Shown: positions 1-64,000 of the stretch, piece after piece
Layout of the letters: every line of letters starts with the position of its first letter
Numbering within the stretch: position 1 is the first letter of the stretch
Assembly: GCA_035297365.1 (NCBI GenBank)
Contig: DATGZA010000011.1
Location: 32,001-96,000 of the forward strand
DNA from: Nitrososphaeraceae archaeon
GTDB lineage: Archaea > Thermoproteota > Nitrososphaeria > Nitrososphaerales > Nitrososphaeraceae
Direction of reading: 5' to 3'
DNA: 64,000 nt
Notes under the pieces: generated by a model
What the model was told of the DNA's origin: nothing
The model's database searches: none
The model's input: only the letters and a program-made list of their open reading frames with translations
Made by a program: the position numbers and the translations under genes

Positions 1-18
1 ATTTGTATGATATTCATT

Positions 19-35
19 ATTTCCGATTCGGAAAT
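19..35. promoter_or_regulatory. Palindromic putative operator ATTTCCGATTCGGAAAT
   Basis: Near-perfect 17-bp palindrome; the same 13-bp core recurs at 2311-2323 and a variant TTTCCGAAATGGAAA at 93-107. Confidence 0.5.
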
Positions 36-163
36 TCACGATGATGATTATTAAAATAACATATTCATACCATACAAATATCTCGCATATAGTTTCCGAA
101 ATGGAAAATAAAAACCAAAAATAATTCCGTAGAAAATATTATTACAGATGACGTAGTATAGTT

Positions 164-487
164 ATGAATCAATTAAAAAATATAGATCTCTTCGAACTAG
201 ATAGAGTGTTAGAGGATATTGCAAAAACATATGCTGCACCTTCAGCTACTGTATGGTTTAAAGTAACCAATAATGGTAAACCTTCGCAAGAAGAATATCA
301 TGGAAAGGTTATTGAATTTATAAAAAAATTTGAAAATTTGCTAATATCTTGTTTTCCAAATAATGAACATTCAGATTACATGAAACAGTATATTTCAAAA
401 AATATAAGATATGGAATCTCTTCAATTATTGCAGGAAATAACAAGGAAGTAGAAAGGAGGTATCGATATTACGTCGATTACAATTAA
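164..487 (+). CDS. Hypothetical protein
   Basis: 107-aa ORF with protein-like composition. Confidence 0.75.
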   Translation: MNQLKNIDLFELDRVLEDIAKTYAAPSATVWFKVTNNGKPSQEEYHGKVIEFIKKFENLLISCFPNNEHSDYMKQYISKNIRYGISSIIAGNNKEVERRYRYYVDYN

Positions 488-509
488 CAGGTAGGGATGA
501 ATAAAAGAA

Positions 510-1106
510 ATGGCTTTAAATTTATATAAACTTGCATTTCCTGGAATATTAGCATTAATAGTAGTTGGAACGGTAGGCTTTCTACTTGCATTCAGTTATT
601 ATCCAGAAAAACATGTAAATGTAAATATTGATGGAACATGTTATGAATTATTAGATACTTCTAATGAAAAACATAAAATTCTCAGAGCAGAAAATGAAAT
701 CAACGTTAAACAAATGCAATTAAAAATGATTGAATATGATGATGCCAGTTTACCAATAGTCTTTAGTGGATTTAAAGAAAGTGTAAATGATTTCATAGAA
801 CAATATAATATTAGAAACATAATATCAATACAAAAAGTTTCGGATAATGCAACATTCGATAAATTTATAGTAAAAGCAATACTATCAAAGAATGAGCTTC
901 AGAAAATAGTAAATGATCTGACAGTAAGTGACTATTATCCAACAATAACCGTAAAAGGAAGTGTAGGACTCGGACCAAATAAATACATTAGTAGTGAAGA
1001 AGGGAAGATAATTTCAGCAGAATCAAAAGATTTTATGCAAAATGGCATCAAAAATATTGTTGAATCTAATGTTGGAATAAAATTAGCCGAATGTCGAAAT
1101 ATTTAG
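510..1106 (+). CDS. Hypothetical membrane-anchored protein
   Basis: 198-aa ORF, N-terminal hydrophobic helix, 22 bp after the previous ORF. Confidence 0.75.
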   Translation: MALNLYKLAFPGILALIVVGTVGFLLAFSYYPEKHVNVNIDGTCYELLDTSNEKHKILRAENEINVKQMQLKMIEYDDASLPIVFSGFKESVNDFIEQYNIRNIISIQKVSDNATFDKFIVKAILSKNELQKIVNDLTVSDYYPTITVKGSVGLGPNKYISSEEGKIISAESKDFMQNGIKNIVESNVGIKLAECRNI

Positions 1107-1273
1107 CTAAAATGATAATAACTAATCATACCACTCATATAAAATCTAAAATGAACTGTTGATTTTTTTTGTTGATTAATACTTTTTTATCGAAAACATT
1201 ATTTAATCATTTTTAATTTCCATGTGATAGAAATCTTCATAAATCTAAAATATTAAAAATTACTAATTAGAAA

Positions 1274-2269
1274 TCATTTTAATTGTAGGTATTCTTGAGC
1301 ATCAAAATGTGTAGATAACTCTATTGATACTTTGTCAGAGAAAACTCCCAATAGTTCAAAATCACCTATGTCAAGTCTTTTTTTGCTAAACATAGCAAGA
1401 ACTCCTATTATTTTTCCTTTATGTTTCAAAGGATAACCAGCAAAAGATTCAAGTTTTTCTTTTTCTGCCCATTCAGGATATTTTATTCGTGGATCATTTA
1501 CCACATCATTACTAATAATCGGCTTACCAGTTTTAGCTATATAGCCAATTTTCAAAGAATCAACAGGTATTCTTGAGAATTCTCCGGTAATATTTTTATA
1601 TTTTCCAGCACTAAACTTTAGAATTAAATGTTGTTCATCTTCATCCAATAACCAAATCCTTGCAAATTTTGCATCAAAAAATTTTACTAGTCCATCTACA
1701 ATCAACTGTAGTTTATCTTGTAAAAATTGTGATCTTTCAACAGATTCAAGAATTTTATAGACAAGTATTTTTCTTTCAGTAAGTTTACTATCATTAAGAA
1801 AAGTATAGGGGGATAGTTTGAATGTCTTGGTTTCATAAGAACGATAGTCCATAATAATTTCTGCAAATCTTTGTAAGAAATTACTGCTTTCAAGTTCATA
1901 TTGTTCTACTGTATCAAATACAAAATGAAAAATCCAGTCATAGTCTCCGCTTGCTTTTGCCGAAAAAACACAAAATGGTGCCTCTTTTGAATAATTAATT
2001 AATCCATTAATTAAATTATTTGAAAATGACGTAAATTTGAATTTTAATAAAATAGTACGATTTACTTTCTGTGAGACTAGCTCGGGATTAATAATCGCAC
2101 AATATCCTAATATCACATTTCTATTCTCTAACCTTTTCAATCTCTGTCTTATTGCTCGATCTGTTATCTTGTAATCCATTTCATGAAGAATGTGAGCTAT
2201 CTGATATGCGGAAATTCGAGCGTTTTTTCCTAGTTCATGAAGGATAACCTTATCGATTTCATCTATCAA
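1274..2269 (-). CDS. Lrp/AsnC-family transcriptional regulator with C-terminal GAF domain
   Basis: N-terminal IDEIDKVILHELGKNARIS...RLKRLE HTH and AsnC-like ligand domain (SGDYD); C-terminal GAF-like motifs (GYIAKTGKPIISNDVVNDPR, SFAGYPL, IIGVLAMFS). Confidence 0.85.
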   Translation of the reverse strand: MIDEIDKVILHELGKNARISAYQIAHILHEMDYKITDRAIRQRLKRLENRNVILGYCAIINPELVSQKVNRTILLKFKFTSFSNNLINGLINYSKEAPFCVFSAKASGDYDWIFHFVFDTVEQYELESSNFLQRFAEIIMDYRSYETKTFKLSPYTFLNDSKLTERKILVYKILESVERSQFLQDKLQLIVDGLVKFFDAKFARIWLLDEDEQHLILKFSAGKYKNITGEFSRIPVDSLKIGYIAKTGKPIISNDVVNDPRIKYPEWAEKEKLESFAGYPLKHKGKIIGVLAMFSKKRLDIGDFELLGVFSDKVSIELSTHFDAQEYLQLK

Positions 2270-2310
2270 GCAAATCTATATCTGTTCTATTTTTTTTGCT
2301 TATACAAATA

Positions 2311-2323
2311 TTCCGATTCGGAA
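2311..2323. promoter_or_regulatory. Second copy of palindromic putative operator TTCCGATTCGGAA
   Basis: Identical to 21-33; lies ~40 bp upstream of the Lrp-GAF gene start. Confidence 0.5.
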
Positions 2324-2520
2324 ATAATTATAGAAATAATTATAGTATTGTAAAAAACTGTCACAGTAATTTTCTTCCGCTTTATAGCAAATATACTTCC
2401 ATTTCGTTCCCTGTTGTAGATCATTGTTTTTTGTTGCTTTATAAATAAATAAATAAATTCCTAATACAATATAGCAATAGAAGAGAAATAGTAATAAGAG
2501 AAGGTAACCAAAATAATCTA

Positions 2521-3075
2521 ATGAAAAAAATCTCTAAAAGGAATACAGTAACAAGCTCTTTTATGATTGCCTATCTGGTGATCGCTAGTGGTGGATTATT
2601 GTTGTTATTTTCGTCAAGTGTAGGTCTAGTAATGGGAATTCCTCCTGGTGTAGTACAAGGAGACTATTTGTTTGGAAGAACAATAGGTATTGTAGAAGAC
2701 GAAAATGGAAAACCATTATGGATTATATCTGGAACGTGGAAAACTAATTTATCGAATCAAAGTCAAGTTACAGACAATTCAACTGTTTTTGATGCATCTT
2801 TTGAAATGATAAAACCTGATGGAACAGCAAAACATACACATACTCTTACCGATTATATCTTAACTGATGTTTCAAATCCAAATAATAACAGCACAATATT
2901 TAATGGAACAGCAACAATCAGTATGAAGGAAGCACCAATTACTGAAGTTCCTGTAAGTATTCAAGTAATGAATAATAATCTTGGTGTTATATCCATCGAT
3001 CCAAAAAAAACAGATAATCACTTTGGCACTAATCCAGTATATGGCATTCCTTTAGAAGAAAGTGAATATAAATAA
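2521..3075 (+). CDS. Secreted/membrane-anchored hypothetical protein
   Basis: Signal/TM segment, then WIISGTW...DGTAKHTH...HFGTNPVYG beta-rich domain. Confidence 0.75.
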   Translation: MKKISKRNTVTSSFMIAYLVIASGGLLLLFSSSVGLVMGIPPGVVQGDYLFGRTIGIVEDENGKPLWIISGTWKTNLSNQSQVTDNSTVFDASFEMIKPDGTAKHTHTLTDYILTDVSNPNNNSTIFNGTATISMKEAPITEVPVSIQVMNNNLGVISIDPKKTDNHFGTNPVYGIPLEESEYK

Positions 3076-3195
3076 AAGAAATCCTAGTGAATCTAGCGAT
3101 TAATTTTATTTTATTTTTTATTAGCAAAAGTATTTTATCGAAAAAGCTACAAGTTTATAGGTATAGTTAATATACTATTAATTTGTTATAAGTTT

Positions 3196-4167
3196 ATGAA
3201 TTTTAAAAATACCTTTTTTTTTAGCAGTATGCTGGTTTTATTGTCACTATTGATTTTTTTGAATAGTGTGACATTCAATTCCTCATTTGCAGCAACAGAA
3301 TATGAACACAAAATGAAATGGGGAGCAAAAGGTGTTGCTATTGGTCAATTTAATCAGGCAGGTGGAATTGCTTCTGACTCTGAAAATAATATTTATGTTG
3401 CCGATTTTACTGGTCGTTCAAATATGATTCAGAAATTTACAGATAACGGAACCTTTATCCTTGGTTTTGGTACATTAGGTAATGGCCCCCAATATTTTAC
3501 TAATCCTGCTGGTATAGCTGCTGACTCTGAAAATAATATTTATGTTTCTGATTTTGGAAATCCTAATTATGCTATTAAAAAATTCAGCAATGATGGAAAA
3601 TTCATTACTTCATTTGGATCATTTGGCCTTGGAGATGGAGAATTTATTAGCCCCGGTGGATTAGGTGTAGATAAAAAAAATAATATTTATGCTACTGATT
3701 TCGGAGAAAATAATAATGTACAAAAATTTGACCAAAATGGTAATTTTATAATGAAATTTGGTACTTATGGAACTGGAGATGGACGATTCTTAAATCCAAC
3801 AGATGTAGCAACAGATTCAGTTGGAAATATATTTGTTGCAGATTCTTTTAACAATCGTGTACAAAAATTTGACCAAAATGGTAATTTTATAATGAAATTT
3901 GGTAAACTAGGTAATGGTAATGGAGAATTCAATACTCCTATAGAATTAGCAATTGATTCATCTGATAATATCTTTGTCGTTGATAATGATAACAATCGTG
4001 TACAGATATTCAATAGAGATGGAGGATATATTACTCAATTCGGAAATCAAGGTACTGCCTCTGACAGAATTCAAGATCCAATTGGTATCGCACTAGATTC
4101 TTCTGGTAATGCATATGTAGCTGATGGAACGGATAGTGATGTACATGTATTCAGTCCAGTAAAATAA
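3196..4167 (+). CDS. NHL-repeat (six-bladed beta-propeller) secreted protein
   Basis: Signal peptide plus six repeats of the G.F..P.GIA.DS.NNIYVAD..N.RVQKF type. Confidence 0.92.
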   Translation: MNFKNTFFFSSMLVLLSLLIFLNSVTFNSSFAATEYEHKMKWGAKGVAIGQFNQAGGIASDSENNIYVADFTGRSNMIQKFTDNGTFILGFGTLGNGPQYFTNPAGIAADSENNIYVSDFGNPNYAIKKFSNDGKFITSFGSFGLGDGEFISPGGLGVDKKNNIYATDFGENNNVQKFDQNGNFIMKFGTYGTGDGRFLNPTDVATDSVGNIFVADSFNNRVQKFDQNGNFIMKFGKLGNGNGEFNTPIELAIDSSDNIFVVDNDNNRVQIFNRDGGYITQFGNQGTASDRIQDPIGIALDSSGNAYVADGTDSDVHVFSPVK

Positions 4168-4256
4168 TATTCAATATAATAAATTTTTTTACATTTAATA
4201 TTTAATACATCCGTTAATTATTTTTCCTTAAATGTGCCATAATCTTCTATATAACA

Positions 4257-5195
4257 ATGATTAATCTAAAATTAAAGATAGATCATGTACATCTTAAAGT
4301 ATCAGATTTAGAAAAATCTCTTGAATTTTACCAGTCAATCCTTGGATTTAAAATAGTTAGACGAGAATCTAATACTGCATTTCTTTCATCAGATATCAAC
4401 AACTCATCTTTTTTTTTGATTGCACTTACAGAATTAAATAATGCTCTCAAAGCTCAAAGGAAACAAAGAGTAGCAGGATTATATCATTTTGCGATTTTAT
4501 TACCAGAAAGAAGATATTTATCATATTTTCTTAAACATATACAAAAAAATCTTATAACTGAATATTATGAAGGTATGGCAGATCATGCAGTATCAGAATC
4601 TATATACATACATGATCCTGATTTTAATGGAATTGAAGTTTATAGAGATAGAGCTCCCTCGGAATGGAAATGGAACGATCATACAGTACATATGGTTACT
4701 GAACCATTAGATGTACAAGGTCTACTGAAAGAATCGATCGATGGGAATAATGAATGGAATGAACTTCCTCCCAAGACATCTATAGGTCATGTCCATTTGC
4801 ATGTCTCTAATCTTGCTAACGCAAAAAAATTCTATCAAGAGATTTTGGGTTTAAATCATACTGCTACTTTTCCGGGCGCATATTTCTTTGCTGCAAATAG
4901 GTATCATCATCATGTTGCTACCAACACCTGGCTTGGAGAAAACATTCCTTCTGCAATTGATAATAGTAGACTAGGGTTAGATCATTATGCCATAAATGTA
5001 GATAGTCAAAATGATTTATTTTTCCTAAAGAATCGTTTTTTAGAATTTAAAATAGTTATTGATGAAGAACAACTAATTGAAAATGATAATAAATACCCTT
5101 CATCGTTCTACGCTTATGATTATGATGGTATAAAAATACAATTTTTGTATAATAATCCCACAAAAAAATACAATAAATTAAACAATACAATATAA
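4257..5195 (+). CDS. VOC-family protein, catechol 2,3-dioxygenase (CatE)-like
   Basis: Two glyoxalase domains: IDHVHLKVSDLEKSLEFY, GLYHFAILLP, DHAVSESIY, IGHVHLHVS, YHHHVATNTW. Confidence 0.88.
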   Translation: MINLKLKIDHVHLKVSDLEKSLEFYQSILGFKIVRRESNTAFLSSDINNSSFFLIALTELNNALKAQRKQRVAGLYHFAILLPERRYLSYFLKHIQKNLITEYYEGMADHAVSESIYIHDPDFNGIEVYRDRAPSEWKWNDHTVHMVTEPLDVQGLLKESIDGNNEWNELPPKTSIGHVHLHVSNLANAKKFYQEILGLNHTATFPGAYFFAANRYHHHVATNTWLGENIPSAIDNSRLGLDHYAINVDSQNDLFFLKNRFLEFKIVIDEEQLIENDNKYPSSFYAYDYDGIKIQFLYNNPTKKYNKLNNTI

Positions 5196-5400
5196 GAAAA
5201 AATCATTCAACGTAATTATCAATATGTTTCTTACATACATATTGTCATTTGGGATTTTATATTTAGTATTCTTAGTCTTTTCAATATATATGAAATATCA
5301 GGTATGAACATTTTTTTGTAAAATCAATTCATTGTTATTTCAATAAAATTTTTAGTAAGACACAAAATCTCATCGATATTATTTTTTTATTTATTTCTTT

Positions 5401-5895
5401 TTATTGTGTAACCTCTTTCTTTGACATTGTTGTACAGAAATCCTCCGCTGCTTTTTTAATTTCCTCTGGGGAAAGATCTTTCTTATGAGTTGCTATTGAC
5501 CACTGATATCCAAATGGATCTTTTATTGAACCAACACGATCTCCCCAGAATGCATCGTTGACTGGTTCAATTACAGTAGCACCAGCAGATACAGCTTGAT
5601 TGAACGTCGAATCAACATCATTGACGTATACATAAAGCCAAACTGGATTTCCTCCTACAGATTGAGGTGAAAAACATTTCATTTCTTTGGATTCTTCAGA
5701 AAGCATAATAACAGAATCTCCAATTCTAATTTCTGCATGCATGATAGTGTTATTATCAGGTCCATACATGCGATGACGTTCTTCTGCGTTGAATGATTTT
5801 TTATAAAATTCTATCGCATGTTGTGCATCTTTTATGATTATGTAAGGTGTAATTGTATGATAATCATCTGGTACTGGCTTTACATTATCTATCAT
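5401..5895 (-). CDS. VOC/PhnB-like glyoxalase family protein
   Basis: ITPYIII...AIEFYK, HAEIRIGDS, FWGDRVGSIKDPFGYQW. Confidence 0.9.
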   Translation of the reverse strand: MIDNVKPVPDDYHTITPYIIIKDAQHAIEFYKKSFNAEERHRMYGPDNNTIMHAEIRIGDSVIMLSEESKEMKCFSPQSVGGNPVWLYVYVNDVDSTFNQAVSAGATVIEPVNDAFWGDRVGSIKDPFGYQWSIATHKKDLSPEEIKKAAEDFCTTMSKKEVTQ

Positions 5896-6213
5896 ATTTG
5901 TAATAATCAGCGTTCCTTAAATTTATAAATTTGCTTATTAGATTATATAGAAAATGGTCAAAAATATTAAAAATTTAATTTTAGTACGTCACTTAATCAC
6001 ATTCATTTTGAAACAATAAATTTTTTATTTACTTTGAATTAACTATCTCTTACAAGCATTATCCAAATACATGATAATCTTAGAAAGAGACCAGAATTTA
6101 ATCAAATTTGTTTCTTATAGGAGATGATTATACTATAGAGCTAAAAACTATATATATCTTCAGAATGACATCATACATACTTATTAAATACCTCGCAATT
6201 ATATTTTCAGAAC

Positions 6214-7248
6214 ATGCTGCAAGAAGTCGACAATGTAAAGATTACAATTTTGGTAGATAATATGACTGATATGTTATTACCCAGCTCACCATTAGTGGAA
6301 CGACCTCCAATGATAAGCAATCAAAAATTTAATAAACCCCCAATTGCAGAACATGGTTTTTCGGCACTGTTACAAATATCATACGTATACAAAAATGAGA
6401 AACTAATCAATAAATTTCTTTTTGATACTGGAGTTAGTGAAAATGGTGTTATTTACAATTCAGATATCTTTGCTATAAACTTTAGAGATATTGAAACTAT
6501 AGTATTAAGTCATGGGCATTTTGATCATTTTTCAGGACTCGTAAGTGTTTTAAAAAGAATTAACAAACCAACAAAAATTATAATGCATCCAGATGCATTA
6601 CTTAAACGATGGATTGTATTTCCTAATGGCAATAAAGCAAAAATGGATGCCTTAAATGAAAAAACAATAAGGGACGTCAACGGCATAATAGTTAAAGAAA
6701 GTGGACTAAATTATTTGCCATACGAAAAGAAAATTATGAATAATAATGCAGAAGATTATGAAGATAATAACAGTCAATATAATAATGGGAATAGAAGAAT
6801 ATTAATAACTGGAGAAATACCAAGAATTACAACTTTTGAGAAGGGATTTCCATTACAATACAAAGAAGATATAGATGAAAGTAATCTTCTTATTCCAGAT
6901 CCTCTTGTTAAAGATGACCAAGCCCTGGTAATGAATCTAAAGAATAAGGGCTTGGTTATACTGAGTGGTTGTGGTCATGCTGGAATAATAAATACTATAA
7001 AATACGCTACAAAAGTTACAGGAATTAAAAAAATTTTTGCAGTTATCGGTGGATTTCATCTATCAGGAGAAGGATATGAACGTGCCATTTCTTTGACAGT
7101 AAACGAACTTAAAACAATTGATCCAAAGTATATCATTCCATGTCACTGTACCGGCTGGAAGGCTTCTAATAAAATAATTAAAGAGATGCCACAAAAGTAT
7201 ATACAAACAAGTGTTGGGTCTACATTTGTTTTTAATTCATTCGAATAA
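6214..7248 (+). CDS. Metallo-beta-lactamase-fold hydrolase (DHPS-like MBL subfamily)
   Basis: AEHGFS, FDTG, SHGHFDHFSG, SGCGHAG, GGFHL, PCHCTG motifs. Confidence 0.88.
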   Translation: MLQEVDNVKITILVDNMTDMLLPSSPLVERPPMISNQKFNKPPIAEHGFSALLQISYVYKNEKLINKFLFDTGVSENGVIYNSDIFAINFRDIETIVLSHGHFDHFSGLVSVLKRINKPTKIIMHPDALLKRWIVFPNGNKAKMDALNEKTIRDVNGIIVKESGLNYLPYEKKIMNNNAEDYEDNNSQYNNGNRRILITGEIPRITTFEKGFPLQYKEDIDESNLLIPDPLVKDDQALVMNLKNKGLVILSGCGHAGIINTIKYATKVTGIKKIFAVIGGFHLSGEGYERAISLTVNELKTIDPKYIIPCHCTGWKASNKIIKEMPQKYIQTSVGSTFVFNSFE

Positions 7249-7650
7249 AACATAATAATAATATTTAATATGCTCAATAAAATTGTTAAATTTGTTTCAG
7301 AAACCACAATTCATATTATTGCTTTGCCTGTTTTTAGATCGATTAGGTTACTTAACTTTAGGTTCCTTTTTTCATATTTTCTAATATCTTTGTAATCTGC
7401 TATCTAATTTTTATCGCTTTCATATTGTTTATGTGGTTAATTTTTCATTTTCTTTCTGCTCAATACTCTTCTTATCTTTTAACTCAATCTATAAGATTTG
7501 GCAAAAGTATGATTTGCCCTTAAACATAAATTTTGTTGGGATTAAATTGAAAAATTAAAAAAGTCTATTACTCTAGCGATATTCTTCCTTTTTGGACCAT
7601 TCACCTTTGCTTATAACTAGATGATTTGATTTTGTACCTAAACATCAATT

Positions 7651-7752
7651 GCTATTCTTTTTCTTGATGATTATTCAGAATGATTAAATACTACAAGATC
7701 ATATAATGTTCCTTCTAAGCTCAGATATATTAAATTCATATTTAATTTTGCA
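7651..7752 (+). promoter_or_regulatory. Conserved ~100-bp upstream leader of the KIKCVNSN family (copy 1)
   Basis: Similar leader (atga.taaata..acaagat...ataatgttcctt...agatatattaaa.tc.tatttaa) precedes the paralogs starting at 35664, 36455 and 57555. Confidence 0.65.
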
Positions 7753-8208
7753 ATGAGCAATCAAAAGATAGTTCTGGCTTCTATTACAGTGATGGTAGTC
7801 GCAGGTTTACTGGCCCTGAACCCATCAATGATAGGAAATGCACAGGCACAAATATACGACAATCAATACGGATACGACAATAACTATTACCAAGACGACA
7901 ATAGTTATAGTTATGATAAAAAGGATCCAAAGAGCTCTCATGTAGATATCCAGAAAATAAAGTGTGTCAACAGTAACGTCAATGTAAATGGTATAGATAT
8001 TACCAAGATACAAGATCCGACCTCGTTGGGAGCAACAAATGACTTGGCTGGCAATGAAGCAGACGGTCCAGATGGCACAAATACACAAAATGGTAACGGC
8101 GGTGGAGATAGAATCAACTTCGACAGGAACCTCGTAAATATATGTGTCAACCTCAACTTTAACAACCAAGAAAGAATACCTTTTGTTGTTGAAGACCTAT
8201 TAGGATAA
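7753..8208 (+). CDS. Secreted protein, KIKCVNSN-module family (short form)
   Basis: Signal peptide, IQKIKCVNSNVNVNGIDIT...DRINFDRNLVNICVN module shared with four other loci; T-rich tract after the stop. Confidence 0.85.
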   Translation: MSNQKIVLASITVMVVAGLLALNPSMIGNAQAQIYDNQYGYDNNYYQDDNSYSYDKKDPKSSHVDIQKIKCVNSNVNVNGIDITKIQDPTSLGATNDLAGNEADGPDGTNTQNGNGGGDRINFDRNLVNICVNLNFNNQERIPFVVEDLLG

Positions 8209-8382
8209 ATTTACCTACCATTCTTTTTTTTATTTGAATTATTAATTCGTTTAATATTCTAGCAATAGGTCTCCTTCGATGTTATAGATAATGTTAATAT
8301 GGTTACTCCAAATTCGTCATTGTGTAAATATATAAACACTTTGGTTTCTAAAGTATTTAATAACACAATATAAAATGTTATT

Positions 8383-8440
8383 GAACCCTACTAATACACG
8401 TGGCTCGTAGAATAGTCAAGTGTTTTTGACACACAATTTG
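8383..8440 (+). repeat. Dispersed bipartite element, copy S1
   Basis: gaaccctactaatacacgtggctcgtagaatagtcaagtgtttttgacacacaatttg. Confidence 0.85.
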
Positions 8441-8674
8441 AATTTCAAAATAAGAAATTTGTAGTTGATAATCCTGGTTAAAATAAAACTATTGATCTAA
8501 ATGTTGCCATGACTGTAAATGGTTAGCTAAATGTGTTAGTAATGTGAGTTACACAACATGACAATATAATCAATAGATCCAGAATTTGAAATTCCGAATT
8601 CTTTTCTCTACTAATTTTATAGAAACTTTGATTAGAAAGTATTTTAAAAAGATTCTTTAATAAATAATTTAGGG

Positions 8675-9046
8675 ATGTTCCTAGATAACAAAAATACTTT
8701 TTATTTAGTAGTCATATTGTCTGCTTCATTTTTAATCGGTGGGATGATAACAGCACCGGTAGTTTCTAAAATATATGCTGATCCTGATACCAAATTCTTC
8801 AAAAAAGAAAATATAAAGATACAATATGATAAGAAACACAAAGACAAACACCACAAGTATAACGACAGATGTTATGACAACCATCATTATAAATACAAGC
8901 ACAAATACCACAAGTATAACGACAGATGTTATGACAACCATCATCATAAATATTACAAAGATCATAAACATCATGACAACCATCATCATAAATATTACAA
9001 AGATCATAAGAATTACAAACACGATAGAGAGTATCATAAATACTAA
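8675..9046 (+). CDS. Secreted His/Lys/Tyr/Asp-rich low-complexity protein
   Basis: Signal peptide then repeated HKYNDRCYDNHH and DNHHHKYYKDHK units. Confidence 0.75.
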   Translation: MFLDNKNTFYLVVILSASFLIGGMITAPVVSKIYADPDTKFFKKENIKIQYDKKHKDKHHKYNDRCYDNHHYKYKHKYHKYNDRCYDNHHHKYYKDHKHHDNHHHKYYKDHKNYKHDREYHKY

Positions 9047-9189
9047 TTTTATTAGAATAATAGGATCTGTAAATTAAAGAACAAATAAAGAAGCAACATA
9101 TAATTACTATCAGAGTTTCGATTGAAAAAAATAATGGACTTATCTTACCAATGGGTAAATTTAAAGTGTTAAAATTAGCAGAAGATAAA

Positions 9190-9290
9190 TAGCCCAAAAT
9201 CATCCTCCTATAAACAATTATGCTATTGGCTAATTGTACTATACCAAGATAGTTCTCTTTTTTCTTTTCGTACCTTGCAAATAACATTAT
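9190..9290 (-). mobile_element. IS5-family transposase C-terminal remnant
   Basis: Translates to FARYEKKKENYLGIVQLANSIIVYRRMILG, resembling the RYEK...Y.G...LA end of IS5-family transposases. Confidence 0.55.
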
Positions 9291-9765
9291 TTGCTAACAC
9301 CTATTCTTCTTGTCTATATCGTATGGAATTCATGAATTATGTCATTTGAAAATTCAAGGACATTCCTATCATTTTTAGAGTTTTTTTAAACAATTTGTAC
9401 TTGAATATCGGAAAAAAATTACTGGCTTCATAGAATTACGAGAGCTTGATATCATTAAACGACCCTGATTTTTACAATTCTATTTTTTTATACCCAATAC
9501 GATTTGATAACCTTTTAAAATCATTTTGATAATGCTTGTTTCAAATACCTATAAATTTTTCAAAAAGGTTATGAACTATTTATAGGGATATGGTTTTTTA
9601 TCTTAATATTTGCAGAATATTTAGTAATTACCTAAAGAATCAACTTATCTTCGCGATCATTTAACAAATCAAGTATGGTATTGGAAAATTTATCGAGGGT
9701 TCTTTGTTAGTGGCGGCACAAATATTGAAAAATAAGATCGATATGCTATAATACTACTTTTTTTA

Positions 9766-10335
9766 TTGGAAAATGTGGGCTATGATAATGAAGAATATGA
9801 AAAGAAAATGCTTATAGATTTCCTAAAATTAACTAAAGAGAGATTTCATATTTTAATAGATAGTGAAAATGGAGACCTCAGAACCATAATTTCTGATGAT
9901 ATGAGACCTCTTCTTCCTTTGTATGAAAGAACATATAAAGATGTTGAGAAGAATATCGACAGGTGTATGGAGATAATACCAAATATACCATACGGCCTTT
10001 TAGTTCGACATGGATTTACCAATAATCATCTTATTCTTAAATTAATTCAGGTAGATATATGTTGGATAAATATAGTAACTATAAGAAAAGATCCTTTAAA
10101 AAAATTTGATAAAATATACAAGGATCAAAAGGAACCATCTAAGGAAGAAAAAGGTAAATGGGAGTATTTTAAAGATAAACTAAGAAGAAATTGGTATAAA
10201 TTTCTAAGAGCAACTGATAGTTGTATTTTTGAAAGCTTAAATGATATTATTAATACAATGCCGGGCCAGTATGGAATTTTCAGTATGGTTAAAGAATGGA
10301 AAAATTCCGTAGAAATAGCAATTGAAGAAAAATAA
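9766..10335 (+). CDS. Hypothetical protein
   Basis: 189-aa ORF, no recognised motif; start uncertain. Confidence 0.7.
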   Translation: MENVGYDNEEYEKKMLIDFLKLTKERFHILIDSENGDLRTIISDDMRPLLPLYERTYKDVEKNIDRCMEIIPNIPYGLLVRHGFTNNHLILKLIQVDICWINIVTIRKDPLKKFDKIYKDQKEPSKEEKGKWEYFKDKLRRNWYKFLRATDSCIFESLNDIINTMPGQYGIFSMVKEWKNSVEIAIEEK

Positions 10336-10627
10336 ATCTATGGTACTTAGTATATCAAATTTCATTAAAGTTGAGAAAATTTGTACCTTGATCTTGAAAA
10401 ATTTGTCCCAACTTGAAAATAGAATATCGCAATTAAACTACTAAAATTGATAAATTTACTCTCAAGCTAAACGTACTTGAATTCATTTGAAAATAAGAAA
10501 ATAAAAAAACTAAATCAAGTTTGATTCTCTCTCACACACCACCCTCTGTTGATTCTTTTCTGATGTTTGATATAATTTGAATTGTTGTGTTTTCTATAAA
10601 ATACTTTCCAAATCATATGATGCAGCA

Positions 10628-10685
10628 GAGCCTTGATACTATACGGGCTAGGAGGATAGTCAACTGATTTTGACACAATTTTGTA
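10628..10685 (+). repeat. Dispersed bipartite element, copy S2
   Basis: gagccttgatactatacgggctaggaggatagtcaactgattttgacacaattttgta. Confidence 0.92.
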
Positions 10686-11181
10686 GAGCAAAAATTCAAT
10701 GACCAAACCGGAAGAATTCTGATTTTAATAGAGAACTAATTGTTAGCAATATTTTAAAACAGATATAGATTAATGTAATTGTTTAAATTGTGGTTTTCCT
10801 AACATAAGCCGATTTTTTATTTTAGTATTTTTATCACGATATATTTGTGACTTGCGTTTTCAATTTGTTAAAATATTCTTTTTAAAATGTCTTTTATTCC
10901 TATTATATAAAAGATCTCAATCCAATAATTATATGCATCTACAATTGTCATATTTAATACTTGAGTCGATTGATACATTGATTTTTGCTATTTGAAATAT
11001 GATTCTATTTCTAGTTTTTATCAACGTAATCGCCTTCATTCACATCTCTTTTCTTACTCTCTTGTATATTTGTATGAAAATTTTTAAATTAATCAACGTA
11101 TTGTTTTTTCTTTCTGTTTTGTTTGTTTAAATTATATCCTATCTATCTTTCTGTAGTATCATGGATGTGAATATGCTAGGC

Positions 11182-12618
11182 TCATTTTGAATCGTTATTG
11201 TCAAATCTTTTCTTCCGCCAGTGATCATCTATAGCGTCTCTTTCTTCTATTGCTAACTTTACATAATCTCTAAGATTGTTTTCTGTAACTTCATACGAAA
11301 AATCGCCAACCTGTTTTTGTATTTCCTTCTGTTGTTTTTGTATAATCTTTGTTACCTTCCTCTCTATCTCTTGTTCCATCTGTGCAGTTCCGATGTTACC
11401 AACCAGATCATTCATAGATCCTTTGATTGATTTTCTTAAAGAGATGTCATGTGATATTGATATTGCAGAGAGGTATAATCCAAAACTAAACAAGTACGAA
11501 GATAGCATTACAAGTGAATGAGCAGCAACTCCGTATGTCGGTTGTATTGCCGACGTAGAAAGTGAAATACCAACCATAGTATCACCTATTGCTGCGATGA
11601 TTAGATAATCTTTTAATTTTGATGAGACCAAACTCTTTACAATCATAAAAAAGGCTAGACCAAATAGAACATTTCCTGCTATAGTACCTATTCTAAATAA
11701 AAGTCTAAAAAAATAACGATACTGTTCGTCTACTCCTGATAAACCTTCACCTGAAAAGAAGCCTGGCGCCTTTCCAATCAAGTAAAATATCAATGGAAGT
11801 GACAAAATTATCCAAAGTAATAGCGGGAGTTTACCTACTCTCTGATAAAGGGTACGTAATAGTGAGGTAGATGCAATCCATCTAAATCCAAATGCTATTG
11901 GAAGAACCGTGGAATTGAGAAGATTATAAAATATTAGACTTGAATTTGGCATTATATAAAGAAAAGTAGTATCTGAATTCACTATTTTGTATATTATTTC
12001 GCCATCATATTTCTCAGAGGCTTCATATAAGAAAGATGATTCTGTCGTTACTCCTGGTGGCGACTTTTCTTGTACTACCTGTATTAATAATAATTTAGTC
12101 CCGGCATCTTCTAATATCGATGAACCAAGTGTCAATGCTGCAATTCCATAAAATAAAATAACGAGATTTTTATAACTAGTTAATTTATACCATGAAATTA
12201 ATTTGAAGGATATGATGGCTAATATTATGGTTGATGCTATTGAACTAACTGCGAAAATTGAAGGAGATAGAAATCTATTACCAGTATTACTAATAAGCAT
12301 AAGCAGGAGTACCAGAAATAAGGAAAATTGAATTATAACCATACTCCAATGCATTAGATTAATAAAACGGGATTTGGTTCGGATATCCTTACTTATTTGT
12401 GTAGTGTATCCTAGAAGGATCCAAGATCCTATACCATATCCAATAACCACAGTCAAAATAAACATTAGGATTTCCATATCCTTGGTATAAGGCAAAATCT
12501 GCCTGGTCATCAATAAGTCAATAATCAAAATAAAAAATATAGCAACTCCTGTTATGACAGGTATTTTCCTGTTACGCATAATAGGTATTTGGAGAAAAAA
12601 GTATCTACCAAGACTCAT
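11182..12618 (-). CDS. Polytopic membrane protein, paralog 1 of a three-member family
   Basis: About 10 TM helices and cytoplasmic tail IGTAQMEQEIERKV; similar to 49374 and 59370. Confidence 0.85.
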   Translation of the reverse strand: MSLGRYFFLQIPIMRNRKIPVITGVAIFFILIIDLLMTRQILPYTKDMEILMFILTVVIGYGIGSWILLGYTTQISKDIRTKSRFINLMHWSMVIIQFSLFLVLLLMLISNTGNRFLSPSIFAVSSIASTIILAIISFKLISWYKLTSYKNLVILFYGIAALTLGSSILEDAGTKLLLIQVVQEKSPPGVTTESSFLYEASEKYDGEIIYKIVNSDTTFLYIMPNSSLIFYNLLNSTVLPIAFGFRWIASTSLLRTLYQRVGKLPLLLWIILSLPLIFYLIGKAPGFFSGEGLSGVDEQYRYFFRLLFRIGTIAGNVLFGLAFFMIVKSLVSSKLKDYLIIAAIGDTMVGISLSTSAIQPTYGVAAHSLVMLSSYLFSFGLYLSAISISHDISLRKSIKGSMNDLVGNIGTAQMEQEIERKVTKIIQKQQKEIQKQVGDFSYEVTENNLRDYVKLAIEERDAIDDHWRKKRFDNNDSK

Positions 12619-13193
12619 GATTTAGATGCCCCCTAGAATTATTTAAATTAATTAAACTTTGATAATAAGAAATCATATTATCAATTAATAAAAATAATAA
12701 AATTAAATTTTTGTAGAAGGAAGATGCTTTTATATATACTATAAAATAAGTTTAAAAAGTATCGCATTTTCGCAATTTTTGTATTGCTTCAATTAATTGA
12801 GGAAGCATATTGATCCTTTATAACATACAAAATTTGTTTGTATTATAATATTAAAAAAATTAGTTAAAAAATAAGATATTAATTAATAAGTTTTCAATTA
12901 TTGAATTTCTATTCTGTTAATATCAGAATTATAACTGTAAAATCTTTTCCTGCTATTATCTGCTTTTTTTATTAATTATGACAAAAAGACAGATTATCAC
13001 TCAATCTACCGACATAAATTCATATCGGCTTGATATTCCAGTTCAACTTTCATCGATCGTTTCACTTCTTTTCTTACAGTCGTGTTTGAATATTCTTTCA
13101 TAAATTATAGCTATCTTTTCATTTAATTTGGTATTTAATATTTTTTTTAATTTTATTGATTGCGTATATACAATTTTATAGATTGCATATATA

Positions 13194-14147
13194 CTAATAT
13201 CCTTTAATATGTAACCCTGAGTCGTATACAATATTCTTCATCTGAAAAATTTGATAACCATTTTCAAATAAATATTTCATTTCCTTTTCAAATAAATCAG
13301 GTTTGATACTATAATCATCTTCACTATAATCAATCATATGATAAACGAGGATTGGAATTGCCCTTATTACGTATTCGCTATTGTATCTTGTTTGACTATC
13401 TACTATTTCTTTAAATTTTTCATACATTTCCTCATCAGAATATCCACCAGATTTTTTATAGGCTTCATGACTCAATCCAGTTATTGTATACCTTTTGAAA
13501 TCTAATTGTGTTGTATTTTCATTATTTTTATGTGAAGCATGTTGACATTGATTTTCGTGTTTATCATCATATACAAAACCTTCATCGTCATCTTTACATG
13601 AAAAAAACATAAGTGGCTCAGTTGCGGTCCGAGCAAGATAGTAATTGTCAGCAATAATTTTTATTATATTTTTGTTTGTATCGCCATCATTATATGGGAA
13701 GGAGAAACTGGTTACATTAAATCCTTTTTCATGTAGACATCTTTTGGATTCAATAATTTCATATTTTATATCATTATCTGATAATTTCCCAAGTCGTTTA
13801 TGGTTCATTGAATGAGAACCAATTTCATGGCCTTCTTGGGCAAGCGACTGGATATCATCCCAATTCATTCTATCGTCTTTACCTACAAAATTACAAATGA
13901 TATAGAAGGTAGCCTTAAAATTGTAAATATCTAAAATTGGTTTTGCGTAAGTGAACTGACTTAACATTCCATCATCAAATGTTAAAATTGCTGCTTTTAT
14001 TGGTTCAGCCAAGGAATAAGAAATCAGAACAGGAGAAGAAGATAATAATATTATCATTAAAAAAAGGAATACTGTTAAACAATACATAGTAAGAATTTCA
14101 AAAATGTGCAAGATATTTAGGTATTGCTTTAAATTGATTTTGTACAA
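13194..14147 (-). CDS. Secreted polysaccharide deacetylase (CE4/NodB)
   Basis: LTFDDG, KATFYI, EIGSHSMNH, FSFPY motifs; true start probably the internal Met (MYCLTV). Confidence 0.88.
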   Translation of the reverse strand: MYKINLKQYLNILHIFEILTMYCLTVFLFLMIILLSSSPVLISYSLAEPIKAAILTFDDGMLSQFTYAKPILDIYNFKATFYIICNFVGKDDRMNWDDIQSLAQEGHEIGSHSMNHKRLGKLSDNDIKYEIIESKRCLHEKGFNVTSFSFPYNDGDTNKNIIKIIADNYYLARTATEPLMFFSCKDDDEGFVYDDKHENQCQHASHKNNENTTQLDFKRYTITGLSHEAYKKSGGYSDEEMYEKFKEIVDSQTRYNSEYVIRAIPILVYHMIDYSEDDYSIKPDLFEKEMKYLFENGYQIFQMKNIVYDSGLHIKGY

Positions 14148-14254
14148 TTACATGATTAAATGTTATGCTATTACTTTATGTAGATAAATTCATTTTCATA
14201 TTTGTTTTATCTTTGTAATTACTGATATATTTATTCTTATGTATTCAAACTCAT

Positions 14255-14285
14255 GATAGTCAACTGTTTTTGACACAATTTTCTA
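14255..14285 (+). repeat. Dispersed element, copy S3 (core only)
   Basis: gatagtcaactgtttttgacacaattttcta; upstream dyad missing. Confidence 0.88.
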
Positions 14286-14383
14286 ATCCATAACAACTAA
14301 ATGTAATAAGATCATATCTATGATACTTTTATTGTAATCTAATAGAAAAAATTTTATGTGAATGTTAAAATGTTTTTTTATAA

Positions 14384-14695
14384 ATGTCTCAGTCTCAAAT
14401 TTTTGATATAGATACATTTTTATCAAATTTTCCTAAATCTAGATATTTTATTGAGGTAATGAATACACCAACCATGGAAGTTGGGATAATAAACTTGAAG
14501 AAAAGTCAAAATGACACTCAAGAACCTCACGCTTCAGATGAAATTTATTACGTTATAAGTGGGAGCGGAACAATAGATATAGATGGAATCGAAAATGAAG
14601 TTAATCCTGGAAAAATAATTTATATTCCGAAAAAAATCCCTCACTCATTTCATGCCATTACTAAAGAATTAATTGTTTTATACGTACTAGCATGA
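14384..14695 (+). CDS. Cupin-domain protein
   Basis: PHASDEIYYVISGSG...PGKIIYIPKKIPHSF. Confidence 0.9.
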   Translation: MSQSQIFDIDTFLSNFPKSRYFIEVMNTPTMEVGIINLKKSQNDTQEPHASDEIYYVISGSGTIDIDGIENEVNPGKIIYIPKKIPHSFHAITKELIVLYVLA

Positions 14696-15079
14696 ATACA
14701 TAATTAGGTCTCAATAAATAATTAGATTAATAGGTGTCTAATTCTGCTACTAATGATATAGGTTGTACATAATCATTTGACACCGTTTAATGCAAAAAGT
14801 TAAATATGACTTCAAACCTGCAAAAAACTTTTGTGATTATTTCCGGTATCCCAATCAGATAAATAACAAATCCTTGATATTTACTAGTTTGAAAGAGCGT
14901 AAAGAAGAACCTTGGGAAATACTGCTTGGTTTAAACTCTTTATCTTTTTTAATTTTTTTATCCTAATTGTTGAAATCGGAATTAGATTTTTATATACTTC
15001 CTTTTTATTCTTCTATTTGTCAGTATTATAATCAAATTTACCAACTTTATTTATAAGTAGCAATACTTTTTATTTTATA

Positions 15080-15370
15080 ATGAAATGTATTATTTGCAAA
15101 CGTAATAGAGTAGAGATACCTGATAAATCCTCTAATTATTGTTGGCAACATCAACAAATTTACATTAGTATAAAAAATCTATATGTTAGTGTGTTCAAAG
15201 CATATGGTTCTATTTCTTGGCAAAATTTTTTACTTAAAGTTCTAGATAAAAAAATTGACAAACCTTGGAAAAATTCTTTAATTGACTACTATGGAAAATT
15301 ATCTCCAGGAATTTTAAACGTCGTTAATTCGGAATTGCAGTTGTCACAAAATGGCAAAAAATTAAAATGA
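15080..15370 (+). CDS. Small hypothetical protein with CxxC...CxxH putative Zn site
   Basis: MKCIIC...YCWQH. Confidence 0.65.
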   Translation: MKCIICKRNRVEIPDKSSNYCWQHQQIYISIKNLYVSVFKAYGSISWQNFLLKVLDKKIDKPWKNSLIDYYGKLSPGILNVVNSELQLSQNGKKLK

Positions 15371-15827
15371 TATTTTCAAAATTAATGTTATAATTAATAA
15401 ATCAACTATAAGTAATAATTAACTTTTGGTAATTGATAAATATTTCATTCTATTTTTTAAAATGACAATACTAATCAAGGTATTACAAAAGTATTCAGGA
15501 AAAATTTCAACTGAAGATAATTAATTGTTACCGTCAGATAGAAAGAGATAATTAACCGATTCGGTTATCACGTATGTAATACTTTTTATATGCTTGACTA
15601 TTTTGTTATTATTACAACTACTTAATCTTCTTTAGAAAGAAACATTTCATATGAAGTGTAACAATCGATATCTTGATGCTCTCTTGTTCCTTGTATATTT
15701 TTGCAATGATGTCAGAGCTCTATTATTTAATATATAAACAAATTATTTTTGAATGCACTACAGTCTGATTTGGATTTATCATGGTCATCATATATTTTAG
15801 TAAAAAAACCAAGTAGTTGAAATAAAT

Positions 15828-16685
15828 ATGGTTTTTATATTATATATTTTGTATATAAAAATGGATCAAATAGAAAAATTATGTGTTCCTCCATTAAAAG
15901 AAGGAAAAAGAGATGACGAAATAAGCTTATCTAAATGGAATCCAGATGATACTTTCGGTAAGGAAAAAGAGGAAATAGAAAAAGAGTTAGATGAGATCCT
16001 CCCAGAATTGTCTGAGCTTCAATACAAATTATATGCTGAGAGGGAAAAGTCATTATTAATTATTCTGCAGGGAACAGATGCATCAGGAAAAGATGGAGTA
16101 ATACGTAATGTAATTCGAGTTTTTAATCCTGCAGGATGCAAGGTAGAATCATTTAAAGTTCCAACATCAGAGGAATTATCTCATGATTTTCTTTGGCGTA
16201 TCCATAAGGTAATTCCTTCAAAAGGTTATATTGGAATATTTAATCGATCTCACTATGAAGATGTTATAGAAGTACGTGTAAATAATCTAGTATCAGAAAC
16301 AATTTGGTCACAAAGATATAGACAAATTAATGATTTTGAAAGACATCTATCAGAAAATAATATAAGGATAGTAAAATTTTTTTTATATATAAGCAAGAAA
16401 GAGCAAATAGATAGACTACGTGATCGAGTTTTAGATCCTTCAGAAAATTGGAAGGTTTCTGCAGATGATTATGGGAGAACAAAAAAATGGGATCTGTATA
16501 TGAAAGCTTATGAAGATGCCTTGAAATTATGTAGTACTGAGTGGACACCTTGGTATGTAGTTCCAGCTAATAAAAAGTGGTTTAGAAATTGGGTTGTAGC
16601 TAAAGTTATCAGGAAAAATTTGCTAAAACTCGATCCTAATTTTCCCAATAAAAAGGTCGACAAAAGTTTGTTGGATAATATCTGA
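15828..16685 (+). CDS. ppk2: Polyphosphate kinase 2 family protein (polyphosphate:nucleotide phosphotransferase)
   Basis: QGTDASGKDG P-loop, FKVPTSEE..HDFLWR, FNRSHYEDV, PWYVVPANKKWFRN; start likely MDQIEK at 15861. Confidence 0.92.
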   Translation: MVFILYILYIKMDQIEKLCVPPLKEGKRDDEISLSKWNPDDTFGKEKEEIEKELDEILPELSELQYKLYAEREKSLLIILQGTDASGKDGVIRNVIRVFNPAGCKVESFKVPTSEELSHDFLWRIHKVIPSKGYIGIFNRSHYEDVIEVRVNNLVSETIWSQRYRQINDFERHLSENNIRIVKFFLYISKKEQIDRLRDRVLDPSENWKVSADDYGRTKKWDLYMKAYEDALKLCSTEWTPWYVVPANKKWFRNWVVAKVIRKNLLKLDPNFPNKKVDKSLLDNI

Positions 16686-16882
16686 GATTTTTTGATCCAA
16701 TTTGATGCTATTTGAATAAATAAAAGATCTACTGCATGGTGTGCCTTGGATAAATTTTTTTATAAATTTAAAATAAAAATGTAAGATATTATAAATTCCA
16801 TATTAGTTTTTACCATGAAGCATATTCAATCATCTGGATTTTTACATGATCACTAATTACGTAATAGATCTTGATTATAAAA

Positions 16883-17600
16883 AGCTGTGTTAAGTTAAGC
16901 AATAAAGTTATAGCTAAGAATATCATATCCATTATATGAAATAAAATTTGATAGAAATAGAACATGTGCCTGTATTGTAATATATTCTTTGTATCTGTAT
17001 TTTCTTGGTCTCCGTTTAAGAAATACGTCTAAAGTATTAATGCTCTTTAAAGGTAAGAAAAGGAGTTATGTGCCTGTATAGAATTGGGTTCAAAGATTTG
17101 GTTTCTGCAGGATCTATAAAAGAAAAATAATAATAGCATTCATGATGGATAAAGCCATTATTTAAATTGGCAACCAACATTTCCTGCAATGGGTCTATAT
17201 TGAACCAATTCACAGTTCTTTGCTTGGAATCTATATCTCAGAGGAGAGAAACATGATAGTTGATGAAAAATTCATTAGATCCTTGGTTGACAAATACGGA
17301 AAACATGTTGTGTTTACAGATGGAGGTACATGGGAGGATGAAGCATGTAACATAATTCGCTTAAAACAGTATCTGCAGTCACCATTTCGGAAAATTTTGA
17401 TGGAAAGAGTTAACCAATATTTTAAGGATAGAATCGAATCTTTTGATGACTATTATCGTATATACAAGAGGAATGTAATCTGTTACATTGACATAACTGG
17501 ATACATTTCTTTGTCGCTATGTATAATGATATAATATTTGAAAATTATTTTATAATTGAGATGCAAGAGAAAGGTGAATTTATCTTAAGTTAATAGAGCC
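16883..17600 (+). mobile_element. Degenerate IS6-family element
   Basis: Imperfect 17-bp terminal IRs (agctgtgttaagttaag / cttaagttaatagagcc); interrupted DDE transposase including IYISEERNM...KYGKHVVFTDGGTW...MERVNQYFKDRIESFDDYY (17220-17534). Confidence 0.8.
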
Positions 17601-17744
17601 AAGTTAAACTTATTATTGATGATAAGCGTATTTTTAATGTAATAATAAACACTATGGCATAATCAGGTTTTATCGGATCATTGCCAAGTTATAAAAATTT
17701 GATTAAGTATAAAAAGAAAAAAGAAGAAATTATTTATTTTTTAT

Positions 17745-18302
17745 TTATCCGTTATACGAACCTTCTATCTTTCTTATGTAATTGAAAGTAATTCGCATTG
17801 TATCGTTGTAATATCTTTGTGTGAGTTCTAATGATTTCTTAACATTCTCAACACTACTCACAAAAATTTCATTTATAAAATTTGTTGTATTTACTGTACT
17901 ATCTTGTATGTTTTTGTTTAAGGTATTATATGTTTCAGAGTATCTTTCTGGAATCTTGAAATTTTGCCAGTATGACTTGTTTATATTGTTCAAGAATTGA
18001 GAATATGATGATTGATATGTATTAAAGATATTTTTTTGTAGTTCTATAATGTTGTAAGAAGCTTCTTGTGTAGTTCTGCTGATTTGTTCTTGATAATTCC
18101 TGAAAGTATCTACATTCTTTTCAAAAATTCTTCTGTTATCATCTTGAAATTTATTTACGCTTTCATTAATCTTTTCTGTAGTTTGAGACATATTGGATGC
18201 TGTATCCTTATATTGTTGTCTCTGCTGTTCAAGATATCTTTCTGTGGTTTCCTTAAATTGGTTTATATTTTCTTTTACATCATCTTTTTTAGTTGAAGAC
18301 AT
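17745..18302 (-). CDS. Hypothetical helical, Gln/Asn-rich protein
   Basis: 185-aa amphipathic ORF; degraded paralog at 42503-42788. Confidence 0.8.
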   Translation of the reverse strand: MSSTKKDDVKENINQFKETTERYLEQQRQQYKDTASNMSQTTEKINESVNKFQDDNRRIFEKNVDTFRNYQEQISRTTQEASYNIIELQKNIFNTYQSSYSQFLNNINKSYWQNFKIPERYSETYNTLNKNIQDSTVNTTNFINEIFVSSVENVKKSLELTQRYYNDTMRITFNYIRKIEGSYNG

Positions 18303-18727
18303 ACACTAAATATTGTTTTGAGTGATATTAAGATTAATACTATTGACTATGTATTTTTCATTTATATTATATGTACAATTGTCTAAAACGTTGTAAAACA
18401 TAGGGCAAGATGATTATGAAAGTAATAGTTATCATTAAAGTCAAAGGAAAATCGATATTAATATTTTAGAATTTTATATCGTCTCTACAAATGATCAATA
18501 CAATTTAATAGTAAATAAAATGATTCCACGAGTTGAGCGTGGTAAGTGGAATTTAACATAAAAACTTTTATTTTTAAACTGATATACTACTTATATAATT
18601 ATTTTAGATACAACTTAGTTTTGAATAAAATACAATAAATATAATATTCTTTTTGAAGGAAGATTGGAAAAATCAACTGAATTTTTATAATTTCTATGTA
18701 ATATTCTAAAAATCAACAATTGTAACA

Positions 18728-18786
18728 AAGCCTCGATACCGTACGGACTGGAGAGAATAGTCAACTGATTTTGAAACAATTTTGTA
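18728..18786 (+). repeat. Dispersed bipartite element, copy S4
   Basis: aagcctcgataccgtacggactggagagaatagtcaactgattttgaaacaattttgta. Confidence 0.88.
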
Positions 18787-19182
18787 TTTCATGGAAAGTC
18801 GAGAATAATCTAAAGAACAGTCATTATCACATCTCATAAATGTCAACTGGGTATTTAATATTATACACTTTAGTATTACTGAAATATCAGGTTTGACAAA
18901 AAAACGCTAAGATAATGTCATTTAAAAAAATTTTTCAGAAGAGTAGAAAAAGTCGAGAAATTTTAGTTTCTGCTTTTACTGCTGTATCTGTTGGAATTAT
19001 TATCTCTCAACGTGTTTATAATCCTACTAAATCAACAGAAATTATGGCCATGTTAAGTTAAGGAAAATAGATGGATAGAAAGGAAAAAATCTTGTAAAAG
19101 TGAGGACTGTACAGCACAGAACATATAGAATTATGTAATATGACTATTACTTTACCCTTAAGTTTACAGGGCCAAAAATAAT

Positions 19183-20415
19183 CTATATCGACCTCTGATT
19201 TTCCCTAACAGTATATGTTCTGTCCTTCCAATTAACAGCGTGTTTATAACCTGAATTAATTATAGATGTAAAAAATGCAATAAATACAAAAGTACATGCT
19301 AATGGAAAGGCTATCGAATAGTAGATATTTTGAACCATTAAATATTTTAAATGCAAAATACTTGTAATTATCAACAATAAAATTGATGTTATGGCTAAAG
19401 ATAGCAAAACTACATTTAGGTTGGTCATATAATCTGTTATATGTTCTTGCTGTAAGACAGTGGTCATAATTGAAAATGGCAATACAATTAGAGGTAGTAA
19501 GAGCAAAAGAAATGTTGCAATTACCATCAAACACGCCTTTATTTTTTCTCTTTTGTATATGGAAATCATTAATCTTATAAGTCCATGCCAAAGAGTAGAA
19601 GGGTCTCTTGCCCATAAAGCCTCTATGTGATCTTTGCCATTAACTACTTTAAGTTTAAAGCCTTTCTCTTTTACTTTTCTTCCTAGTGCACCATCTTCTA
19701 CAATTTCTTCCCTTACTGCTTTATGAGTACCTATTGCCTCATAGGTTTTTCTTGTTATTATAAAAAAACTCCCAAAGAGGTATCCTATCTTGCTATTGGG
19801 ATTATTTGCTTTTAGCGCAGAGTATCTAGCCAAAGAAAGAGTCCAAAGTATAGGTAGAGTAATCTTTGTCCAAAAATCAGTTGCCAATATTTTGGGCATT
19901 GCAGTAAGAACATCAAGTTCTTCAGATAAAAAATGATTCACAGCTAAAGAGATAGAGGTTAAAGAATGTATAGTATCCGCATCAGTAAAAACAATGAGAT
20001 CGCCTGTTGATTTAAGATATCCCTGATGGCAAGCCCAATTCTTTCCTGTCCAGTAATCTGGCTTTGGTTCTGCATTAAGATACACAACTCTAGAATTTGT
20101 TGTGCTATAATTCTTAATTATTTCAGCTGTTCTATCAGATGAAGAATCGTTAATTACAACTATTTCATAATCGGAATAGTCTTGCTCAATTAAAGTTTCT
20201 AGACATTTCTCTATGTATTTTTCCTCATTTCTTGCAGGAACAATTATGCTCACCTTGGGAAGAACGATGTTTTTTTTAGATGATGTGAAAGAATGTAGTT
20301 TTGGTACCGCTATTAGAGATTTTATAGTATAAACAAGAAAATATACCCATGAAAAGAAAACACTAGAAATAATAGCTACTAACGTTATTAATACAGCAAA
20401 ATTATATTCTACCAA
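19183..20415 (-). CDS. Glycosyltransferase family 2, membrane-bound
   Basis: VSIIVPARNEE, DSSSDRT, WTGKNWAC, FTDADT, EIVEDGALG. Confidence 0.92.
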   Translation of the reverse strand: MVEYNFAVLITLVAIISSVFFSWVYFLVYTIKSLIAVPKLHSFTSSKKNIVLPKVSIIVPARNEEKYIEKCLETLIEQDYSDYEIVVINDSSSDRTAEIIKNYSTTNSRVVYLNAEPKPDYWTGKNWACHQGYLKSTGDLIVFTDADTIHSLTSISLAVNHFLSEELDVLTAMPKILATDFWTKITLPILWTLSLARYSALKANNPNSKIGYLFGSFFIITRKTYEAIGTHKAVREEIVEDGALGRKVKEKGFKLKVVNGKDHIEALWARDPSTLWHGLIRLMISIYKREKIKACLMVIATFLLLLLPLIVLPFSIMTTVLQQEHITDYMTNLNVVLLSLAITSILLLIITSILHLKYLMVQNIYYSIAFPLACTFVFIAFFTSIINSGYKHAVNWKDRTYTVRENQRSI

Positions 20416-20773
20416 TTAATATAAAGAAACCTTTCTTATTACATATAAATAATATTTATATTATTTTATGCGTCAATATCTATAAATACATCAAAATTTA
20501 TGAGAATGCCTTGACACGTAATTGGGATCTGTCTTTTACAAATGCAAATTTTTATATTGTTAAAGTTTTAGATAATTAAAAATTATTTTTTATATGCTTT
20601 ACGATAGATATGGGAAAGTAAAAATAAATCTTATTGTTATTTTCAGAGAACTATTCATCCATGTTGTTCTTTTGATATCTAGCAGTTAAATATAATATTA
20701 TAACGATAATATAAAAATAATCATAGAGTATTTACTACCATGGATGTTTTGCTCAATTCACTGACTTGGATAA

Positions 20774-21500
20774 TTAACAATATATTAATAAATTTGAAAA
20801 AAGAAAGATAGTATTATAGATGAATTGATCTATTGGATAAGGATGATAAGTTGTCTTAAAAAAACTGCCTAGTCTAGTTAAAATATTCTCATTAAATAAG
20901 TTAAGCTCTTTATTATATGCGCATTTATTTAATTCATTTACATCGTTGTTACAACTTTGAATAAGTAGTAAAATTCTTTTATTCTGGAAAATATCATAAG
21001 GAAGAAAAGTGATTTGACTTTCTTTTCCATTGAATTTTTCTAAAATACTTCCTGATTTACCCTCCAATGCAAACTCAACAGATGTAAGATTTGAAAACTC
21101 CCCTTTTTTCTCATGGGGTTTTTTTTGAGGTTGAGGTCTAATTTTCATTAGAGTCTCCAATCTTTACTCCATTTTTGTCAATTATTACCAATCTGGTATT
21201 ATTTTGCAAATTAAAATTGGTCATAATTGTTAAAATTAATAGTTCCATACACCATTCCTATCAAATCATTTTCTTTTATTACTAGAACTAGCAATTACTG
21301 CCAGATTTCTTCCTGTCGCTTTAGAAATAATTGCATCGCTCAAGTTTTTTTAGTCTGTTCTACTGCTTGATAATAATCTCTAAATGAAAAATTGCTTGTA
21401 GTTAGATTTAATTGACGTTCAAATGGTTCATCAAAATACGCCTCTCCGTTATTTTTATTAAGTGAATTGTTAGATCATCATTTAATAGAATAAATCAAAT
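20774..21500 (-). pseudogene. Cache (extracellular sensor) domain protein remnant
   Basis: Fragments in different frames: GEAYFDEPFERQLNLTTSNFSFRDYYQAVEQT / LSDAIISKATGRNLAVIAS / KENDLIGMVYGT, continuing into ORF 20774-21160 (EFALEGKSGS). Confidence 0.6.
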
Positions 21501-21508
21501 GCATTAAA

Positions 21509-22558
21509 TTATAATTTTTGCGGAGTAGTAATCAGCTTTCCAAACAATTGTGATTCCATCATTTTTATGTGACCCATTACCATATCTTCAAAAGGATAAA
21601 CTGTGTCTATTATGGCTTTTATTTTTCCTTTACTTGTCCATTTAATTACTTCTTCTAGTCCTGCACGTGTTCCTTGGGTAGCTCCGATAAGATTTAGTCC
21701 CTTAAAGAACAGATATCTCAAGTCTAATTTTGAATCATACCCTGTGGTGGCTCCTGTAGATACTAATGTACCTCCCATATTTAAGAGGCTAACTTCTTGT
21801 GCAAATACAGACTTTCCTATATGTTCAAAAATAATATCTACACCTTGATTATTTGTTAAAGTTCTAACTTTCTTATACCAATCCGACTCTCTATGATTTA
21901 CAACATGATGAGCACCTAATTCAAGGCATTTATCCATTTTTTCTTGTGTACCAGCTGTTGCAATAACATCACAATTAAACAACTTTGCAATTTGAATACC
22001 TGCTATTCCCATACCACTTCCACCTCCCATAATCAAAACTGTTTGCCCTGGTTGAATATTAGCTCTAGTAACTAACATGTGCCAAGCTGTCATTCCAACC
22101 ATAGAAATAGCTGCTGCATCTTGAAAAGAGATATTATCTGGGATTTTTATAACGTTGACTTCTGGTAAATATGTATATTGAGCAAACCCTCCCCATAAAG
22201 GACCAGTTTGAAAACCCCATACTTGTCTTTGACGGCAATCATATTCTTTGCCAGCAGTACAGTCCTTACATATTCTACAGGTTAGATTGGGATGTCCTAC
22301 TATTCGGTCTCCTTTTTTAATATCTAAAATATTTTCTCCAATATCCACTACTGTTCCAGAAACATCACTTCCAGAAATGTGAGGAAGAGGAATCTTAATT
22401 GGTTCTCCCCAGATTCCCCAAAGATCATTGTAATTATAAGAGACTGCTTCAACTTTTATAAGAACTTGATTATGCTTGATTTTTGGGATTTCTATATCTT
22501 CTATTTTTACAACTTTTCTTGGATCCTTATTATGCTCACGATATACAGCTGCTTTCAT
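21509..22558 (-). CDS. Zinc-binding dehydrogenase (MDR superfamily)
   Basis: PHISGSDVSG, structural Zn motif CRICKDC...C, GGGSGMG Rossmann motif. Confidence 0.92.
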   Translation of the reverse strand: MKAAVYREHNKDPRKVVKIEDIEIPKIKHNQVLIKVEAVSYNYNDLWGIWGEPIKIPLPHISGSDVSGTVVDIGENILDIKKGDRIVGHPNLTCRICKDCTAGKEYDCRQRQVWGFQTGPLWGGFAQYTYLPEVNVIKIPDNISFQDAAAISMVGMTAWHMLVTRANIQPGQTVLIMGGGSGMGIAGIQIAKLFNCDVIATAGTQEKMDKCLELGAHHVVNHRESDWYKKVRTLTNNQGVDIIFEHIGKSVFAQEVSLLNMGGTLVSTGATTGYDSKLDLRYLFFKGLNLIGATQGTRAGLEEVIKWTSKGKIKAIIDTVYPFEDMVMGHIKMMESQLFGKLITTPQKL

Positions 22559-22670
22559 GTCACTAAAAAATACAATGTGAAATTTAAAGAATAGGTTTTT
22601 AAAGTATTGTAAAAAAATCTACAAATAGAAACTAGTAATAGCAATATTATAGAAATAAAAAGCAGTTAAA

Positions 22671-23628
22671 TTAATCTTCAAGAAATGTATTTATCACTTT
22701 AATTAATCTTTCAGGGTACTGAAACATCAACGCATGACCACCATCCTTGAAGTGTGCTAGCCATGCTCCTGGAATTTTCTCTATAAGTATCATAGAATTA
22801 GCAGATGATAAGACAAGATCATTAGTTCCTGTCACTACAAGAGTATCTTGTGATATATCTTTTAATTGATCACATATTCCTTCAGACGAGAAAATTACGT
22901 CTGCTTGTCTTTTAAGAATCTCAGCAGGTGGTAACTCAAATGAGGCAAATTTTTCCAAGTAATCCGTATTTTGTTTTATCCAATCTTGAGTAAATAGTAG
23001 AGGAATAATTCGTTTCTTTAAATCGTCAGTAGAAGCAGATTGATTTGTCACTTGATTAAACATGTCTGGATTTGGTGGAGTTGATTGATTTCCACCACAA
23101 TAAGAAACATATATTATTAAATCATCAACTTTGCCTTGATAGTTTGATGCTAATTTCTGGGCAATCATTCCACCCAATGAATATCCCAAGATGTCAAATT
23201 TGTTAATCTTAAGAGCATCTAGTAATCCTATACTATCCTTTACAAATTGATCAATTGAGAAATTTTTAGATCCTACAGTAGTGTTACCAATACCATGGTT
23301 ATCAAAAACTATGACTGTATGATTTACAGATAATCCTTTCAAAAAATAGGATCCAGTCATTCATAGATCCCGCATATCCTATTATTAGTAAAATTGGATC
23401 TCCTTTGTTAAAGATTTTATATGAAATATCTCTATCTCCAACTTTAATTTGCTTGGATAGATTATTATCTAATTTGCTTATGTTACTATTATTGACTGAA
23501 TTTATAATTTGACCATAAATTAAAACTGGATGATAGTAATTACCAATCATTACCAAACCAAGAGTAATGGTTACAGCAATAATTACTACAATATTGAATT
23601 GCGAAATCATTATCATTATTATCTTCAT
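22671..23628 (-). pseudogene. Secreted alpha/beta hydrolase split by a frameshift
   Basis: 23302-23628 carries signal peptide and GDPILLIIGYAGSM; 22671-23360 carries FDNHGIG, GYSLGG, GGHAL; the frames overlap at a homopolymer near 23341-23347. Confidence 0.8.
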
Positions 23629-23688
23629 CCTCCTTGTTTTTTAATTGACGTACATTATTCGTCTACTTTTTCAAGAACTTCTATGTTG

Positions 23689-23997
23689 TTATTCGGAAAA
23701 AAGAATTTTCCGTTTGCTGAATATGACGAATAAGGTCCAAAAAATACCACTAACCCTGTCTTTAGAACGGCGAATTTCATGTCCGCGAAATTTCGTAGTA
23801 TCTTGACGATCCTTGGTACAAAATAGACCTTGCTCTTCAACATATCTTAGATTTTTTTCCAAGCAAATGATCCAATATGCTGCTATTTCTGCAACCTCAA
23901 TATCTTTATCTTTAAAGTTTGCTCCTATTAGAGAATATTCTAATTTGTATTCATCTAGATAAGATTCTAGAACCTGGAAGTTTACTTTTTCCTTCAC
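23689..23997 (-). CDS. Hypothetical protein (possibly fragmentary)
   Basis: 102-aa ORF with GTG start; overlaps an alternative-frame ORF. Confidence 0.4.
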   Translation of the reverse strand: MKEKVNFQVLESYLDEYKLEYSLIGANFKDKDIEVAEIAAYWIICLEKNLRYVEEQGLFCTKDRQDTTKFRGHEIRRSKDRVSGIFWTLFVIFSKRKILFSE

Positions 23998-24222
23998 ATA
24001 ACAAGTTACCTAACATACTTAGTCGTTAATTTATTTAATTGTTTCATTTTTATAAAATATATAGTTTGCAATATTTTGTTTTCTAAAACATTAGCAGAAT
24101 CAGAATCAATATTTAATTCTTCATTAAAGATAACAAGAAAAATCTAAGAAGCAAATGGTCAAGGAGAGTAAATGATTAAGAACTATTAAATAATCACAAA
24201 AATAATTTGGGACTGATCTATT

Positions 24223-24633
24223 TTAATTAAATTTGTCGAGTAAAGATGATTTACATGGTATGGAATAGGTTACGTTTACTTCGACCCCATTATCATCCTT
24301 CATATAATCATTATTTTTATCATCAAAAAAACTTATCACATAGTCATCACGATAGATATCATCTGCTATTACATAATCGTCAAAACCACCAGTATTATTT
24401 GTAGCAAAATAACCGTACGGATCAACAAATCCAGTTGAATTAATGAATTCCCAGTAAACGTTACCATCTCTATTGAATCCATTTACTGTGAAATTTACTC
24501 TATGATCTGACAATTTTCCACATTCCGGAGAGACTTGAACGATTGGTTTAATAGCATAAATCGTATTATGTTCAGGAAGAGTATTTAGTGCAAAGACAAT
24601 TATTGTAATCAATGGAAAAAGCAAAAGTTTCAT
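24223..24633 (-). CDS. Secreted hypothetical protein
   Basis: Signal peptide, beta-rich domain, two Cys. Confidence 0.75.
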   Translation of the reverse strand: MKLLLFPLITIIVFALNTLPEHNTIYAIKPIVQVSPECGKLSDHRVNFTVNGFNRDGNVYWEFINSTGFVDPYGYFATNNTGGFDDYVIADDIYRDDYVISFFDDKNNDYMKDDNGVEVNVTYSIPCKSSLLDKFN

Positions 24634-25074
24634 AGGTTTTTCTGTGTATCGTCTATTTTAAATATTACTATATGGTTTAAAAAAAACAACCCATCATTAA
24701 AGAAAATAAAAAAGATATACATGGTAAAAATCTTCCTGTTCCTTTCAAACTTATCTGTTTAAAGAAAGAAAATTAAATTTCTTTATCTAAAACTATAGGA
24801 TTTAATATCTTATGATTAGTTTATTATTAAAAATTTAAATAATATATAAGAACATCATTTGATAGTAATATCGCTAGAGTAATTATAAGTTGATTAATTA
24901 ATTAGGTCAGTAAAAGAAGAAAAAGAGGATTTTCGCTTCATGCTTGACAATCTAAATCCCCCCATGTGTCTGTCCGTCACGATTATTGTCTATCCCATCA
25001 TTACAGAAACGAGATTCACTTGTTGGTGGGTCAATTACTCCCTCATATGCTAGACACTCTATTATGACACTGAT

Positions 25075-25296
25075 CTATTGTACGGTCAATCCTGATATAT
25101 TTTCAATAATCTGTATTAGCTGAGGAGTTTCTTGATCACTGTTTGGTGTATCAGGCAGAGGGTAACACAATATTTCAATTGATATTACTCTAGCAAGTGA
25201 TAATAGACATTCAATTTGCGTTTCGCTTAGAATTGAAAAGCAATCTTCACATGTTTGTTCTTCTGGGTTTATATTATCAATAAATGATTTGTTCAA
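25075..25296 (-). pseudogene. Orphan fragment of the CEDC/CEEC C-terminal domain of the KIKCVNSN family
   Basis: EEQTCEDCFSILSETQIE...SIEILC resembles QLTCEDCLFSVLNRAQIA...SIDELC in 35892-36455. Confidence 0.55.
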
Positions 25297-25389
25297 ATTA
25301 CAGTCTAATATTATTTCTAACAGAACAAGTTAGCACTATACATTATGATTAGGCACTAGTTTATATATTGTAAAATAGTAGGATATAGT

Positions 25390-25569
25390 ATGAATTTAGA
25401 GAACATAACTTACAAGATAAAGTGCTCATTTTGCCAAAATGATTTAAAGTATGTTGTCAGCAAAGAAAAAGACGATCATTTAAGAATGGAAATCTATTCA
25501 TGTTTGTTTTGCAATATAACGTATAACGAATATCCAAGAATAATCAAAGCCTCTAAAAGAGTAGAGTAG
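25390..25569 (+). CDS. Small zinc-ribbon protein (59 aa, below ORF-track cutoff)
   Basis: MNLENITYKIKCSFCQND...YSCLFCNITYNEYPRIIKASKRVE; two CxxC motifs. Confidence 0.65.
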   Translation: MNLENITYKIKCSFCQNDLKYVVSKEKDDHLRMEIYSCLFCNITYNEYPRIIKASKRVE

Positions 25570-25656
25570 GAAAAGAATGACCTTAAATCTTTTCTATTCT
25601 TTTTCCATTTCTCCGAAAAGGCAATTCTTGTACCAGTAAAGAAAAATATTTTATAG

Positions 25657-25845
25657 ATGGTAGGCGGAACATATGGAATAACGGGTTTAGGTGTGATCGG
25701 CGGCGGTCAAATATTTGGTGTTGTGATTGTGGCATTAGGTGGAGTTGCAATGGTTTCTGCTTTAATAGTGGAATATCAAATCAAAAGAACGACATTAGAC
25801 ACACAACCAATAGTTATCAATTTAAATTATATTAGAAAGATATAG
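25657..25845 (+). CDS. Small Gly-rich membrane protein (paralog of 27859)
   Basis: GGTYGITGLG...GGQIFG...LGGVAM. Confidence 0.6.
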   Translation: MVGGTYGITGLGVIGGGQIFGVVIVALGGVAMVSALIVEYQIKRTTLDTQPIVINLNYIRKI

Positions 25846-26057
25846 AAATGTGAATATATAGTGCCTAATTTGATAATCAGATTAATAATTGAAATAAATT
25901 ATCTCTTATCATTTATTTATAGTGAATAAAAATAACTACTGATAATTCTTCAAAAATATTTATAAAGAGATCAATAATACCTTGTAATGTAAATGATCTT
26001 TTTGATTATCATGCACGAAATGGTGCACTAGAAAGACTTATTCCTCCTTGGAGCGGT

Positions 26058-27359
26058 TTGAACATAGTTAGTCAAAAAGGAGGAATCGATAATGATGCTA
26101 TCTCAATTTTTCGAATAAATATTGGTGCTCCAGTAAGTTTCAAATGGGTTGCTAAACATTTTGGTTATATTCACAATAAACAATTTCAGGATAAAATGAT
26201 AAAAGGTCCATTCAAAAAATGGATTCATACTCATTCTTTTATATCTCAAGGATCAAATCAATGCATTATAGAAGATAAAATAGATTATGCTCTAAAATTT
26301 GATAAAATAGGATCTAAAATATTACAAAAAAGAATTCAAAATTACTTGAATCAATTATTTCTTTATCGTTATCGCATTTTAGTTAATGATATCTATTTTG
26401 AAAAAATAGGATTAGAAAAAGGAAAAAAAATTCTTATTACAGGCTCTCATGGATTGATAGGATCTGCTCTTATCCCATTATTAATTAACGTAGGTAAACA
26501 CAATGTTACTTATCTTGTAAGACCTAATAAAAATAAATATTCTACCTCAAATAAAGGTTATAAAAATATAATATATTGGGATCCTAAGCATAAAAAATTA
26601 AATCATCATGAACTGGAAGGATTTGATATAATCATTCATCTCGCAGGCGAAAATATATTTGGAAGATGGACAAATATAAAGAAAAACAAAATATCAGATA
26701 GCCGTATTAAAAGTACAACTCTTTTATCTGAATCTTTATCAAAGCTCTCAAATCCTCCATCATTATTAATATGTGCTTCAGCAATTGGATATTATGGTAA
26801 TAGACCTAATGAATCTTTAACAGAGGATAGTAGTCCAGGAAAGGGATTTCTGTCTGAAGTATGTCAAAAATGGGAAAATGCAACAAAAGATGCAACTGAG
26901 ATAGGAATAAGAGTAGTAAATACACGTTTTGGCATGGTATTAACGCCAAAAGGAGGTATTTTACAAAAATTAGTTGGACCTTTTAAATTAGGTTTAGGAA
27001 TAACAATTGGTGGAAATAAAGATCAATTTATTAGCTGGATCTCAATAGAAGATGTTATAAAAAGTATATTTTATTCAATAACAAATACATCAATTAGAGG
27101 AGCTATTAACATCGTGTCTCCTCATCCAGTAACACATTTAGAATTTTCAAATACACTCAAAAAAATACTCAATCCTAAATTATCAATCTCAATAAATCCA
27201 AATATAACCAAACTAATTTTTGGGCAAATGTCTGATGAATTACTATCTACAGATACCTATGTTATTCCTAAAAAATTAATTTCAATTGGATACAAATTTT
27301 TTAATCTAGAATTGGAGGATACTCTTAGATTCTTACTTGGAAAAATGGAATTAAAATAA
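26058..27359 (+). CDS. TIGR01777/YfcH-type NAD-dependent epimerase with N-terminal SRPBCC domain
   Basis: FQDKMIKGPFKKWIHTHSF (SRPBCC); ITGSHGLIG, HLAGENI, ASAIGYYG, WISIED; frame is open upstream to 25926. Confidence 0.9.
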   Translation: MNIVSQKGGIDNDAISIFRINIGAPVSFKWVAKHFGYIHNKQFQDKMIKGPFKKWIHTHSFISQGSNQCIIEDKIDYALKFDKIGSKILQKRIQNYLNQLFLYRYRILVNDIYFEKIGLEKGKKILITGSHGLIGSALIPLLINVGKHNVTYLVRPNKNKYSTSNKGYKNIIYWDPKHKKLNHHELEGFDIIIHLAGENIFGRWTNIKKNKISDSRIKSTTLLSESLSKLSNPPSLLICASAIGYYGNRPNESLTEDSSPGKGFLSEVCQKWENATKDATEIGIRVVNTRFGMVLTPKGGILQKLVGPFKLGLGITIGGNKDQFISWISIEDVIKSIFYSITNTSIRGAINIVSPHPVTHLEFSNTLKKILNPKLSISINPNITKLIFGQMSDELLSTDTYVIPKKLISIGYKFFNLELEDTLRFLLGKMELK

Positions 27360-27858
27360 TATACAAGATTTGTATTTAACTATCTAACGATACTTTTTAT
27401 TTTTAAAACAAACCTTCAAATGCAAATTAGATTCAGTTATTAATACATTACAAAGGTTATGGATTTCTATCTATACTTGAGCCTTTTACCAATCCATAGC
27501 CAAATGAAATTTTGAAATGATTTTATAAATATGATGTAAATTATAAATTTTAGATTTTGTCTCTAATATCTCTAAGATACTTTTACAATGACCAAAATTC
27601 AACAATCAGGCGATGATAAAAAGCATACTTTGTACTATCATTCAAATAAACAAGTTTTTAAACAGGACAGCTTTTACTATTGATTGCTACGGAGTAAAAT
27701 GAATTTTTTGCATGGTTATGTGTATTATATTGCAGCGTCTGTAATATCCATCATCTATGTCTATAATATTGTGCCCAAGCATTTTTCTTATAGGATAAGT
27801 TAGCACTATAAAATAAAATTACCACTAGTTTATATATTGCAGAATGTTATAAGATTGT

Positions 27859-28059
27859 ATGAACATAATAAAAAATACGACTTATGGTCTTATAGGAGGA
27901 ACATACGGGGTGGCTGGCTTAGGTGCATTAGATGGTGGACAAATTTTGGCAATTGCAAGTTTAACATTAGGTGGGTTAGCAATGATTAGTGGTTTGATAT
28001 TTAGAAACCAATTACAGAGAAAGAAATTAGATACAAAAGTAGCAATGGAAATGAGATAA
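27859..28059 (+). CDS. Small Gly-rich membrane protein
   Basis: GGTYGVAGLG...GGQILA...LGGLAM; paralog at 25657. Confidence 0.7.
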   Translation: MNIIKNTTYGLIGGTYGVAGLGALDGGQILAIASLTLGGLAMISGLIFRNQLQRKKLDTKVAMEMR

Positions 28060-28506
28060 TAGAAAACAATCACCGTGAATAACCAAATTTAATATATTTT
28101 TTATTATGTGCTAGTTTGTTGGTTCTAAGATGTTTCAATTATTTTAATTTCTTAATTGTGTAGACCATTAAAAGATATACTTGTTTATCCATAAATAGTC
28201 ATTCCAAATAGTAATTCATTTTTCCTCGAGATCTTCTTGTTTTTTATCTTGTACTAAAAAAATATAATAATTTGTTCTTTCTGTTGTAAATTCATTAGAT
28301 TAGCGTCAATAAATTCCGAAAAACTTAAGAACCTTTAGAATATTACTTTGGTATCATTAAGTCCTACCTGTTCTCATATATTCATAAAATTCAATTAACA
28401 AACTTGAATTTGACTTGTTGTCTAGTTTTCTAACTTTTTCAAAAGTATCTTTGAGTTTTGTAGGGCATTTTGGACCTGTAATATTATCTTCCAATTGGTA
28501 GTATAC

Positions 28507-28564
28507 GAGCCCAATTGGTTGACGGGCTCTGAGAATAGTCAACTGTTTTTGACTCAATTTTGTA
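28507..28564 (+). repeat. Dispersed bipartite element, copy S5
   Basis: gagcccaattggttgacgggctctgagaatagtcaactgtttttgactcaattttgta. Confidence 0.92.
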
Positions 28565-28599
28565 TTTTGGAAACCAAAAAATTAGGAGATCGTCAAATA

Positions 28600-29476
28600 C
28601 TTTTATTATTTCCACATTCAATTGAATTATTATCATTTTCTTTTACTTTATTATATCTGCATTTTTTATTCTTATCTACTTCTATTATTACTGTTCCAAG
28701 GCCACGAAAATGATTTCCTATCATATCAAGATTAATTAATCGAAATATTTGGATGCCATTTTCTTTGACATATTGTGCGTAGTGCTCCGATCCGATAGAC
28801 TTTGTTCTTCACCAGAGAATAGAACAAATTGAATACCATCTTTCATCTGTTTTTGCCTATATAGTATAATAAGCAATTTCTAAAATTACACTTACGCCAT
28901 TGGCATTATCATTTGCCCCTGGATCTCTTGAAATAGCATCATTAGGGGCTTTACCTAAAATTGTATCATAGCAAGAACAAATTAAAATGTATTTGTTATC
29001 ATTACCCACTTTAGTACATATAACATTTTTGAGATTATACCCACCATTATTAATATATGACTTGTAGACATCAATAATAAACATCTTGATACCCTATATT
29101 TTTGAATTCAGCCATTAGCCAATCAGCTGCTTTATTGATGTATGTAGATTTACTATGTATATTATGAAACAAGGTTAGATAATTTAATTTTGTTTTTATA
29201 TTTTCCAATGAAACTTCCTAATAATGATATAACGTCATCATCCAATTTTTTTTCAGAATTTTGTATGTCGATTATAATTGTTTTCGTATTTCTAATTCTT
29301 TTATCTATTTTAAGATTTTTACATATGTTAATTCAACAGTATATTTTACTCATGAACTTTTTATTATCATCCGCTATTCTGTCATTATCTATTTGTTTAT
29401 TAAAAAAGGATCTTAAAATTTCGTCTTTTTTGTGAATTGCAATCGGGTTCTTAGAATCAATATTAATTTCTGGCAT
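28600..29476 (-). pseudogene. M28-family peptidase pseudogene
   Basis: PGANDNANGVSVILEIA motif (28857-29084), followed by SGEEQ- and LDMIG-like fragments in other frames; multiple stops; boundaries approximate. Confidence 0.7.
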
Positions 29477-29608
29477 GCGAATGTTTTTGTCTTAATATAA
29501 AGTCTATTTGTGAGTAAATAGAAAATACTTTTATGTTAAAATTTACAATCTTTTAGATGCCAAAAAGTTTTTTAGCAATAAAAATGCCTATAGAATTGTA
29601 ATAATTAA

Positions 29609-29806
29609 TTAGAACTCTTCATCATTTTCTTCATCTTTTGGTTTACTCCAATAAAAGACATTTGCAGTACCACATCTTCTACATTTGTTCGTTGACTTTA
29701 CATAATCCTTCCAGTTTAACACTTTTCTATCAACTATAGTATGGACTTTGTCTGGTTGGATGACAACAATCTCTGCTTCGCACTTCCTGCAGGTAACTAC
29801 ACTCAT
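29609..29806 (-). CDS. Small zinc-ribbon protein
   Basis: CRKC...CRRC. Confidence 0.7.
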   Translation of the reverse strand: MSVVTCRKCEAEIVVIQPDKVHTIVDRKVLNWKDYVKSTNKCRRCGTANVFYWSKPKDEENDEEF

Positions 29807-30148
29807 GATGATAATACAATATGATTTGGTTACCCATCTATCTATCTTTGTTTTTAAAAATTCAAGTCGTAGCTAGCATCAAAGAATTTGGATCACTATA
29901 ACTTTAAATAAATTCTGTTATAAAAAAATAAACTACATTGTGATAATTACATTTACCCTAAACTCTATATAGGAAACTTGACTTATTTCCGGAACGAAGA
30001 TGCTGAGTAATTTATTTTATCCCTTGTACTCCGAATTACCAAAAAATGATGATATGCTAAATATATTTATCGATGATTCATTAGATATTTTTATTTTTGA
30101 AGTTCTAAAGAAAATTTTAAAAAAAGATACTTTGTTATATGATTTACA

Positions 30149-30781
30149 TTGAATAAAAAAATTCCATTAATTGTTGGAATTCTTATTTTTGATGATGTAG
30201 AGATCTTAGATGTTGCTGGACCTTTTGAGGTATTTGCTGTCACTCGTTTAAATGAAGAACAACGAGTAAAGCAATCGTCACCATTTAAAGTATATTTAAT
30301 AGCTGAAAAGAATAAACAAATTACAGCAATTGGTGGTCTACGTTTAACTCCTGATGTAACCATTAGTGAATGTCCGGAATTGGATTTATTGATAGTACCT
30401 GGTGGATGGGGTACGCGTAAAGAATCAAAAAATAAAATTCTTTTAAATTGGATAAGTAATCAATTTAATACTATTACTAATGATAAATTGATTGCCTCAG
30501 TTTGTACGGGATCTAGTATTCTTGGAAAAGCAGGCTTGTTAGATGGACGAGATGCAACCACTCATTGGCGAGCTTTTGATTTCCTGCGGGAGTCTGCACC
30601 GAAAGCACGAATTCTCGAAAATGTTAGATTTACATTGACTGAACCCATATTTACATCTGCTGGTGTATCTGCTGGAATAGATTTAGCTCTTCGTATAGTA
30701 AGTCATTTTTTTGGAACTGAAATAGGACAAACTACTGCTCGCCAAATGGAATATCCTTATCCTACTAGTGACCAAAGATGA
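30149..30781 (+). CDS. DJ-1/PfpI family protein
   Basis: FDDVEILDVAGPFEVF, VPGGWG, SVCTGS, ATTHW, TSAGVSAGID. Confidence 0.92.
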   Translation: MNKKIPLIVGILIFDDVEILDVAGPFEVFAVTRLNEEQRVKQSSPFKVYLIAEKNKQITAIGGLRLTPDVTISECPELDLLIVPGGWGTRKESKNKILLNWISNQFNTITNDKLIASVCTGSSILGKAGLLDGRDATTHWRAFDFLRESAPKARILENVRFTLTEPIFTSAGVSAGIDLALRIVSHFFGTEIGQTTARQMEYPYPTSDQR

Positions 30782-30861
30782 TAATCTAATAAATTTTGTT
30801 AATCTATAATGAGATTGGAAATAAAGTAAATCTATCACTAAACAAAATGAGCTATCTGATT

Positions 30862-30945
30862 TTGTTACTGTTATCGAATTTGAGAATATGATAAAGGAGA
30901 TGATAATAAAAGCATCGTTGTATAACTGGTTTCAAAGTATAACTA
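30862..30945 (+). mobile_element. IS5-family transposase 3' scrap
   Basis: VTVIEFENMIKEMIIKASLYNWFQSI; homologous to the segment at about 33717-33795. Confidence 0.55.
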
Positions 30946-31669
30946 TCAAAAGATTAAAACTTTTGGGAAAAGACGATTATTATATAATCTTCTAAATAGG
31001 GTTCTGTAAACTATTTGTCGGATAAAATATAGTATAAAAATTCGTCGGATTCATCATATAAATTTTTATATTTGAATTAGAATAATTTTTTCGACATAAT
31101 TGATAGTGTACTAAATCAACCAAAAATATTCCTCGTTGTAAAGTATCTATTGTATCGAAAATTTAGTATTTATTGTGAAAATCAAAATAATTCTTAGTTA
31201 TCTGAACTCTTTCTAGATTTAAATCTGGTATTAATTGCTATCCTGTATTGATTTCAATTAACAAGAATTGTAAATCTATTGCAGATGCTTTTCTGTCTTC
31301 TTTAAAATCAACATAAGTTGCAAATTGAGTGGAGTCGCCTTTATTACTAAATAAAATAATACTTATGTTAGGATTTTGTAAATCGACTGAAAATCTGCAT
31401 AAGCAAATTGAACTTCTTTAAACTGAAAATATTCTTCTGTTAACCTTCTTTTAATTTTCTCTTTAATAATTAAAGCATATACATATATTCTACTAATTCA
31501 CGATAAAATTATTGATAATTAATTACACTAATATTAAAAAATATGATAGGGTTATCGAATTAAAGTTCCGCTCATTGAATAGGTTTATTCTTTCAAAATT
31601 TTAGCATTCGAACATGAAGACAGATTCATGGAAATTAATAAACGATTTGTAAAGAGGTAATATTTTATA

Positions 31670-33628
31670 ATGAACAATTACAATAAAGTAAAAATAGATT
31701 TTTCTCTAAAGAGAGAAATATTTTTTGTAATAGTTGGCGCTATCGTAGGTGCAATTGTTTTTGTTATTCCTAAAGCAATTTTTGAAGTAGTAATGGGAAT
31801 GCCTTATTACTTATCATGGATCGTATTTGGACATGTCATTGGAGTATATTCATCAAATGTAATCGTAGCAGGTATAGGGATACATATGTTAACTGCTATT
31901 TCAATCGGAGTGGTGGTAGGCATCTTTTTGTATAAAACTGGAATATTAAATATTAGTAAGCCATCCAATGGAATAATATATGGAATCTTTGCCGGTACTA
32001 CAGTATTCATAATTTTCTTTATACCAGTGTATCAATTTGTTATTACTCCCCAAACAATAAACACAATCCATAAAATGACTCAAAATGAACAAGAAGAAAT
32101 CGAATATGAACTTTCGTCACAATTGCCAACTGTTTTGATAGGTTCTCTAGTTACCCACCTCATTTTTGGTATTACTGTAGGTCTTGTTTCTTCTAGCCTT
32201 TCTATAAAATTTGGTACTCGATATAGGTGTGCAAAGTGCGATATATCTTTCGGTAGAATTGATTCATATCAAAAACATGCTGAACTAATACATGGCACCA
32301 AACCAATAGAACTAAAAAGGATAGTGATTTTGGGTGGCGGATTTGCAGGAATAAAAATATTACAACAGTTACAAAAAGAATTTCAAGATAATATTGATGT
32401 AGATATAACTATTGTAAGTAGAGATAATTTCTTTCTCTTCACGCCTATGCTCCCAGAAGTAGCTGCAAGTGCAATAGAGACAAGACATATAATTACACCG
32501 ATCAGATCATTCTGCAAAAGAGCTAGGTTTTTTGAAGCATACGTAGATTCAATAAATCTACAAAAAAAACAGGTAAGCATCAGATATAATATAGGAAAAC
32601 AGTCCATTCCATTAAATGACAGAGTAAAAGTTCTAAAATATGATTATCTAGTTTTAGCACTTGGAGGAGAGACCAATTTTTTTGACATAGAAAGTGCATC
32701 TAAAAATGCATTTACCATAAAGACTATTGGTGATGCTTTGTTATTGCGAGATCATGTTATAAATATGCTAGAGCAAGCTGATATGGAATATGAAAATATA
32801 GAATTACAAAAAAGATTAATGACATTTGTAGTCGTAGGAGGCGGCTTTTCTGGTATAGAAACTGTTGGAGAATTAAATGATTTTGTTCGTGATTCTGTTA
32901 AACAGTATTATCACAACATTGATATCAAATATATTAAAATAATATTGATAAATTCTGGTTCACGAATTTTACCAGAAGTCTCAGATGATTTATCAGAATT
33001 TACTCTAAATAAACTCGAAAAAAATGGAGTTCAAATTATCTTAAATAAAAGAGTTAAAGAAATAGATGAGAATTATGTATTATTAAACGATGAAGAGAGA
33101 ATATGGAGTAATACAGTAATTTGGGCGGGAGGAGTTAAACCGAATATCATTATAAGCAGTTTAAATTGCGAACATGATAAATCAGGAAAAATAATTACTA
33201 ACGAAAACCTAAAAGTAAATGGATATACGAGTATTTTTGCACTAGGAGATTGTGCTTTTATAATCGACCCTAATACTGGAAAACCATATCCACCTACAGC
33301 TCAGCATGCATTAAGGGCAGCTAAAATAGCATCTAACAACATAATTAATGAGATATACTCAAAGAAAAACAAGAAGAAAGAAGAATTAGTTTTTAACTAC
33401 AAAACTAAAGGTATGATGGCTCTTATAGGAAAAAGAAATGGTGTAGGTTTAGTATTTGGACACAAAATTCAAGGGTTTATTGGATGGCTATTCTGGAGGT
33501 TATATTACTGGGAAAATCTTCCAACTACCGAAAGAAAATTGAGAGTGATGTTGGACTGGTTTATAGATCTATTCTTCAAAAGAGACATAACGAGAATAAA
33601 AACTCGGACAGAACATGCAGAAAAATAA
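31670..33628 (+). CDS. Type II NADH dehydrogenase-like flavoprotein with N-terminal membrane domain and C2H2 zinc finger
   Basis: ILGGGFAG, FTPMLPEVA, VVGGGFSGIETVGE, FALGDCA, PPTAQHA; N-terminal TM helices; CAKC-x12-HAELIH. Confidence 0.9.
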   Translation: MNNYNKVKIDFSLKREIFFVIVGAIVGAIVFVIPKAIFEVVMGMPYYLSWIVFGHVIGVYSSNVIVAGIGIHMLTAISIGVVVGIFLYKTGILNISKPSNGIIYGIFAGTTVFIIFFIPVYQFVITPQTINTIHKMTQNEQEEIEYELSSQLPTVLIGSLVTHLIFGITVGLVSSSLSIKFGTRYRCAKCDISFGRIDSYQKHAELIHGTKPIELKRIVILGGGFAGIKILQQLQKEFQDNIDVDITIVSRDNFFLFTPMLPEVAASAIETRHIITPIRSFCKRARFFEAYVDSINLQKKQVSIRYNIGKQSIPLNDRVKVLKYDYLVLALGGETNFFDIESASKNAFTIKTIGDALLLRDHVINMLEQADMEYENIELQKRLMTFVVVGGGFSGIETVGELNDFVRDSVKQYYHNIDIKYIKIILINSGSRILPEVSDDLSEFTLNKLEKNGVQIILNKRVKEIDENYVLLNDEERIWSNTVIWAGGVKPNIIISSLNCEHDKSGKIITNENLKVNGYTSIFALGDCAFIIDPNTGKPYPPTAQHALRAAKIASNNIINEIYSKKNKKKEELVFNYKTKGMMALIGKRNGVGLVFGHKIQGFIGWLFWRLYYWENLPTTERKLRVMLDWFIDLFFKRDITRIKTRTEHAEK

Positions 33629-33635
33629 TTTGCAA

Positions 33636-33857
33636 GAATGGAAAGACGGCTTAAGCGACGGTGCGATGAATAGTAAAATCAGTATTTCATGTATCAAAAG
33701 AATGTTTGGAGAATATGTTACTGTTATCAGATTTGAGAACATGATAAAGGACATTATACTAAAAGTATAATTGTACAACTTGCCTCAAAATATAACTGTT
33801 ACTTATTACTAGTTGGATATATATAAATAACGATTATCTGAGTTATGCAACAAAGCA
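33636..33857 (+). mobile_element. IS5-family (IS903-like) right-end remnant
   Basis: VFSCIKRMFGEYVTVIRFENMIK-like coding scrap ending in gttatgcaacaaagca, whose reverse complement resembles IS903-type GGCTTTGTTG IRs. Confidence 0.6.
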
Positions 33858-34089
33858 TAAATAATCTAAACTCTATCCAAGTTTTTTTTAAGAATGATTC
33901 AAAACAGAAAAGCTAAATATATTGAGTATAACATAAACATATGACAGAATCTGTCGTCTGTCGAACCGAGCGTGCAAATCCAGTCTAGACATCTTCCATT
34001 TTACGTGAGACATTATTAGTATACAAAAATTTCTTAACTCTGTAGTATCTTTCTAAGGATCATCATTTATACCAATAAAAAATGTTACT

Positions 34090-34147
34090 GAACCCTGTTA
34101 ATATAAGGGCTTAGAGGATAGTCAACTGTTTTTGACGCAATTTTGTA
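34090..34147 (+). repeat. Dispersed bipartite element, copy S6
   Basis: gaaccctgttaatataagggcttagaggatagtcaactgtttttgacgcaattttgta. Confidence 0.92.
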
Positions 34148-34452
34148 GCCAGAAAAAGAGATATTGTGAATTGATAATCAGATGTAAAAGCAATTAAATG
34201 TAATTGTTCCTCAATTTATGATATAATTTCTATCATTATTCTTATATTATTATTGACATCTTTACGTCCATAATCTGAAAATCCTCCTAAAATTGGACAT
34301 AATCCGAAAGTTCTTTTATGGATGTTTAAATTTATAACTTAGCACCATAATAATAGTCTTATATCTGTATATTTTTACATCTTTTTCTGTGTCTTTTTTT
34401 GAGTAGATAAATATAATTATTGAAGTTGGGAATAAATGGTGAATAAGAAGAA

Positions 34453-34644
34453 ATGAGCGGCCAATATAGGGACTGCCTTTATCATATCACAATATATGCA
34501 GAGAGAGAAGGAACCCAGGACATACACTGTCAGACAGAAGCAACCAGAAATATATCATGTTGGACGGATTTAACAACTGTTAATTTCTGTGAATTCCATT
34601 ATCAATTAGTTTCTAGATTGATGGATGCTGAGGACAAAAAATGA
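34453..34644 (+). CDS. Small Cys-rich hypothetical protein
   Basis: 63-aa ORF with four Cys. Confidence 0.5.
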   Translation: MSGQYRDCLYHITIYAEREGTQDIHCQTEATRNISCWTDLTTVNFCEFHYQLVSRLMDAEDKK

Positions 34645-34677
34645 TGAAGCAACAGAGATATCAAAGTAGTAACGGAT

Positions 34678-34899
34678 ATGTTTGTACAGTGTGAAAATAA
34701 GCAGTGTAAGAAATGGGTTAGATTATCCGCAGTAGATCCAGAAGATGGAATGAGAACAATTCCATTACTTTGTTTCACTAATTATAAAGGGAAAGGTGAA
34801 GATTTTTGTCTTATTGTAGTATCCTCTGACAAATTGGGTTGTCACCAATACACTCTACCTTCACATTGGGTATCGATCCAGAATCTATTCCATTATTAG
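34678..34899 (+). CDS. Small Cys-rich hypothetical protein (3' end overlaps opposite-strand gene)
   Basis: FVQCENKQCKKWVRL. Confidence 0.4.
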   Translation: MFVQCENKQCKKWVRLSAVDPEDGMRTIPLLCFTNYKGKGEDFCLIVVSSDKLGCHQYTLPSHWVSIQNLFHY

Positions 34900-35664
34900 A
34901 TATTGATGTTGGGTCGAAATCTCTATCAACTATTATTCCTTTTTCCAACTGACATTCAATTAATGCATCAATCTCAGATTCGAAACCTGATCCTAAAATG
35001 GAAGAAAGGACAAGACGTAAGAAGTCATCGGATAGAATAACACCTGTTTCTTCTTCTGAATTTTGAATTATAGCACATAATTGTTCTATAGTATCCGTGG
35101 CAAATGTGATTACAAAAACCTCCTCCTCGCCTGGTGTAGTAATGGGTGGACCAATGGCGATAAAAGCAAAATCACCAAAATCTAAGATAGCAAGTAATTC
35201 TTCAATTGCTGCTTTGAGTTCAGGGTGTTCAGCAAAACATTCTTCACATCCTAGGTCTTCCTCTTCTTCTGGCGGTGGAGTAATTTTTACCTGTTCGTTG
35301 TCATTCACATTTGCGCATACGTTTAAAGGTTTCTATCAAAGTTTATTCTGTCTGCAAGTCCGTTACCGTTTTGAGTATTTGCTCCTTCCTGACCTCCTTC
35401 ATTTGTTGCTGCAGTAGCAGCACCGTCTTGAGGTATTTGGGTAATATCTATTCCATTGACATTTATGTTACTGTTTACACACTTTATTTTTTGGATATCT
35501 GTATAACTCTTTTTTTGATGGTTATTATCATATCCGTACTGGTCTCCGTACATTTGTGCAGTTGCATTTGTAATTGTTGATGGGTTCAAAGCCAGTATAC
35601 TTGTCGCTAGTATTGCTCCCAGTATAGAAGCAAAAACTATCATTCTGCTGTTGCTATTGCTCAT
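34811..35664 (-). pseudogene. KIKCVNSN-family secreted protein with acidic CEEC domain, single frameshift
   Basis: ATG at 35664; module runs to DRINFDRNL, then a 1-nt loss near 35325 shifts into VCANVNDNEQVKITPPP...CEECF. Confidence 0.8.
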
Positions 35665-35891
35665 TACATTGTTAAATACGATTTTAATATATCTAAGGTT
35701 GGAAGGAACATTATCTATCTTGTAATATTTTATCATGCTGAATTATTGACTATAAGAAGAATAGCAACTAATCTTTAAGTAAATATAATATGAAATATTT
35801 CAATAATCTCAAGAATTGTAGTTTTGTTAGTTAATTAATTAATTAATTACTAAGAAAAGGTACAACAACCAAAAAAACGAATGAAAAAAAT

Positions 35892-36455
35892 TTATGGCGG
35901 TGGCAGTATTATTAAGCCTAATTCTGCTAGACAATTGACTATTGATTCTTTTTGCTTGTCTGTTATATTCGGTATCCCACCAAGTAGGAGTCCAAGAGAA
36001 AGGTTTTCCGCGCTTCCATTTGGTGTCTCAGCGAAAAAATCACACAATTCATCGATTGAATCAAAGTCGGTGATCTCTAACGCAGTGGCAATTTGTGCTC
36101 TATTTAGAACTGAAAACAAACAGTCCTCACAAGTTAGTTGGTCAGGACCGTTTATCTGTTCATTGTCATTAACATTTACACAGATATTTACTAGGTTTCT
36201 ATCGAAGTTTATTCTATCTGCAAGTCCATTGCCGTTCTCTGTATTCGGTTCTTCATTTGCTGCTGCTACTGCTGCAGTATTGTCTTGTGGCACTTGTGTG
36301 ATATCTACACCATTGATATTTATGTTACTGTTCACACATTTTATTTTCTGTATTTCCGCCTTTGCATTTCCTATCATCATTAATGGGTTTAAAACCAATA
36401 GACCTGTCGCAACTATCACTGCGATAGAAGCCAGAACTATCTTTTTACTGGTCAT
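35892..36455 (-). CDS. KIKCVNSN-family secreted protein with CEDC domain
   Basis: Signal peptide + module + TCEDCLF...IDELC...VNCLAELG. Confidence 0.85.
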   Translation of the reverse strand: MTSKKIVLASIAVIVATGLLVLNPLMMIGNAKAEIQKIKCVNSNININGVDITQVPQDNTAAVAAANEEPNTENGNGLADRINFDRNLVNICVNVNDNEQINGPDQLTCEDCLFSVLNRAQIATALEITDFDSIDELCDFFAETPNGSAENLSLGLLLGGIPNITDKQKESIVNCLAELGLIILPPP

Positions 36456-36705
36456 TACATTGTTAAATGCGAATTTAATATATCTATAGTTAGTAGGAAC
36501 ATTATCTAATGTTCTAATATTCTATCATTCTGAATTATTGACAATAAGAAGAATAGCAATTGATCTACAATTACAATATGAGGTATTGTAATAATATTAT
36601 GTGTTGGATTATAGTTAGTTAATTAGTTAATATATTCAAAATAAAAATAATGGTTATATCACTTGTTGGTATATTATGAAGTCACTGAAGGAAAGAGGGA
36701 CGAGG

Positions 36706-37011
36706 TTAAGAAAAGGTTTGAATTTGTCCACTTTTGAAATTACTATCGATAGAGACCCAGAGAGGTTTTTCATATCTTAATATATTTATAATATCATTAA
36801 ATCTATCTATATGATAAAAAATGTCAAATGTTCCGTCTTCATTTATGATATTCTTAGGAAGAGGTGAATCATCTACAAATCTAAGTGCCCCGAGGTTGTT
36901 GTTGTCCTTATCGGAGAGATGTATATATGCTGACATTTTAGGTACATCCTGGAAATTATCACTGTTATATGCTATTCGATATGAATCAATCTGTTTTGAA
37001 ATGAAAGACAT
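36706..37011 (-). CDS. Hypothetical protein
   Basis: 101-aa ORF, ...FNDIINILRYEKPLW. Confidence 0.65.
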   Translation of the reverse strand: MSFISKQIDSYRIAYNSDNFQDVPKMSAYIHLSDKDNNNLGALRFVDDSPLPKNIINEDGTFDIFYHIDRFNDIINILRYEKPLWVSIDSNFKSGQIQTFS

Positions 37012-37076
37012 GACAGTCTAACGATTTTATTGTTATTATAACCTTTACATTATACTATTTATTTTATAGGATAGTT

Positions 37077-37619
37077 ATGTCAAAAGAAGAAATAGCAAAA
37101 TCAATAATTTCTCAAGAGATATGTCAAATAGATTCTGATACGTCTAAAATCAAAGAAAATGGATGTGCAGCATGTCATGTGCTATTTACCTTAGTTGATA
37201 AAATGCAGATAAGTGAACAAGATGCGTCAGAATTGCTATCAGAGATTTTAACCAATGAATCAAATCTAAATGATCAATTTATTGAAATGATCGAAACTAT
37301 TCATATGAAACAAAGAATGATTGGTGTAACATTTTCAATAAAAACCAGAGAAGCTAAAGATCGGTATATAGACTTAAATCTAAAAAATTTTTTGGAAGAA
37401 CTATCAACTGATTTGGTAAATTATGGTAGTGATATAATATTACATAAATTACTTTTATCATCAATTTCATTACAAATAGCACAAAATATAGGAATAGACC
37501 ACCATTCAGCAACTGAAGAACTTTATTATTATATTCGTAAAAATGAACAGAATACAAATCAAAACATAACACAGTTCATTGACAAATTTTATGAAAGAAT
37601 CATAAAAAGTAACAAATAA
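37077..37619 (+). CDS. Hypothetical protein
   Basis: 180-aa ORF, C...GCAACH motif. Confidence 0.8.
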   Translation: MSKEEIAKSIISQEICQIDSDTSKIKENGCAACHVLFTLVDKMQISEQDASELLSEILTNESNLNDQFIEMIETIHMKQRMIGVTFSIKTREAKDRYIDLNLKNFLEELSTDLVNYGSDIILHKLLLSSISLQIAQNIGIDHHSATEELYYYIRKNEQNTNQNITQFIDKFYERIIKSNK

Positions 37620-37901
37620 GATATTAGCAGTATGTATAATGTTAAAATTTTTGATTTGAAAATTATTTAGTTTAATCAAGATCTGAAGGCTTCGACTATG
37701 ACATGTAATACGGATCAATACTCTCGTATTTAGTCATTTAGTAACTTATTTGAAATCTTTACCATATAATTCTGAGAGAATTTTGAAATAAAGATAAAGG
37801 GAATCAGTGGGATTTGAACGCTTCTATAAAGTGGGACCAGTTCCTTTTTGAATAAATTACTATTATCTATCCTATACTTTTGAATTTTTATTTCAAAATT
37901 T

Positions 37902-38060
37902 TTAGTTTACTAGGTCATCTATAGAAATTGGAGGATACTTTTCATCTAGATCTTTAACTATTTTAGTCTTTTCTAGATTGGTAGCATCATCAGCAATACG
38001 TTTGATTGCTACAGTTGCTTCATGCATTTCTTTAGTTCCTTGAGATATTTCATCGGTCAT
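37902..38060 (-). CDS. Small hypothetical protein (52 aa)
   Basis: MTDEISQGTKEMHEATVAIKRIADDATNLEKTKIVKDLDEKYPPISIDDLVN; below ORF-track cutoff. Confidence 0.45.
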   Translation of the reverse strand: MTDEISQGTKEMHEATVAIKRIADDATNLEKTKIVKDLDEKYPPISIDDLVN

Positions 38061-38251
38061 GCCTGCAGTATTTTTATAATGTGTATAAAATACTATAAAG
38101 ATATTGGTTGTTGTTCTCTTTGTATTTTTACTCCATGAATGATATAGGTAACATATATTATAAACAGTATAATTTAAGACAATAAATATATATTTTTACA
38201 TTTTTATTATAAATACAAACATCTAAAAATATTATATATCTATATGTATTA

Positions 38252-38869
38252 TTATCTTATTTTATTACCTAATTCTTCAATAAAAGCAATTTCTGATAAT
38301 GGTTTTCTTTCTCTAGGGGAATTAGCTTTTTCTCTATATCTTTCTGGTAATATTTCGTGAGAATCTTGATATCCAATTGCTATCATTATACCAATTTCAT
38401 ATTCATCGGGGATGTTGAAAACTTTCCCCGCTTTGTCTCTATCAAATCCACCCATTTCATGCATAATTAATCCTTGATTGAATGATTCAAGAAACATATT
38501 TTCATTGGCTGCACCTAAATCGTGAAAGTGAAGTCTATTATAAATTCCATTATCAGAATAAGTTTTTTTTGTTATTGCACAAATTAAAATTGGAGCTCGT
38601 TTAGCATAATTGTTTATTTCTAATAATACTGATCTTGCTTTATCAAGCTTCTCTGGCTTATCATCAGTAAAAACTATGTAACGCCATGGTTGTTCATTAC
38701 GCGACGATGGTGCCCATCTAGCGGCTTCGAGAATAGAAAGTAATTTTGATTTTTCTACTTTTTTAGTTGAAAATGCTCTTGCACTCCATCGTCTTGCAAT
38801 TAACTTATGTATTGGAAAATCTGTATTTGCTATTTTTGTTATCAAATTATTATTATTTTTATCGCTCAC
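38252..38869 (-). CDS. Nitroreductase family protein
   Basis: RRWSARAF, AARWAPSSRNEQPWRY, HEMGGFD, AIGY...RERKPL. Confidence 0.93.
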   Translation of the reverse strand: MSDKNNNNLITKIANTDFPIHKLIARRWSARAFSTKKVEKSKLLSILEAARWAPSSRNEQPWRYIVFTDDKPEKLDKARSVLLEINNYAKRAPILICAITKKTYSDNGIYNRLHFHDLGAANENMFLESFNQGLIMHEMGGFDRDKAGKVFNIPDEYEIGIMIAIGYQDSHEILPERYREKANSPRERKPLSEIAFIEELGNKIR

Positions 38870-38954
38870 AAAAAATCACCGATTTCTCTTACTTTTTTTC
38901 TTATCCTTTGCATTTATATTCTATCCATTTTACTCTTGCAAAATAGATGTATGT

Positions 38955-39012
38955 GAACCCCTATATAACACGGGCTCGGAGAATAATCAACTGTTTTTGA
39001 CGCAATTTTGTA
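38955..39012 (+). repeat. Dispersed bipartite element, copy S7
   Basis: gaacccctatataacacgggctcggagaataatcaactgtttttgacgcaattttgta. Confidence 0.92.
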
Positions 39013-39177
39013 GTTCTGATCAGGAATTAATTACCTTACACTCTTATTATATTTTACATATATCTTATTTTATTTATAAAAATGAATTCAAATGAGACTA
39101 AAGTTTTCATTATTTTGATTTTTCAAATTTTTTTATAATATCTATCTGGTATAACAATCATATTATCAAAAGGGTAA

Positions 39178-39633
39178 CTAATGCCTTGAAGTCAATAACT
39201 TCTCTTTGTTATCTGCTTTAGCAAATGCATACAATGCATCATATACCGGAAATTGTTTTGCCATATTATCATAATCATCCTTTGATATAACATTAAAACC
39301 AGCAGCTATTGCAGCAAGTCCTGCTGACTGTGGTGTTAATTGTCTTTTTTCTGTGTCTGCACCTCTTACAATCTCTGCTAAGGTTAGTAGTTCTGGATTC
39401 TTTTGGTCAAGTTCATACTTTCTTATAATGGCATCAAATGAACATTCATCGCCATGATGACCCAATTCAACGTTCGGAACATCAAATGGAATAGCATCTT
39501 CATTTCTCATTATTTCAAGTACATTATGTGAAGGTACAAACAGAAATTTGGCTTCCTTATCTACAAAATTCCTTATCAGCCAAGGACATGCAATTCTGTC
39601 TACTTTAGCATGTTCTCTTGTTATCCATTTCAT
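39178..39633 (-). CDS. Chromate resistance ChrB-domain protein
   Basis: MKWITRE..KVDRIACPWLIRNFVD, PFD, HHGDECSFD, IVRGADT, YDALY. Confidence 0.9.
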   Translation of the reverse strand: MKWITREHAKVDRIACPWLIRNFVDKEAKFLFVPSHNVLEIMRNEDAIPFDVPNVELGHHGDECSFDAIIRKYELDQKNPELLTLAEIVRGADTEKRQLTPQSAGLAAIAAGFNVISKDDYDNMAKQFPVYDALYAFAKADNKEKLLTSRH

Positions 39634-40022
39634 AAATGGTTTTTAATGAAATAATAGTATTTGAATCAATTTCTTTAGTAAATGTATTACTATAGTGCAA
39701 AAATGTATAGAGCATTAACCTATTAACCATATGGAACTGTATTTTAAGTTGTTAAACAGTAAATTTTAAATATATAAAGTATTTTTTATGAATCCCTGCT
39801 GTAGCTAAATCAATTAAGTGTATAGTTTGTGTACATGAGATAACTTCTATAATATATCAATCATAGTTTATTACATGATTTAGTCCACAATCAAGTTGCT
39901 AAATAATTTTCTATCTATGTTACTATCACTTCTTTAGAACGTTAATTCTGAATGTTCAAATACTAAAATTGCAATCATAATTGTTCCAATCTCAAAAATA
40001 TTTTAATCATATCTAACTGTAT

Positions 40023-41411
40023 ATGACTAACCAAAGATTACTTTTGGTTTCTATATTGACATTATTAGTAGCTGCAGGTCTATTGGTCTTAAGTCCTTCA
40101 ATGATAATATGAAATGCACAAGGACAAATGTACAACTACGACTACCAAAACGATCACTATAAAGTTTATCCAGATCCAAAAAAAGAGTTCTGATGCAAAC
40201 ATCCAGAAAATTAATGTATCAATACCAACATCAATGTAAATGGAATAGATATTACTGAGACTCCTAAACACAGTACTGCTCTAGCAACAGCAAATGAACG
40301 AGGTGCTGAAGGAACAGCAGAAACAGCAAATACTCAAAACGGTAATGGCCTTGCCGATAGAATAAACTTGGACAAGAATGTTGTAAACATATGTGTAAAT
40401 GTTAATTTTAACGAACAGGTACAAGAAAATCCTCTTACTTTGATGACTTGGAATATCTATCAGGGTGCAGATCTGTCACCAATATTTGCTGCTACTACCC
40501 CCAATGAATTTTTTAAGGCTGTCGGTGCTGCTTATAATAGAGTCCAAGCAACCAATTTTGTGGAAAGGCCGGATTCAATTGCAGACGAGATCCAGGAAAG
40601 TCAACCTGATCTGATAGGTCTTCAAGAAGTGATATTACTTAGGACACAAATTCCTTTTGACGGTCCTACGACACCTGCAACTACGATTTCATTTGATTAT
40701 CTTAAAATTCCTATAGACTCACTAGCTGAACATGGATTAATTTATGAACCGATTGTTGTTCAGACAGGTACTAATATTGAAGTTCCAGGCTTGACATCTA
40801 CAGGCCTTGTGAATATAAGACTCACTGACAGGGATGTAATATTGGCCCGAGCAGACAAAGATTTTACATTATCAAATATCCATCGAGAGCAGTTTGATGT
40901 GAAACTACCATTAACAACTCTATTTGGATCTATTAGTATACCACACTCATGGGTTTCAGTGGATGTAACGTTTGATAAAGGAGATAAAGGCCGTATCGTC
41001 TCTACTCATCTAAAGCCCCTGTCTCCTATTATTCAGGGATTACAAGCAGATGAGTTGTTAAATGGGCCTGCTAATACAGATTTACCTGTTGTGTTGATAG
41101 GCGATTTCAATTCAAATGCTTATGGAACTGGGACACAAACATACACAAAACTAAAAGATGCAGATTTTATTGATGCGTGGACTATAAAGGGAAAAGGCAC
41201 TAGTTTTACTTGTTGCCAGGCTTATGATTTGCTAAACCAGGATTCTTCCCTAACTGATAGAATAGATTTGGTGATGTTCCGAGGCAATTTTGATGTAAAA
41301 GATATAGAAATTACTGGGAATTCGCAAAATGATCGTACAATATCTGGTCTTTGGCCATCGGACCATGCAGGACTTGTGACTAATCTAATACTGAATAGTG
41401 ATAAACATTAA
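40023..41411 (+). pseudogene. KIKCVNSN-module / endonuclease-exonuclease-phosphatase (EEP) fusion; N-terminus disrupted, EEP part (40368-41411) intact
   Basis: ATG 40023 MTNQRLLLVSI... with in-frame TGA and two frameshifts; then MTWNIY, GLQEV, STHL, IGDFNS, RID, PSDHAG. Confidence 0.8.
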
Positions 41412-41809
41412 CAATCTCAGCAGTGTTGAGAGATTATAATTGTAATAAGATTCAATACTATAAATTTGTAGATTGCAGATAAAGACAAAGACAATAATAA
41501 TATAATATAGTCAGAAATAGGAACAAACAAAATAACATTCTAAGAATATTGCAATTACTATTTCTTTAATAAATTCAATTTAACTATTTTACACTTTGCA
41601 GAATTATTACTAATATTTGATTTGCATTTACTAGAATTATTCACATATAGTTAGATCTTTCGTAAAATTAACAAGACCCTAATTTTTCATGGGCACATAT
41701 AATTTTCTAATTATCATGAACAATATTTTAGCTGTATTTGTAAGATGTTTATAGCATGTAGAAGAATTTAAAAAATACTATAATAAAGAATTAAAAAATT
41801 GAGTTGAAG

Positions 41810-42352
41810 TTATTTATTTAGTTTCCATATCTTGGTTATTGAATTTCCATTTTGATCTATTTCATCTGCATATATCCCAACTATATTATTTAGTATAGAT
41901 AATACTCCAGTATTAGTAGTATCAAAATTCACCGATCCCAAGTTTCTTAATTTTCCATCATCATCACGCTTTCCAATCCCACTAAAAGTATATTTTGCTA
42001 CCTTATTATCCAACGTTATAAGTATCCCGTGACCTTTTGTGTACTTATAGCCATCATCCTTTAAAGTAGACCAAGCAGTTCCAAAATCCATTATAGGAAT
42101 ATTCCCATTTAGTGTACCATTACCTGACCAAGATACTTCTAGTTCTGGTTTGTCCATATTGGTTAATCTCATTCCTGCACCTTGTCCTTTCAATACTAAT
42201 AGTAATTCACCTATATTTACAGAAAGATCTTTAGTGGTAGTTGTATTTGTCATGTTGTTCATATTAGTTTGCATTTGTGCATTAATCATACTTGATGTTG
42301 TCAAAAAAAATATCGACATAACCAGTATTCCAAAAGTTAATAGATATTTCAT
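41810..42352 (-). CDS. Secreted hypothetical protein
   Basis: Signal peptide plus beta-rich domain. Confidence 0.8.
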   Translation of the reverse strand: MKYLLTFGILVMSIFFLTTSSMINAQMQTNMNNMTNTTTTKDLSVNIGELLLVLKGQGAGMRLTNMDKPELEVSWSGNGTLNGNIPIMDFGTAWSTLKDDGYKYTKGHGILITLDNKVAKYTFSGIGKRDDDGKLRNLGSVNFDTTNTGVLSILNNIVGIYADEIDQNGNSITKIWKLNK

Positions 42353-42502
42353 ATCTAATTATTTATATATAAAATTCTAGACTAAAAATATTTGTTAAAT
42401 TTAATAAATGAAAAATTAGTAAAATCAAAAAATATTAGAGTTTAACTTTACTTTGCTAGTTTCTTCTACCTTTTTCAGAACAGTTTCAAGTTTCTGTGAC
42501 AT

Positions 42503-42788
42503 TTAGATATCTTTTATTTTCCATGCATAATTAAAGTTATTTTGCACAATATCGTTGTAATATCTTTGTGTCAGTTCTATTGATCTATTGCAATTTTCTG
42601 TAACGCGTGCAATAAGTCTATTTATGAAATTTGTTAAATTACCTGTATAATCTTGTATTTTTTTTATCTATTGTATTATGTGTTTCCTGATATCTTTCTG
42701 GAATATTGAAAATTTTCCATGAATTATTGATTGATGTCGGGTCCAATTTTTTCTTTATATTATGGTATGATTGAATATTTTTTTCCAT
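42503..42788 (-). pseudogene. Degraded paralog of 17745-18302
   Basis: WKIFNIPERYQETHNT...FIN...SIELTQRYYND...FNY vs WQNFKIPERYSETYNT...SLELTQRYYND...FNY. Confidence 0.7.
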
Positions 42789-43063
42789 ATAGTTGCAAAT
42801 AAAATATAAGATTCAATACCTATCCTCCATTTTCGTTACTAAATATTTTTATCTAAAATAGTTATATGATGTTGAATCATTTTATAATTTGGTTGTGATT
42901 CTTCTGAAATTTTATTGATATTTAAGGGATTTTTTATCAGAAGATCTAATACAATTGTTGCCTCCTCTAGCCTCTGCAAAAAGAAACCATAACAATCGAA
43001 TTATATCGGGATCAGGTATTGAGCATCAACAACAGTAGATAAGAATTACTTAAAAAGTTATTT

Positions 43064-43399
43064 TTAAACTACTCTTACTTCTTTTCCTTCTTTTATCATA
43101 TTGCCGACGCTTACATCACCAGGACCACTACTTGATACTGTGTTTGATTTGATTAATTTCTCTTTAACCTGAAAAAAGTCGGTACAAAAAATACACACTA
43201 TTTTCAGGATCCCTTTTTCAATAACTTCATTATATAATGGTTTTATAAATTCGTGTATTTCACTATCTACAATTTTAGCTCCTTCTCCATCCAAAATAAG
43301 TTCAGATTCTATTCCATTTATATCCAAATCCAATACATATTCATATGCATGTAATGTTCTTGCAATGTCAGATGGTTGTGCTAATGCAACAACTACCAC
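43064..43399 (-). CDS. DsrE-like small protein
   Basis: LILDGEGAK...VCIFC motif; start uncertain. Confidence 0.65.
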   Translation of the reverse strand: MVVVALAQPSDIARTLHAYEYVLDLDINGIESELILDGEGAKIVDSEIHEFIKPLYNEVIEKGILKIVCIFCTDFFQVKEKLIKSNTVSSSGPGDVSVGNMIKEGKEVRVV

Positions 43400-43654
43400 A
43401 TTCTTTTCATTTTTAATTTCTTCTGTTGTATCTATAATATAGATTGGTATATTTTACTAATATTTAGGTCGGAATAAGATTTTAATTTTTAATACCAAAT
43501 TGGAAATTTCGTAATTTTTATCTAAAATATTTTTTGTTCTATGTATATAAAAATAGAAATAAAGATTGTTTTTTTATTATCTAAGTTGCACATCGATTCA
43601 TTATTCTTTACGATTTTATAAAGAATAACTAATTAGTATGCCATTGCTTGATTT

Positions 43655-44611
43655 TTGTTAGGAATGTCTGTTTTCAATAGATACTATTATAGAATGTTTA
43701 AACCAAAACATTTGACATTAGGGGTAATATTTGCAATTGAAGCTTATGAAGGAGCAATTCCTAAAATGGAAAGACAGGTAGAGTTGGCTCAACGTGTAGA
43801 AGAGCTAGAATTTTCAGCATTATGGTTTCGCGATGTTCCATTATATGATCCTGGATTTGGAGATGTAGGACAAATTTATGATCCATGGGTTTATCTTGGA
43901 TATATTGCTGCACAAACAAAGACTATAGCTTTAGGAACTGCATCTATCATCTTTCCTTTAAGGCATCCAATTGACTTGGCAAAAGCAGCTTTTTCTGTTG
44001 ACCAATTAAGTAATGGACGATTGATACTCGGGATAGCATGTGGAGATAGACCTATTGAGTATCCAGCCTATGGAGTAGACTTTGAGATTAGAGATGTACT
44101 TTTTAGAGAAGGCGTTAATGATTTTCGCCGATTATCTGAAAGTTTTCCAAAATATCATTCGAAATTTGGATTATTAAATGGAGAAGTTGATCTTTTACCA
44201 AAACCTACATCTAGAAAACTACCATTATTTGTTACCGGAAATAGTAGGCAAACTATTGATTGGATTGCTGAAAATTCAGATGGATGGTTAATGTATCCTA
44301 GAGAAGTTCTTTTGCAACAACGTGTTATAACTAATTGGAATAATGCAGTCAAAAAAACTGGAAGTAGTTTTAAACCTTTTACTGAGTCATTATACATAGA
44401 CTTGACTAAAGACCCTGATGCCAATTTCGAGCGAATTCATCTTGGATACAGATTAGGAAGAAACAAATTATTTAAACATCTGATGAATCTAAAGGAAATT
44501 GGTGTAAATCATGTCCTTTTTAATCTTAAATATAGTAAGCGTCCTGCAGATGAAGTGTTAGAAGAACTCGGAAAATTCATAATACCATATTTTCCTCCTT
44601 TGAATGGATAA
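43655..44611 (+). CDS. Luciferase-like (LLM-class) flavin-dependent oxidoreductase
   Basis: ALWFRDVPL.DP.FGDVGQIYDPW, LRHP, SVDQLSNGRLILG, GDRPIEYPAYG. Confidence 0.92.
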   Translation: MLGMSVFNRYYYRMFKPKHLTLGVIFAIEAYEGAIPKMERQVELAQRVEELEFSALWFRDVPLYDPGFGDVGQIYDPWVYLGYIAAQTKTIALGTASIIFPLRHPIDLAKAAFSVDQLSNGRLILGIACGDRPIEYPAYGVDFEIRDVLFREGVNDFRRLSESFPKYHSKFGLLNGEVDLLPKPTSRKLPLFVTGNSRQTIDWIAENSDGWLMYPREVLLQQRVITNWNNAVKKTGSSFKPFTESLYIDLTKDPDANFERIHLGYRLGRNKLFKHLMNLKEIGVNHVLFNLKYSKRPADEVLEELGKFIIPYFPPLNG

Positions 44612-45028
44612 ATTTTCAGGTAATAGAAAATATGTGACAAGCCAAAATTCATCATGTAAGTTGTTATACTATTTCTTCCTAATCTCTCGTATAAATATTC
44701 AGATACTGCATCTTTTTGTTTTTCTATATTGGTATAGAATCTATTTACATATATATTCAATTTTATATTATGATTTGCTTTCATTTCATTTGGATTTATG
44801 GAGTCATCTTTGGAAGATGTATTACAAGTAAAGGCAGAATATTTACAATATATACAATGAAACGACTTTTTTATATATATATCCATTTTATAAAATTCCA
44901 AAATATTTTTATAAAATTTTAAAAGTGTTCTAAATAGAAGAATAAACTAATTATAAAATAAAAATTTTATTGTAATAGTTTTTCTATTTCATTTTAGGAC
45001 TGACAACTGACTCCCGGCAGGCATATTT

Positions 45029-45211
45029 TCAAGATTTTTTAATTTTAGCTTTTATCTTTTCCTGCATTTCAGGCTTCATCACATATTCACGAGTGTAGCC
45101 GTGGTCCTTAATTGCATGATCAACCAAATTATTCATTAATTCTTCTTCTGTTTCGCCAGTTCCTCTGAAATCACAGTCTACTCCAACATCTCTACATGAC
45201 ACAGATAACAT
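45029..45211 (-). CDS. DUF1059-type small metal-binding protein
   Basis: CRDVGVDCDF...EEELM...HAIKDHG. Confidence 0.85.
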   Translation of the reverse strand: MLSVSCRDVGVDCDFRGTGETEEELMNNLVDHAIKDHGYTREYVMKPEMQEKIKAKIKKS

Positions 45212-45541
45212 TGCAAAGATTATGATTGCATTCTATTTAAGTTTATGTCCTCGAGGACAATAAAAAGAAGGACAAGGATGATGATTAAGACTACTTCTGA
45301 TAAATCTATAATCTTCTATAACAATCGCAATCGCAATATTAACTTGCTAAAATAAAGTAAATTAGTTTAGATGTTAATCATACATCTTTAGATTTTTGTC
45401 GTGTGTAAAAATAAATATAAGTATATAGCATACAATGTTCACAGAATGGTCAAGTTGGTTTTTATGACGATAGTTTCTACAAAGCCAAAGATGTTTGTAA
45501 TCTATTAATATTCAATTGTTATTTAAAAAAATCGATCGAGT

Positions 45542-45790
45542 CTACGCTGTCACAAGTTCATTACTTTTTATTTTTTCATAAAATTCCTTACTATCTATAT
45601 CCTGAGTAATCCATAAGTAGTTTGAATCTTGTCTTGAATTACTATCATCAATTTGTACAGCTTCTTCGTGTTTTACATCGTGATCCAGGATTTTTTTGTA
45701 TGAATTGATTCTATTTATTATTACGGATAGAATAGAAGGCCTTAATACTTGTGGATGAAAAAATTTTTTTTTATTCAACGACATATTCAT
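45542..45790 (-). CDS. Hypothetical protein
   Basis: 82-aa ORF. Confidence 0.45.
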   Translation of the reverse strand: MNMSLNKKKFFHPQVLRPSILSVIINRINSYKKILDHDVKHEEAVQIDDSNSRQDSNYLWITQDIDSKEFYEKIKSNELVTA

Positions 45791-46657
45791 TTACATATGT
45801 TAATTCCTTAAAGTGACTTATAAATATGATTATACTAGGTTCCTAGATATAAAAAAAAAGTTCCTCTGTAATAGTATTTTATCGTAATTAATCAAACTAC
45901 GGTTTGATCCTTTAATCTAATCGTAATTCAAAACCATTTAGAAATAAGATATTATTTTTGGTTATCATGTTGTATGGATTGAAGAATAATAGTTGCGATT
46001 GTAGACATATTATATATTAAAAGTTCTTGCTTATAGCGGACCTATTAATTTAGAGAATAAATGTATTAGTAATGTCGCTATAGTAATAGATTAATTTAAT
46101 TCAGCAAATATCATATGATAAACGAAAACCAATCTTAATTCATTAGCAAGAGTTTCGAAATTGATATTCAATTACAGATCTCATATAATATTTTACTGTT
46201 GGTACATGTATGTTATAAAAATAAATATTTTTGTGCCATGATCTAGATTGCATTTCTGTTTGTGTATATTTTTACTATATCTTTATGATTACAATTATCC
46301 ATTACAATTATCCTTATTCATAACAATTGCAAAAATGGATGTGATAGATATCATCAATACTATTACTACTATTATTATAATTACTTCTACTCTTGACTCC
46401 TACTTGCTCTTGTTCTAACTTCATACCACTATGCGAAGAGTCTAATCCAGTTATTTTTTCTGTATAATCGCCTTCAACTGCTACAACATACCATCCCTGT
46501 TTTTTCTAATATTATGTCTATTATTTTTTCCTCATCAAAACCAGATTTAGTAAATACTTATACCATGATTTTTTTGAAGTCGATTCAGGATATCTAGTAT
46601 CAGGATAGGATCTACTTTTTCAAAAAAAAGTTTTTTTAGGTCATTATTATTTTCTCT

Positions 46658-47266
46658 TTAGTAATCTAAACTCTGATTATAACTTCCAATATGAGTCTCA
46701 GGAGTTGATGATTTATTGACCATATCAGGATGTTGCACTATTGGAACTTGTGGCGGGAAAGCGGGAAGTTTATCATTTGGATCCCAGGTTAAAATTACTT
46801 TACCATAGGAATCTTCAATCATTTTCAATACTTTTTTCTCATCTTCTGCAGATAACATAGGGAAGTGAGGGTCTGCTCTATTTGGAGCAAATTCTGTTAC
46901 ATGATAATGCCAGTATGGTTTTTCTCTTTCTGGAAGTTTTTTATAATCTTCTGGTGTTATCATGTATTCTATTCCTATTAAAGTAGCATTCTTTTGATTA
47001 GCATCAAATAGAGTACATACTGCCATTATGATATGATGAGGAGTACAATAATGCCATACTCTTAAAGTAGGATCATCAAATACATGTCTTACAGCAGTCA
47101 ATGGGCCGGCTTTAAGTACTAAATTTGTATCATTAGATGTTTGTTGTTGTTGTGCAAATACTTTGCTGTTATTGTTGTCATCTGTATTTATTAATCCAAT
47201 TCCAATAGTTAATGTTATTCCTAAAATGCTCAAAAAGAGTAATAGATGTGTAGATTTTTCTAGCAT
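46658..47266 (-). CDS. DUF1264 (OBAP-like) secreted protein
   Basis: HYC...C.LFD...LIGIEYMI...LPEREKPYWHYH...YGK. Confidence 0.8.
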   Translation of the reverse strand: MLEKSTHLLLFLSILGITLTIGIGLINTDDNNNSKVFAQQQQTSNDTNLVLKAGPLTAVRHVFDDPTLRVWHYCTPHHIIMAVCTLFDANQKNATLIGIEYMITPEDYKKLPEREKPYWHYHVTEFAPNRADPHFPMLSAEDEKKVLKMIEDSYGKVILTWDPNDKLPAFPPQVPIVQHPDMVNKSSTPETHIGSYNQSLDY

Positions 47267-47730
47267 CCAGATTTATTGTATAACGTATTATTTATCAAAT
47301 ATGTTTAGAGTGCATTGATCTGTACACCTATTTTATTAAAAGCATATAGTTTACTTGTCAAGTAATTATGATAGTTAATAGATTTATCATAAACCCCTAA
47401 AACTACTACACAGTTATATTTAGAATAAGTAAAAAAATACGACGAGTACCTTCGTAAGAAATCTCAACAGGAAAGAGTTAGTGTTATTACCATAGCAAAT
47501 AAAATTTTTGAAGAATATATTGACTGGCAACAATTTATAGAAAAATTTGGAACTATAGTTTTGAGAACCATTTTTCATGTTAATTGAAATAATACGTGAC
47601 AATATAATGTTTGTAAAAATAAAACTCAAATGTTCAACATAATAGAAATTGATCGGTTAAATACATTGGCAATGAAAAGTGAAAAGAATAATAAACTGAA
47701 AAAATAGTGCAAATTTTAAACAGTATATAA

Positions 47731-49029
47731 TTAATGTCCAAGATGTTCAGCACCTTGAAATGTTATGAATTGATGAATTGCATTAAGTAATTCTTTGTCT
47801 TTAGTTTCCAGTATTAATGTTGCACCATTATTTATTTCATTTATACTATATTTTATAAAATCCTTCTTTTCACTCATTATTTTAGTACCTGGAACGTCTT
47901 GCGCATGTATATAAAAAGGCTTGGTAAAGTTTCCTGATGAGAATTGCTTTTGAATATCAGAAATATGATCTTTGATTTGCTTTATGGTCTCCACATCACT
48001 ATTATTTAATGCAGTTATCACTATTTCGCCTCCTGTAGTAGTTGACTTAAACTCATGTAATATTTTGCTTTGATTAAAGCCCATAACCATAGTCCCTCTT
48101 TCTAGCATTGATATTGATGTTGACTGGTTATTGGTATCGTGTGCAGTAACGGTTGTTGAGTTTGTTAGTACGATCGCTTGACCTATCATCCAGGGATGAA
48201 TAGTACAATAATAATTGTAAGTTCCCTCTTTACCAAATATGTACGAAAAAGATTGACCTCTTGAAAGCATACCGGAATCAAATCTTAAAGCAGTATCTAT
48301 ACCTTCAGATAAAGGTCTTTGTGTTACGGTATGTAGATTACGATCATTGTTGGTCCATACTACCATCTGATCTTCTTTAAGATATATAGGATTTGGTTGA
48401 AAAGCATCAGTTGTATGTGAGGCTGCTCCTAACACTATTGATGTATATATTGTGTTATCACCATCAGCAGTTATTTGATTATTTCTCGGCATAGAAAAAT
48501 TACTTTTCGAACTTTCTTGCTGTTGTCCACCCTCCACCATCATATGATGATGTTTGCGATCCATAATAGATGGTTGTTGTCCACCCATCATCATCGGAGC
48601 CATCATCATACAGGGGATCATACTCATCATAGTCTGATTTCCCATCATCATCGGCGCCATCATCATACAGGGCATTGTCATACCTTGTCCCATTCCCATC
48701 ATCATCGATCCCATCATAGGCCATTGTTGTCCACCCATCATCATACCAGTATTATTCATCTGTTTCATCATTATATTTATCTTGCTGGGGTCAGTCATCA
48801 TATTCTGGTTCTGTGTTCCCATCATGTTATTCATCTGGTCTTTCGTAATTGGAGGATTTGCAAATACTGATTCTGTGTCTTTATAACTAGCAAGAAAAAC
48901 TATTACACTAAATACACATACCATAAAAAAGAGAATCAAGTATCTGCTATTCATATTATTAAAATTGATATTCATTAGATTGACAAAATCAACATTATAT
49001 AAAAAGATGTAGCTTATATTGTATAACAT
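47731..49029 (-). CDS. Cupredoxin (plastocyanin-like) protein with Met-rich N-terminal tract and extra C-terminal domain
   Basis: WTNND..LHTV...FDSG...YYCTIHPWMIG type-1 Cu site; poly-Met tract; start probably internal. Confidence 0.88.
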   Translation of the reverse strand: MLYNISYIFLYNVDFVNLMNINFNNMNSRYLILFFMVCVFSVIVFLASYKDTESVFANPPITKDQMNNMMGTQNQNMMTDPSKINIMMKQMNNTGMMMGGQQWPMMGSMMMGMGQGMTMPCMMMAPMMMGNQTMMSMIPCMMMAPMMMGGQQPSIMDRKHHHMMVEGGQQQESSKSNFSMPRNNQITADGDNTIYTSIVLGAASHTTDAFQPNPIYLKEDQMVVWTNNDRNLHTVTQRPLSEGIDTALRFDSGMLSRGQSFSYIFGKEGTYNYYCTIHPWMIGQAIVLTNSTTVTAHDTNNQSTSISMLERGTMVMGFNQSKILHEFKSTTTGGEIVITALNNSDVETIKQIKDHISDIQKQFSSGNFTKPFYIHAQDVPGTKIMSEKKDFIKYSINEINNGATLILETKDKELLNAIHQFITFQGAEHLGH

Positions 49030-49373
49030 TATAATTTAATATTTTTAGAAGGTTGTCATACTGTACCATCCAAATCCAAAACCTAACACCAACAATAACA
49101 ACGATAAAATTTTCTTTAGAGTGCAAGCAATATATCAAATTAAGGGAACCGAAATTTGTTATATAATAATTGTACGTTGAAAAGGAATAAGTGGTTTATG
49201 ATGAAACATCTTAGTGAGCAACACAAAGAAAAAACTGTAAATTGACCAAAGACAAATATAATACGAACAAGAAAAGGAAAATATCAAATGAACCTTTTTT
49301 TCTAATAATGGTACCTCCCTATCAATATACAAAACGAGTAAAACCCATATAGTCTTTTAGGATAAGTTAAATA

Positions 49374-50735
49374 TTGAGTTGGTCAGCATTTGCTAAATTA
49401 AGTAATATTGTTAATTTACTTTCTCAAAAATATATTTTTATTTTTATTGCGTTAGCATTGCTTATATATTTTGATTCTTCCTTTGTGAATCTTAGTGAAG
49501 CAATGCACCTACCTACAAATAAAATCTATCTTATAGACGTTTTCCTAATTTTTGTAACTATTTTTATTGTGATTAACGTTTTGTTAATATTTACAATAAA
49601 AAATATATTTTCAAAGAATTATCGTATTTTAGGAACTAGAATAAAAGTTTTGCAAAGTTTCATCGTTTTGTATCTAATAACAGTAAGTATATTGATTATG
49701 ATTCTCATATTTGAAATATTATTATTAGAAAGGTATAACATATATTTGATTTATTCGCTTCTGATTATCACACATTTTACTGCTATTTATTTTAGTGTCT
49801 GGGGCACAGAAAAATTCTTAAAATGGTTCAAGTCTACTAAAGATAAATTATTATTAGTCTATGTTATATCATTTATAACTTTTTCCGTCTTAATTACACT
49901 ATCGTTCTTGTATACTATTACCGAACTCCAGCACTTCCCTGAAACAATAATACCTGGAGACTTAAAAAGAATGATCCATGCAGTATCAATCAATCTATCT
50001 GAAATATACCCCTTTTATAGAATATCCTTTTTAGTAACTTTTTGTATTATATGGGTTTTAACTGCTTTTCTATTATATGACTATTATGGGAGAAACAATC
50101 CCTTAAAATTTTGGGCTATTTTATCTATTCCTATCATATTTTTCTTAATAGATTTTTTTCCGGTTACATTAAAACTTTTGACAAGTTTATATCTATTAAA
50201 TCCATCTCTCTTTTTACCTCTTTATATAATACCTTCTACCATTGCTACCTTTATTGGTGCAGCTATGGTTAGTATAACGTCATGGTTAGTAATAAGAAAA
50301 ATAGAAAATAAAGTATTTAAAAATTATTTGATATTAGTCACACTTGGACTATTACTTATTCTTACATCTACTCAAGAAACTCTATTTCCTCGTTTTCTCT
50401 TTCCTCCATTTGGACTTATTACAATTCTCTTTGTAGGTTTAGCAATTTATTTACTGTTTATAGGATTCTATTCTGCATCACTTCATATTAGTAGAGATAC
50501 GGCTTTAGTCAGAAATTTTGCTAATAGAATTTACCAATATGAATTTTTTAGAAGTATTGCAAAATCACAATTAGAACAAGATATCAAAAATATAATACCT
50601 ATCGTCTTACAAAGTAAAGAATTTAATCTACAGAAACCCGAAAGCCTAGGACGGGATCTAAGAAAAGAAGAAATAGAAAAACTCTTTCAAATTGTTAGAA
50701 GACAGTTAGAAGATAAATTATCAGATAATAAATAA
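49374..50735 (+). CDS. Polytopic membrane protein, paralog 2
   Basis: Many TM helices; FPPFGL...FYSASLHISRD...SIAKSQLEQDI tail. Confidence 0.85.
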   Translation: MSWSAFAKLSNIVNLLSQKYIFIFIALALLIYFDSSFVNLSEAMHLPTNKIYLIDVFLIFVTIFIVINVLLIFTIKNIFSKNYRILGTRIKVLQSFIVLYLITVSILIMILIFEILLLERYNIYLIYSLLIITHFTAIYFSVWGTEKFLKWFKSTKDKLLLVYVISFITFSVLITLSFLYTITELQHFPETIIPGDLKRMIHAVSINLSEIYPFYRISFLVTFCIIWVLTAFLLYDYYGRNNPLKFWAILSIPIIFFLIDFFPVTLKLLTSLYLLNPSLFLPLYIIPSTIATFIGAAMVSITSWLVIRKIENKVFKNYLILVTLGLLLILTSTQETLFPRFLFPPFGLITILFVGLAIYLLFIGFYSASLHISRDTALVRNFANRIYQYEFFRSIAKSQLEQDIKNIIPIVLQSKEFNLQKPESLGRDLRKEEIEKLFQIVRRQLEDKLSDNK

Positions 50736-50821
50736 CGATAATGAATGGAGTATTAACAGAAACTTTTATCTAATCCTAAAAAGAGAAAAACTTAATATCA
50801 AAAATAAAATATAGATGATAC

Positions 50822-51547
50822 ATGAAAATATTTAACAAAATAATATTCATATCATTACTTTTGATTAATATCCCTGGCTCGTTTTTTTCATTTACAATTG
50901 TCTCAGCATTAGAATCGACAAGTGATTACGTCTTTGAACCGGACTCTAAACCTTATGGTCACACATATGGCGAATGGGAAGCAAAATTTTGGGGGTTGCA
51001 TGTTAATCTTCAACCAGACAAATCCCCTGCTTCGCCTTATTACAAACCTACTGAATGTCTAATATTGCAAGATGGGAATATGACTTTTCTTTCTGATTTT
51101 TACAGTGAAATTGAATACCGTAATTACGAATGTAAAATTTCTCAAACTCCAATTGTAATTCCTGCATTGACTGAAGGCTGTAGTTATGGAGAATTTGAAA
51201 GCCCAACTGATAAGATCATAGAAGATTGTATTAAGTCACATAACCCATATGCAGTGGTAAAAGTAACCATAGATGGAAAAGAAATACCCGATATTGATAG
51301 ATTCAGGATTACATCAGATTGGTTTATTTTGAATGTTACACAAAAAGATAATCCCTATGATATCAAACTTGGATCTCATAAAGCAAAAATAGATGCTATA
51401 ATGCCTATAGTAAAACCATTACCGTCTGGTGAACATGAAATTAGAACCGAGGTATTCCAAGATGTGCCATCCATAATTATGAGCGATGTTCCATTACATC
51501 GCGTAATAACATATAATTTAATGGTCGAACCAAATGTGAATAAATAA
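50822..51547 (+). CDS. Secreted Cys-containing protein (PYG.TY.EW family), paralog 1
   Basis: Signal peptide; DSKPYGHTYGEWEAKFW, VTIDGK, KPLPSGEHEI. Confidence 0.85.
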   Translation: MKIFNKIIFISLLLINIPGSFFSFTIVSALESTSDYVFEPDSKPYGHTYGEWEAKFWGLHVNLQPDKSPASPYYKPTECLILQDGNMTFLSDFYSEIEYRNYECKISQTPIVIPALTEGCSYGEFESPTDKIIEDCIKSHNPYAVVKVTIDGKEIPDIDRFRITSDWFILNVTQKDNPYDIKLGSHKAKIDAIMPIVKPLPSGEHEIRTEVFQDVPSIIMSDVPLHRVITYNLMVEPNVNK

Positions 51548-51854
51548 TAACATTTTTATGAACAATCAAGAGCCTACATAGCCTAATGCTTTAAATGATA
51601 GAGTGAAAAAAGAAGAATTCAATAATCCTCTGATTCTATCAGTAAATTTGCTATATAAATTCTACAATGTTTAATATGATTTATTGAACTTTTTATAATA
51701 CATGTTCAATTTTATGCTTTAGACTTCCTTTCTCGTCAACTGATAGAGTTGGAAGCCGAGAGCGGAACTCGACACCTGAACATTGCTATAATTATTAAGT
51801 ATTTCTGAATTATTGTGTTTCTACGAAATACTTTGCAAATCATTTGATGTATCA

Positions 51855-51912
51855 GAGCCTTGATAGTCAACGGGGTCCGAGGATAGTCAACTGTTTTTGA
51901 CACAATTTAATA
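51855..51912 (+). repeat. Dispersed bipartite element, copy S8
   Basis: gagccttgatagtcaacggggtccgaggatagtcaactgtttttgacacaatttaata. Confidence 0.92.
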
Positions 51913-52349
51913 TTTCGAAAGAAATACTTTAAAGAATGACCGATTTTGATATAATTGATACCAATCTTATCTAAATAATAATACTAATGCCAGAAATGAC
52001 TAAAGCTAAAATCTGAAATTTTCTTTTAAAAGGAACTTTTAAATGAAAACTTGTAACAATCAACAAGAATGGAACCCGTAATATAGTTTCACTGTGATTT
52101 ATATTAAATAATAAGGTTAGTATTTTTTTTACTATGGTGACATATAAGATATGCAGCTAAGGAAGCCAAACCAGCTCTAACATCTTTTTACTCTGAAAGA
52201 AATGATAATTTAATTCAAAACTATAACTATAATAATAATAATAAATTGATTTATCTAATAGAATTTTTATTGAATAATAAACTTAAGTCTATTTAGTAGG
52301 AAAAACGTAATACTCTAGGATAATAAGAAAAATATACTCTTCTTTCTAT

Positions 52350-52994
52350 TTGTATTTCTATATGGTTTCTAAAAATAAATTATACTATTATTATTATCTT
52401 GTTATTGATTTAGAAGGTTCTTCTTCGCAAAATATTCCATTAGATATTCAAATTGAGAAATTAGAAAAATTGAGACTCTGTGTTAGTAGAATTTTAAACT
52501 TTAACACAAGTAGACTACACCAAAAGAAAGTAAGATATATCAACTCAACAGGGGATGGTTATTTTATTATTTTTGATAAAGGAGAAGATGCATTGAGATT
52601 TTCAATTGATCTTCAAAAATATTTAAATGACCACAATAAGAAAATAAAAAACAAAAAATTTTATTCACAACAAGAAACTGATTCAAAAACAATTATAGTT
52701 AATACTGGAATTTCTTGTGGAATCGGTAAACCTCTTAAACAAATAGATGGACAAATAGCTTATTGGGGATCGGATGTTATATTGGCTCATAGGATTGCTG
52801 ATTATGCTAAAGGAGGTTATATATTATGTAGTTCTGATGTATACAAAAATATGAAAAATATTAATTTTGGTGAATTTGTAAATCTTGAATGTTCAACAAA
52901 TTTTAAACACAATTTAAAAACAGATGTATATTTATTTTATAATAAAGAAGATAAAGAAAAATTCGAGAATGTAAATATTCATCTTTTAAGATGA
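52350..52994 (+). CDS. Class III nucleotide cyclase-like protein
   Basis: VIDLEGSS, STGDGYFIIF, GISCG, WGSDVILAHRI, FKH. Confidence 0.75.
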   Translation: MYFYMVSKNKLYYYYYLVIDLEGSSSQNIPLDIQIEKLEKLRLCVSRILNFNTSRLHQKKVRYINSTGDGYFIIFDKGEDALRFSIDLQKYLNDHNKKIKNKKFYSQQETDSKTIIVNTGISCGIGKPLKQIDGQIAYWGSDVILAHRIADYAKGGYILCSSDVYKNMKNINFGEFVNLECSTNFKHNLKTDVYLFYNKEDKEKFENVNIHLLR

Positions 52995-53314
52995 ATCAGT
53001 ATTTTTTTCGAATAACTTTAACAAAAAAGTACGGTTTAAATTCAAGAATTAAAGTAAAATTCTAAATTTTATTAATATAATATGTTTCATAATTTTGATC
53101 TACATTACTTTTCTTTAGTTTTAGGGTGTTAGATCCATTAATTATACTTGCAATATCTAGCAATGAATTTCATATTCAACTTCTTTATTTTTCATTTCGT
53201 TCTTTACAATGAAAGATTCTGCAAACGCTCAGTTTCCACCTTGCTAATTCTTATTCCATCGAATGAATAAATAATACTATATTTTTATCATCACTATCTA
53301 GTTGATAAGATAAT

Positions 53315-53512
53315 GCAGTATTTCAAGGATAGAAGTGAATCTTTTGATGAATACTATCCCTGTAATAATAATTAAAATTGTGATCTAGAACATGTATATA
53401 ATTGGATAAAGATATTCGTATATGCATATAATACAACCAATACAACAACAACAACAAATAAGATTCCATTTTTTTGTGGAAGGAAATCGATTATCCTTAA
53501 ATTAACGGGACG
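53315..53512 (+). mobile_element. IS6-family 3' remnant
   Basis: QYFKDRSESFDEYYPC homologous to the end of the 17220-17534 transposase; IR-like cttaaattaacgggac at the end. Confidence 0.65.
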
Positions 53513-53542
53513 TGCATCTCAATAGAAATCCTTATATAGTTA

Positions 53543-55246
53543 TTGCTAGTTGCTGAATATCAATATATGTTATTTCCCCATGGAAACAATCTTTTATTTC
53601 TATATTTATTATCAGCAACAACAATAATTTTATCAATTTTAAGTAGTAGTGATAATAATTGGCTTATTTCAACTGCAGAAGCTACTACTAATAATCTTCC
53701 TCTTTCGATACTTGATGGTGAGAATAATATTAGTAATACTATCACTACCACTCCCATCAAACATATTGTGATTCTCTACCAAGAGAATATTTCATTTGAC
53801 CATTATTTGGGTACATATCCCAATGCTAAAAATCCTCCTGGTGAACCCAAATTTGTAGCCACTCCAGATACTCCTCCCATTAACGGTCTAAACTCTACTT
53901 TGCTATATCAAAATCCAAATTCTGCTGATCCTGTTCGTATGGATAGATCTCCAGCAATAACTTGTTCTATGAATCATGGTTATACAGCTGAGCAAAGTGC
54001 ATATCATGGACGAGCTGATAAATTTGTAGAGTATGCTGGTCCTCCTTTTCCAGAATTTTGTACTGACCTCGAAAATAAGCAACTAGTTATGGGATATTAT
54101 GATGGTAACACGGTAACTGCACTATGGAATTATGCTCAACATTTTGCAATGAGTGATAATTTCTTTGGTACTACATATGGCCCATCTGTATTAGGTCATA
54201 TTAATCTCATTTCTGGTAACACATACGGTGCTTATATTGTTAATCCTATGCCACCCTATGAGACTCACACTCATGATGGATCTCGCATTATCAATGGTAC
54301 TCTTATAGCCGATAGAGATCCAGCATTTGATGATTGTTCCAATTCCACTTATTCTGTAATGGCTATGGAGGGAAAAAATATTGGAAATCTTTTAAATGCT
54401 AAAAATATAACATGGGGATGGTTCTCAGCAGGATTTATACCATCTATTAAAACTGCAGATGGTCAATGGCATTGTTCTTTTACAGGCATACAAGCATATG
54501 ACATATTCAACGGAAATAACAATACACAAATATATCATTATTATCCTGATGTAGAGCCTTTTCAATTTTATAATAGCACTTCAAATCCTCATCATTTACC
54601 TCCAACTTCAATTTCAATGGTCGGTCATACAGACCAAGCAAACCATCAGTATAATATGAGTTATTTCTGGGCTGCTGCAAAATCTGGAAATATGCCAGCC
54701 GTAAGTTTTCTTAAATCTCCTACATTTCAAGATGCTCATGCAGGGTTTTCAAATCCATTAGACGAACAGATTTATCTTGTGAATACTATAAACAGATTAC
54801 AGCAACTGCCACAATGGAATGAAACTGCAATTATTATTACATATGATGATTCTGGAGGATGGTATGACCATGTGATGCCACCGATTGTAGGTAGCTCCAA
54901 AGACTTGCAATTTGATAGAATATCCGGTATTGGTCAATGTGGTAATGCGACTACAACTATTGGACCTTTTCAAGATCGGTGCGGTTATGGTCCACGTTTG
55001 CCTATGTTAGTTATTTCTCCATGGGTAAAAGTTAATTTTGTAGATCATACCCTTACTGATCAGACTTCTGTTCTACGATTTATAGAGGATAACTGGAATC
55101 TAGAACGTATAGGACATAATTCCTATGATGAAAAAGCAGGTTCAATTTTGAATATGTTTGACTTTGACAGGAAAGAACAGCAACAACAGCTTGCCAGTCC
55201 TCTCTTCTTAGATCCTATCTCTGGGACACCAATTTCATCTAAATAG
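53543..55246 (+). CDS. Secreted phospholipase C / acid phosphatase (phosphoesterase family)
   Basis: IKHIVILYQENISFDHYLGTYP, AMSDNFF, TYDDSGGWYDHV, YGPRLPMLVISPW, DQTSVLRFIEDNW. Confidence 0.92.
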   Translation: MLVAEYQYMLFPHGNNLLFLYLLSATTIILSILSSSDNNWLISTAEATTNNLPLSILDGENNISNTITTTPIKHIVILYQENISFDHYLGTYPNAKNPPGEPKFVATPDTPPINGLNSTLLYQNPNSADPVRMDRSPAITCSMNHGYTAEQSAYHGRADKFVEYAGPPFPEFCTDLENKQLVMGYYDGNTVTALWNYAQHFAMSDNFFGTTYGPSVLGHINLISGNTYGAYIVNPMPPYETHTHDGSRIINGTLIADRDPAFDDCSNSTYSVMAMEGKNIGNLLNAKNITWGWFSAGFIPSIKTADGQWHCSFTGIQAYDIFNGNNNTQIYHYYPDVEPFQFYNSTSNPHHLPPTSISMVGHTDQANHQYNMSYFWAAAKSGNMPAVSFLKSPTFQDAHAGFSNPLDEQIYLVNTINRLQQLPQWNETAIIITYDDSGGWYDHVMPPIVGSSKDLQFDRISGIGQCGNATTTIGPFQDRCGYGPRLPMLVISPWVKVNFVDHTLTDQTSVLRFIEDNWNLERIGHNSYDEKAGSILNMFDFDRKEQQQQLASPLFLDPISGTPISSK

Positions 55247-55681
55247 ATAATGAAAAAAAAGCAGTTAATTGTAGATGATATATCACAGTGATAAAAAATT
55301 ACTCTCTCTATAGACACATTCCGGAATAGCTTAATTAAGAACTTTAACCATTCTAAAATGTAAGAATCATGGGTAACAACAACAAAATCTTACAAATAAT
55401 TCAAAAGAAGAGGAAAAAATATAGCTCTGGTTGTACGATATCATGACAATATATTTCAGAAAGGAAGTTAGAGGTAGCTGATGAGATTCTATCACTTAAT
55501 TTTGTTATATATAATCCAGTTATTCCTGAAAACCTACGTAAAGGCCATGAAGGAACAAAAAATATGCATCTAAAACAATAGCAGCTGTTCCAGCAGATGG
55601 CAAACCTGCATATGACGATATTATCGACAAGTTGTTAGATTTTTATGATAGTAAGAATAAACAACAACAACAACATCAGAA

Positions 55682-55942
55682 ATGAAACTGAAGACTATAA
55701 TCAATATGGGTGACCCTACTGATATTCAGAATGGCGAGACCTGTCATGTATGTCAAAAAATATCTTTCTTCTTTGTAGAGTTATGGGAAGATAAAACATC
55801 AACTCCAAGGACAAGGATATGCAGTGAATGTATTAAACACTTGAATTCAAAGTTTACAAAGACATTCGAGTCAAGAAAATTTCTACAAGAGATAACAAAG
55901 TCAGAAACACTTCTAAAAGAATTTCTAAGGTCAAAACCATAA
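55682..55942 (+). CDS. Small zinc-finger-like hypothetical protein
   Basis: CHVC...CSEC. Confidence 0.6.
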   Translation: MKLKTIINMGDPTDIQNGETCHVCQKISFFFVELWEDKTSTPRTRICSECIKHLNSKFTKTFESRKFLQEITKSETLLKEFLRSKP

Positions 55943-55982
55943 TGAACACTAAAAAATATTTATCCTAAACCTTCTCCTATTT

Positions 55983-56135
55983 ATGATATCATTACATGTG
56001 GAACAAAAAGTCAAATTAATTCAGTTAAATATAAAAAGTTTTGGAAGATTAAGAGAGTATAACAGATATTATAATAATTATGACTACAATGTTAGTTCTT
56101 TTGACGCTATTATTGGAAAACTAATAGATTTCTAG
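55983..56135 (+). pseudogene. Small protein, paralog of 57183-57359 (probable premature stop)
   Basis: VKLIQLNIKSFGRLREYNRYYN...SFDAIIGKLIDF*. Confidence 0.5.
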
Positions 56136-56273
56136 GAGAAACAAAATATTGTTGCTATAGAAGAAACAGATGGTACAGTAAACTGATACAGTTACAACAA
56201 TGACAACGACGAGAAGAAAATGAAGATATTAGAGTTTTATGCAAAAAACATGAGAAAAGTTACTACCCATTAT

Positions 56274-56376
56274 TTATTTGTCTAATCCAATTTGCTTCAT
56301 GAATTCAGCATTATCCCAAAATAGATGTTCTTCGGCAATCGGTCCATCTTCATTCCATCGCGCTATTGAAGCCATA
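56274..56376 (-). pseudogene. SnoaL/ester-cyclase-like C-terminal fragment
   Basis: MASIARWNEDGPIAEEHLFWDNAEFMKQIGL. Confidence 0.5.
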
Positions 56377-56549
56377 AATCTTATTCCTGAATAAGAATAC
56401 TTCCAATTCATCCTTTTTAAAAATTTATCTTCTATGATTGATAAAATTATTCATGAGTTTAATTGTTATTGATATTGCTAGAAATCAATTTTATTTATTT
56501 TACCTTATTATTTATTTATCAAAAATGTGTTATAACAACTAATTATGAA

Positions 56550-57116
56550 TCAATCTATCCACTTGAACGATTTTAACATTTTTTCAAAGTCTGGAACATA
56601 TTTTTCATATAGATTTCCAGAAGCCGTGTATCCTATACGATATGGTTCTTTATTATGAATTACATAATATTGTAAGAACTTGAATCCTTCCTTCTCTCCA
56701 ATTCCTTCTGCATATATCTGTCTTGAGGTTTCATTAGCCACTGTTACGTTTTTCTCTGAAATAACTTTCATTAAATTTTGTTCGTCTATCATATATTTTA
56801 CATATGCATCAAGAGGTGCATTTTTGATACCATAATAAGCATCTTGTTTAAAAGACGCTGCCGCGTAAGTTGTGTTTGACCCAAAATGTTCTGATGGCAT
56901 TGCACCTATTGAGTTAGACGGACCAAAACCCAGAAGTTCTGTAGCATAACCATCCGAAAAGACTTCATACCTCCAATTATCTGGAATTTCAACTTGAAAA
57001 TATAAAGTTTTTTCTATTGTAGTATTACCATTTTGTGCATAAATATTAATAGTAATTACAGAAAAATTGAGGATAACAATAACAAGAATAACACCACTTA
57101 AAGTGATTATTCTCAT
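56550..57116 (-). CDS. PsbP-like secreted protein
   Basis: Signal peptide, FQVEIPDNW, Y.I.YTAS...YEKYVPDFEKMLKSFK. Confidence 0.8.
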   Translation of the reverse strand: MRIITLSGVILVIVILNFSVITINIYAQNGNTTIEKTLYFQVEIPDNWRYEVFSDGYATELLGFGPSNSIGAMPSEHFGSNTTYAAASFKQDAYYGIKNAPLDAYVKYMIDEQNLMKVISEKNVTVANETSRQIYAEGIGEKEGFKFLQYYVIHNKEPYRIGYTASGNLYEKYVPDFEKMLKSFKWID

Positions 57117-57182
57117 TATTAATTTTTTAATATCTTGTCTTTTAAAGATATTGATTTTTGAATATAATACTCACAGAAATTA

Positions 57183-57359
57183 TCAGCTATTGTTTTCGTA
57201 GAAATCTATTAGTATCACAATTATGTCATCAAAAGAAATTGTATTGTCATCATCATCATGATTATAATATCTGTTATGCTCTCTTAACCTTAGAAAAGTC
57301 TCTCTTTTTAATTGAATTAACTTGAATTGTGGTTCTATTTCTCTTTGTTGTTCAAACAA
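57183..57359 (-). CDS. Small hypothetical protein (58 aa)
   Basis: FKLIQLKRETFLRLREHNRYYN...SFDDIIVILIDFYEN; TTG start; paralog at 55983. Confidence 0.55.
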   Translation of the reverse strand: MFEQQREIEPQFKLIQLKRETFLRLREHNRYYNHDDDDNTISFDDIIVILIDFYENNS

Positions 57360-57554
57360 TTATAATTATAATAAAAGAAGGAAGATTTAGAATGAATATT
57401 TTTATTTATTTACTAGATTGAAAATATTTCATATTGTGCTTGTACATCAAATGCGATTCTTCTTATAGTCATTAATTGAGAATGATAAAATATTACAAGA
57501 TTCGATAATGTTTCTTCTAACCATAGATATATTAAATTCGTATTTAAAAATGCA

Positions 57555-58180
57555 ATGAGCAATCAAAAGATAGTTAATGCGTCTATACTGGGAGCAATAC
57601 TAGCGACAGGTCTACTGGCTCTAAACCCATCAATGCTTACAAACGCACAAGCACAGATGTACAATTATGATCATGGAAATGATACTATAAAGTATACTCC
57701 GATTCAAAATCACCTGATGTAAACGTTCAGAAAATAAAATGTGTAAATAGCAACATCAATGTCAATGGTATAGATATAACCGAAATACCTCCAGATGGTA
57801 CGACTGCAGCAGAAGCAGCAGAAAATGAAGGCGGAGCAGGAGCAAATAGCCAGAATGATAATGGTCTTGCAGACAAAATAAACTTCGACAAAAACCTAGT
57901 AAACGTATGTGCAAATATAAATGATAACGAACAGACAAAAATCAGTTCTCCAAAAGAAGCAAATTTGCTTGTGACCAAAACTGTCACCTGTGAGGACTTT
58001 TCTGATGAGTCGGTTCCTTCGGTTCAACAGGGGGTAAATCCTTGTCCAGTACTTGAAGCCACAATAACCGAAGATCAATTTGATATTTCGGTATCAGGTA
58101 ACAATCCAGTTCGACCTCAATTTCAAGGTTCAGAAGGAGGACATGAAACTCATAGGACACTTACTATCAAAATAATATAA
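57555..58180 (+). pseudogene. KIKCVNSN-family secreted protein, frameshifted
   Basis: MSNQKIVNASILGAILATGLLALNPS...; frameshift near 57690; VQKIKCVNSNINVNGIDIT...DKINFDKNLVNVCAN, then LLVTKTVTC... C-terminus. Confidence 0.8.
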
Positions 58181-58422
58181 CCGATCATTTTTTTATTTTT
58201 TGTTTATTAATCTATTACTCTAGTGATATTAATTTATTTTATTAATATAGCCATGGTTACCTTAGTGATGAAATTACCTTTCACTTAATTTTGGAATGAT
58301 GTTTTTCTACTGCTTCTCTGTTGTGTGGTTTCAACAAACAGTAGCATAGATTCAAATCTCTATTAAAGAAAATGTTAAGGTTGGTATACGCATGCTAAAT
58401 TCTAAGTTTAAAAAATGTTATT

Positions 58423-58449
58423 GAACCCTATTAATATACGGGCTCGGAG
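58423..58449 (+). repeat. Dispersed element, copy S9 (dyad half only)
   Basis: gaaccctattaatatacgggctcggag, preceded by aaaatgttatt as in S1; core absent. Confidence 0.8.
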
Positions 58450-58538
58450 CGCTTCGAGTTTGACATTTAGTTGGGATCTGTCTTTACAAATTTAAACTTT
58501 AACTTTTTAAAATCAATGTGACCATTTTAAAAAATCTT

Positions 58539-59258
58539 TTACCGTACAAAAATTTTAAAACTAGCCTCCCTCATGGGATCAAATCTTGGTGGTGGACCTT
58601 CGTTACCCTTAAGCAGATCAACAACTTTCAATTCTATGTCATGTTTTCCAGGAGACAGTTCATGCAACAATAAGAAATAACCAGTAGCTAGCGCCTTATA
58701 TGTGCCAGGATTGATTGTTCCCCAAATGTCTATTGGGCGCTCGGGAATCGTAATATTAAAAAAGTCAGTTTTAATTAATGATCCAGCAAGATCCACGTTT
58801 TTACCATCTACAGTAACTTTCATGTTGTTAAGGGGAGTAAGAATATTATCAGCACATTCTACTATTTCTGCATCAGTCATCGGACCAGAAGTACCACTAT
58901 CACAGAAAGTCGTTGTTATTGGAAGCATGACAGCTTTACCAAGTGGAACATTGCAATTATAGTTGATCTTGCCCTCACCTGGAATAACATCTGGTAAGAA
59001 CCATACAGGACCACTTTGCATTACAGAACATCTTTCAGAATCAGAATAATCCTTTACTGGATGTTTGTCGATAGGAATACCTGCCCACCACGTCCACCAT
59101 TTTGCCACCCATTCTGAATAAGGACTGTCATATGGCGAAGAATCTATTGTAAATATGTCAAAATTTGAGCTGGCTATAGTAGTAGTAATTATTCCGTTCC
59201 AACTGAGAATTATAATAAACAGAATAGGTATTATAATTCGAACAAATAGTGGGTTCAT
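58539..59258 (-). CDS. Secreted Cys-containing protein (PY..Y.EW family), paralog 2
   Basis: DSSPYDSPYSEWVAKWWTW, GPVWFL, VTVDGK, LSPGKHDI. Confidence 0.87.
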   Translation of the reverse strand: MNPLFVRIIIPILFIIILSWNGIITTTIASSNFDIFTIDSSPYDSPYSEWVAKWWTWWAGIPIDKHPVKDYSDSERCSVMQSGPVWFLPDVIPGEGKINYNCNVPLGKAVMLPITTTFCDSGTSGPMTDAEIVECADNILTPLNNMKVTVDGKNVDLAGSLIKTDFFNITIPERPIDIWGTINPGTYKALATGYFLLLHELSPGKHDIELKVVDLLKGNEGPPPRFDPMREASFKIFVR

Positions 59259-59369
59259 AGTGAAAAGTATGTCCCTGTTCTTTATTTCTTTTTATATATA
59301 GATGTTTATCTTACCAACAGTATCTCTAATAAACATGTTTTAGATATTAATAAATAGTAAAGTCTGAGA

Positions 59370-60734
59370 TTGCACGAATCGAAGAAAATTCAATATATTT
59401 TTAGTTCATCAGGTCTTATTATTGTAGTAGGATTTGTAATTGTTCTACTTCATATAGTTGACATGACCGCAGGCGACACTTGGGCTTTGAACATCAATGA
59501 CCGTAATTCGTTTCAATATATAATAATATATTTTATAATCACGGTGACATCACTAGTTATCCAAGCTTTCCTTCTTATGATCTCTATAAAGATAGCATTT
59601 ACAACCAAGAAAGCAACCTCGCATCTATCAATGATAACCAGATACCTTTATGTAGGATCACATATGGCAGTAATGGGTTCCATTGCATATTTATTGGCAG
59701 AACAAGTAGTAACATATAGATATCATACGGTATTACTCGAGTTAATAGTAGCACTAAGTTTTATACCATCAATTTTAATCTTCATTTCATTAGCATTCAG
59801 AAATCTAAAGTCATTTTCATCCACTAAAAGAAAAATCGTTATGGTATACGGTATAGCCATAATTGCGATTGCAGTACAATTGATCATTGCCTTTTGTTAT
59901 ATAGAGATCAATCTCTATAGTAAACCTGAGATCATAACTCCTGATAGGAATCCATGGGCATCCTATTTCTATACAAGTATCCAAAGTAAAATGTCCGTAA
60001 GTTATGAGATTAGTGAGGATATTTCCTTTATTATCATATGGATGGCTTCTATATTACTTACTAAACCATATGCACAAAAGATTGGGAAAATAAAATATTC
60101 GATAACATTGAGTGTTCCAATAATATACTTCCTATTTCAGTATTCTCCACTATTGTTGGAACAAATGGGAACATTAAGTTTTCTTGTTATGGCAGAAGGA
60201 TCATTATTTTTATATTTTTACAATTTTGTTTTAAATACAGTTAATATAGGAACGGGAATATTAATTGGAATCTCATTTTACATATTATCTAGATCTTTGG
60301 TCTATGATGATTTAAAATATTACCTGATAATATGTGGCACAGGAATCATGATTATCTTCAGTAGTGGTGTTTCAACAATCTTAACCTTAGCTCCTTTTCC
60401 AGCATGGGCTATTGTTTCCCTTTCATTTATCTTGCCAGCATCATTCCTATTTTTAATTGGGCTCGATTCAGCAACATATTATATTGCAAGTGACACTTTG
60501 ATACGTAGGTATCTGTATAGACATAGGGATCAATTTGGTCTATTCCAAGCTTTGGGTTATACAAAAGCTTCCGACATTGTTGAGCAAAAGGTACGTAAAC
60601 AACTCGATAATCTCAAAGATAAAACATTTTTTGAACCAGTATATGAATTAGAAGATACGAAACAGTATATCCAGAAGGTAATAACAGAAATGAAAGAATC
60701 TGATACAAAAATAGATAGTTCAAAATCGGATTAA
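59370..60734 (+). CDS. Polytopic membrane protein, paralog 3
   Basis: Many TM helices; PFPAWAI...DSATYYIASD...ALGYTKASDIVEQKV tail. Confidence 0.85.
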   Translation: MHESKKIQYIFSSSGLIIVVGFVIVLLHIVDMTAGDTWALNINDRNSFQYIIIYFIITVTSLVIQAFLLMISIKIAFTTKKATSHLSMITRYLYVGSHMAVMGSIAYLLAEQVVTYRYHTVLLELIVALSFIPSILIFISLAFRNLKSFSSTKRKIVMVYGIAIIAIAVQLIIAFCYIEINLYSKPEIITPDRNPWASYFYTSIQSKMSVSYEISEDISFIIIWMASILLTKPYAQKIGKIKYSITLSVPIIYFLFQYSPLLLEQMGTLSFLVMAEGSLFLYFYNFVLNTVNIGTGILIGISFYILSRSLVYDDLKYYLIICGTGIMIIFSSGVSTILTLAPFPAWAIVSLSFILPASFLFLIGLDSATYYIASDTLIRRYLYRHRDQFGLFQALGYTKASDIVEQKVRKQLDNLKDKTFFEPVYELEDTKQYIQKVITEMKESDTKIDSSKSD

Positions 60735-60864
60735 TTTTCGATTAAGTTAGGAATTAATTTATGTATATAAAAAGCAATAATCAATTGTATCTACTCTAAA
60801 AATAATAAGTTTTGATCGAGATATTAATTAGATATTAATAAACTTATTAATGAGGGTGCAAACA

Positions 60865-60898
60865 GAGGATAGTCAACCGTTTTTCACATAATTTTGTA
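60865..60898 (+). repeat. Dispersed element, copy S10 (core only, degenerate)
   Basis: gaggatagtcaaccgtttttcacataattttgta. Confidence 0.8.
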
Positions 60899-61042
60899 GT
60901 TTGATAATTTTTGTGATTACCTTATTCCTTCCTTATTTACAAAAGACTTTGATATTAATCAAAAGTTTTGTTATTCAATTCCTTAAACACATAAAATAAG
61001 AGTAAGATGAGGAGATGCTTCTGTAAAAAAATTTTAGGTAAA

Positions 61043-61267
61043 TTAAAGTTCTTTACGTTCTACACCAAATGCTACTTTTATTGTAGTTTTATATTGAGTA
61101 ATATTACCTGTATTAGGATCTACTGTACCAGTCTTACTTATGACTTCGAGTCCTGTAATTCCACGTATCGTCTTCGTTGCCTCATCTAGGGCAACTTTGA
61201 CTGCCTCTTGCCATCCCTTATCTGAACTACCAACAAGTTCGGTTATTGTTGCAATATGATGAGTCAT
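61043..61267 (-). CDS. Dodecin family protein
   Basis: ELVGSSDKGWQEAV..A...A.KTIRGI...Y....KVAF. Confidence 0.9.
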   Translation of the reverse strand: MTHHIATITELVGSSDKGWQEAVKVALDEATKTIRGITGLEVISKTGTVDPNTGNITQYKTTIKVAFGVERKEL

Positions 61268-61781
61268 ATTTGTTATGAGTATTCATGCTTATTAATGGTT
61301 ATCAATAAAAGAATCTAAGAATTATTATAAAAACATGCAAATTGACAGAATTATAAATTTGTTGTATGCAATCGACCGTCAAATGGAAATTAATTATTTT
61401 CAATATTTTTAATATATACTTTAATAGGTTTTAAATCACTATAACAAAACAAAAATTTGGTTATTTATTAACCAGTTTTTGATTTAATAGTCTGAATCCT
61501 TTGTTTCTCTGTATGATGATAGAATAAAAACTAATAACGATTTTTATTTAAAAGATGTGAATATTATCTTAAATTAACAGAACCCAATTTTCCCTATCAA
61601 CGATAAGTCATATTCTAAGTCATCCAGATTGAACGCTTAAGTACACCTTTATTCGTGATTGAAAATAACTGTTGTAAAAAGGAAATTTCGATATTTAAAA
61701 TTGATAGTAATGGTAGGATTATCATTAACTAAATGATTATTTTTATTTGTAGGTATAAAAGAATAAGAATCGCTACAAATA

Positions 61782-62900
61782 TTGTACAATATGAATTACA
61801 TTGGCACCATGCATGAGAATGAACTAAAAAATGGAGAACATAAAAAAGTAAAAGTTAAGGACAAAGAAATAATCATTTTTAAATTAAATGATAATATAAC
61901 TGCCATTAGTAATACATGCCTTCACAAAGGAGGACCTTTATCTGAAGGAAAAGTGGAAAAAAAATATGGTGGTTACTATATTACTTGTCCATGGCATGGA
62001 TGGGAATATAATCTTGTTACGGGAAAGGCACCTCCAGGATATGAAGAACAACAAGCAATGTACGATGTAATTGTAAAAGATAATAAAATACACGTTTCAG
62101 AGAAGCCTATTATATTACCTTTTAGGGGAACACATAAAGAAAATCCTTTACAAGACCTTATAGAGTTAAAATACGATACAAGTTCTACTTCTCTGAATAT
62201 ATTAGGAATTTCAACTACAAATATGAATGAGAAATTACCTAGGATTTCAACATCAGAATTAGTATTGCAAGAAGCACTCGATTATGCTAGGAGAGAGTAT
62301 CAAGCAAATACAGTAATGATAAGACTTTCAGATATTGAATTTAGGCATTGCGAAGGATATTATAGTAGAAATGAAATGGCGTGTACTTGGCCTTGCTCGA
62401 TATCCGAAATGGATAGTAATGATGGAATGAATGATATATATCGAAAAATGATTCTATGGGCTGACATAGTAGTAGTTAGCACCCCTATTCGATGGGGTAA
62501 TGCTTCATCACTTTATTACAAAATGATTGAAAGGCTTAATTGTGTTCAAAATCAAATAACATTACATAATCGCGTTTTAGTAAACAACAAAGTTGCAAGT
62601 TTTATAATCACAGGTGGCCAAGATAACATACAAAGTGTTGCTGGACAGATGATGATGTTTTTTAGTGAGTTAGGTTTTACATTACCCCCTTATTCATTTA
62701 TGGGATGGAGTAGAGGTTGGATAGCTGAAGATATGGAACATAATGTACAACAATTCAAGAAATCAAGGTATATCAAGAGATCTTTAAGAGATCTAGTTGA
62801 TAATGATATAAAATTATTAAGACAATTGAAAGGAGATCCTTGTATCCATATTAATTTCCCTCAACCAAAAATTACTGATACTTCTTCTTATAATAAATAA
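61782..62900 (+). CDS. Rieske [2Fe-2S] ferredoxin fused to flavodoxin-like NAD(P)H-dependent FMN reductase domain
   Basis: CLHKGGPL...CPWHGW; CEGYYS...CTWPC, STPIRWG. Confidence 0.88.
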   Translation: MYNMNYIGTMHENELKNGEHKKVKVKDKEIIIFKLNDNITAISNTCLHKGGPLSEGKVEKKYGGYYITCPWHGWEYNLVTGKAPPGYEEQQAMYDVIVKDNKIHVSEKPIILPFRGTHKENPLQDLIELKYDTSSTSLNILGISTTNMNEKLPRISTSELVLQEALDYARREYQANTVMIRLSDIEFRHCEGYYSRNEMACTWPCSISEMDSNDGMNDIYRKMILWADIVVVSTPIRWGNASSLYYKMIERLNCVQNQITLHNRVLVNNKVASFIITGGQDNIQSVAGQMMMFFSELGFTLPPYSFMGWSRGWIAEDMEHNVQQFKKSRYIKRSLRDLVDNDIKLLRQLKGDPCIHINFPQPKITDTSSYNK

Positions 62901-62920
62901 ACTTCTCAAAGGGATAGCAA

Positions 62921-63640
62921 ATGGATAGTGATGTTATTTCTTATAACAAAATTATACCTTTGAGAACTATTTGTAGGGTAATTGCTAAAATAAAGTCACA
63001 GCAAATAGAATCTTTACCCCACTTTGGTCATGAAGCATTATTTTTTCAGAATAATGCAGTAACAACCGGACTAATGAATAATACAAAAGAACTTAAGATA
63101 GATTTTTTTAGTGGCTTATTTTTATCTTACAAGAATGAAGATACTATACAAATCGATTTGACATCTAAAAATATTCAAGATATATATGACTTTTTTACTA
63201 ATAATTTTGATCTTTCTATATCCCAAGAAATCACGAATCTGGATAGTCAAGAATTACAAAATCATTATTATTTTATGTCAAAGGCTAACCTTAGCTTAGA
63301 AATATTTAGAATGAGGTTGGGTGGAAAGTTTACGCTTGTGCATTTGTGGCCACATGGATTCGATCTTTCTGTAGAATATTTTACTGGAATACAGAATCAG
63401 CAAATTGGAATTGGAATATCACCTGGAGAAGAAAATATTTCCTTACCTTATCTCTATATCAATCCTTATCCTTTCAATCAAGAAATCAAAGAGGAAAAAT
63501 TACCATTAGGGGAATGGTATGATAAATCATGGAAGGGAATAAAAGTCGAGTGGAATGAGATATCTTCTAAAAATGAAAAAGAAATTGCATCTTTCATCTC
63601 CCAATTGTTTAAAATATCATACAAAAATTTTATTAAATGA
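62921..63640 (+). CDS. Hypothetical protein
   Basis: 239-aa ORF 20 bp downstream of the Rieske gene; LWPHGFDL, GISPG, PYLYINPYP. Confidence 0.8.
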   Translation: MDSDVISYNKIIPLRTICRVIAKIKSQQIESLPHFGHEALFFQNNAVTTGLMNNTKELKIDFFSGLFLSYKNEDTIQIDLTSKNIQDIYDFFTNNFDLSISQEITNLDSQELQNHYYFMSKANLSLEIFRMRLGGKFTLVHLWPHGFDLSVEYFTGIQNQQIGIGISPGEENISLPYLYINPYPFNQEIKEEKLPLGEWYDKSWKGIKVEWNEISSKNEKEIASFISQLFKISYKNFIK

Positions 63641-63651
63641 TATTGTAAAAC

Positions 63652-63920
63652 TCCTTTGTTAAATTAAGCAGTAAAAATTATAGGCAAAAATATCCCGTCT
63701 ACTATATGAAAATTAAACTTAGAAATATAACATCTAGCTTTATTGTAATGTATTTTTCATATTTGTACTTGTTCTAAGTTTTAGAAAATATAGTTAAAAT
63801 ACTGCAACCTTTTAAAGATCAAAAAAGAAGTTATGTTGCTGAATGGTATTGGATTCACCGATTTGGTTCATTGCAGATCTATAACAAGCATAGAAGTATT
63901 TCCGTATTCATAGTAGGTAA
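63652..63920 (+). mobile_element. IS6-family 5' remnant
   Basis: Homologous to 16885-17150 (ttgttaaattaagca; gttatgt...ttgg.ttca..gatttggtt...gatctataa). Confidence 0.6.
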
Positions 63921-63973
63921 ACATTTCTAAATTATTGTCTTTATAAAATACTTTGCAGAAAGTTGATGTAAAA

Positions 63974-64000
63974 GAGCCTTGATACTATATGGACTCGGAG
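63974..64000 (+). repeat. Dispersed element, copy S11 (cut by window edge)
   Basis: gagccttgatactatatggactcggag with the same upstream extension as S2 and S8. Confidence 0.85.

Follow-up and report, generated by a model that had tools for sequence, protein, structure and literature searches.

The array of repeated elements in the window (the 64,000-nucleotide stretch of DNA that was analysed) is best read as part of a large accessory-gene island of a soil ammonia-oxidising archaeon, built by successive insertions of small elements at an arginine tRNA gene. The repeats themselves are probably attP-like joints of serially integrated, mostly integrase-less elements that target tRNA-Arg. An earlier note on this DNA had taken them for recombination sites or scars left by modules that integrated again and again at one locus, a view supported by the clustering, the co-orientation and the synteny breaks described below. 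Its further identification of the sites as Xer/dif (pdif) sites was not borne out: the sites are anchored on the tRNA-Arg(UCG) 3' end, and a dedicated family of tRNA-adjacent tyrosine integrases supplies the recombinase.

The window contains nine ~75-base elements with a core, one that has just the hairpin half (58409-58449) and one that runs off the window end. Eleven copies had been counted earlier; of these, the one at 58423 has a hairpin and GGGCTCGGAG followed by a GCTTCGAG arm with no core, and the one at 63974 is truncated. Each copy lies on the + strand in a gap between ORFs (judged against ORFs of at least 80 aa), whatever the orientation of the neighbouring genes, and neighbouring copies are 2.2-12.9 kb apart, as first described. 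The repetition is real: a 28-nt core pattern with up to three mismatches matched eight times in the window, always on the + strand, and never in 100 shuffles; the nhmmer search agreed, and a repeat search grouped ten copies. A twelfth candidate at 42854 (70% identity in the repeat search) was dropped, having no nhmmer match at E<=1 and no match to a sequence-only covariance model at E<=0.01. The features are as follows, with nhmmer positions given as contig coordinates minus 32000.

8370..8450, + strand: copy 1, type-B hairpin, degenerate tRNA-derived segment CGTGGCTCGTAG and decaying core (nhmmer E 7.9e-13)
10614..10693, + strand: copy 2, type-A hairpin, ACGGGCTAGGAGG and core (core pattern, nhmmer; orthologous copy in the relative G017)
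14227..14294, + strand: copy 3, core only, TTCAAACTCATG before the core, no GARCC hairpin (core pattern, nhmmer)
18715..18791, + strand: copy 4, type-A-like hairpin and core (core pattern, nhmmer)
18757-28535: 9.8-kb unit with copy 4 at its 5' end and an integrase remnant and type-C hairpin at the other
28165..28467 (C11 ~60165-60464), - strand: integrase pseudogene fragment, N-terminal ~100 residues (tblastn)
28494..28573, + strand: copy 5, type-C hairpin GAGCCCAATTGGTTGAC, then ACGGGCTCTGAG and core (core pattern, nhmmer)
34076..34154, + strand: copy 6, type-B hairpin, AAGGGCTTAGAGG and core (core pattern, nhmmer)
38940..39019, + strand: copy 7, type-B hairpin, ACGGGCTCGGAG and core (core pattern, nhmmer; a G017 block end coincides)
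51841..51920, + strand: copy 8, type-A hairpin, ACGGGGTCCGAGG and core (core pattern, nhmmer)
58409..58480 (nhmmer 58409-58449), + strand: second-kind joint, type-B hairpin, GGGCTCGGAG, then P2 arm (sequence, nhmmer)
60832..60904, + strand: copy 10, type-D upstream module TTAATAAAC...GCAAACAGAGG and decaying core (core pattern, nhmmer)
63961..64000, + strand: copy 11, type-A hairpin and ATGGACTCGGAG, the core lying just past the window end on the contig (repeat search, nhmmer)

The element is composite and runs from a variable hairpin module through the 13-mer ACGGGCTCGGAGG (O below) into a near-invariant arm of ~31 nt, GT[C/G]AAC-TGWTTT-TGACACAATTTTGTAGTTCA. The GARCC...GGRCT hairpin of the consensus drawn up earlier is missing from the core-bearing copies at 14255 and 60865. 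Within the core is an inverted repeat, GTCAA-N6-TTGAC, which in some copies reaches TGTGTCAA-N6-TTGACACA. The palindrome arms are 5-8 bp long with a variable left arm, not the conserved 11-bp arms of the earlier note. Among 182 unique copies, a set partly chosen by the same motif, conservation of the right arm and tail is 85-100%. The P2 arm of the second-kind joint reads GCTTCGAG..TGACA..TAGTTGGGATC and has 7 further bases in common with the tRNA, with no core.

Comparison with the tRNA genes showed that O, when reverse-complemented, corresponds to the final 12 nt of tRNA-Arg(UCG) and one base of its flank. In G017, ARAGORN placed tRNA-Arg(tcg) at C10:1147352-1147426; GGGCTCGGAGG of the element is the 3' end of this gene, reverse-complemented, and the type-C hairpin module is the reverse complement of its downstream flank. 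The tRNA lies on the right side in the element orientation. For example, the metagenome contig L079 carries a core, a 750-bp unit, a hairpin, O and an intact tRNA-Arg in that order, and the unit joined straight to the tRNA has no integrase. The tRNA-derived 12-mer is recognisable (up to two mismatches) in just 100 of 226 elements, and the type-D modules have CGGAGG alone in common. A tRNA-Arg(TCG) gene was not found in this assembly (G000), and the head of its own array is thus outside view.

A tyrosine integrase directly follows tRNA-Arg(UCG) in three relatives. The G017 ORF of 436 aa begins 58 nt past the tRNA and matches the PHROG_1 integrase (E 4.5e-14). PF00589 matches four of the five family members; the G017 integrase scores 26.3 bits, under the 27.1 cut-off. 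The residues R180, R298, H299, W320 and Y330 are invariant in the five-member alignment. Among ten integrase loci inspected, three have the tRNA-then-integrase layout and two have core-O-P'-integrase, one of these with an intact integrase. Intact integrases adjoin elements or the tRNA in G016, G017, G003 and G010. No recombinase had been recognised in the window, and indeed there is no intact one; however, an integrase pseudogene fragment lies at 28165-28467(-) beside the copy at 28507. It aligns with residues 2-104 (43% identity, E 1.9e-12), carries stop codons and a frameshift, and has ~55 nt between its start and the tRNA-derived segment in copy 5, which is the tRNA-to-integrase layout of G017. 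Integrase fragments that adjoin the hairpin side and are oriented as predicted are found at C11 60165-60464 and 137573-137706, and also in G014:C32, G019:C385/C332/C261 and G016:C100. This assembly has no intact member of the tRNA-Arg-associated family.

On these findings, each element is probably an attP-like joint, made up of a P arm, O and a P' arm, at which two adjacent units of a tandem array meet. The variable hairpin module would be the P' end of the left-hand unit, O would come from the tRNA-Arg(UCG) 3' end, and the near-invariant arm would be the P end of the right-hand unit. The dedicated integrase, coded just downstream of the tRNA in relatives, would put circular units into the tRNA 3' end, with strand exchange perhaps in or beside O, or otherwise in the 6-bp spacer to which the earlier note pointed; the conserved arm may bind the integrase or an accessory factor. 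Every fresh insertion would displace older units away from the tRNA, giving an array in which all units share one orientation, with old, syntenic ones far from the tRNA and young, shuffled ones close to it. The majority of units are 1-10 kb long, with ordinary metabolic or stress cargo and no integrase, which they would need in trans.

A whole-genome profile scan for clustering and strand bias placed 20 of 27 nhmmer matches in the 2.52-Mb assembly on contig C11 (40370-143389), all 20 on the + strand; the sequence-only covariance model placed 18 of 22 there, again all +. In G017, 16 of 21 model matches fall within C10:1.08-1.36 Mb. The array extends over ~100 kb in this assembly and ~215 kb in G017. 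A set of 80 independent metagenome contigs includes 40 with at least two matches, and in 39 of these every match is on one strand. The copy number ranges from 0 to 36 across one genus, with 20-36 or more joints in element-bearing genomes. The congeneric G012 (98% complete) has no elements by pattern or model and no integrases of the tRNA-Arg-associated family; ~80%-identical homologues of several cargo genes lie there beside a degenerate tRNA-Arg copy, with no element. The main array of G017 lies 88 kb away from the tRNA, in inverted orientation with respect to that gene. The G017 elements are on the minus strand at <=1.170 Mb, plus at 1.176-1.359 Mb and minus again at 1361888, and because of this second flip the main array is probably an inverted segment of a single island.

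Gene blocks have been gained, lost and reordered between species, with block ends at elements, as the earlier note had expected of synteny breaks. Of the 36 block ends, five are no more than 10 bp away from an element (random mean 0.63, P 0.00035) and 14 no more than 300 bp (random mean 4.6, P 0.00015); the other 22 are more than 300 bp from every element. At the site of copy 3, G017 has an extra 3.26-kb block between two cores, versus one core here. One unit is found behind three to four different upstream modules in different genomes, and many units are 0.9-2 kb long with a single gene. C11 is collinear with G017 at 40-85 kb and reordered at 93-144 kb. G017 and G000:C6 share a 1.3-kb unit at 99.2% identity in different contexts, whereas syntenic blocks are ~92% identical. 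The window order is kept in contigs of three other soil or aquatic metagenomes; one contig covers 9411-16711 and crosses two elements, and the sole well-supported joint in the metagenome contigs (25032->27442) is not at an element.

Such serial insertion resembles tandem accretion at tRNA genes (composite islands, archaeal arrays). There too, tRNA 3'-end direct repeats bound the units, a tyrosine integrase adjoins the tRNA, integrases decay in older units, and integrase-less units could be mobilised in trans. The array here differs in scale and grain (20-36+ joints and many 0.9-2-kb single-gene units), in its near-invariant arm beside just 12-13 nt of tRNA identity, and in the inverted, tRNA-distant main array of G017. 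Archaeal 'gene capture', reportedly described by She et al. 2001, is said to trap integrated elements that decay and leave att repeats and integrase fragments by tRNA genes; in that case the SSV-type integrase gene was reportedly itself split by integration. The att repeats and integrase fragments beside the tRNA are alike; whereas the att site here is outside the integrase gene, and the units are far more numerous. Krupovic et al. 2019 (PMC6563490) describe arrays formed by tyrosine-recombinase elements of archaea and bacteria through same-site reuse.

That the island is an active integron-like cassette platform can be proposed only tentatively, though the units may still be mobile. The attC consensus has a whole-site palindrome (R''/L''...L'/R') and GTTRRRY; the element here lacks both and is not attC. 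The main ORFs of small units also have no common orientation (17 on +, 22 on -), the insertion site is a tRNA gene, and the integrase is of a tRNA-targeting type. Chromosomal integrons and CALINs, archaeal examples from Ghaly et al. 2022 (PMC9668308) among them, are nevertheless similar in several respects: many small units in one long array of uniform orientation with a composite, partly hairpin-forming site between them, most arrays without an adjacent integrase, an insertion point that adjoins the integrase gene, and a unit order that varies between relatives.

The elements might instead be inert, being either fossilised att scars or intergenic sequence that has been duplicated, with site-specific activity now absent, while RadA-type recombination at ~30-45-nt identical stretches moves the blocks. 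Homologous recombination between repeats could indeed be behind much of the shuffling: the switch from shared to unshared sequence has no one fixed position that would define a crossover, falling just after O, between the palindrome arms or past the tail. The decay visible in several copies (8412, 60869 and G017 1266656), the lack of an intact family integrase in G000 and the stable order in three other metagenome populations fit this explanation as well. It is nonetheless unlikely, given the conserved right arm and tail (in the partly motif-selected set), the 99.2%-identical unit in two species, the intact integrases by elements or tRNA in four genomes, and the integrase-less unit joined directly to the tRNA.

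An island growing at XerA substrates, like IMEX at dif or pdif modules, is very unlikely. The inverted repeat does have the 6-bp spacer that is typical of tyrosine-recombinase cores, and in the pairs at C11 96016, 101909 and 137791 the upstream block brings along the left arm and spacer, and the downstream block the right arm. However, pdif sites alternate in orientation, whereas the sites here are all direct repeats; there are at least 22 copies per genome, and the left arm is unconserved. The copy-free G012 also disfavours a chromosomal dif, since such a site could not be so absent. The element moreover contains the tRNA-Arg 3' end, and its associated recombinase is a dedicated tRNA-adjacent integrase. 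The assembly has four PF00589 matches, all off the array contig; of the three translated, one is a 467-aa integrase that overlaps a tRNA-Thr gene, and the other two were not judged XerA. The geometry of dif is 11-6-11 (PMC8371274), which the putative XerA palindrome would follow; at dif and pdif, recombinase-less elements likewise gather at a short site with a 6-bp spacer between inverted arms.

The T-runs, the small palindrome and a TATA-like TTTCTATAAAATA ~38 nt upstream of some type-A copies might point to a gene for a small RNA, to a terminator or insulator, or to an operator bound by a dimeric regulator. This is scarcely credible: no Rfam family reached the gathering score for the element, RNAalifold gave only an invariant 5-bp stem without compensatory change, the orientation is independent of flanking genes, the main ORFs of small units lie on both strands, and the copies are restricted to one region. 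Polar sites for replication or segregation, for instance a Ter-like fork trap between two Orc1/Cdc6 genes, are highly improbable: G017 does have opposite-orientation groups and an array between Cdc6-like genes at 0.80 and 1.71 Mb, but GC skew shows no inflection, the copy number varies widely within one genus, the flip back to minus suits an inverted segment, and the polarity is explained by the tRNA and integrase links.

The repeat that the earlier note described in the window is real, and far above chance: with 3 mismatches allowed, a 28-nt core pattern gave 8 matches, all on the + strand, against 0 in 100 shuffles. A repeat search of the window grouped 10 copies, and an nhmmer profile built from the copies located the elements listed here.

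Elements in the window located with the nhmmer profile
8370-8450, + strand, element
10614-10693, + strand, element
14227-14294, + strand, element without the GARCC...GGRCT hairpin (copy at 14255)
18715-18791, + strand, element
28494-28573, + strand, element
34076-34154, + strand, element
38940-39019, + strand, element
51841-51920, + strand, element
58409-58449, + strand, hairpin and GGGCTCGGAG only, then a different arm (copy at 58423)
60832-60904, + strand, element without the GARCC...GGRCT hairpin (copy at 60865)
63961 onward, + strand, element cut by the window end (copy at 63974)

The sites announced earlier were all recovered, but not as 11 uniform copies, given the different arm at 58423, the missing hairpins at 14255 and 60865, and the truncation at 63974. 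All copies lie between ORFs of at least 80 aa, in agreement with their earlier placement outside genes. A 12th candidate at 42854 was rejected.

The assembly of this archaeon (G000) comprises 2.52 Mb in 110 contigs with 30.5% G+C. The genome scan bore out the proposed clustering and strand bias: 20 of the 27 nhmmer matches (E ≤ 1) are on contig C11 (40370-143389; subtracting 32000 gives the window position), all 20 on the + strand. The remaining matches are on C6 (2, on the minus strand at the contig start), C60, C26, C42, C27 and C78. A sequence-only covariance model gave 22 matches in the assembly, including 18 on C11, those all on the + strand. Within the genus, the 25-nt core (up to 3 mismatches) was present in 16 of the 24 other genomes; in other genera it was present in none of the 36 genomes scanned. 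Covariance-model copies numbered 36 in G005, 26 in G019, 19 in G014, 2 in G018 and 0 in G012; in the well-assembled congeneric relative G017, 16 of 21 model matches lie within C10:1.08-1.36 Mb. Eighty metagenome contigs were obtained by an exact 26-nt pattern; 40 of them carry at least two matches, and in 39 of these 40 all matches are on a single strand. The median element spacing was 1675 bp on the metagenome contigs, where short spacings are favoured by short contigs, and 3.9 kb in the genome-derived set (73 intervals, 0.87-59 kb). No exact match of the core pattern was found among viral contigs.

The anatomy of the element was derived from 92 copies of six genomes (182 unique copies overall), and three parts were recognized. 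Part (i) is a variable upstream module, which is either a hairpin of the form GARCC-loop-GGGCTC (types A, B and C) or TAATAAAC...GCNCTCAAAC (type D). Part (ii) is ACGGGCTCGGAGG, whose CGGAGG portion is present in 66-83% of copies; its 12-mer was found, with up to 2 mismatches, in 100 of 226 elements. Part (iii) is a ~31-nt arm, GT[C/G]AAC-TGWTTT-TGACACAATTTTGTAGTTCA, the right half and tail of which are 85-100% conserved, a value raised in part by the choice of the metagenome copies with the same motif. The palindrome GTCAA-N6-TTGAC, which reaches TGTGTCAA-N6-TTGACACA in some copies, has a 6-bp spacer and inverted arms of 5-8 bp, versus 11 bp in dif. Very little variation is seen in the right arm; the left arm varies in its outer half, with ATAG, TGTG or TGTA ahead of T[C/G]AAC. 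Linkage of the left arm to the upstream versus the downstream block gave identities of 0.74 and 0.79 (baseline 0.59), from pairs that are few and non-independent. No Rfam match was found in the window at gathering score, and RNAalifold gave an invariant 5-bp stem only, with no covariation. A C/D-box or H/ACA sRNA was rejected, since the box-like motifs are not conserved among copies.

Read on the opposite strand, part (ii) gives the final 12 nt of tRNA-Arg(tcg) and 1 flanking base, and CGGGCTCGGAGG in the element corresponds in the same way to the 12 nt that end the G017 tRNA-Arg(tcg). The joints with alternative arms in place of the core (P2/P3 types) have 18-20 nt in common with tRNA-Arg. 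Moreover, hairpin-only partial copies continue into GCTTCGA..., and one of them in G017 runs directly into tRNA-Arg(tcg) at C10:1147352-1147426 (ARAGORN), whose downstream flank (GTCAACCAATTGGGCTCATATAC...) is a type-C hairpin module. The metagenome contig L079 shows an array head, in which a core, a 750-bp unit, a type-B hairpin and GGGCTCGGAGG are followed by an intact tRNA-Arg. These two layouts place the tRNA at the right-hand end in element orientation, and the array head shows that a unit without integrase can sit directly on tRNA-Arg. The unit-bounding repeat is identical to the tRNA 3' end, as in tRNA-targeting integrative elements. G012 has neither the elements nor the tRNA-Arg-linked integrase, but behind a degenerate tRNA-Arg copy it carries ~80% homologues of several of the cargo genes, with their order shuffled. 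The G012 locus could be an old, decayed island; equally, some of the 'cargo' could be ancestral.

The preferred reading is serial integration at tRNA-Arg(UCG). The hairpin of each element would be the P' end of the left unit, O the tRNA-derived segment, and the invariant arm (core) the P end of the right unit, with new units inserted at the tRNA end. Such insertion would explain the co-orientation, the old syntenic distal part (the window side) and the shuffled proximal part. In G017 the joints read, in tRNA orientation: tRNA-O-P'C with integrase, P3-O-P'B at 1152044, core-O-P'B at 1153319, and P2-O-B' at 1157955, where the B' flank resembles the tRNA flank in the genomes G016 and G022. This short arm has tRNA-Arg (1147352-1147426) at one end and the P2-O-B' joint at the other. 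The series has the classical pattern of elements integrated in tandem at a single attB, where the internal joints are of attP type (P-O-P'), and the window elements are probably such P-O-P' joints. The P2/P3-type joints on the + strand span 1217386-1358999, and minus-strand joints flank them at positions up to 1169965 and at 1361888; the main array is inverted relative to tRNA-Arg, 88 kb away. These joint orientations suggest a single island of ~215 kb with an inverted middle. The strand-switch region of G017 (L002, 7-19 kb) held ordinary enzymes only and no conserved central recombinase, and the strand-switch region of G005:C176 is not homologous to it. GC skew was uninformative in the G017 region and on C11. 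Overall, the system appears to carry the defining features of tRNA-targeted tandem accretion; neither tRNA-Arg(TCG) nor the head of its own array was found in the 110 contigs.

A tyrosine integrase adjoins the att site or the tRNA, as in tRNA-targeting elements. In G017 a 436-aa ORF begins 58 nt past tRNA-Arg and matches PHROG_1 'integrase' (E 4.5e-14); PF00589 scored 26.3 bits on it (cut-off 27.1) and matches 4 of 5 members of the family. In the family alignment every member has R180, R298-H299, W320 and Y330. The G017 protein shares 23% identity over 349 residues (E 1.5e-14) with the tRNA-Thr-linked integrase of G000, the region of which gave 54.9 bits with PF00589. The tRNA-Arg integrases are proteins of 430-470 aa with a C-terminal zinc ribbon. 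The AlphaFold model was too poor for comparison (mean pLDDT 52.5), and a PDB sequence search gave no match at E ≤ 0.01. Among 10 integrase loci, three have tRNA-Arg followed by the integrase (L044, L045 and L039), and two have core-O-P'-integrase, with the gene intact in L032 (G016:C100) and broken in L049. Four are members of a sister subfamily, whose tRNA-like segment is a different one, and one shows neither layout nor the sister type. The sister integrases (L047, L048, L050 and L051) are 56-73% identical; upstream of the integrase start lie CTCCCGACGGGCCCG, which is their tRNA-like segment, and a P' arm of similar kind that can form a hairpin, which suggests parallel systems at another tRNA gene.

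The integrase family was detected in 22 of 25 genomes of the genus (E ≤ 1e-10), many matches being fragments, and was not found in G012, G009 and G011 at the same threshold. The G000 assembly contains it as fragments only.

Integrase fragments in the G000 assembly
C11 60165-60464 (window 28165-28464), - strand, fragment with 43% identity over residues 2-104, stops and a frameshift
C11 137573-137706, - strand, fragment
C11 149754-149900, - strand, fragment
C63, C23, C9 and C78, further pieces

The fragments at C11 60165-60464 and 137573-137706 lie directly on the hairpin side of type-C elements, in the same orientation as at the tRNA. The earlier statement that the window has no recombinase holds for an intact gene, but a pseudogene is present at 28165-28467 (-). 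The window unit 18757-28535 carries GT2, Zn-ADH, alpha/beta hydrolase and epimerase genes with the integrase remnant at its end; it looks like a decayed 9.8-kb integrative element, because the remnant is on the hairpin side in tRNA-like orientation. Outside the window, a ~290-bp G+C-rich stretch (C11:149901-150190; genome 30% G+C) follows right after the start of the integrase N-terminal fragment, and could be foreign DNA or an assembly chimera.

The units differ between genomes. G017 and G000 are collinear over C11 40265-85179 at ~92-95% identity. An extra 3.26-kb block in G017 lies exactly between two cores; one core is at the G000 site, and the alignments on either side of the block overlap at C11 46255-46283. 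Other blocks start or end in an element at C11 71014, 101899, 99533 and 137765. The expected synteny breaks at elements were thus observed, for part of the 36 ends of 18 high-identity blocks in the array: 5 were no more than 10 bp from an element (0.63 on average for uniform random positions, P 0.00035) and 14 no more than 300 bp (4.6 on average at random, P 0.00015), with 22 further off. The uniform null is a lenient one, since breaks and elements alike fall between genes. Beyond C11 93 kb, the gene order is reshuffled relative to G017. Single units stand behind 3-4 different upstream modules across genomes (C11 101909, 96016, 137791 and 97667). Moreover, a 1.3-kb unit (G000:C6:194-1509 and G017:C10:1152037-1153351) is 99.2% identical between different neighbours, versus ~92% for syntenic DNA, which suggests that it was transferred recently. 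This unit lies between two joints and has an ORF for a membrane protein of 185 aa and a Cys-rich ORF of 62 aa. Three copies of a PNPOx-like gene of 144 aa (recognized by eye in the translation) are present, at C11:123312-123746, C11:137841-138323 and C42:3012-3446; the C11 copies begin 60-70 nt past a core, the C42 copy adjoins a degenerate core, and they look like duplicated units.

Assembled contigs of four public runs were also compared. Contigs of three other metagenome populations keep the window order, and the only robust joint, from 25032 to 27442, falls away from the elements; 3 nt at this joint match either side. The skipped stretch 25033-27441 (2.4 kb, with the NAD-epimerase gene 26058-27359) is absent from contigs of three metagenomes of different studies, so that it was either inserted in this lineage or deleted from the others. 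Loose ends or 'joints' at 10652, 10686, 28522 and 28564 were rejected as rearrangements; they carry the sequence of other copies, for example the flank of copy 38955, and were read as paralogous cores aligning.

The point of exchange varies. In the 3.26-kb G017 insertion the core travels with the downstream block, which fits exchange at O. In other unit pairs a shared downstream block is preceded by a differing left arm and spacer, which agrees with the earlier note's proposal of exchange in the spacer; in one duplicate pair the switch point is beyond the tail. Given these varied switch points, homologous recombination among the repeats is a possible route as well.

Serial integration at tRNA-Arg(UCG) was also weighed against known systems. 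The proposal of an integron-like island survives as a resemblance to cassette arrays, but the attC architecture and the ORF orientation of integrons were not found. An attC site is a 57-141-bp imperfect palindrome with R'', L'', L' and R' boxes (R' = GTTRRRY); in the 92-copy listing and the profile, the site as a whole is not palindromic and its 3' end lacks GTTRRRY. The integron integrase, IntI, has a specific additional domain and is encoded beside attI; the integrase here has a C-terminal zinc ribbon. Integron cassettes are mostly single promoterless ORFs in one orientation; here 17 ORFs are on + and 22 on - in 39 units (400-2500 bp with a dominant ORF), and the window units have 1-10 genes on both strands. 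By analogy, the array may nevertheless work like a cassette array. Identity with Xer/dif was not sustained, since that system has one site per chromosome wherever the Xer recombinase occurs; whereas this array is many-copy (22 model copies in G000, 21 in G017) and absent from G012, which is 98% complete. CRISPR was correctly set aside, as its identical repeats alternate with regular ~25-50 bp spacers and the spacings here are 0.5-59 kb and contain genes. We further suggest, tentatively and as somewhat more doubtful than probable, a working archaeal integron analogue built from different parts. In it, tRNA-Arg(UCG) would take the attI role beside a dedicated adjacent tyrosine integrase, and dozens of mostly single-gene, integrase-less units with a ~75-bp site (hairpin, tRNA segment and invariant arm) would be excised, reinserted at the array head and exchanged between species, forming a reshufflable accessory reservoir of 100-200 kb in the genus. 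Arrays of integrated archaeal elements are described in general in PMC6563490. No prior description for this genus or of this array was found within the literature searched.

The window cargo includes polysaccharide deacetylase, cupin, PPK2, GT2, Zn-ADH, hydrolase, epimerase, DJ-1/PfpI, NDH2, nitroreductase, ChrB_C, EEP nuclease/phosphatase, luciferase-like oxidoreductase, DUF1264, a cupredoxin protein, phosphoesterase and Rieske/FMN reductase, which is ordinary accessory metabolism. Soil ammonia-oxidising Nitrososphaerales are abundant, and to our knowledge little is known about how they gain genes. The locus offers a concrete route, in which small cargo units are captured one after another at a single tRNA gene; the island of redox, hydrolase, glycosyltransferase, and metal- or stress-related genes covers at least 100 kb here (~4% of the assembly) and ~215 kb in the relative. 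The organism was found in 12 studies, and because the joints are easily detected, unit turnover could be traced in many soil metagenomes containing it. If the units are still mobile, they would represent a cassette platform evolved independently of bacterial integrons, and would provide the bench with a compact pair of integrase and att site of mesophilic archaeal origin.

Several minor features were noted in and around the array. The ORF 17748-18302 (-, 185 aa) has weak YtxH-like matches only; it is one member of a ~650-bp family that has at least a dozen copies spread over many contigs, and is the sole high-depth part of 9000-28999 in the metatranscriptome run X19 (contig depth ~700 versus ≤8). 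The elements themselves had no cover in X19, from which nothing follows about them. Paralogous proteins of ~140-190 aa without Pfam match are encoded at window 7611-8150, 35270-35781 and 57444-57934, with further copies at C11 116901-117331 and 136046-136629 and on other contigs; several of these copies adjoin elements with type-B hairpins. Inside the array, C11:139236-139541 (-) encodes a C-terminal piece of an IS110-type transposase, which was recognized by eye in the translation. Tandem coding repeats occur at window 3349-3990 (147- and 141-bp units in ORF 3196-4167) and at 8874-9009 (42-57-bp His/Asn/Tyr-rich units in ORF 8675-9046).
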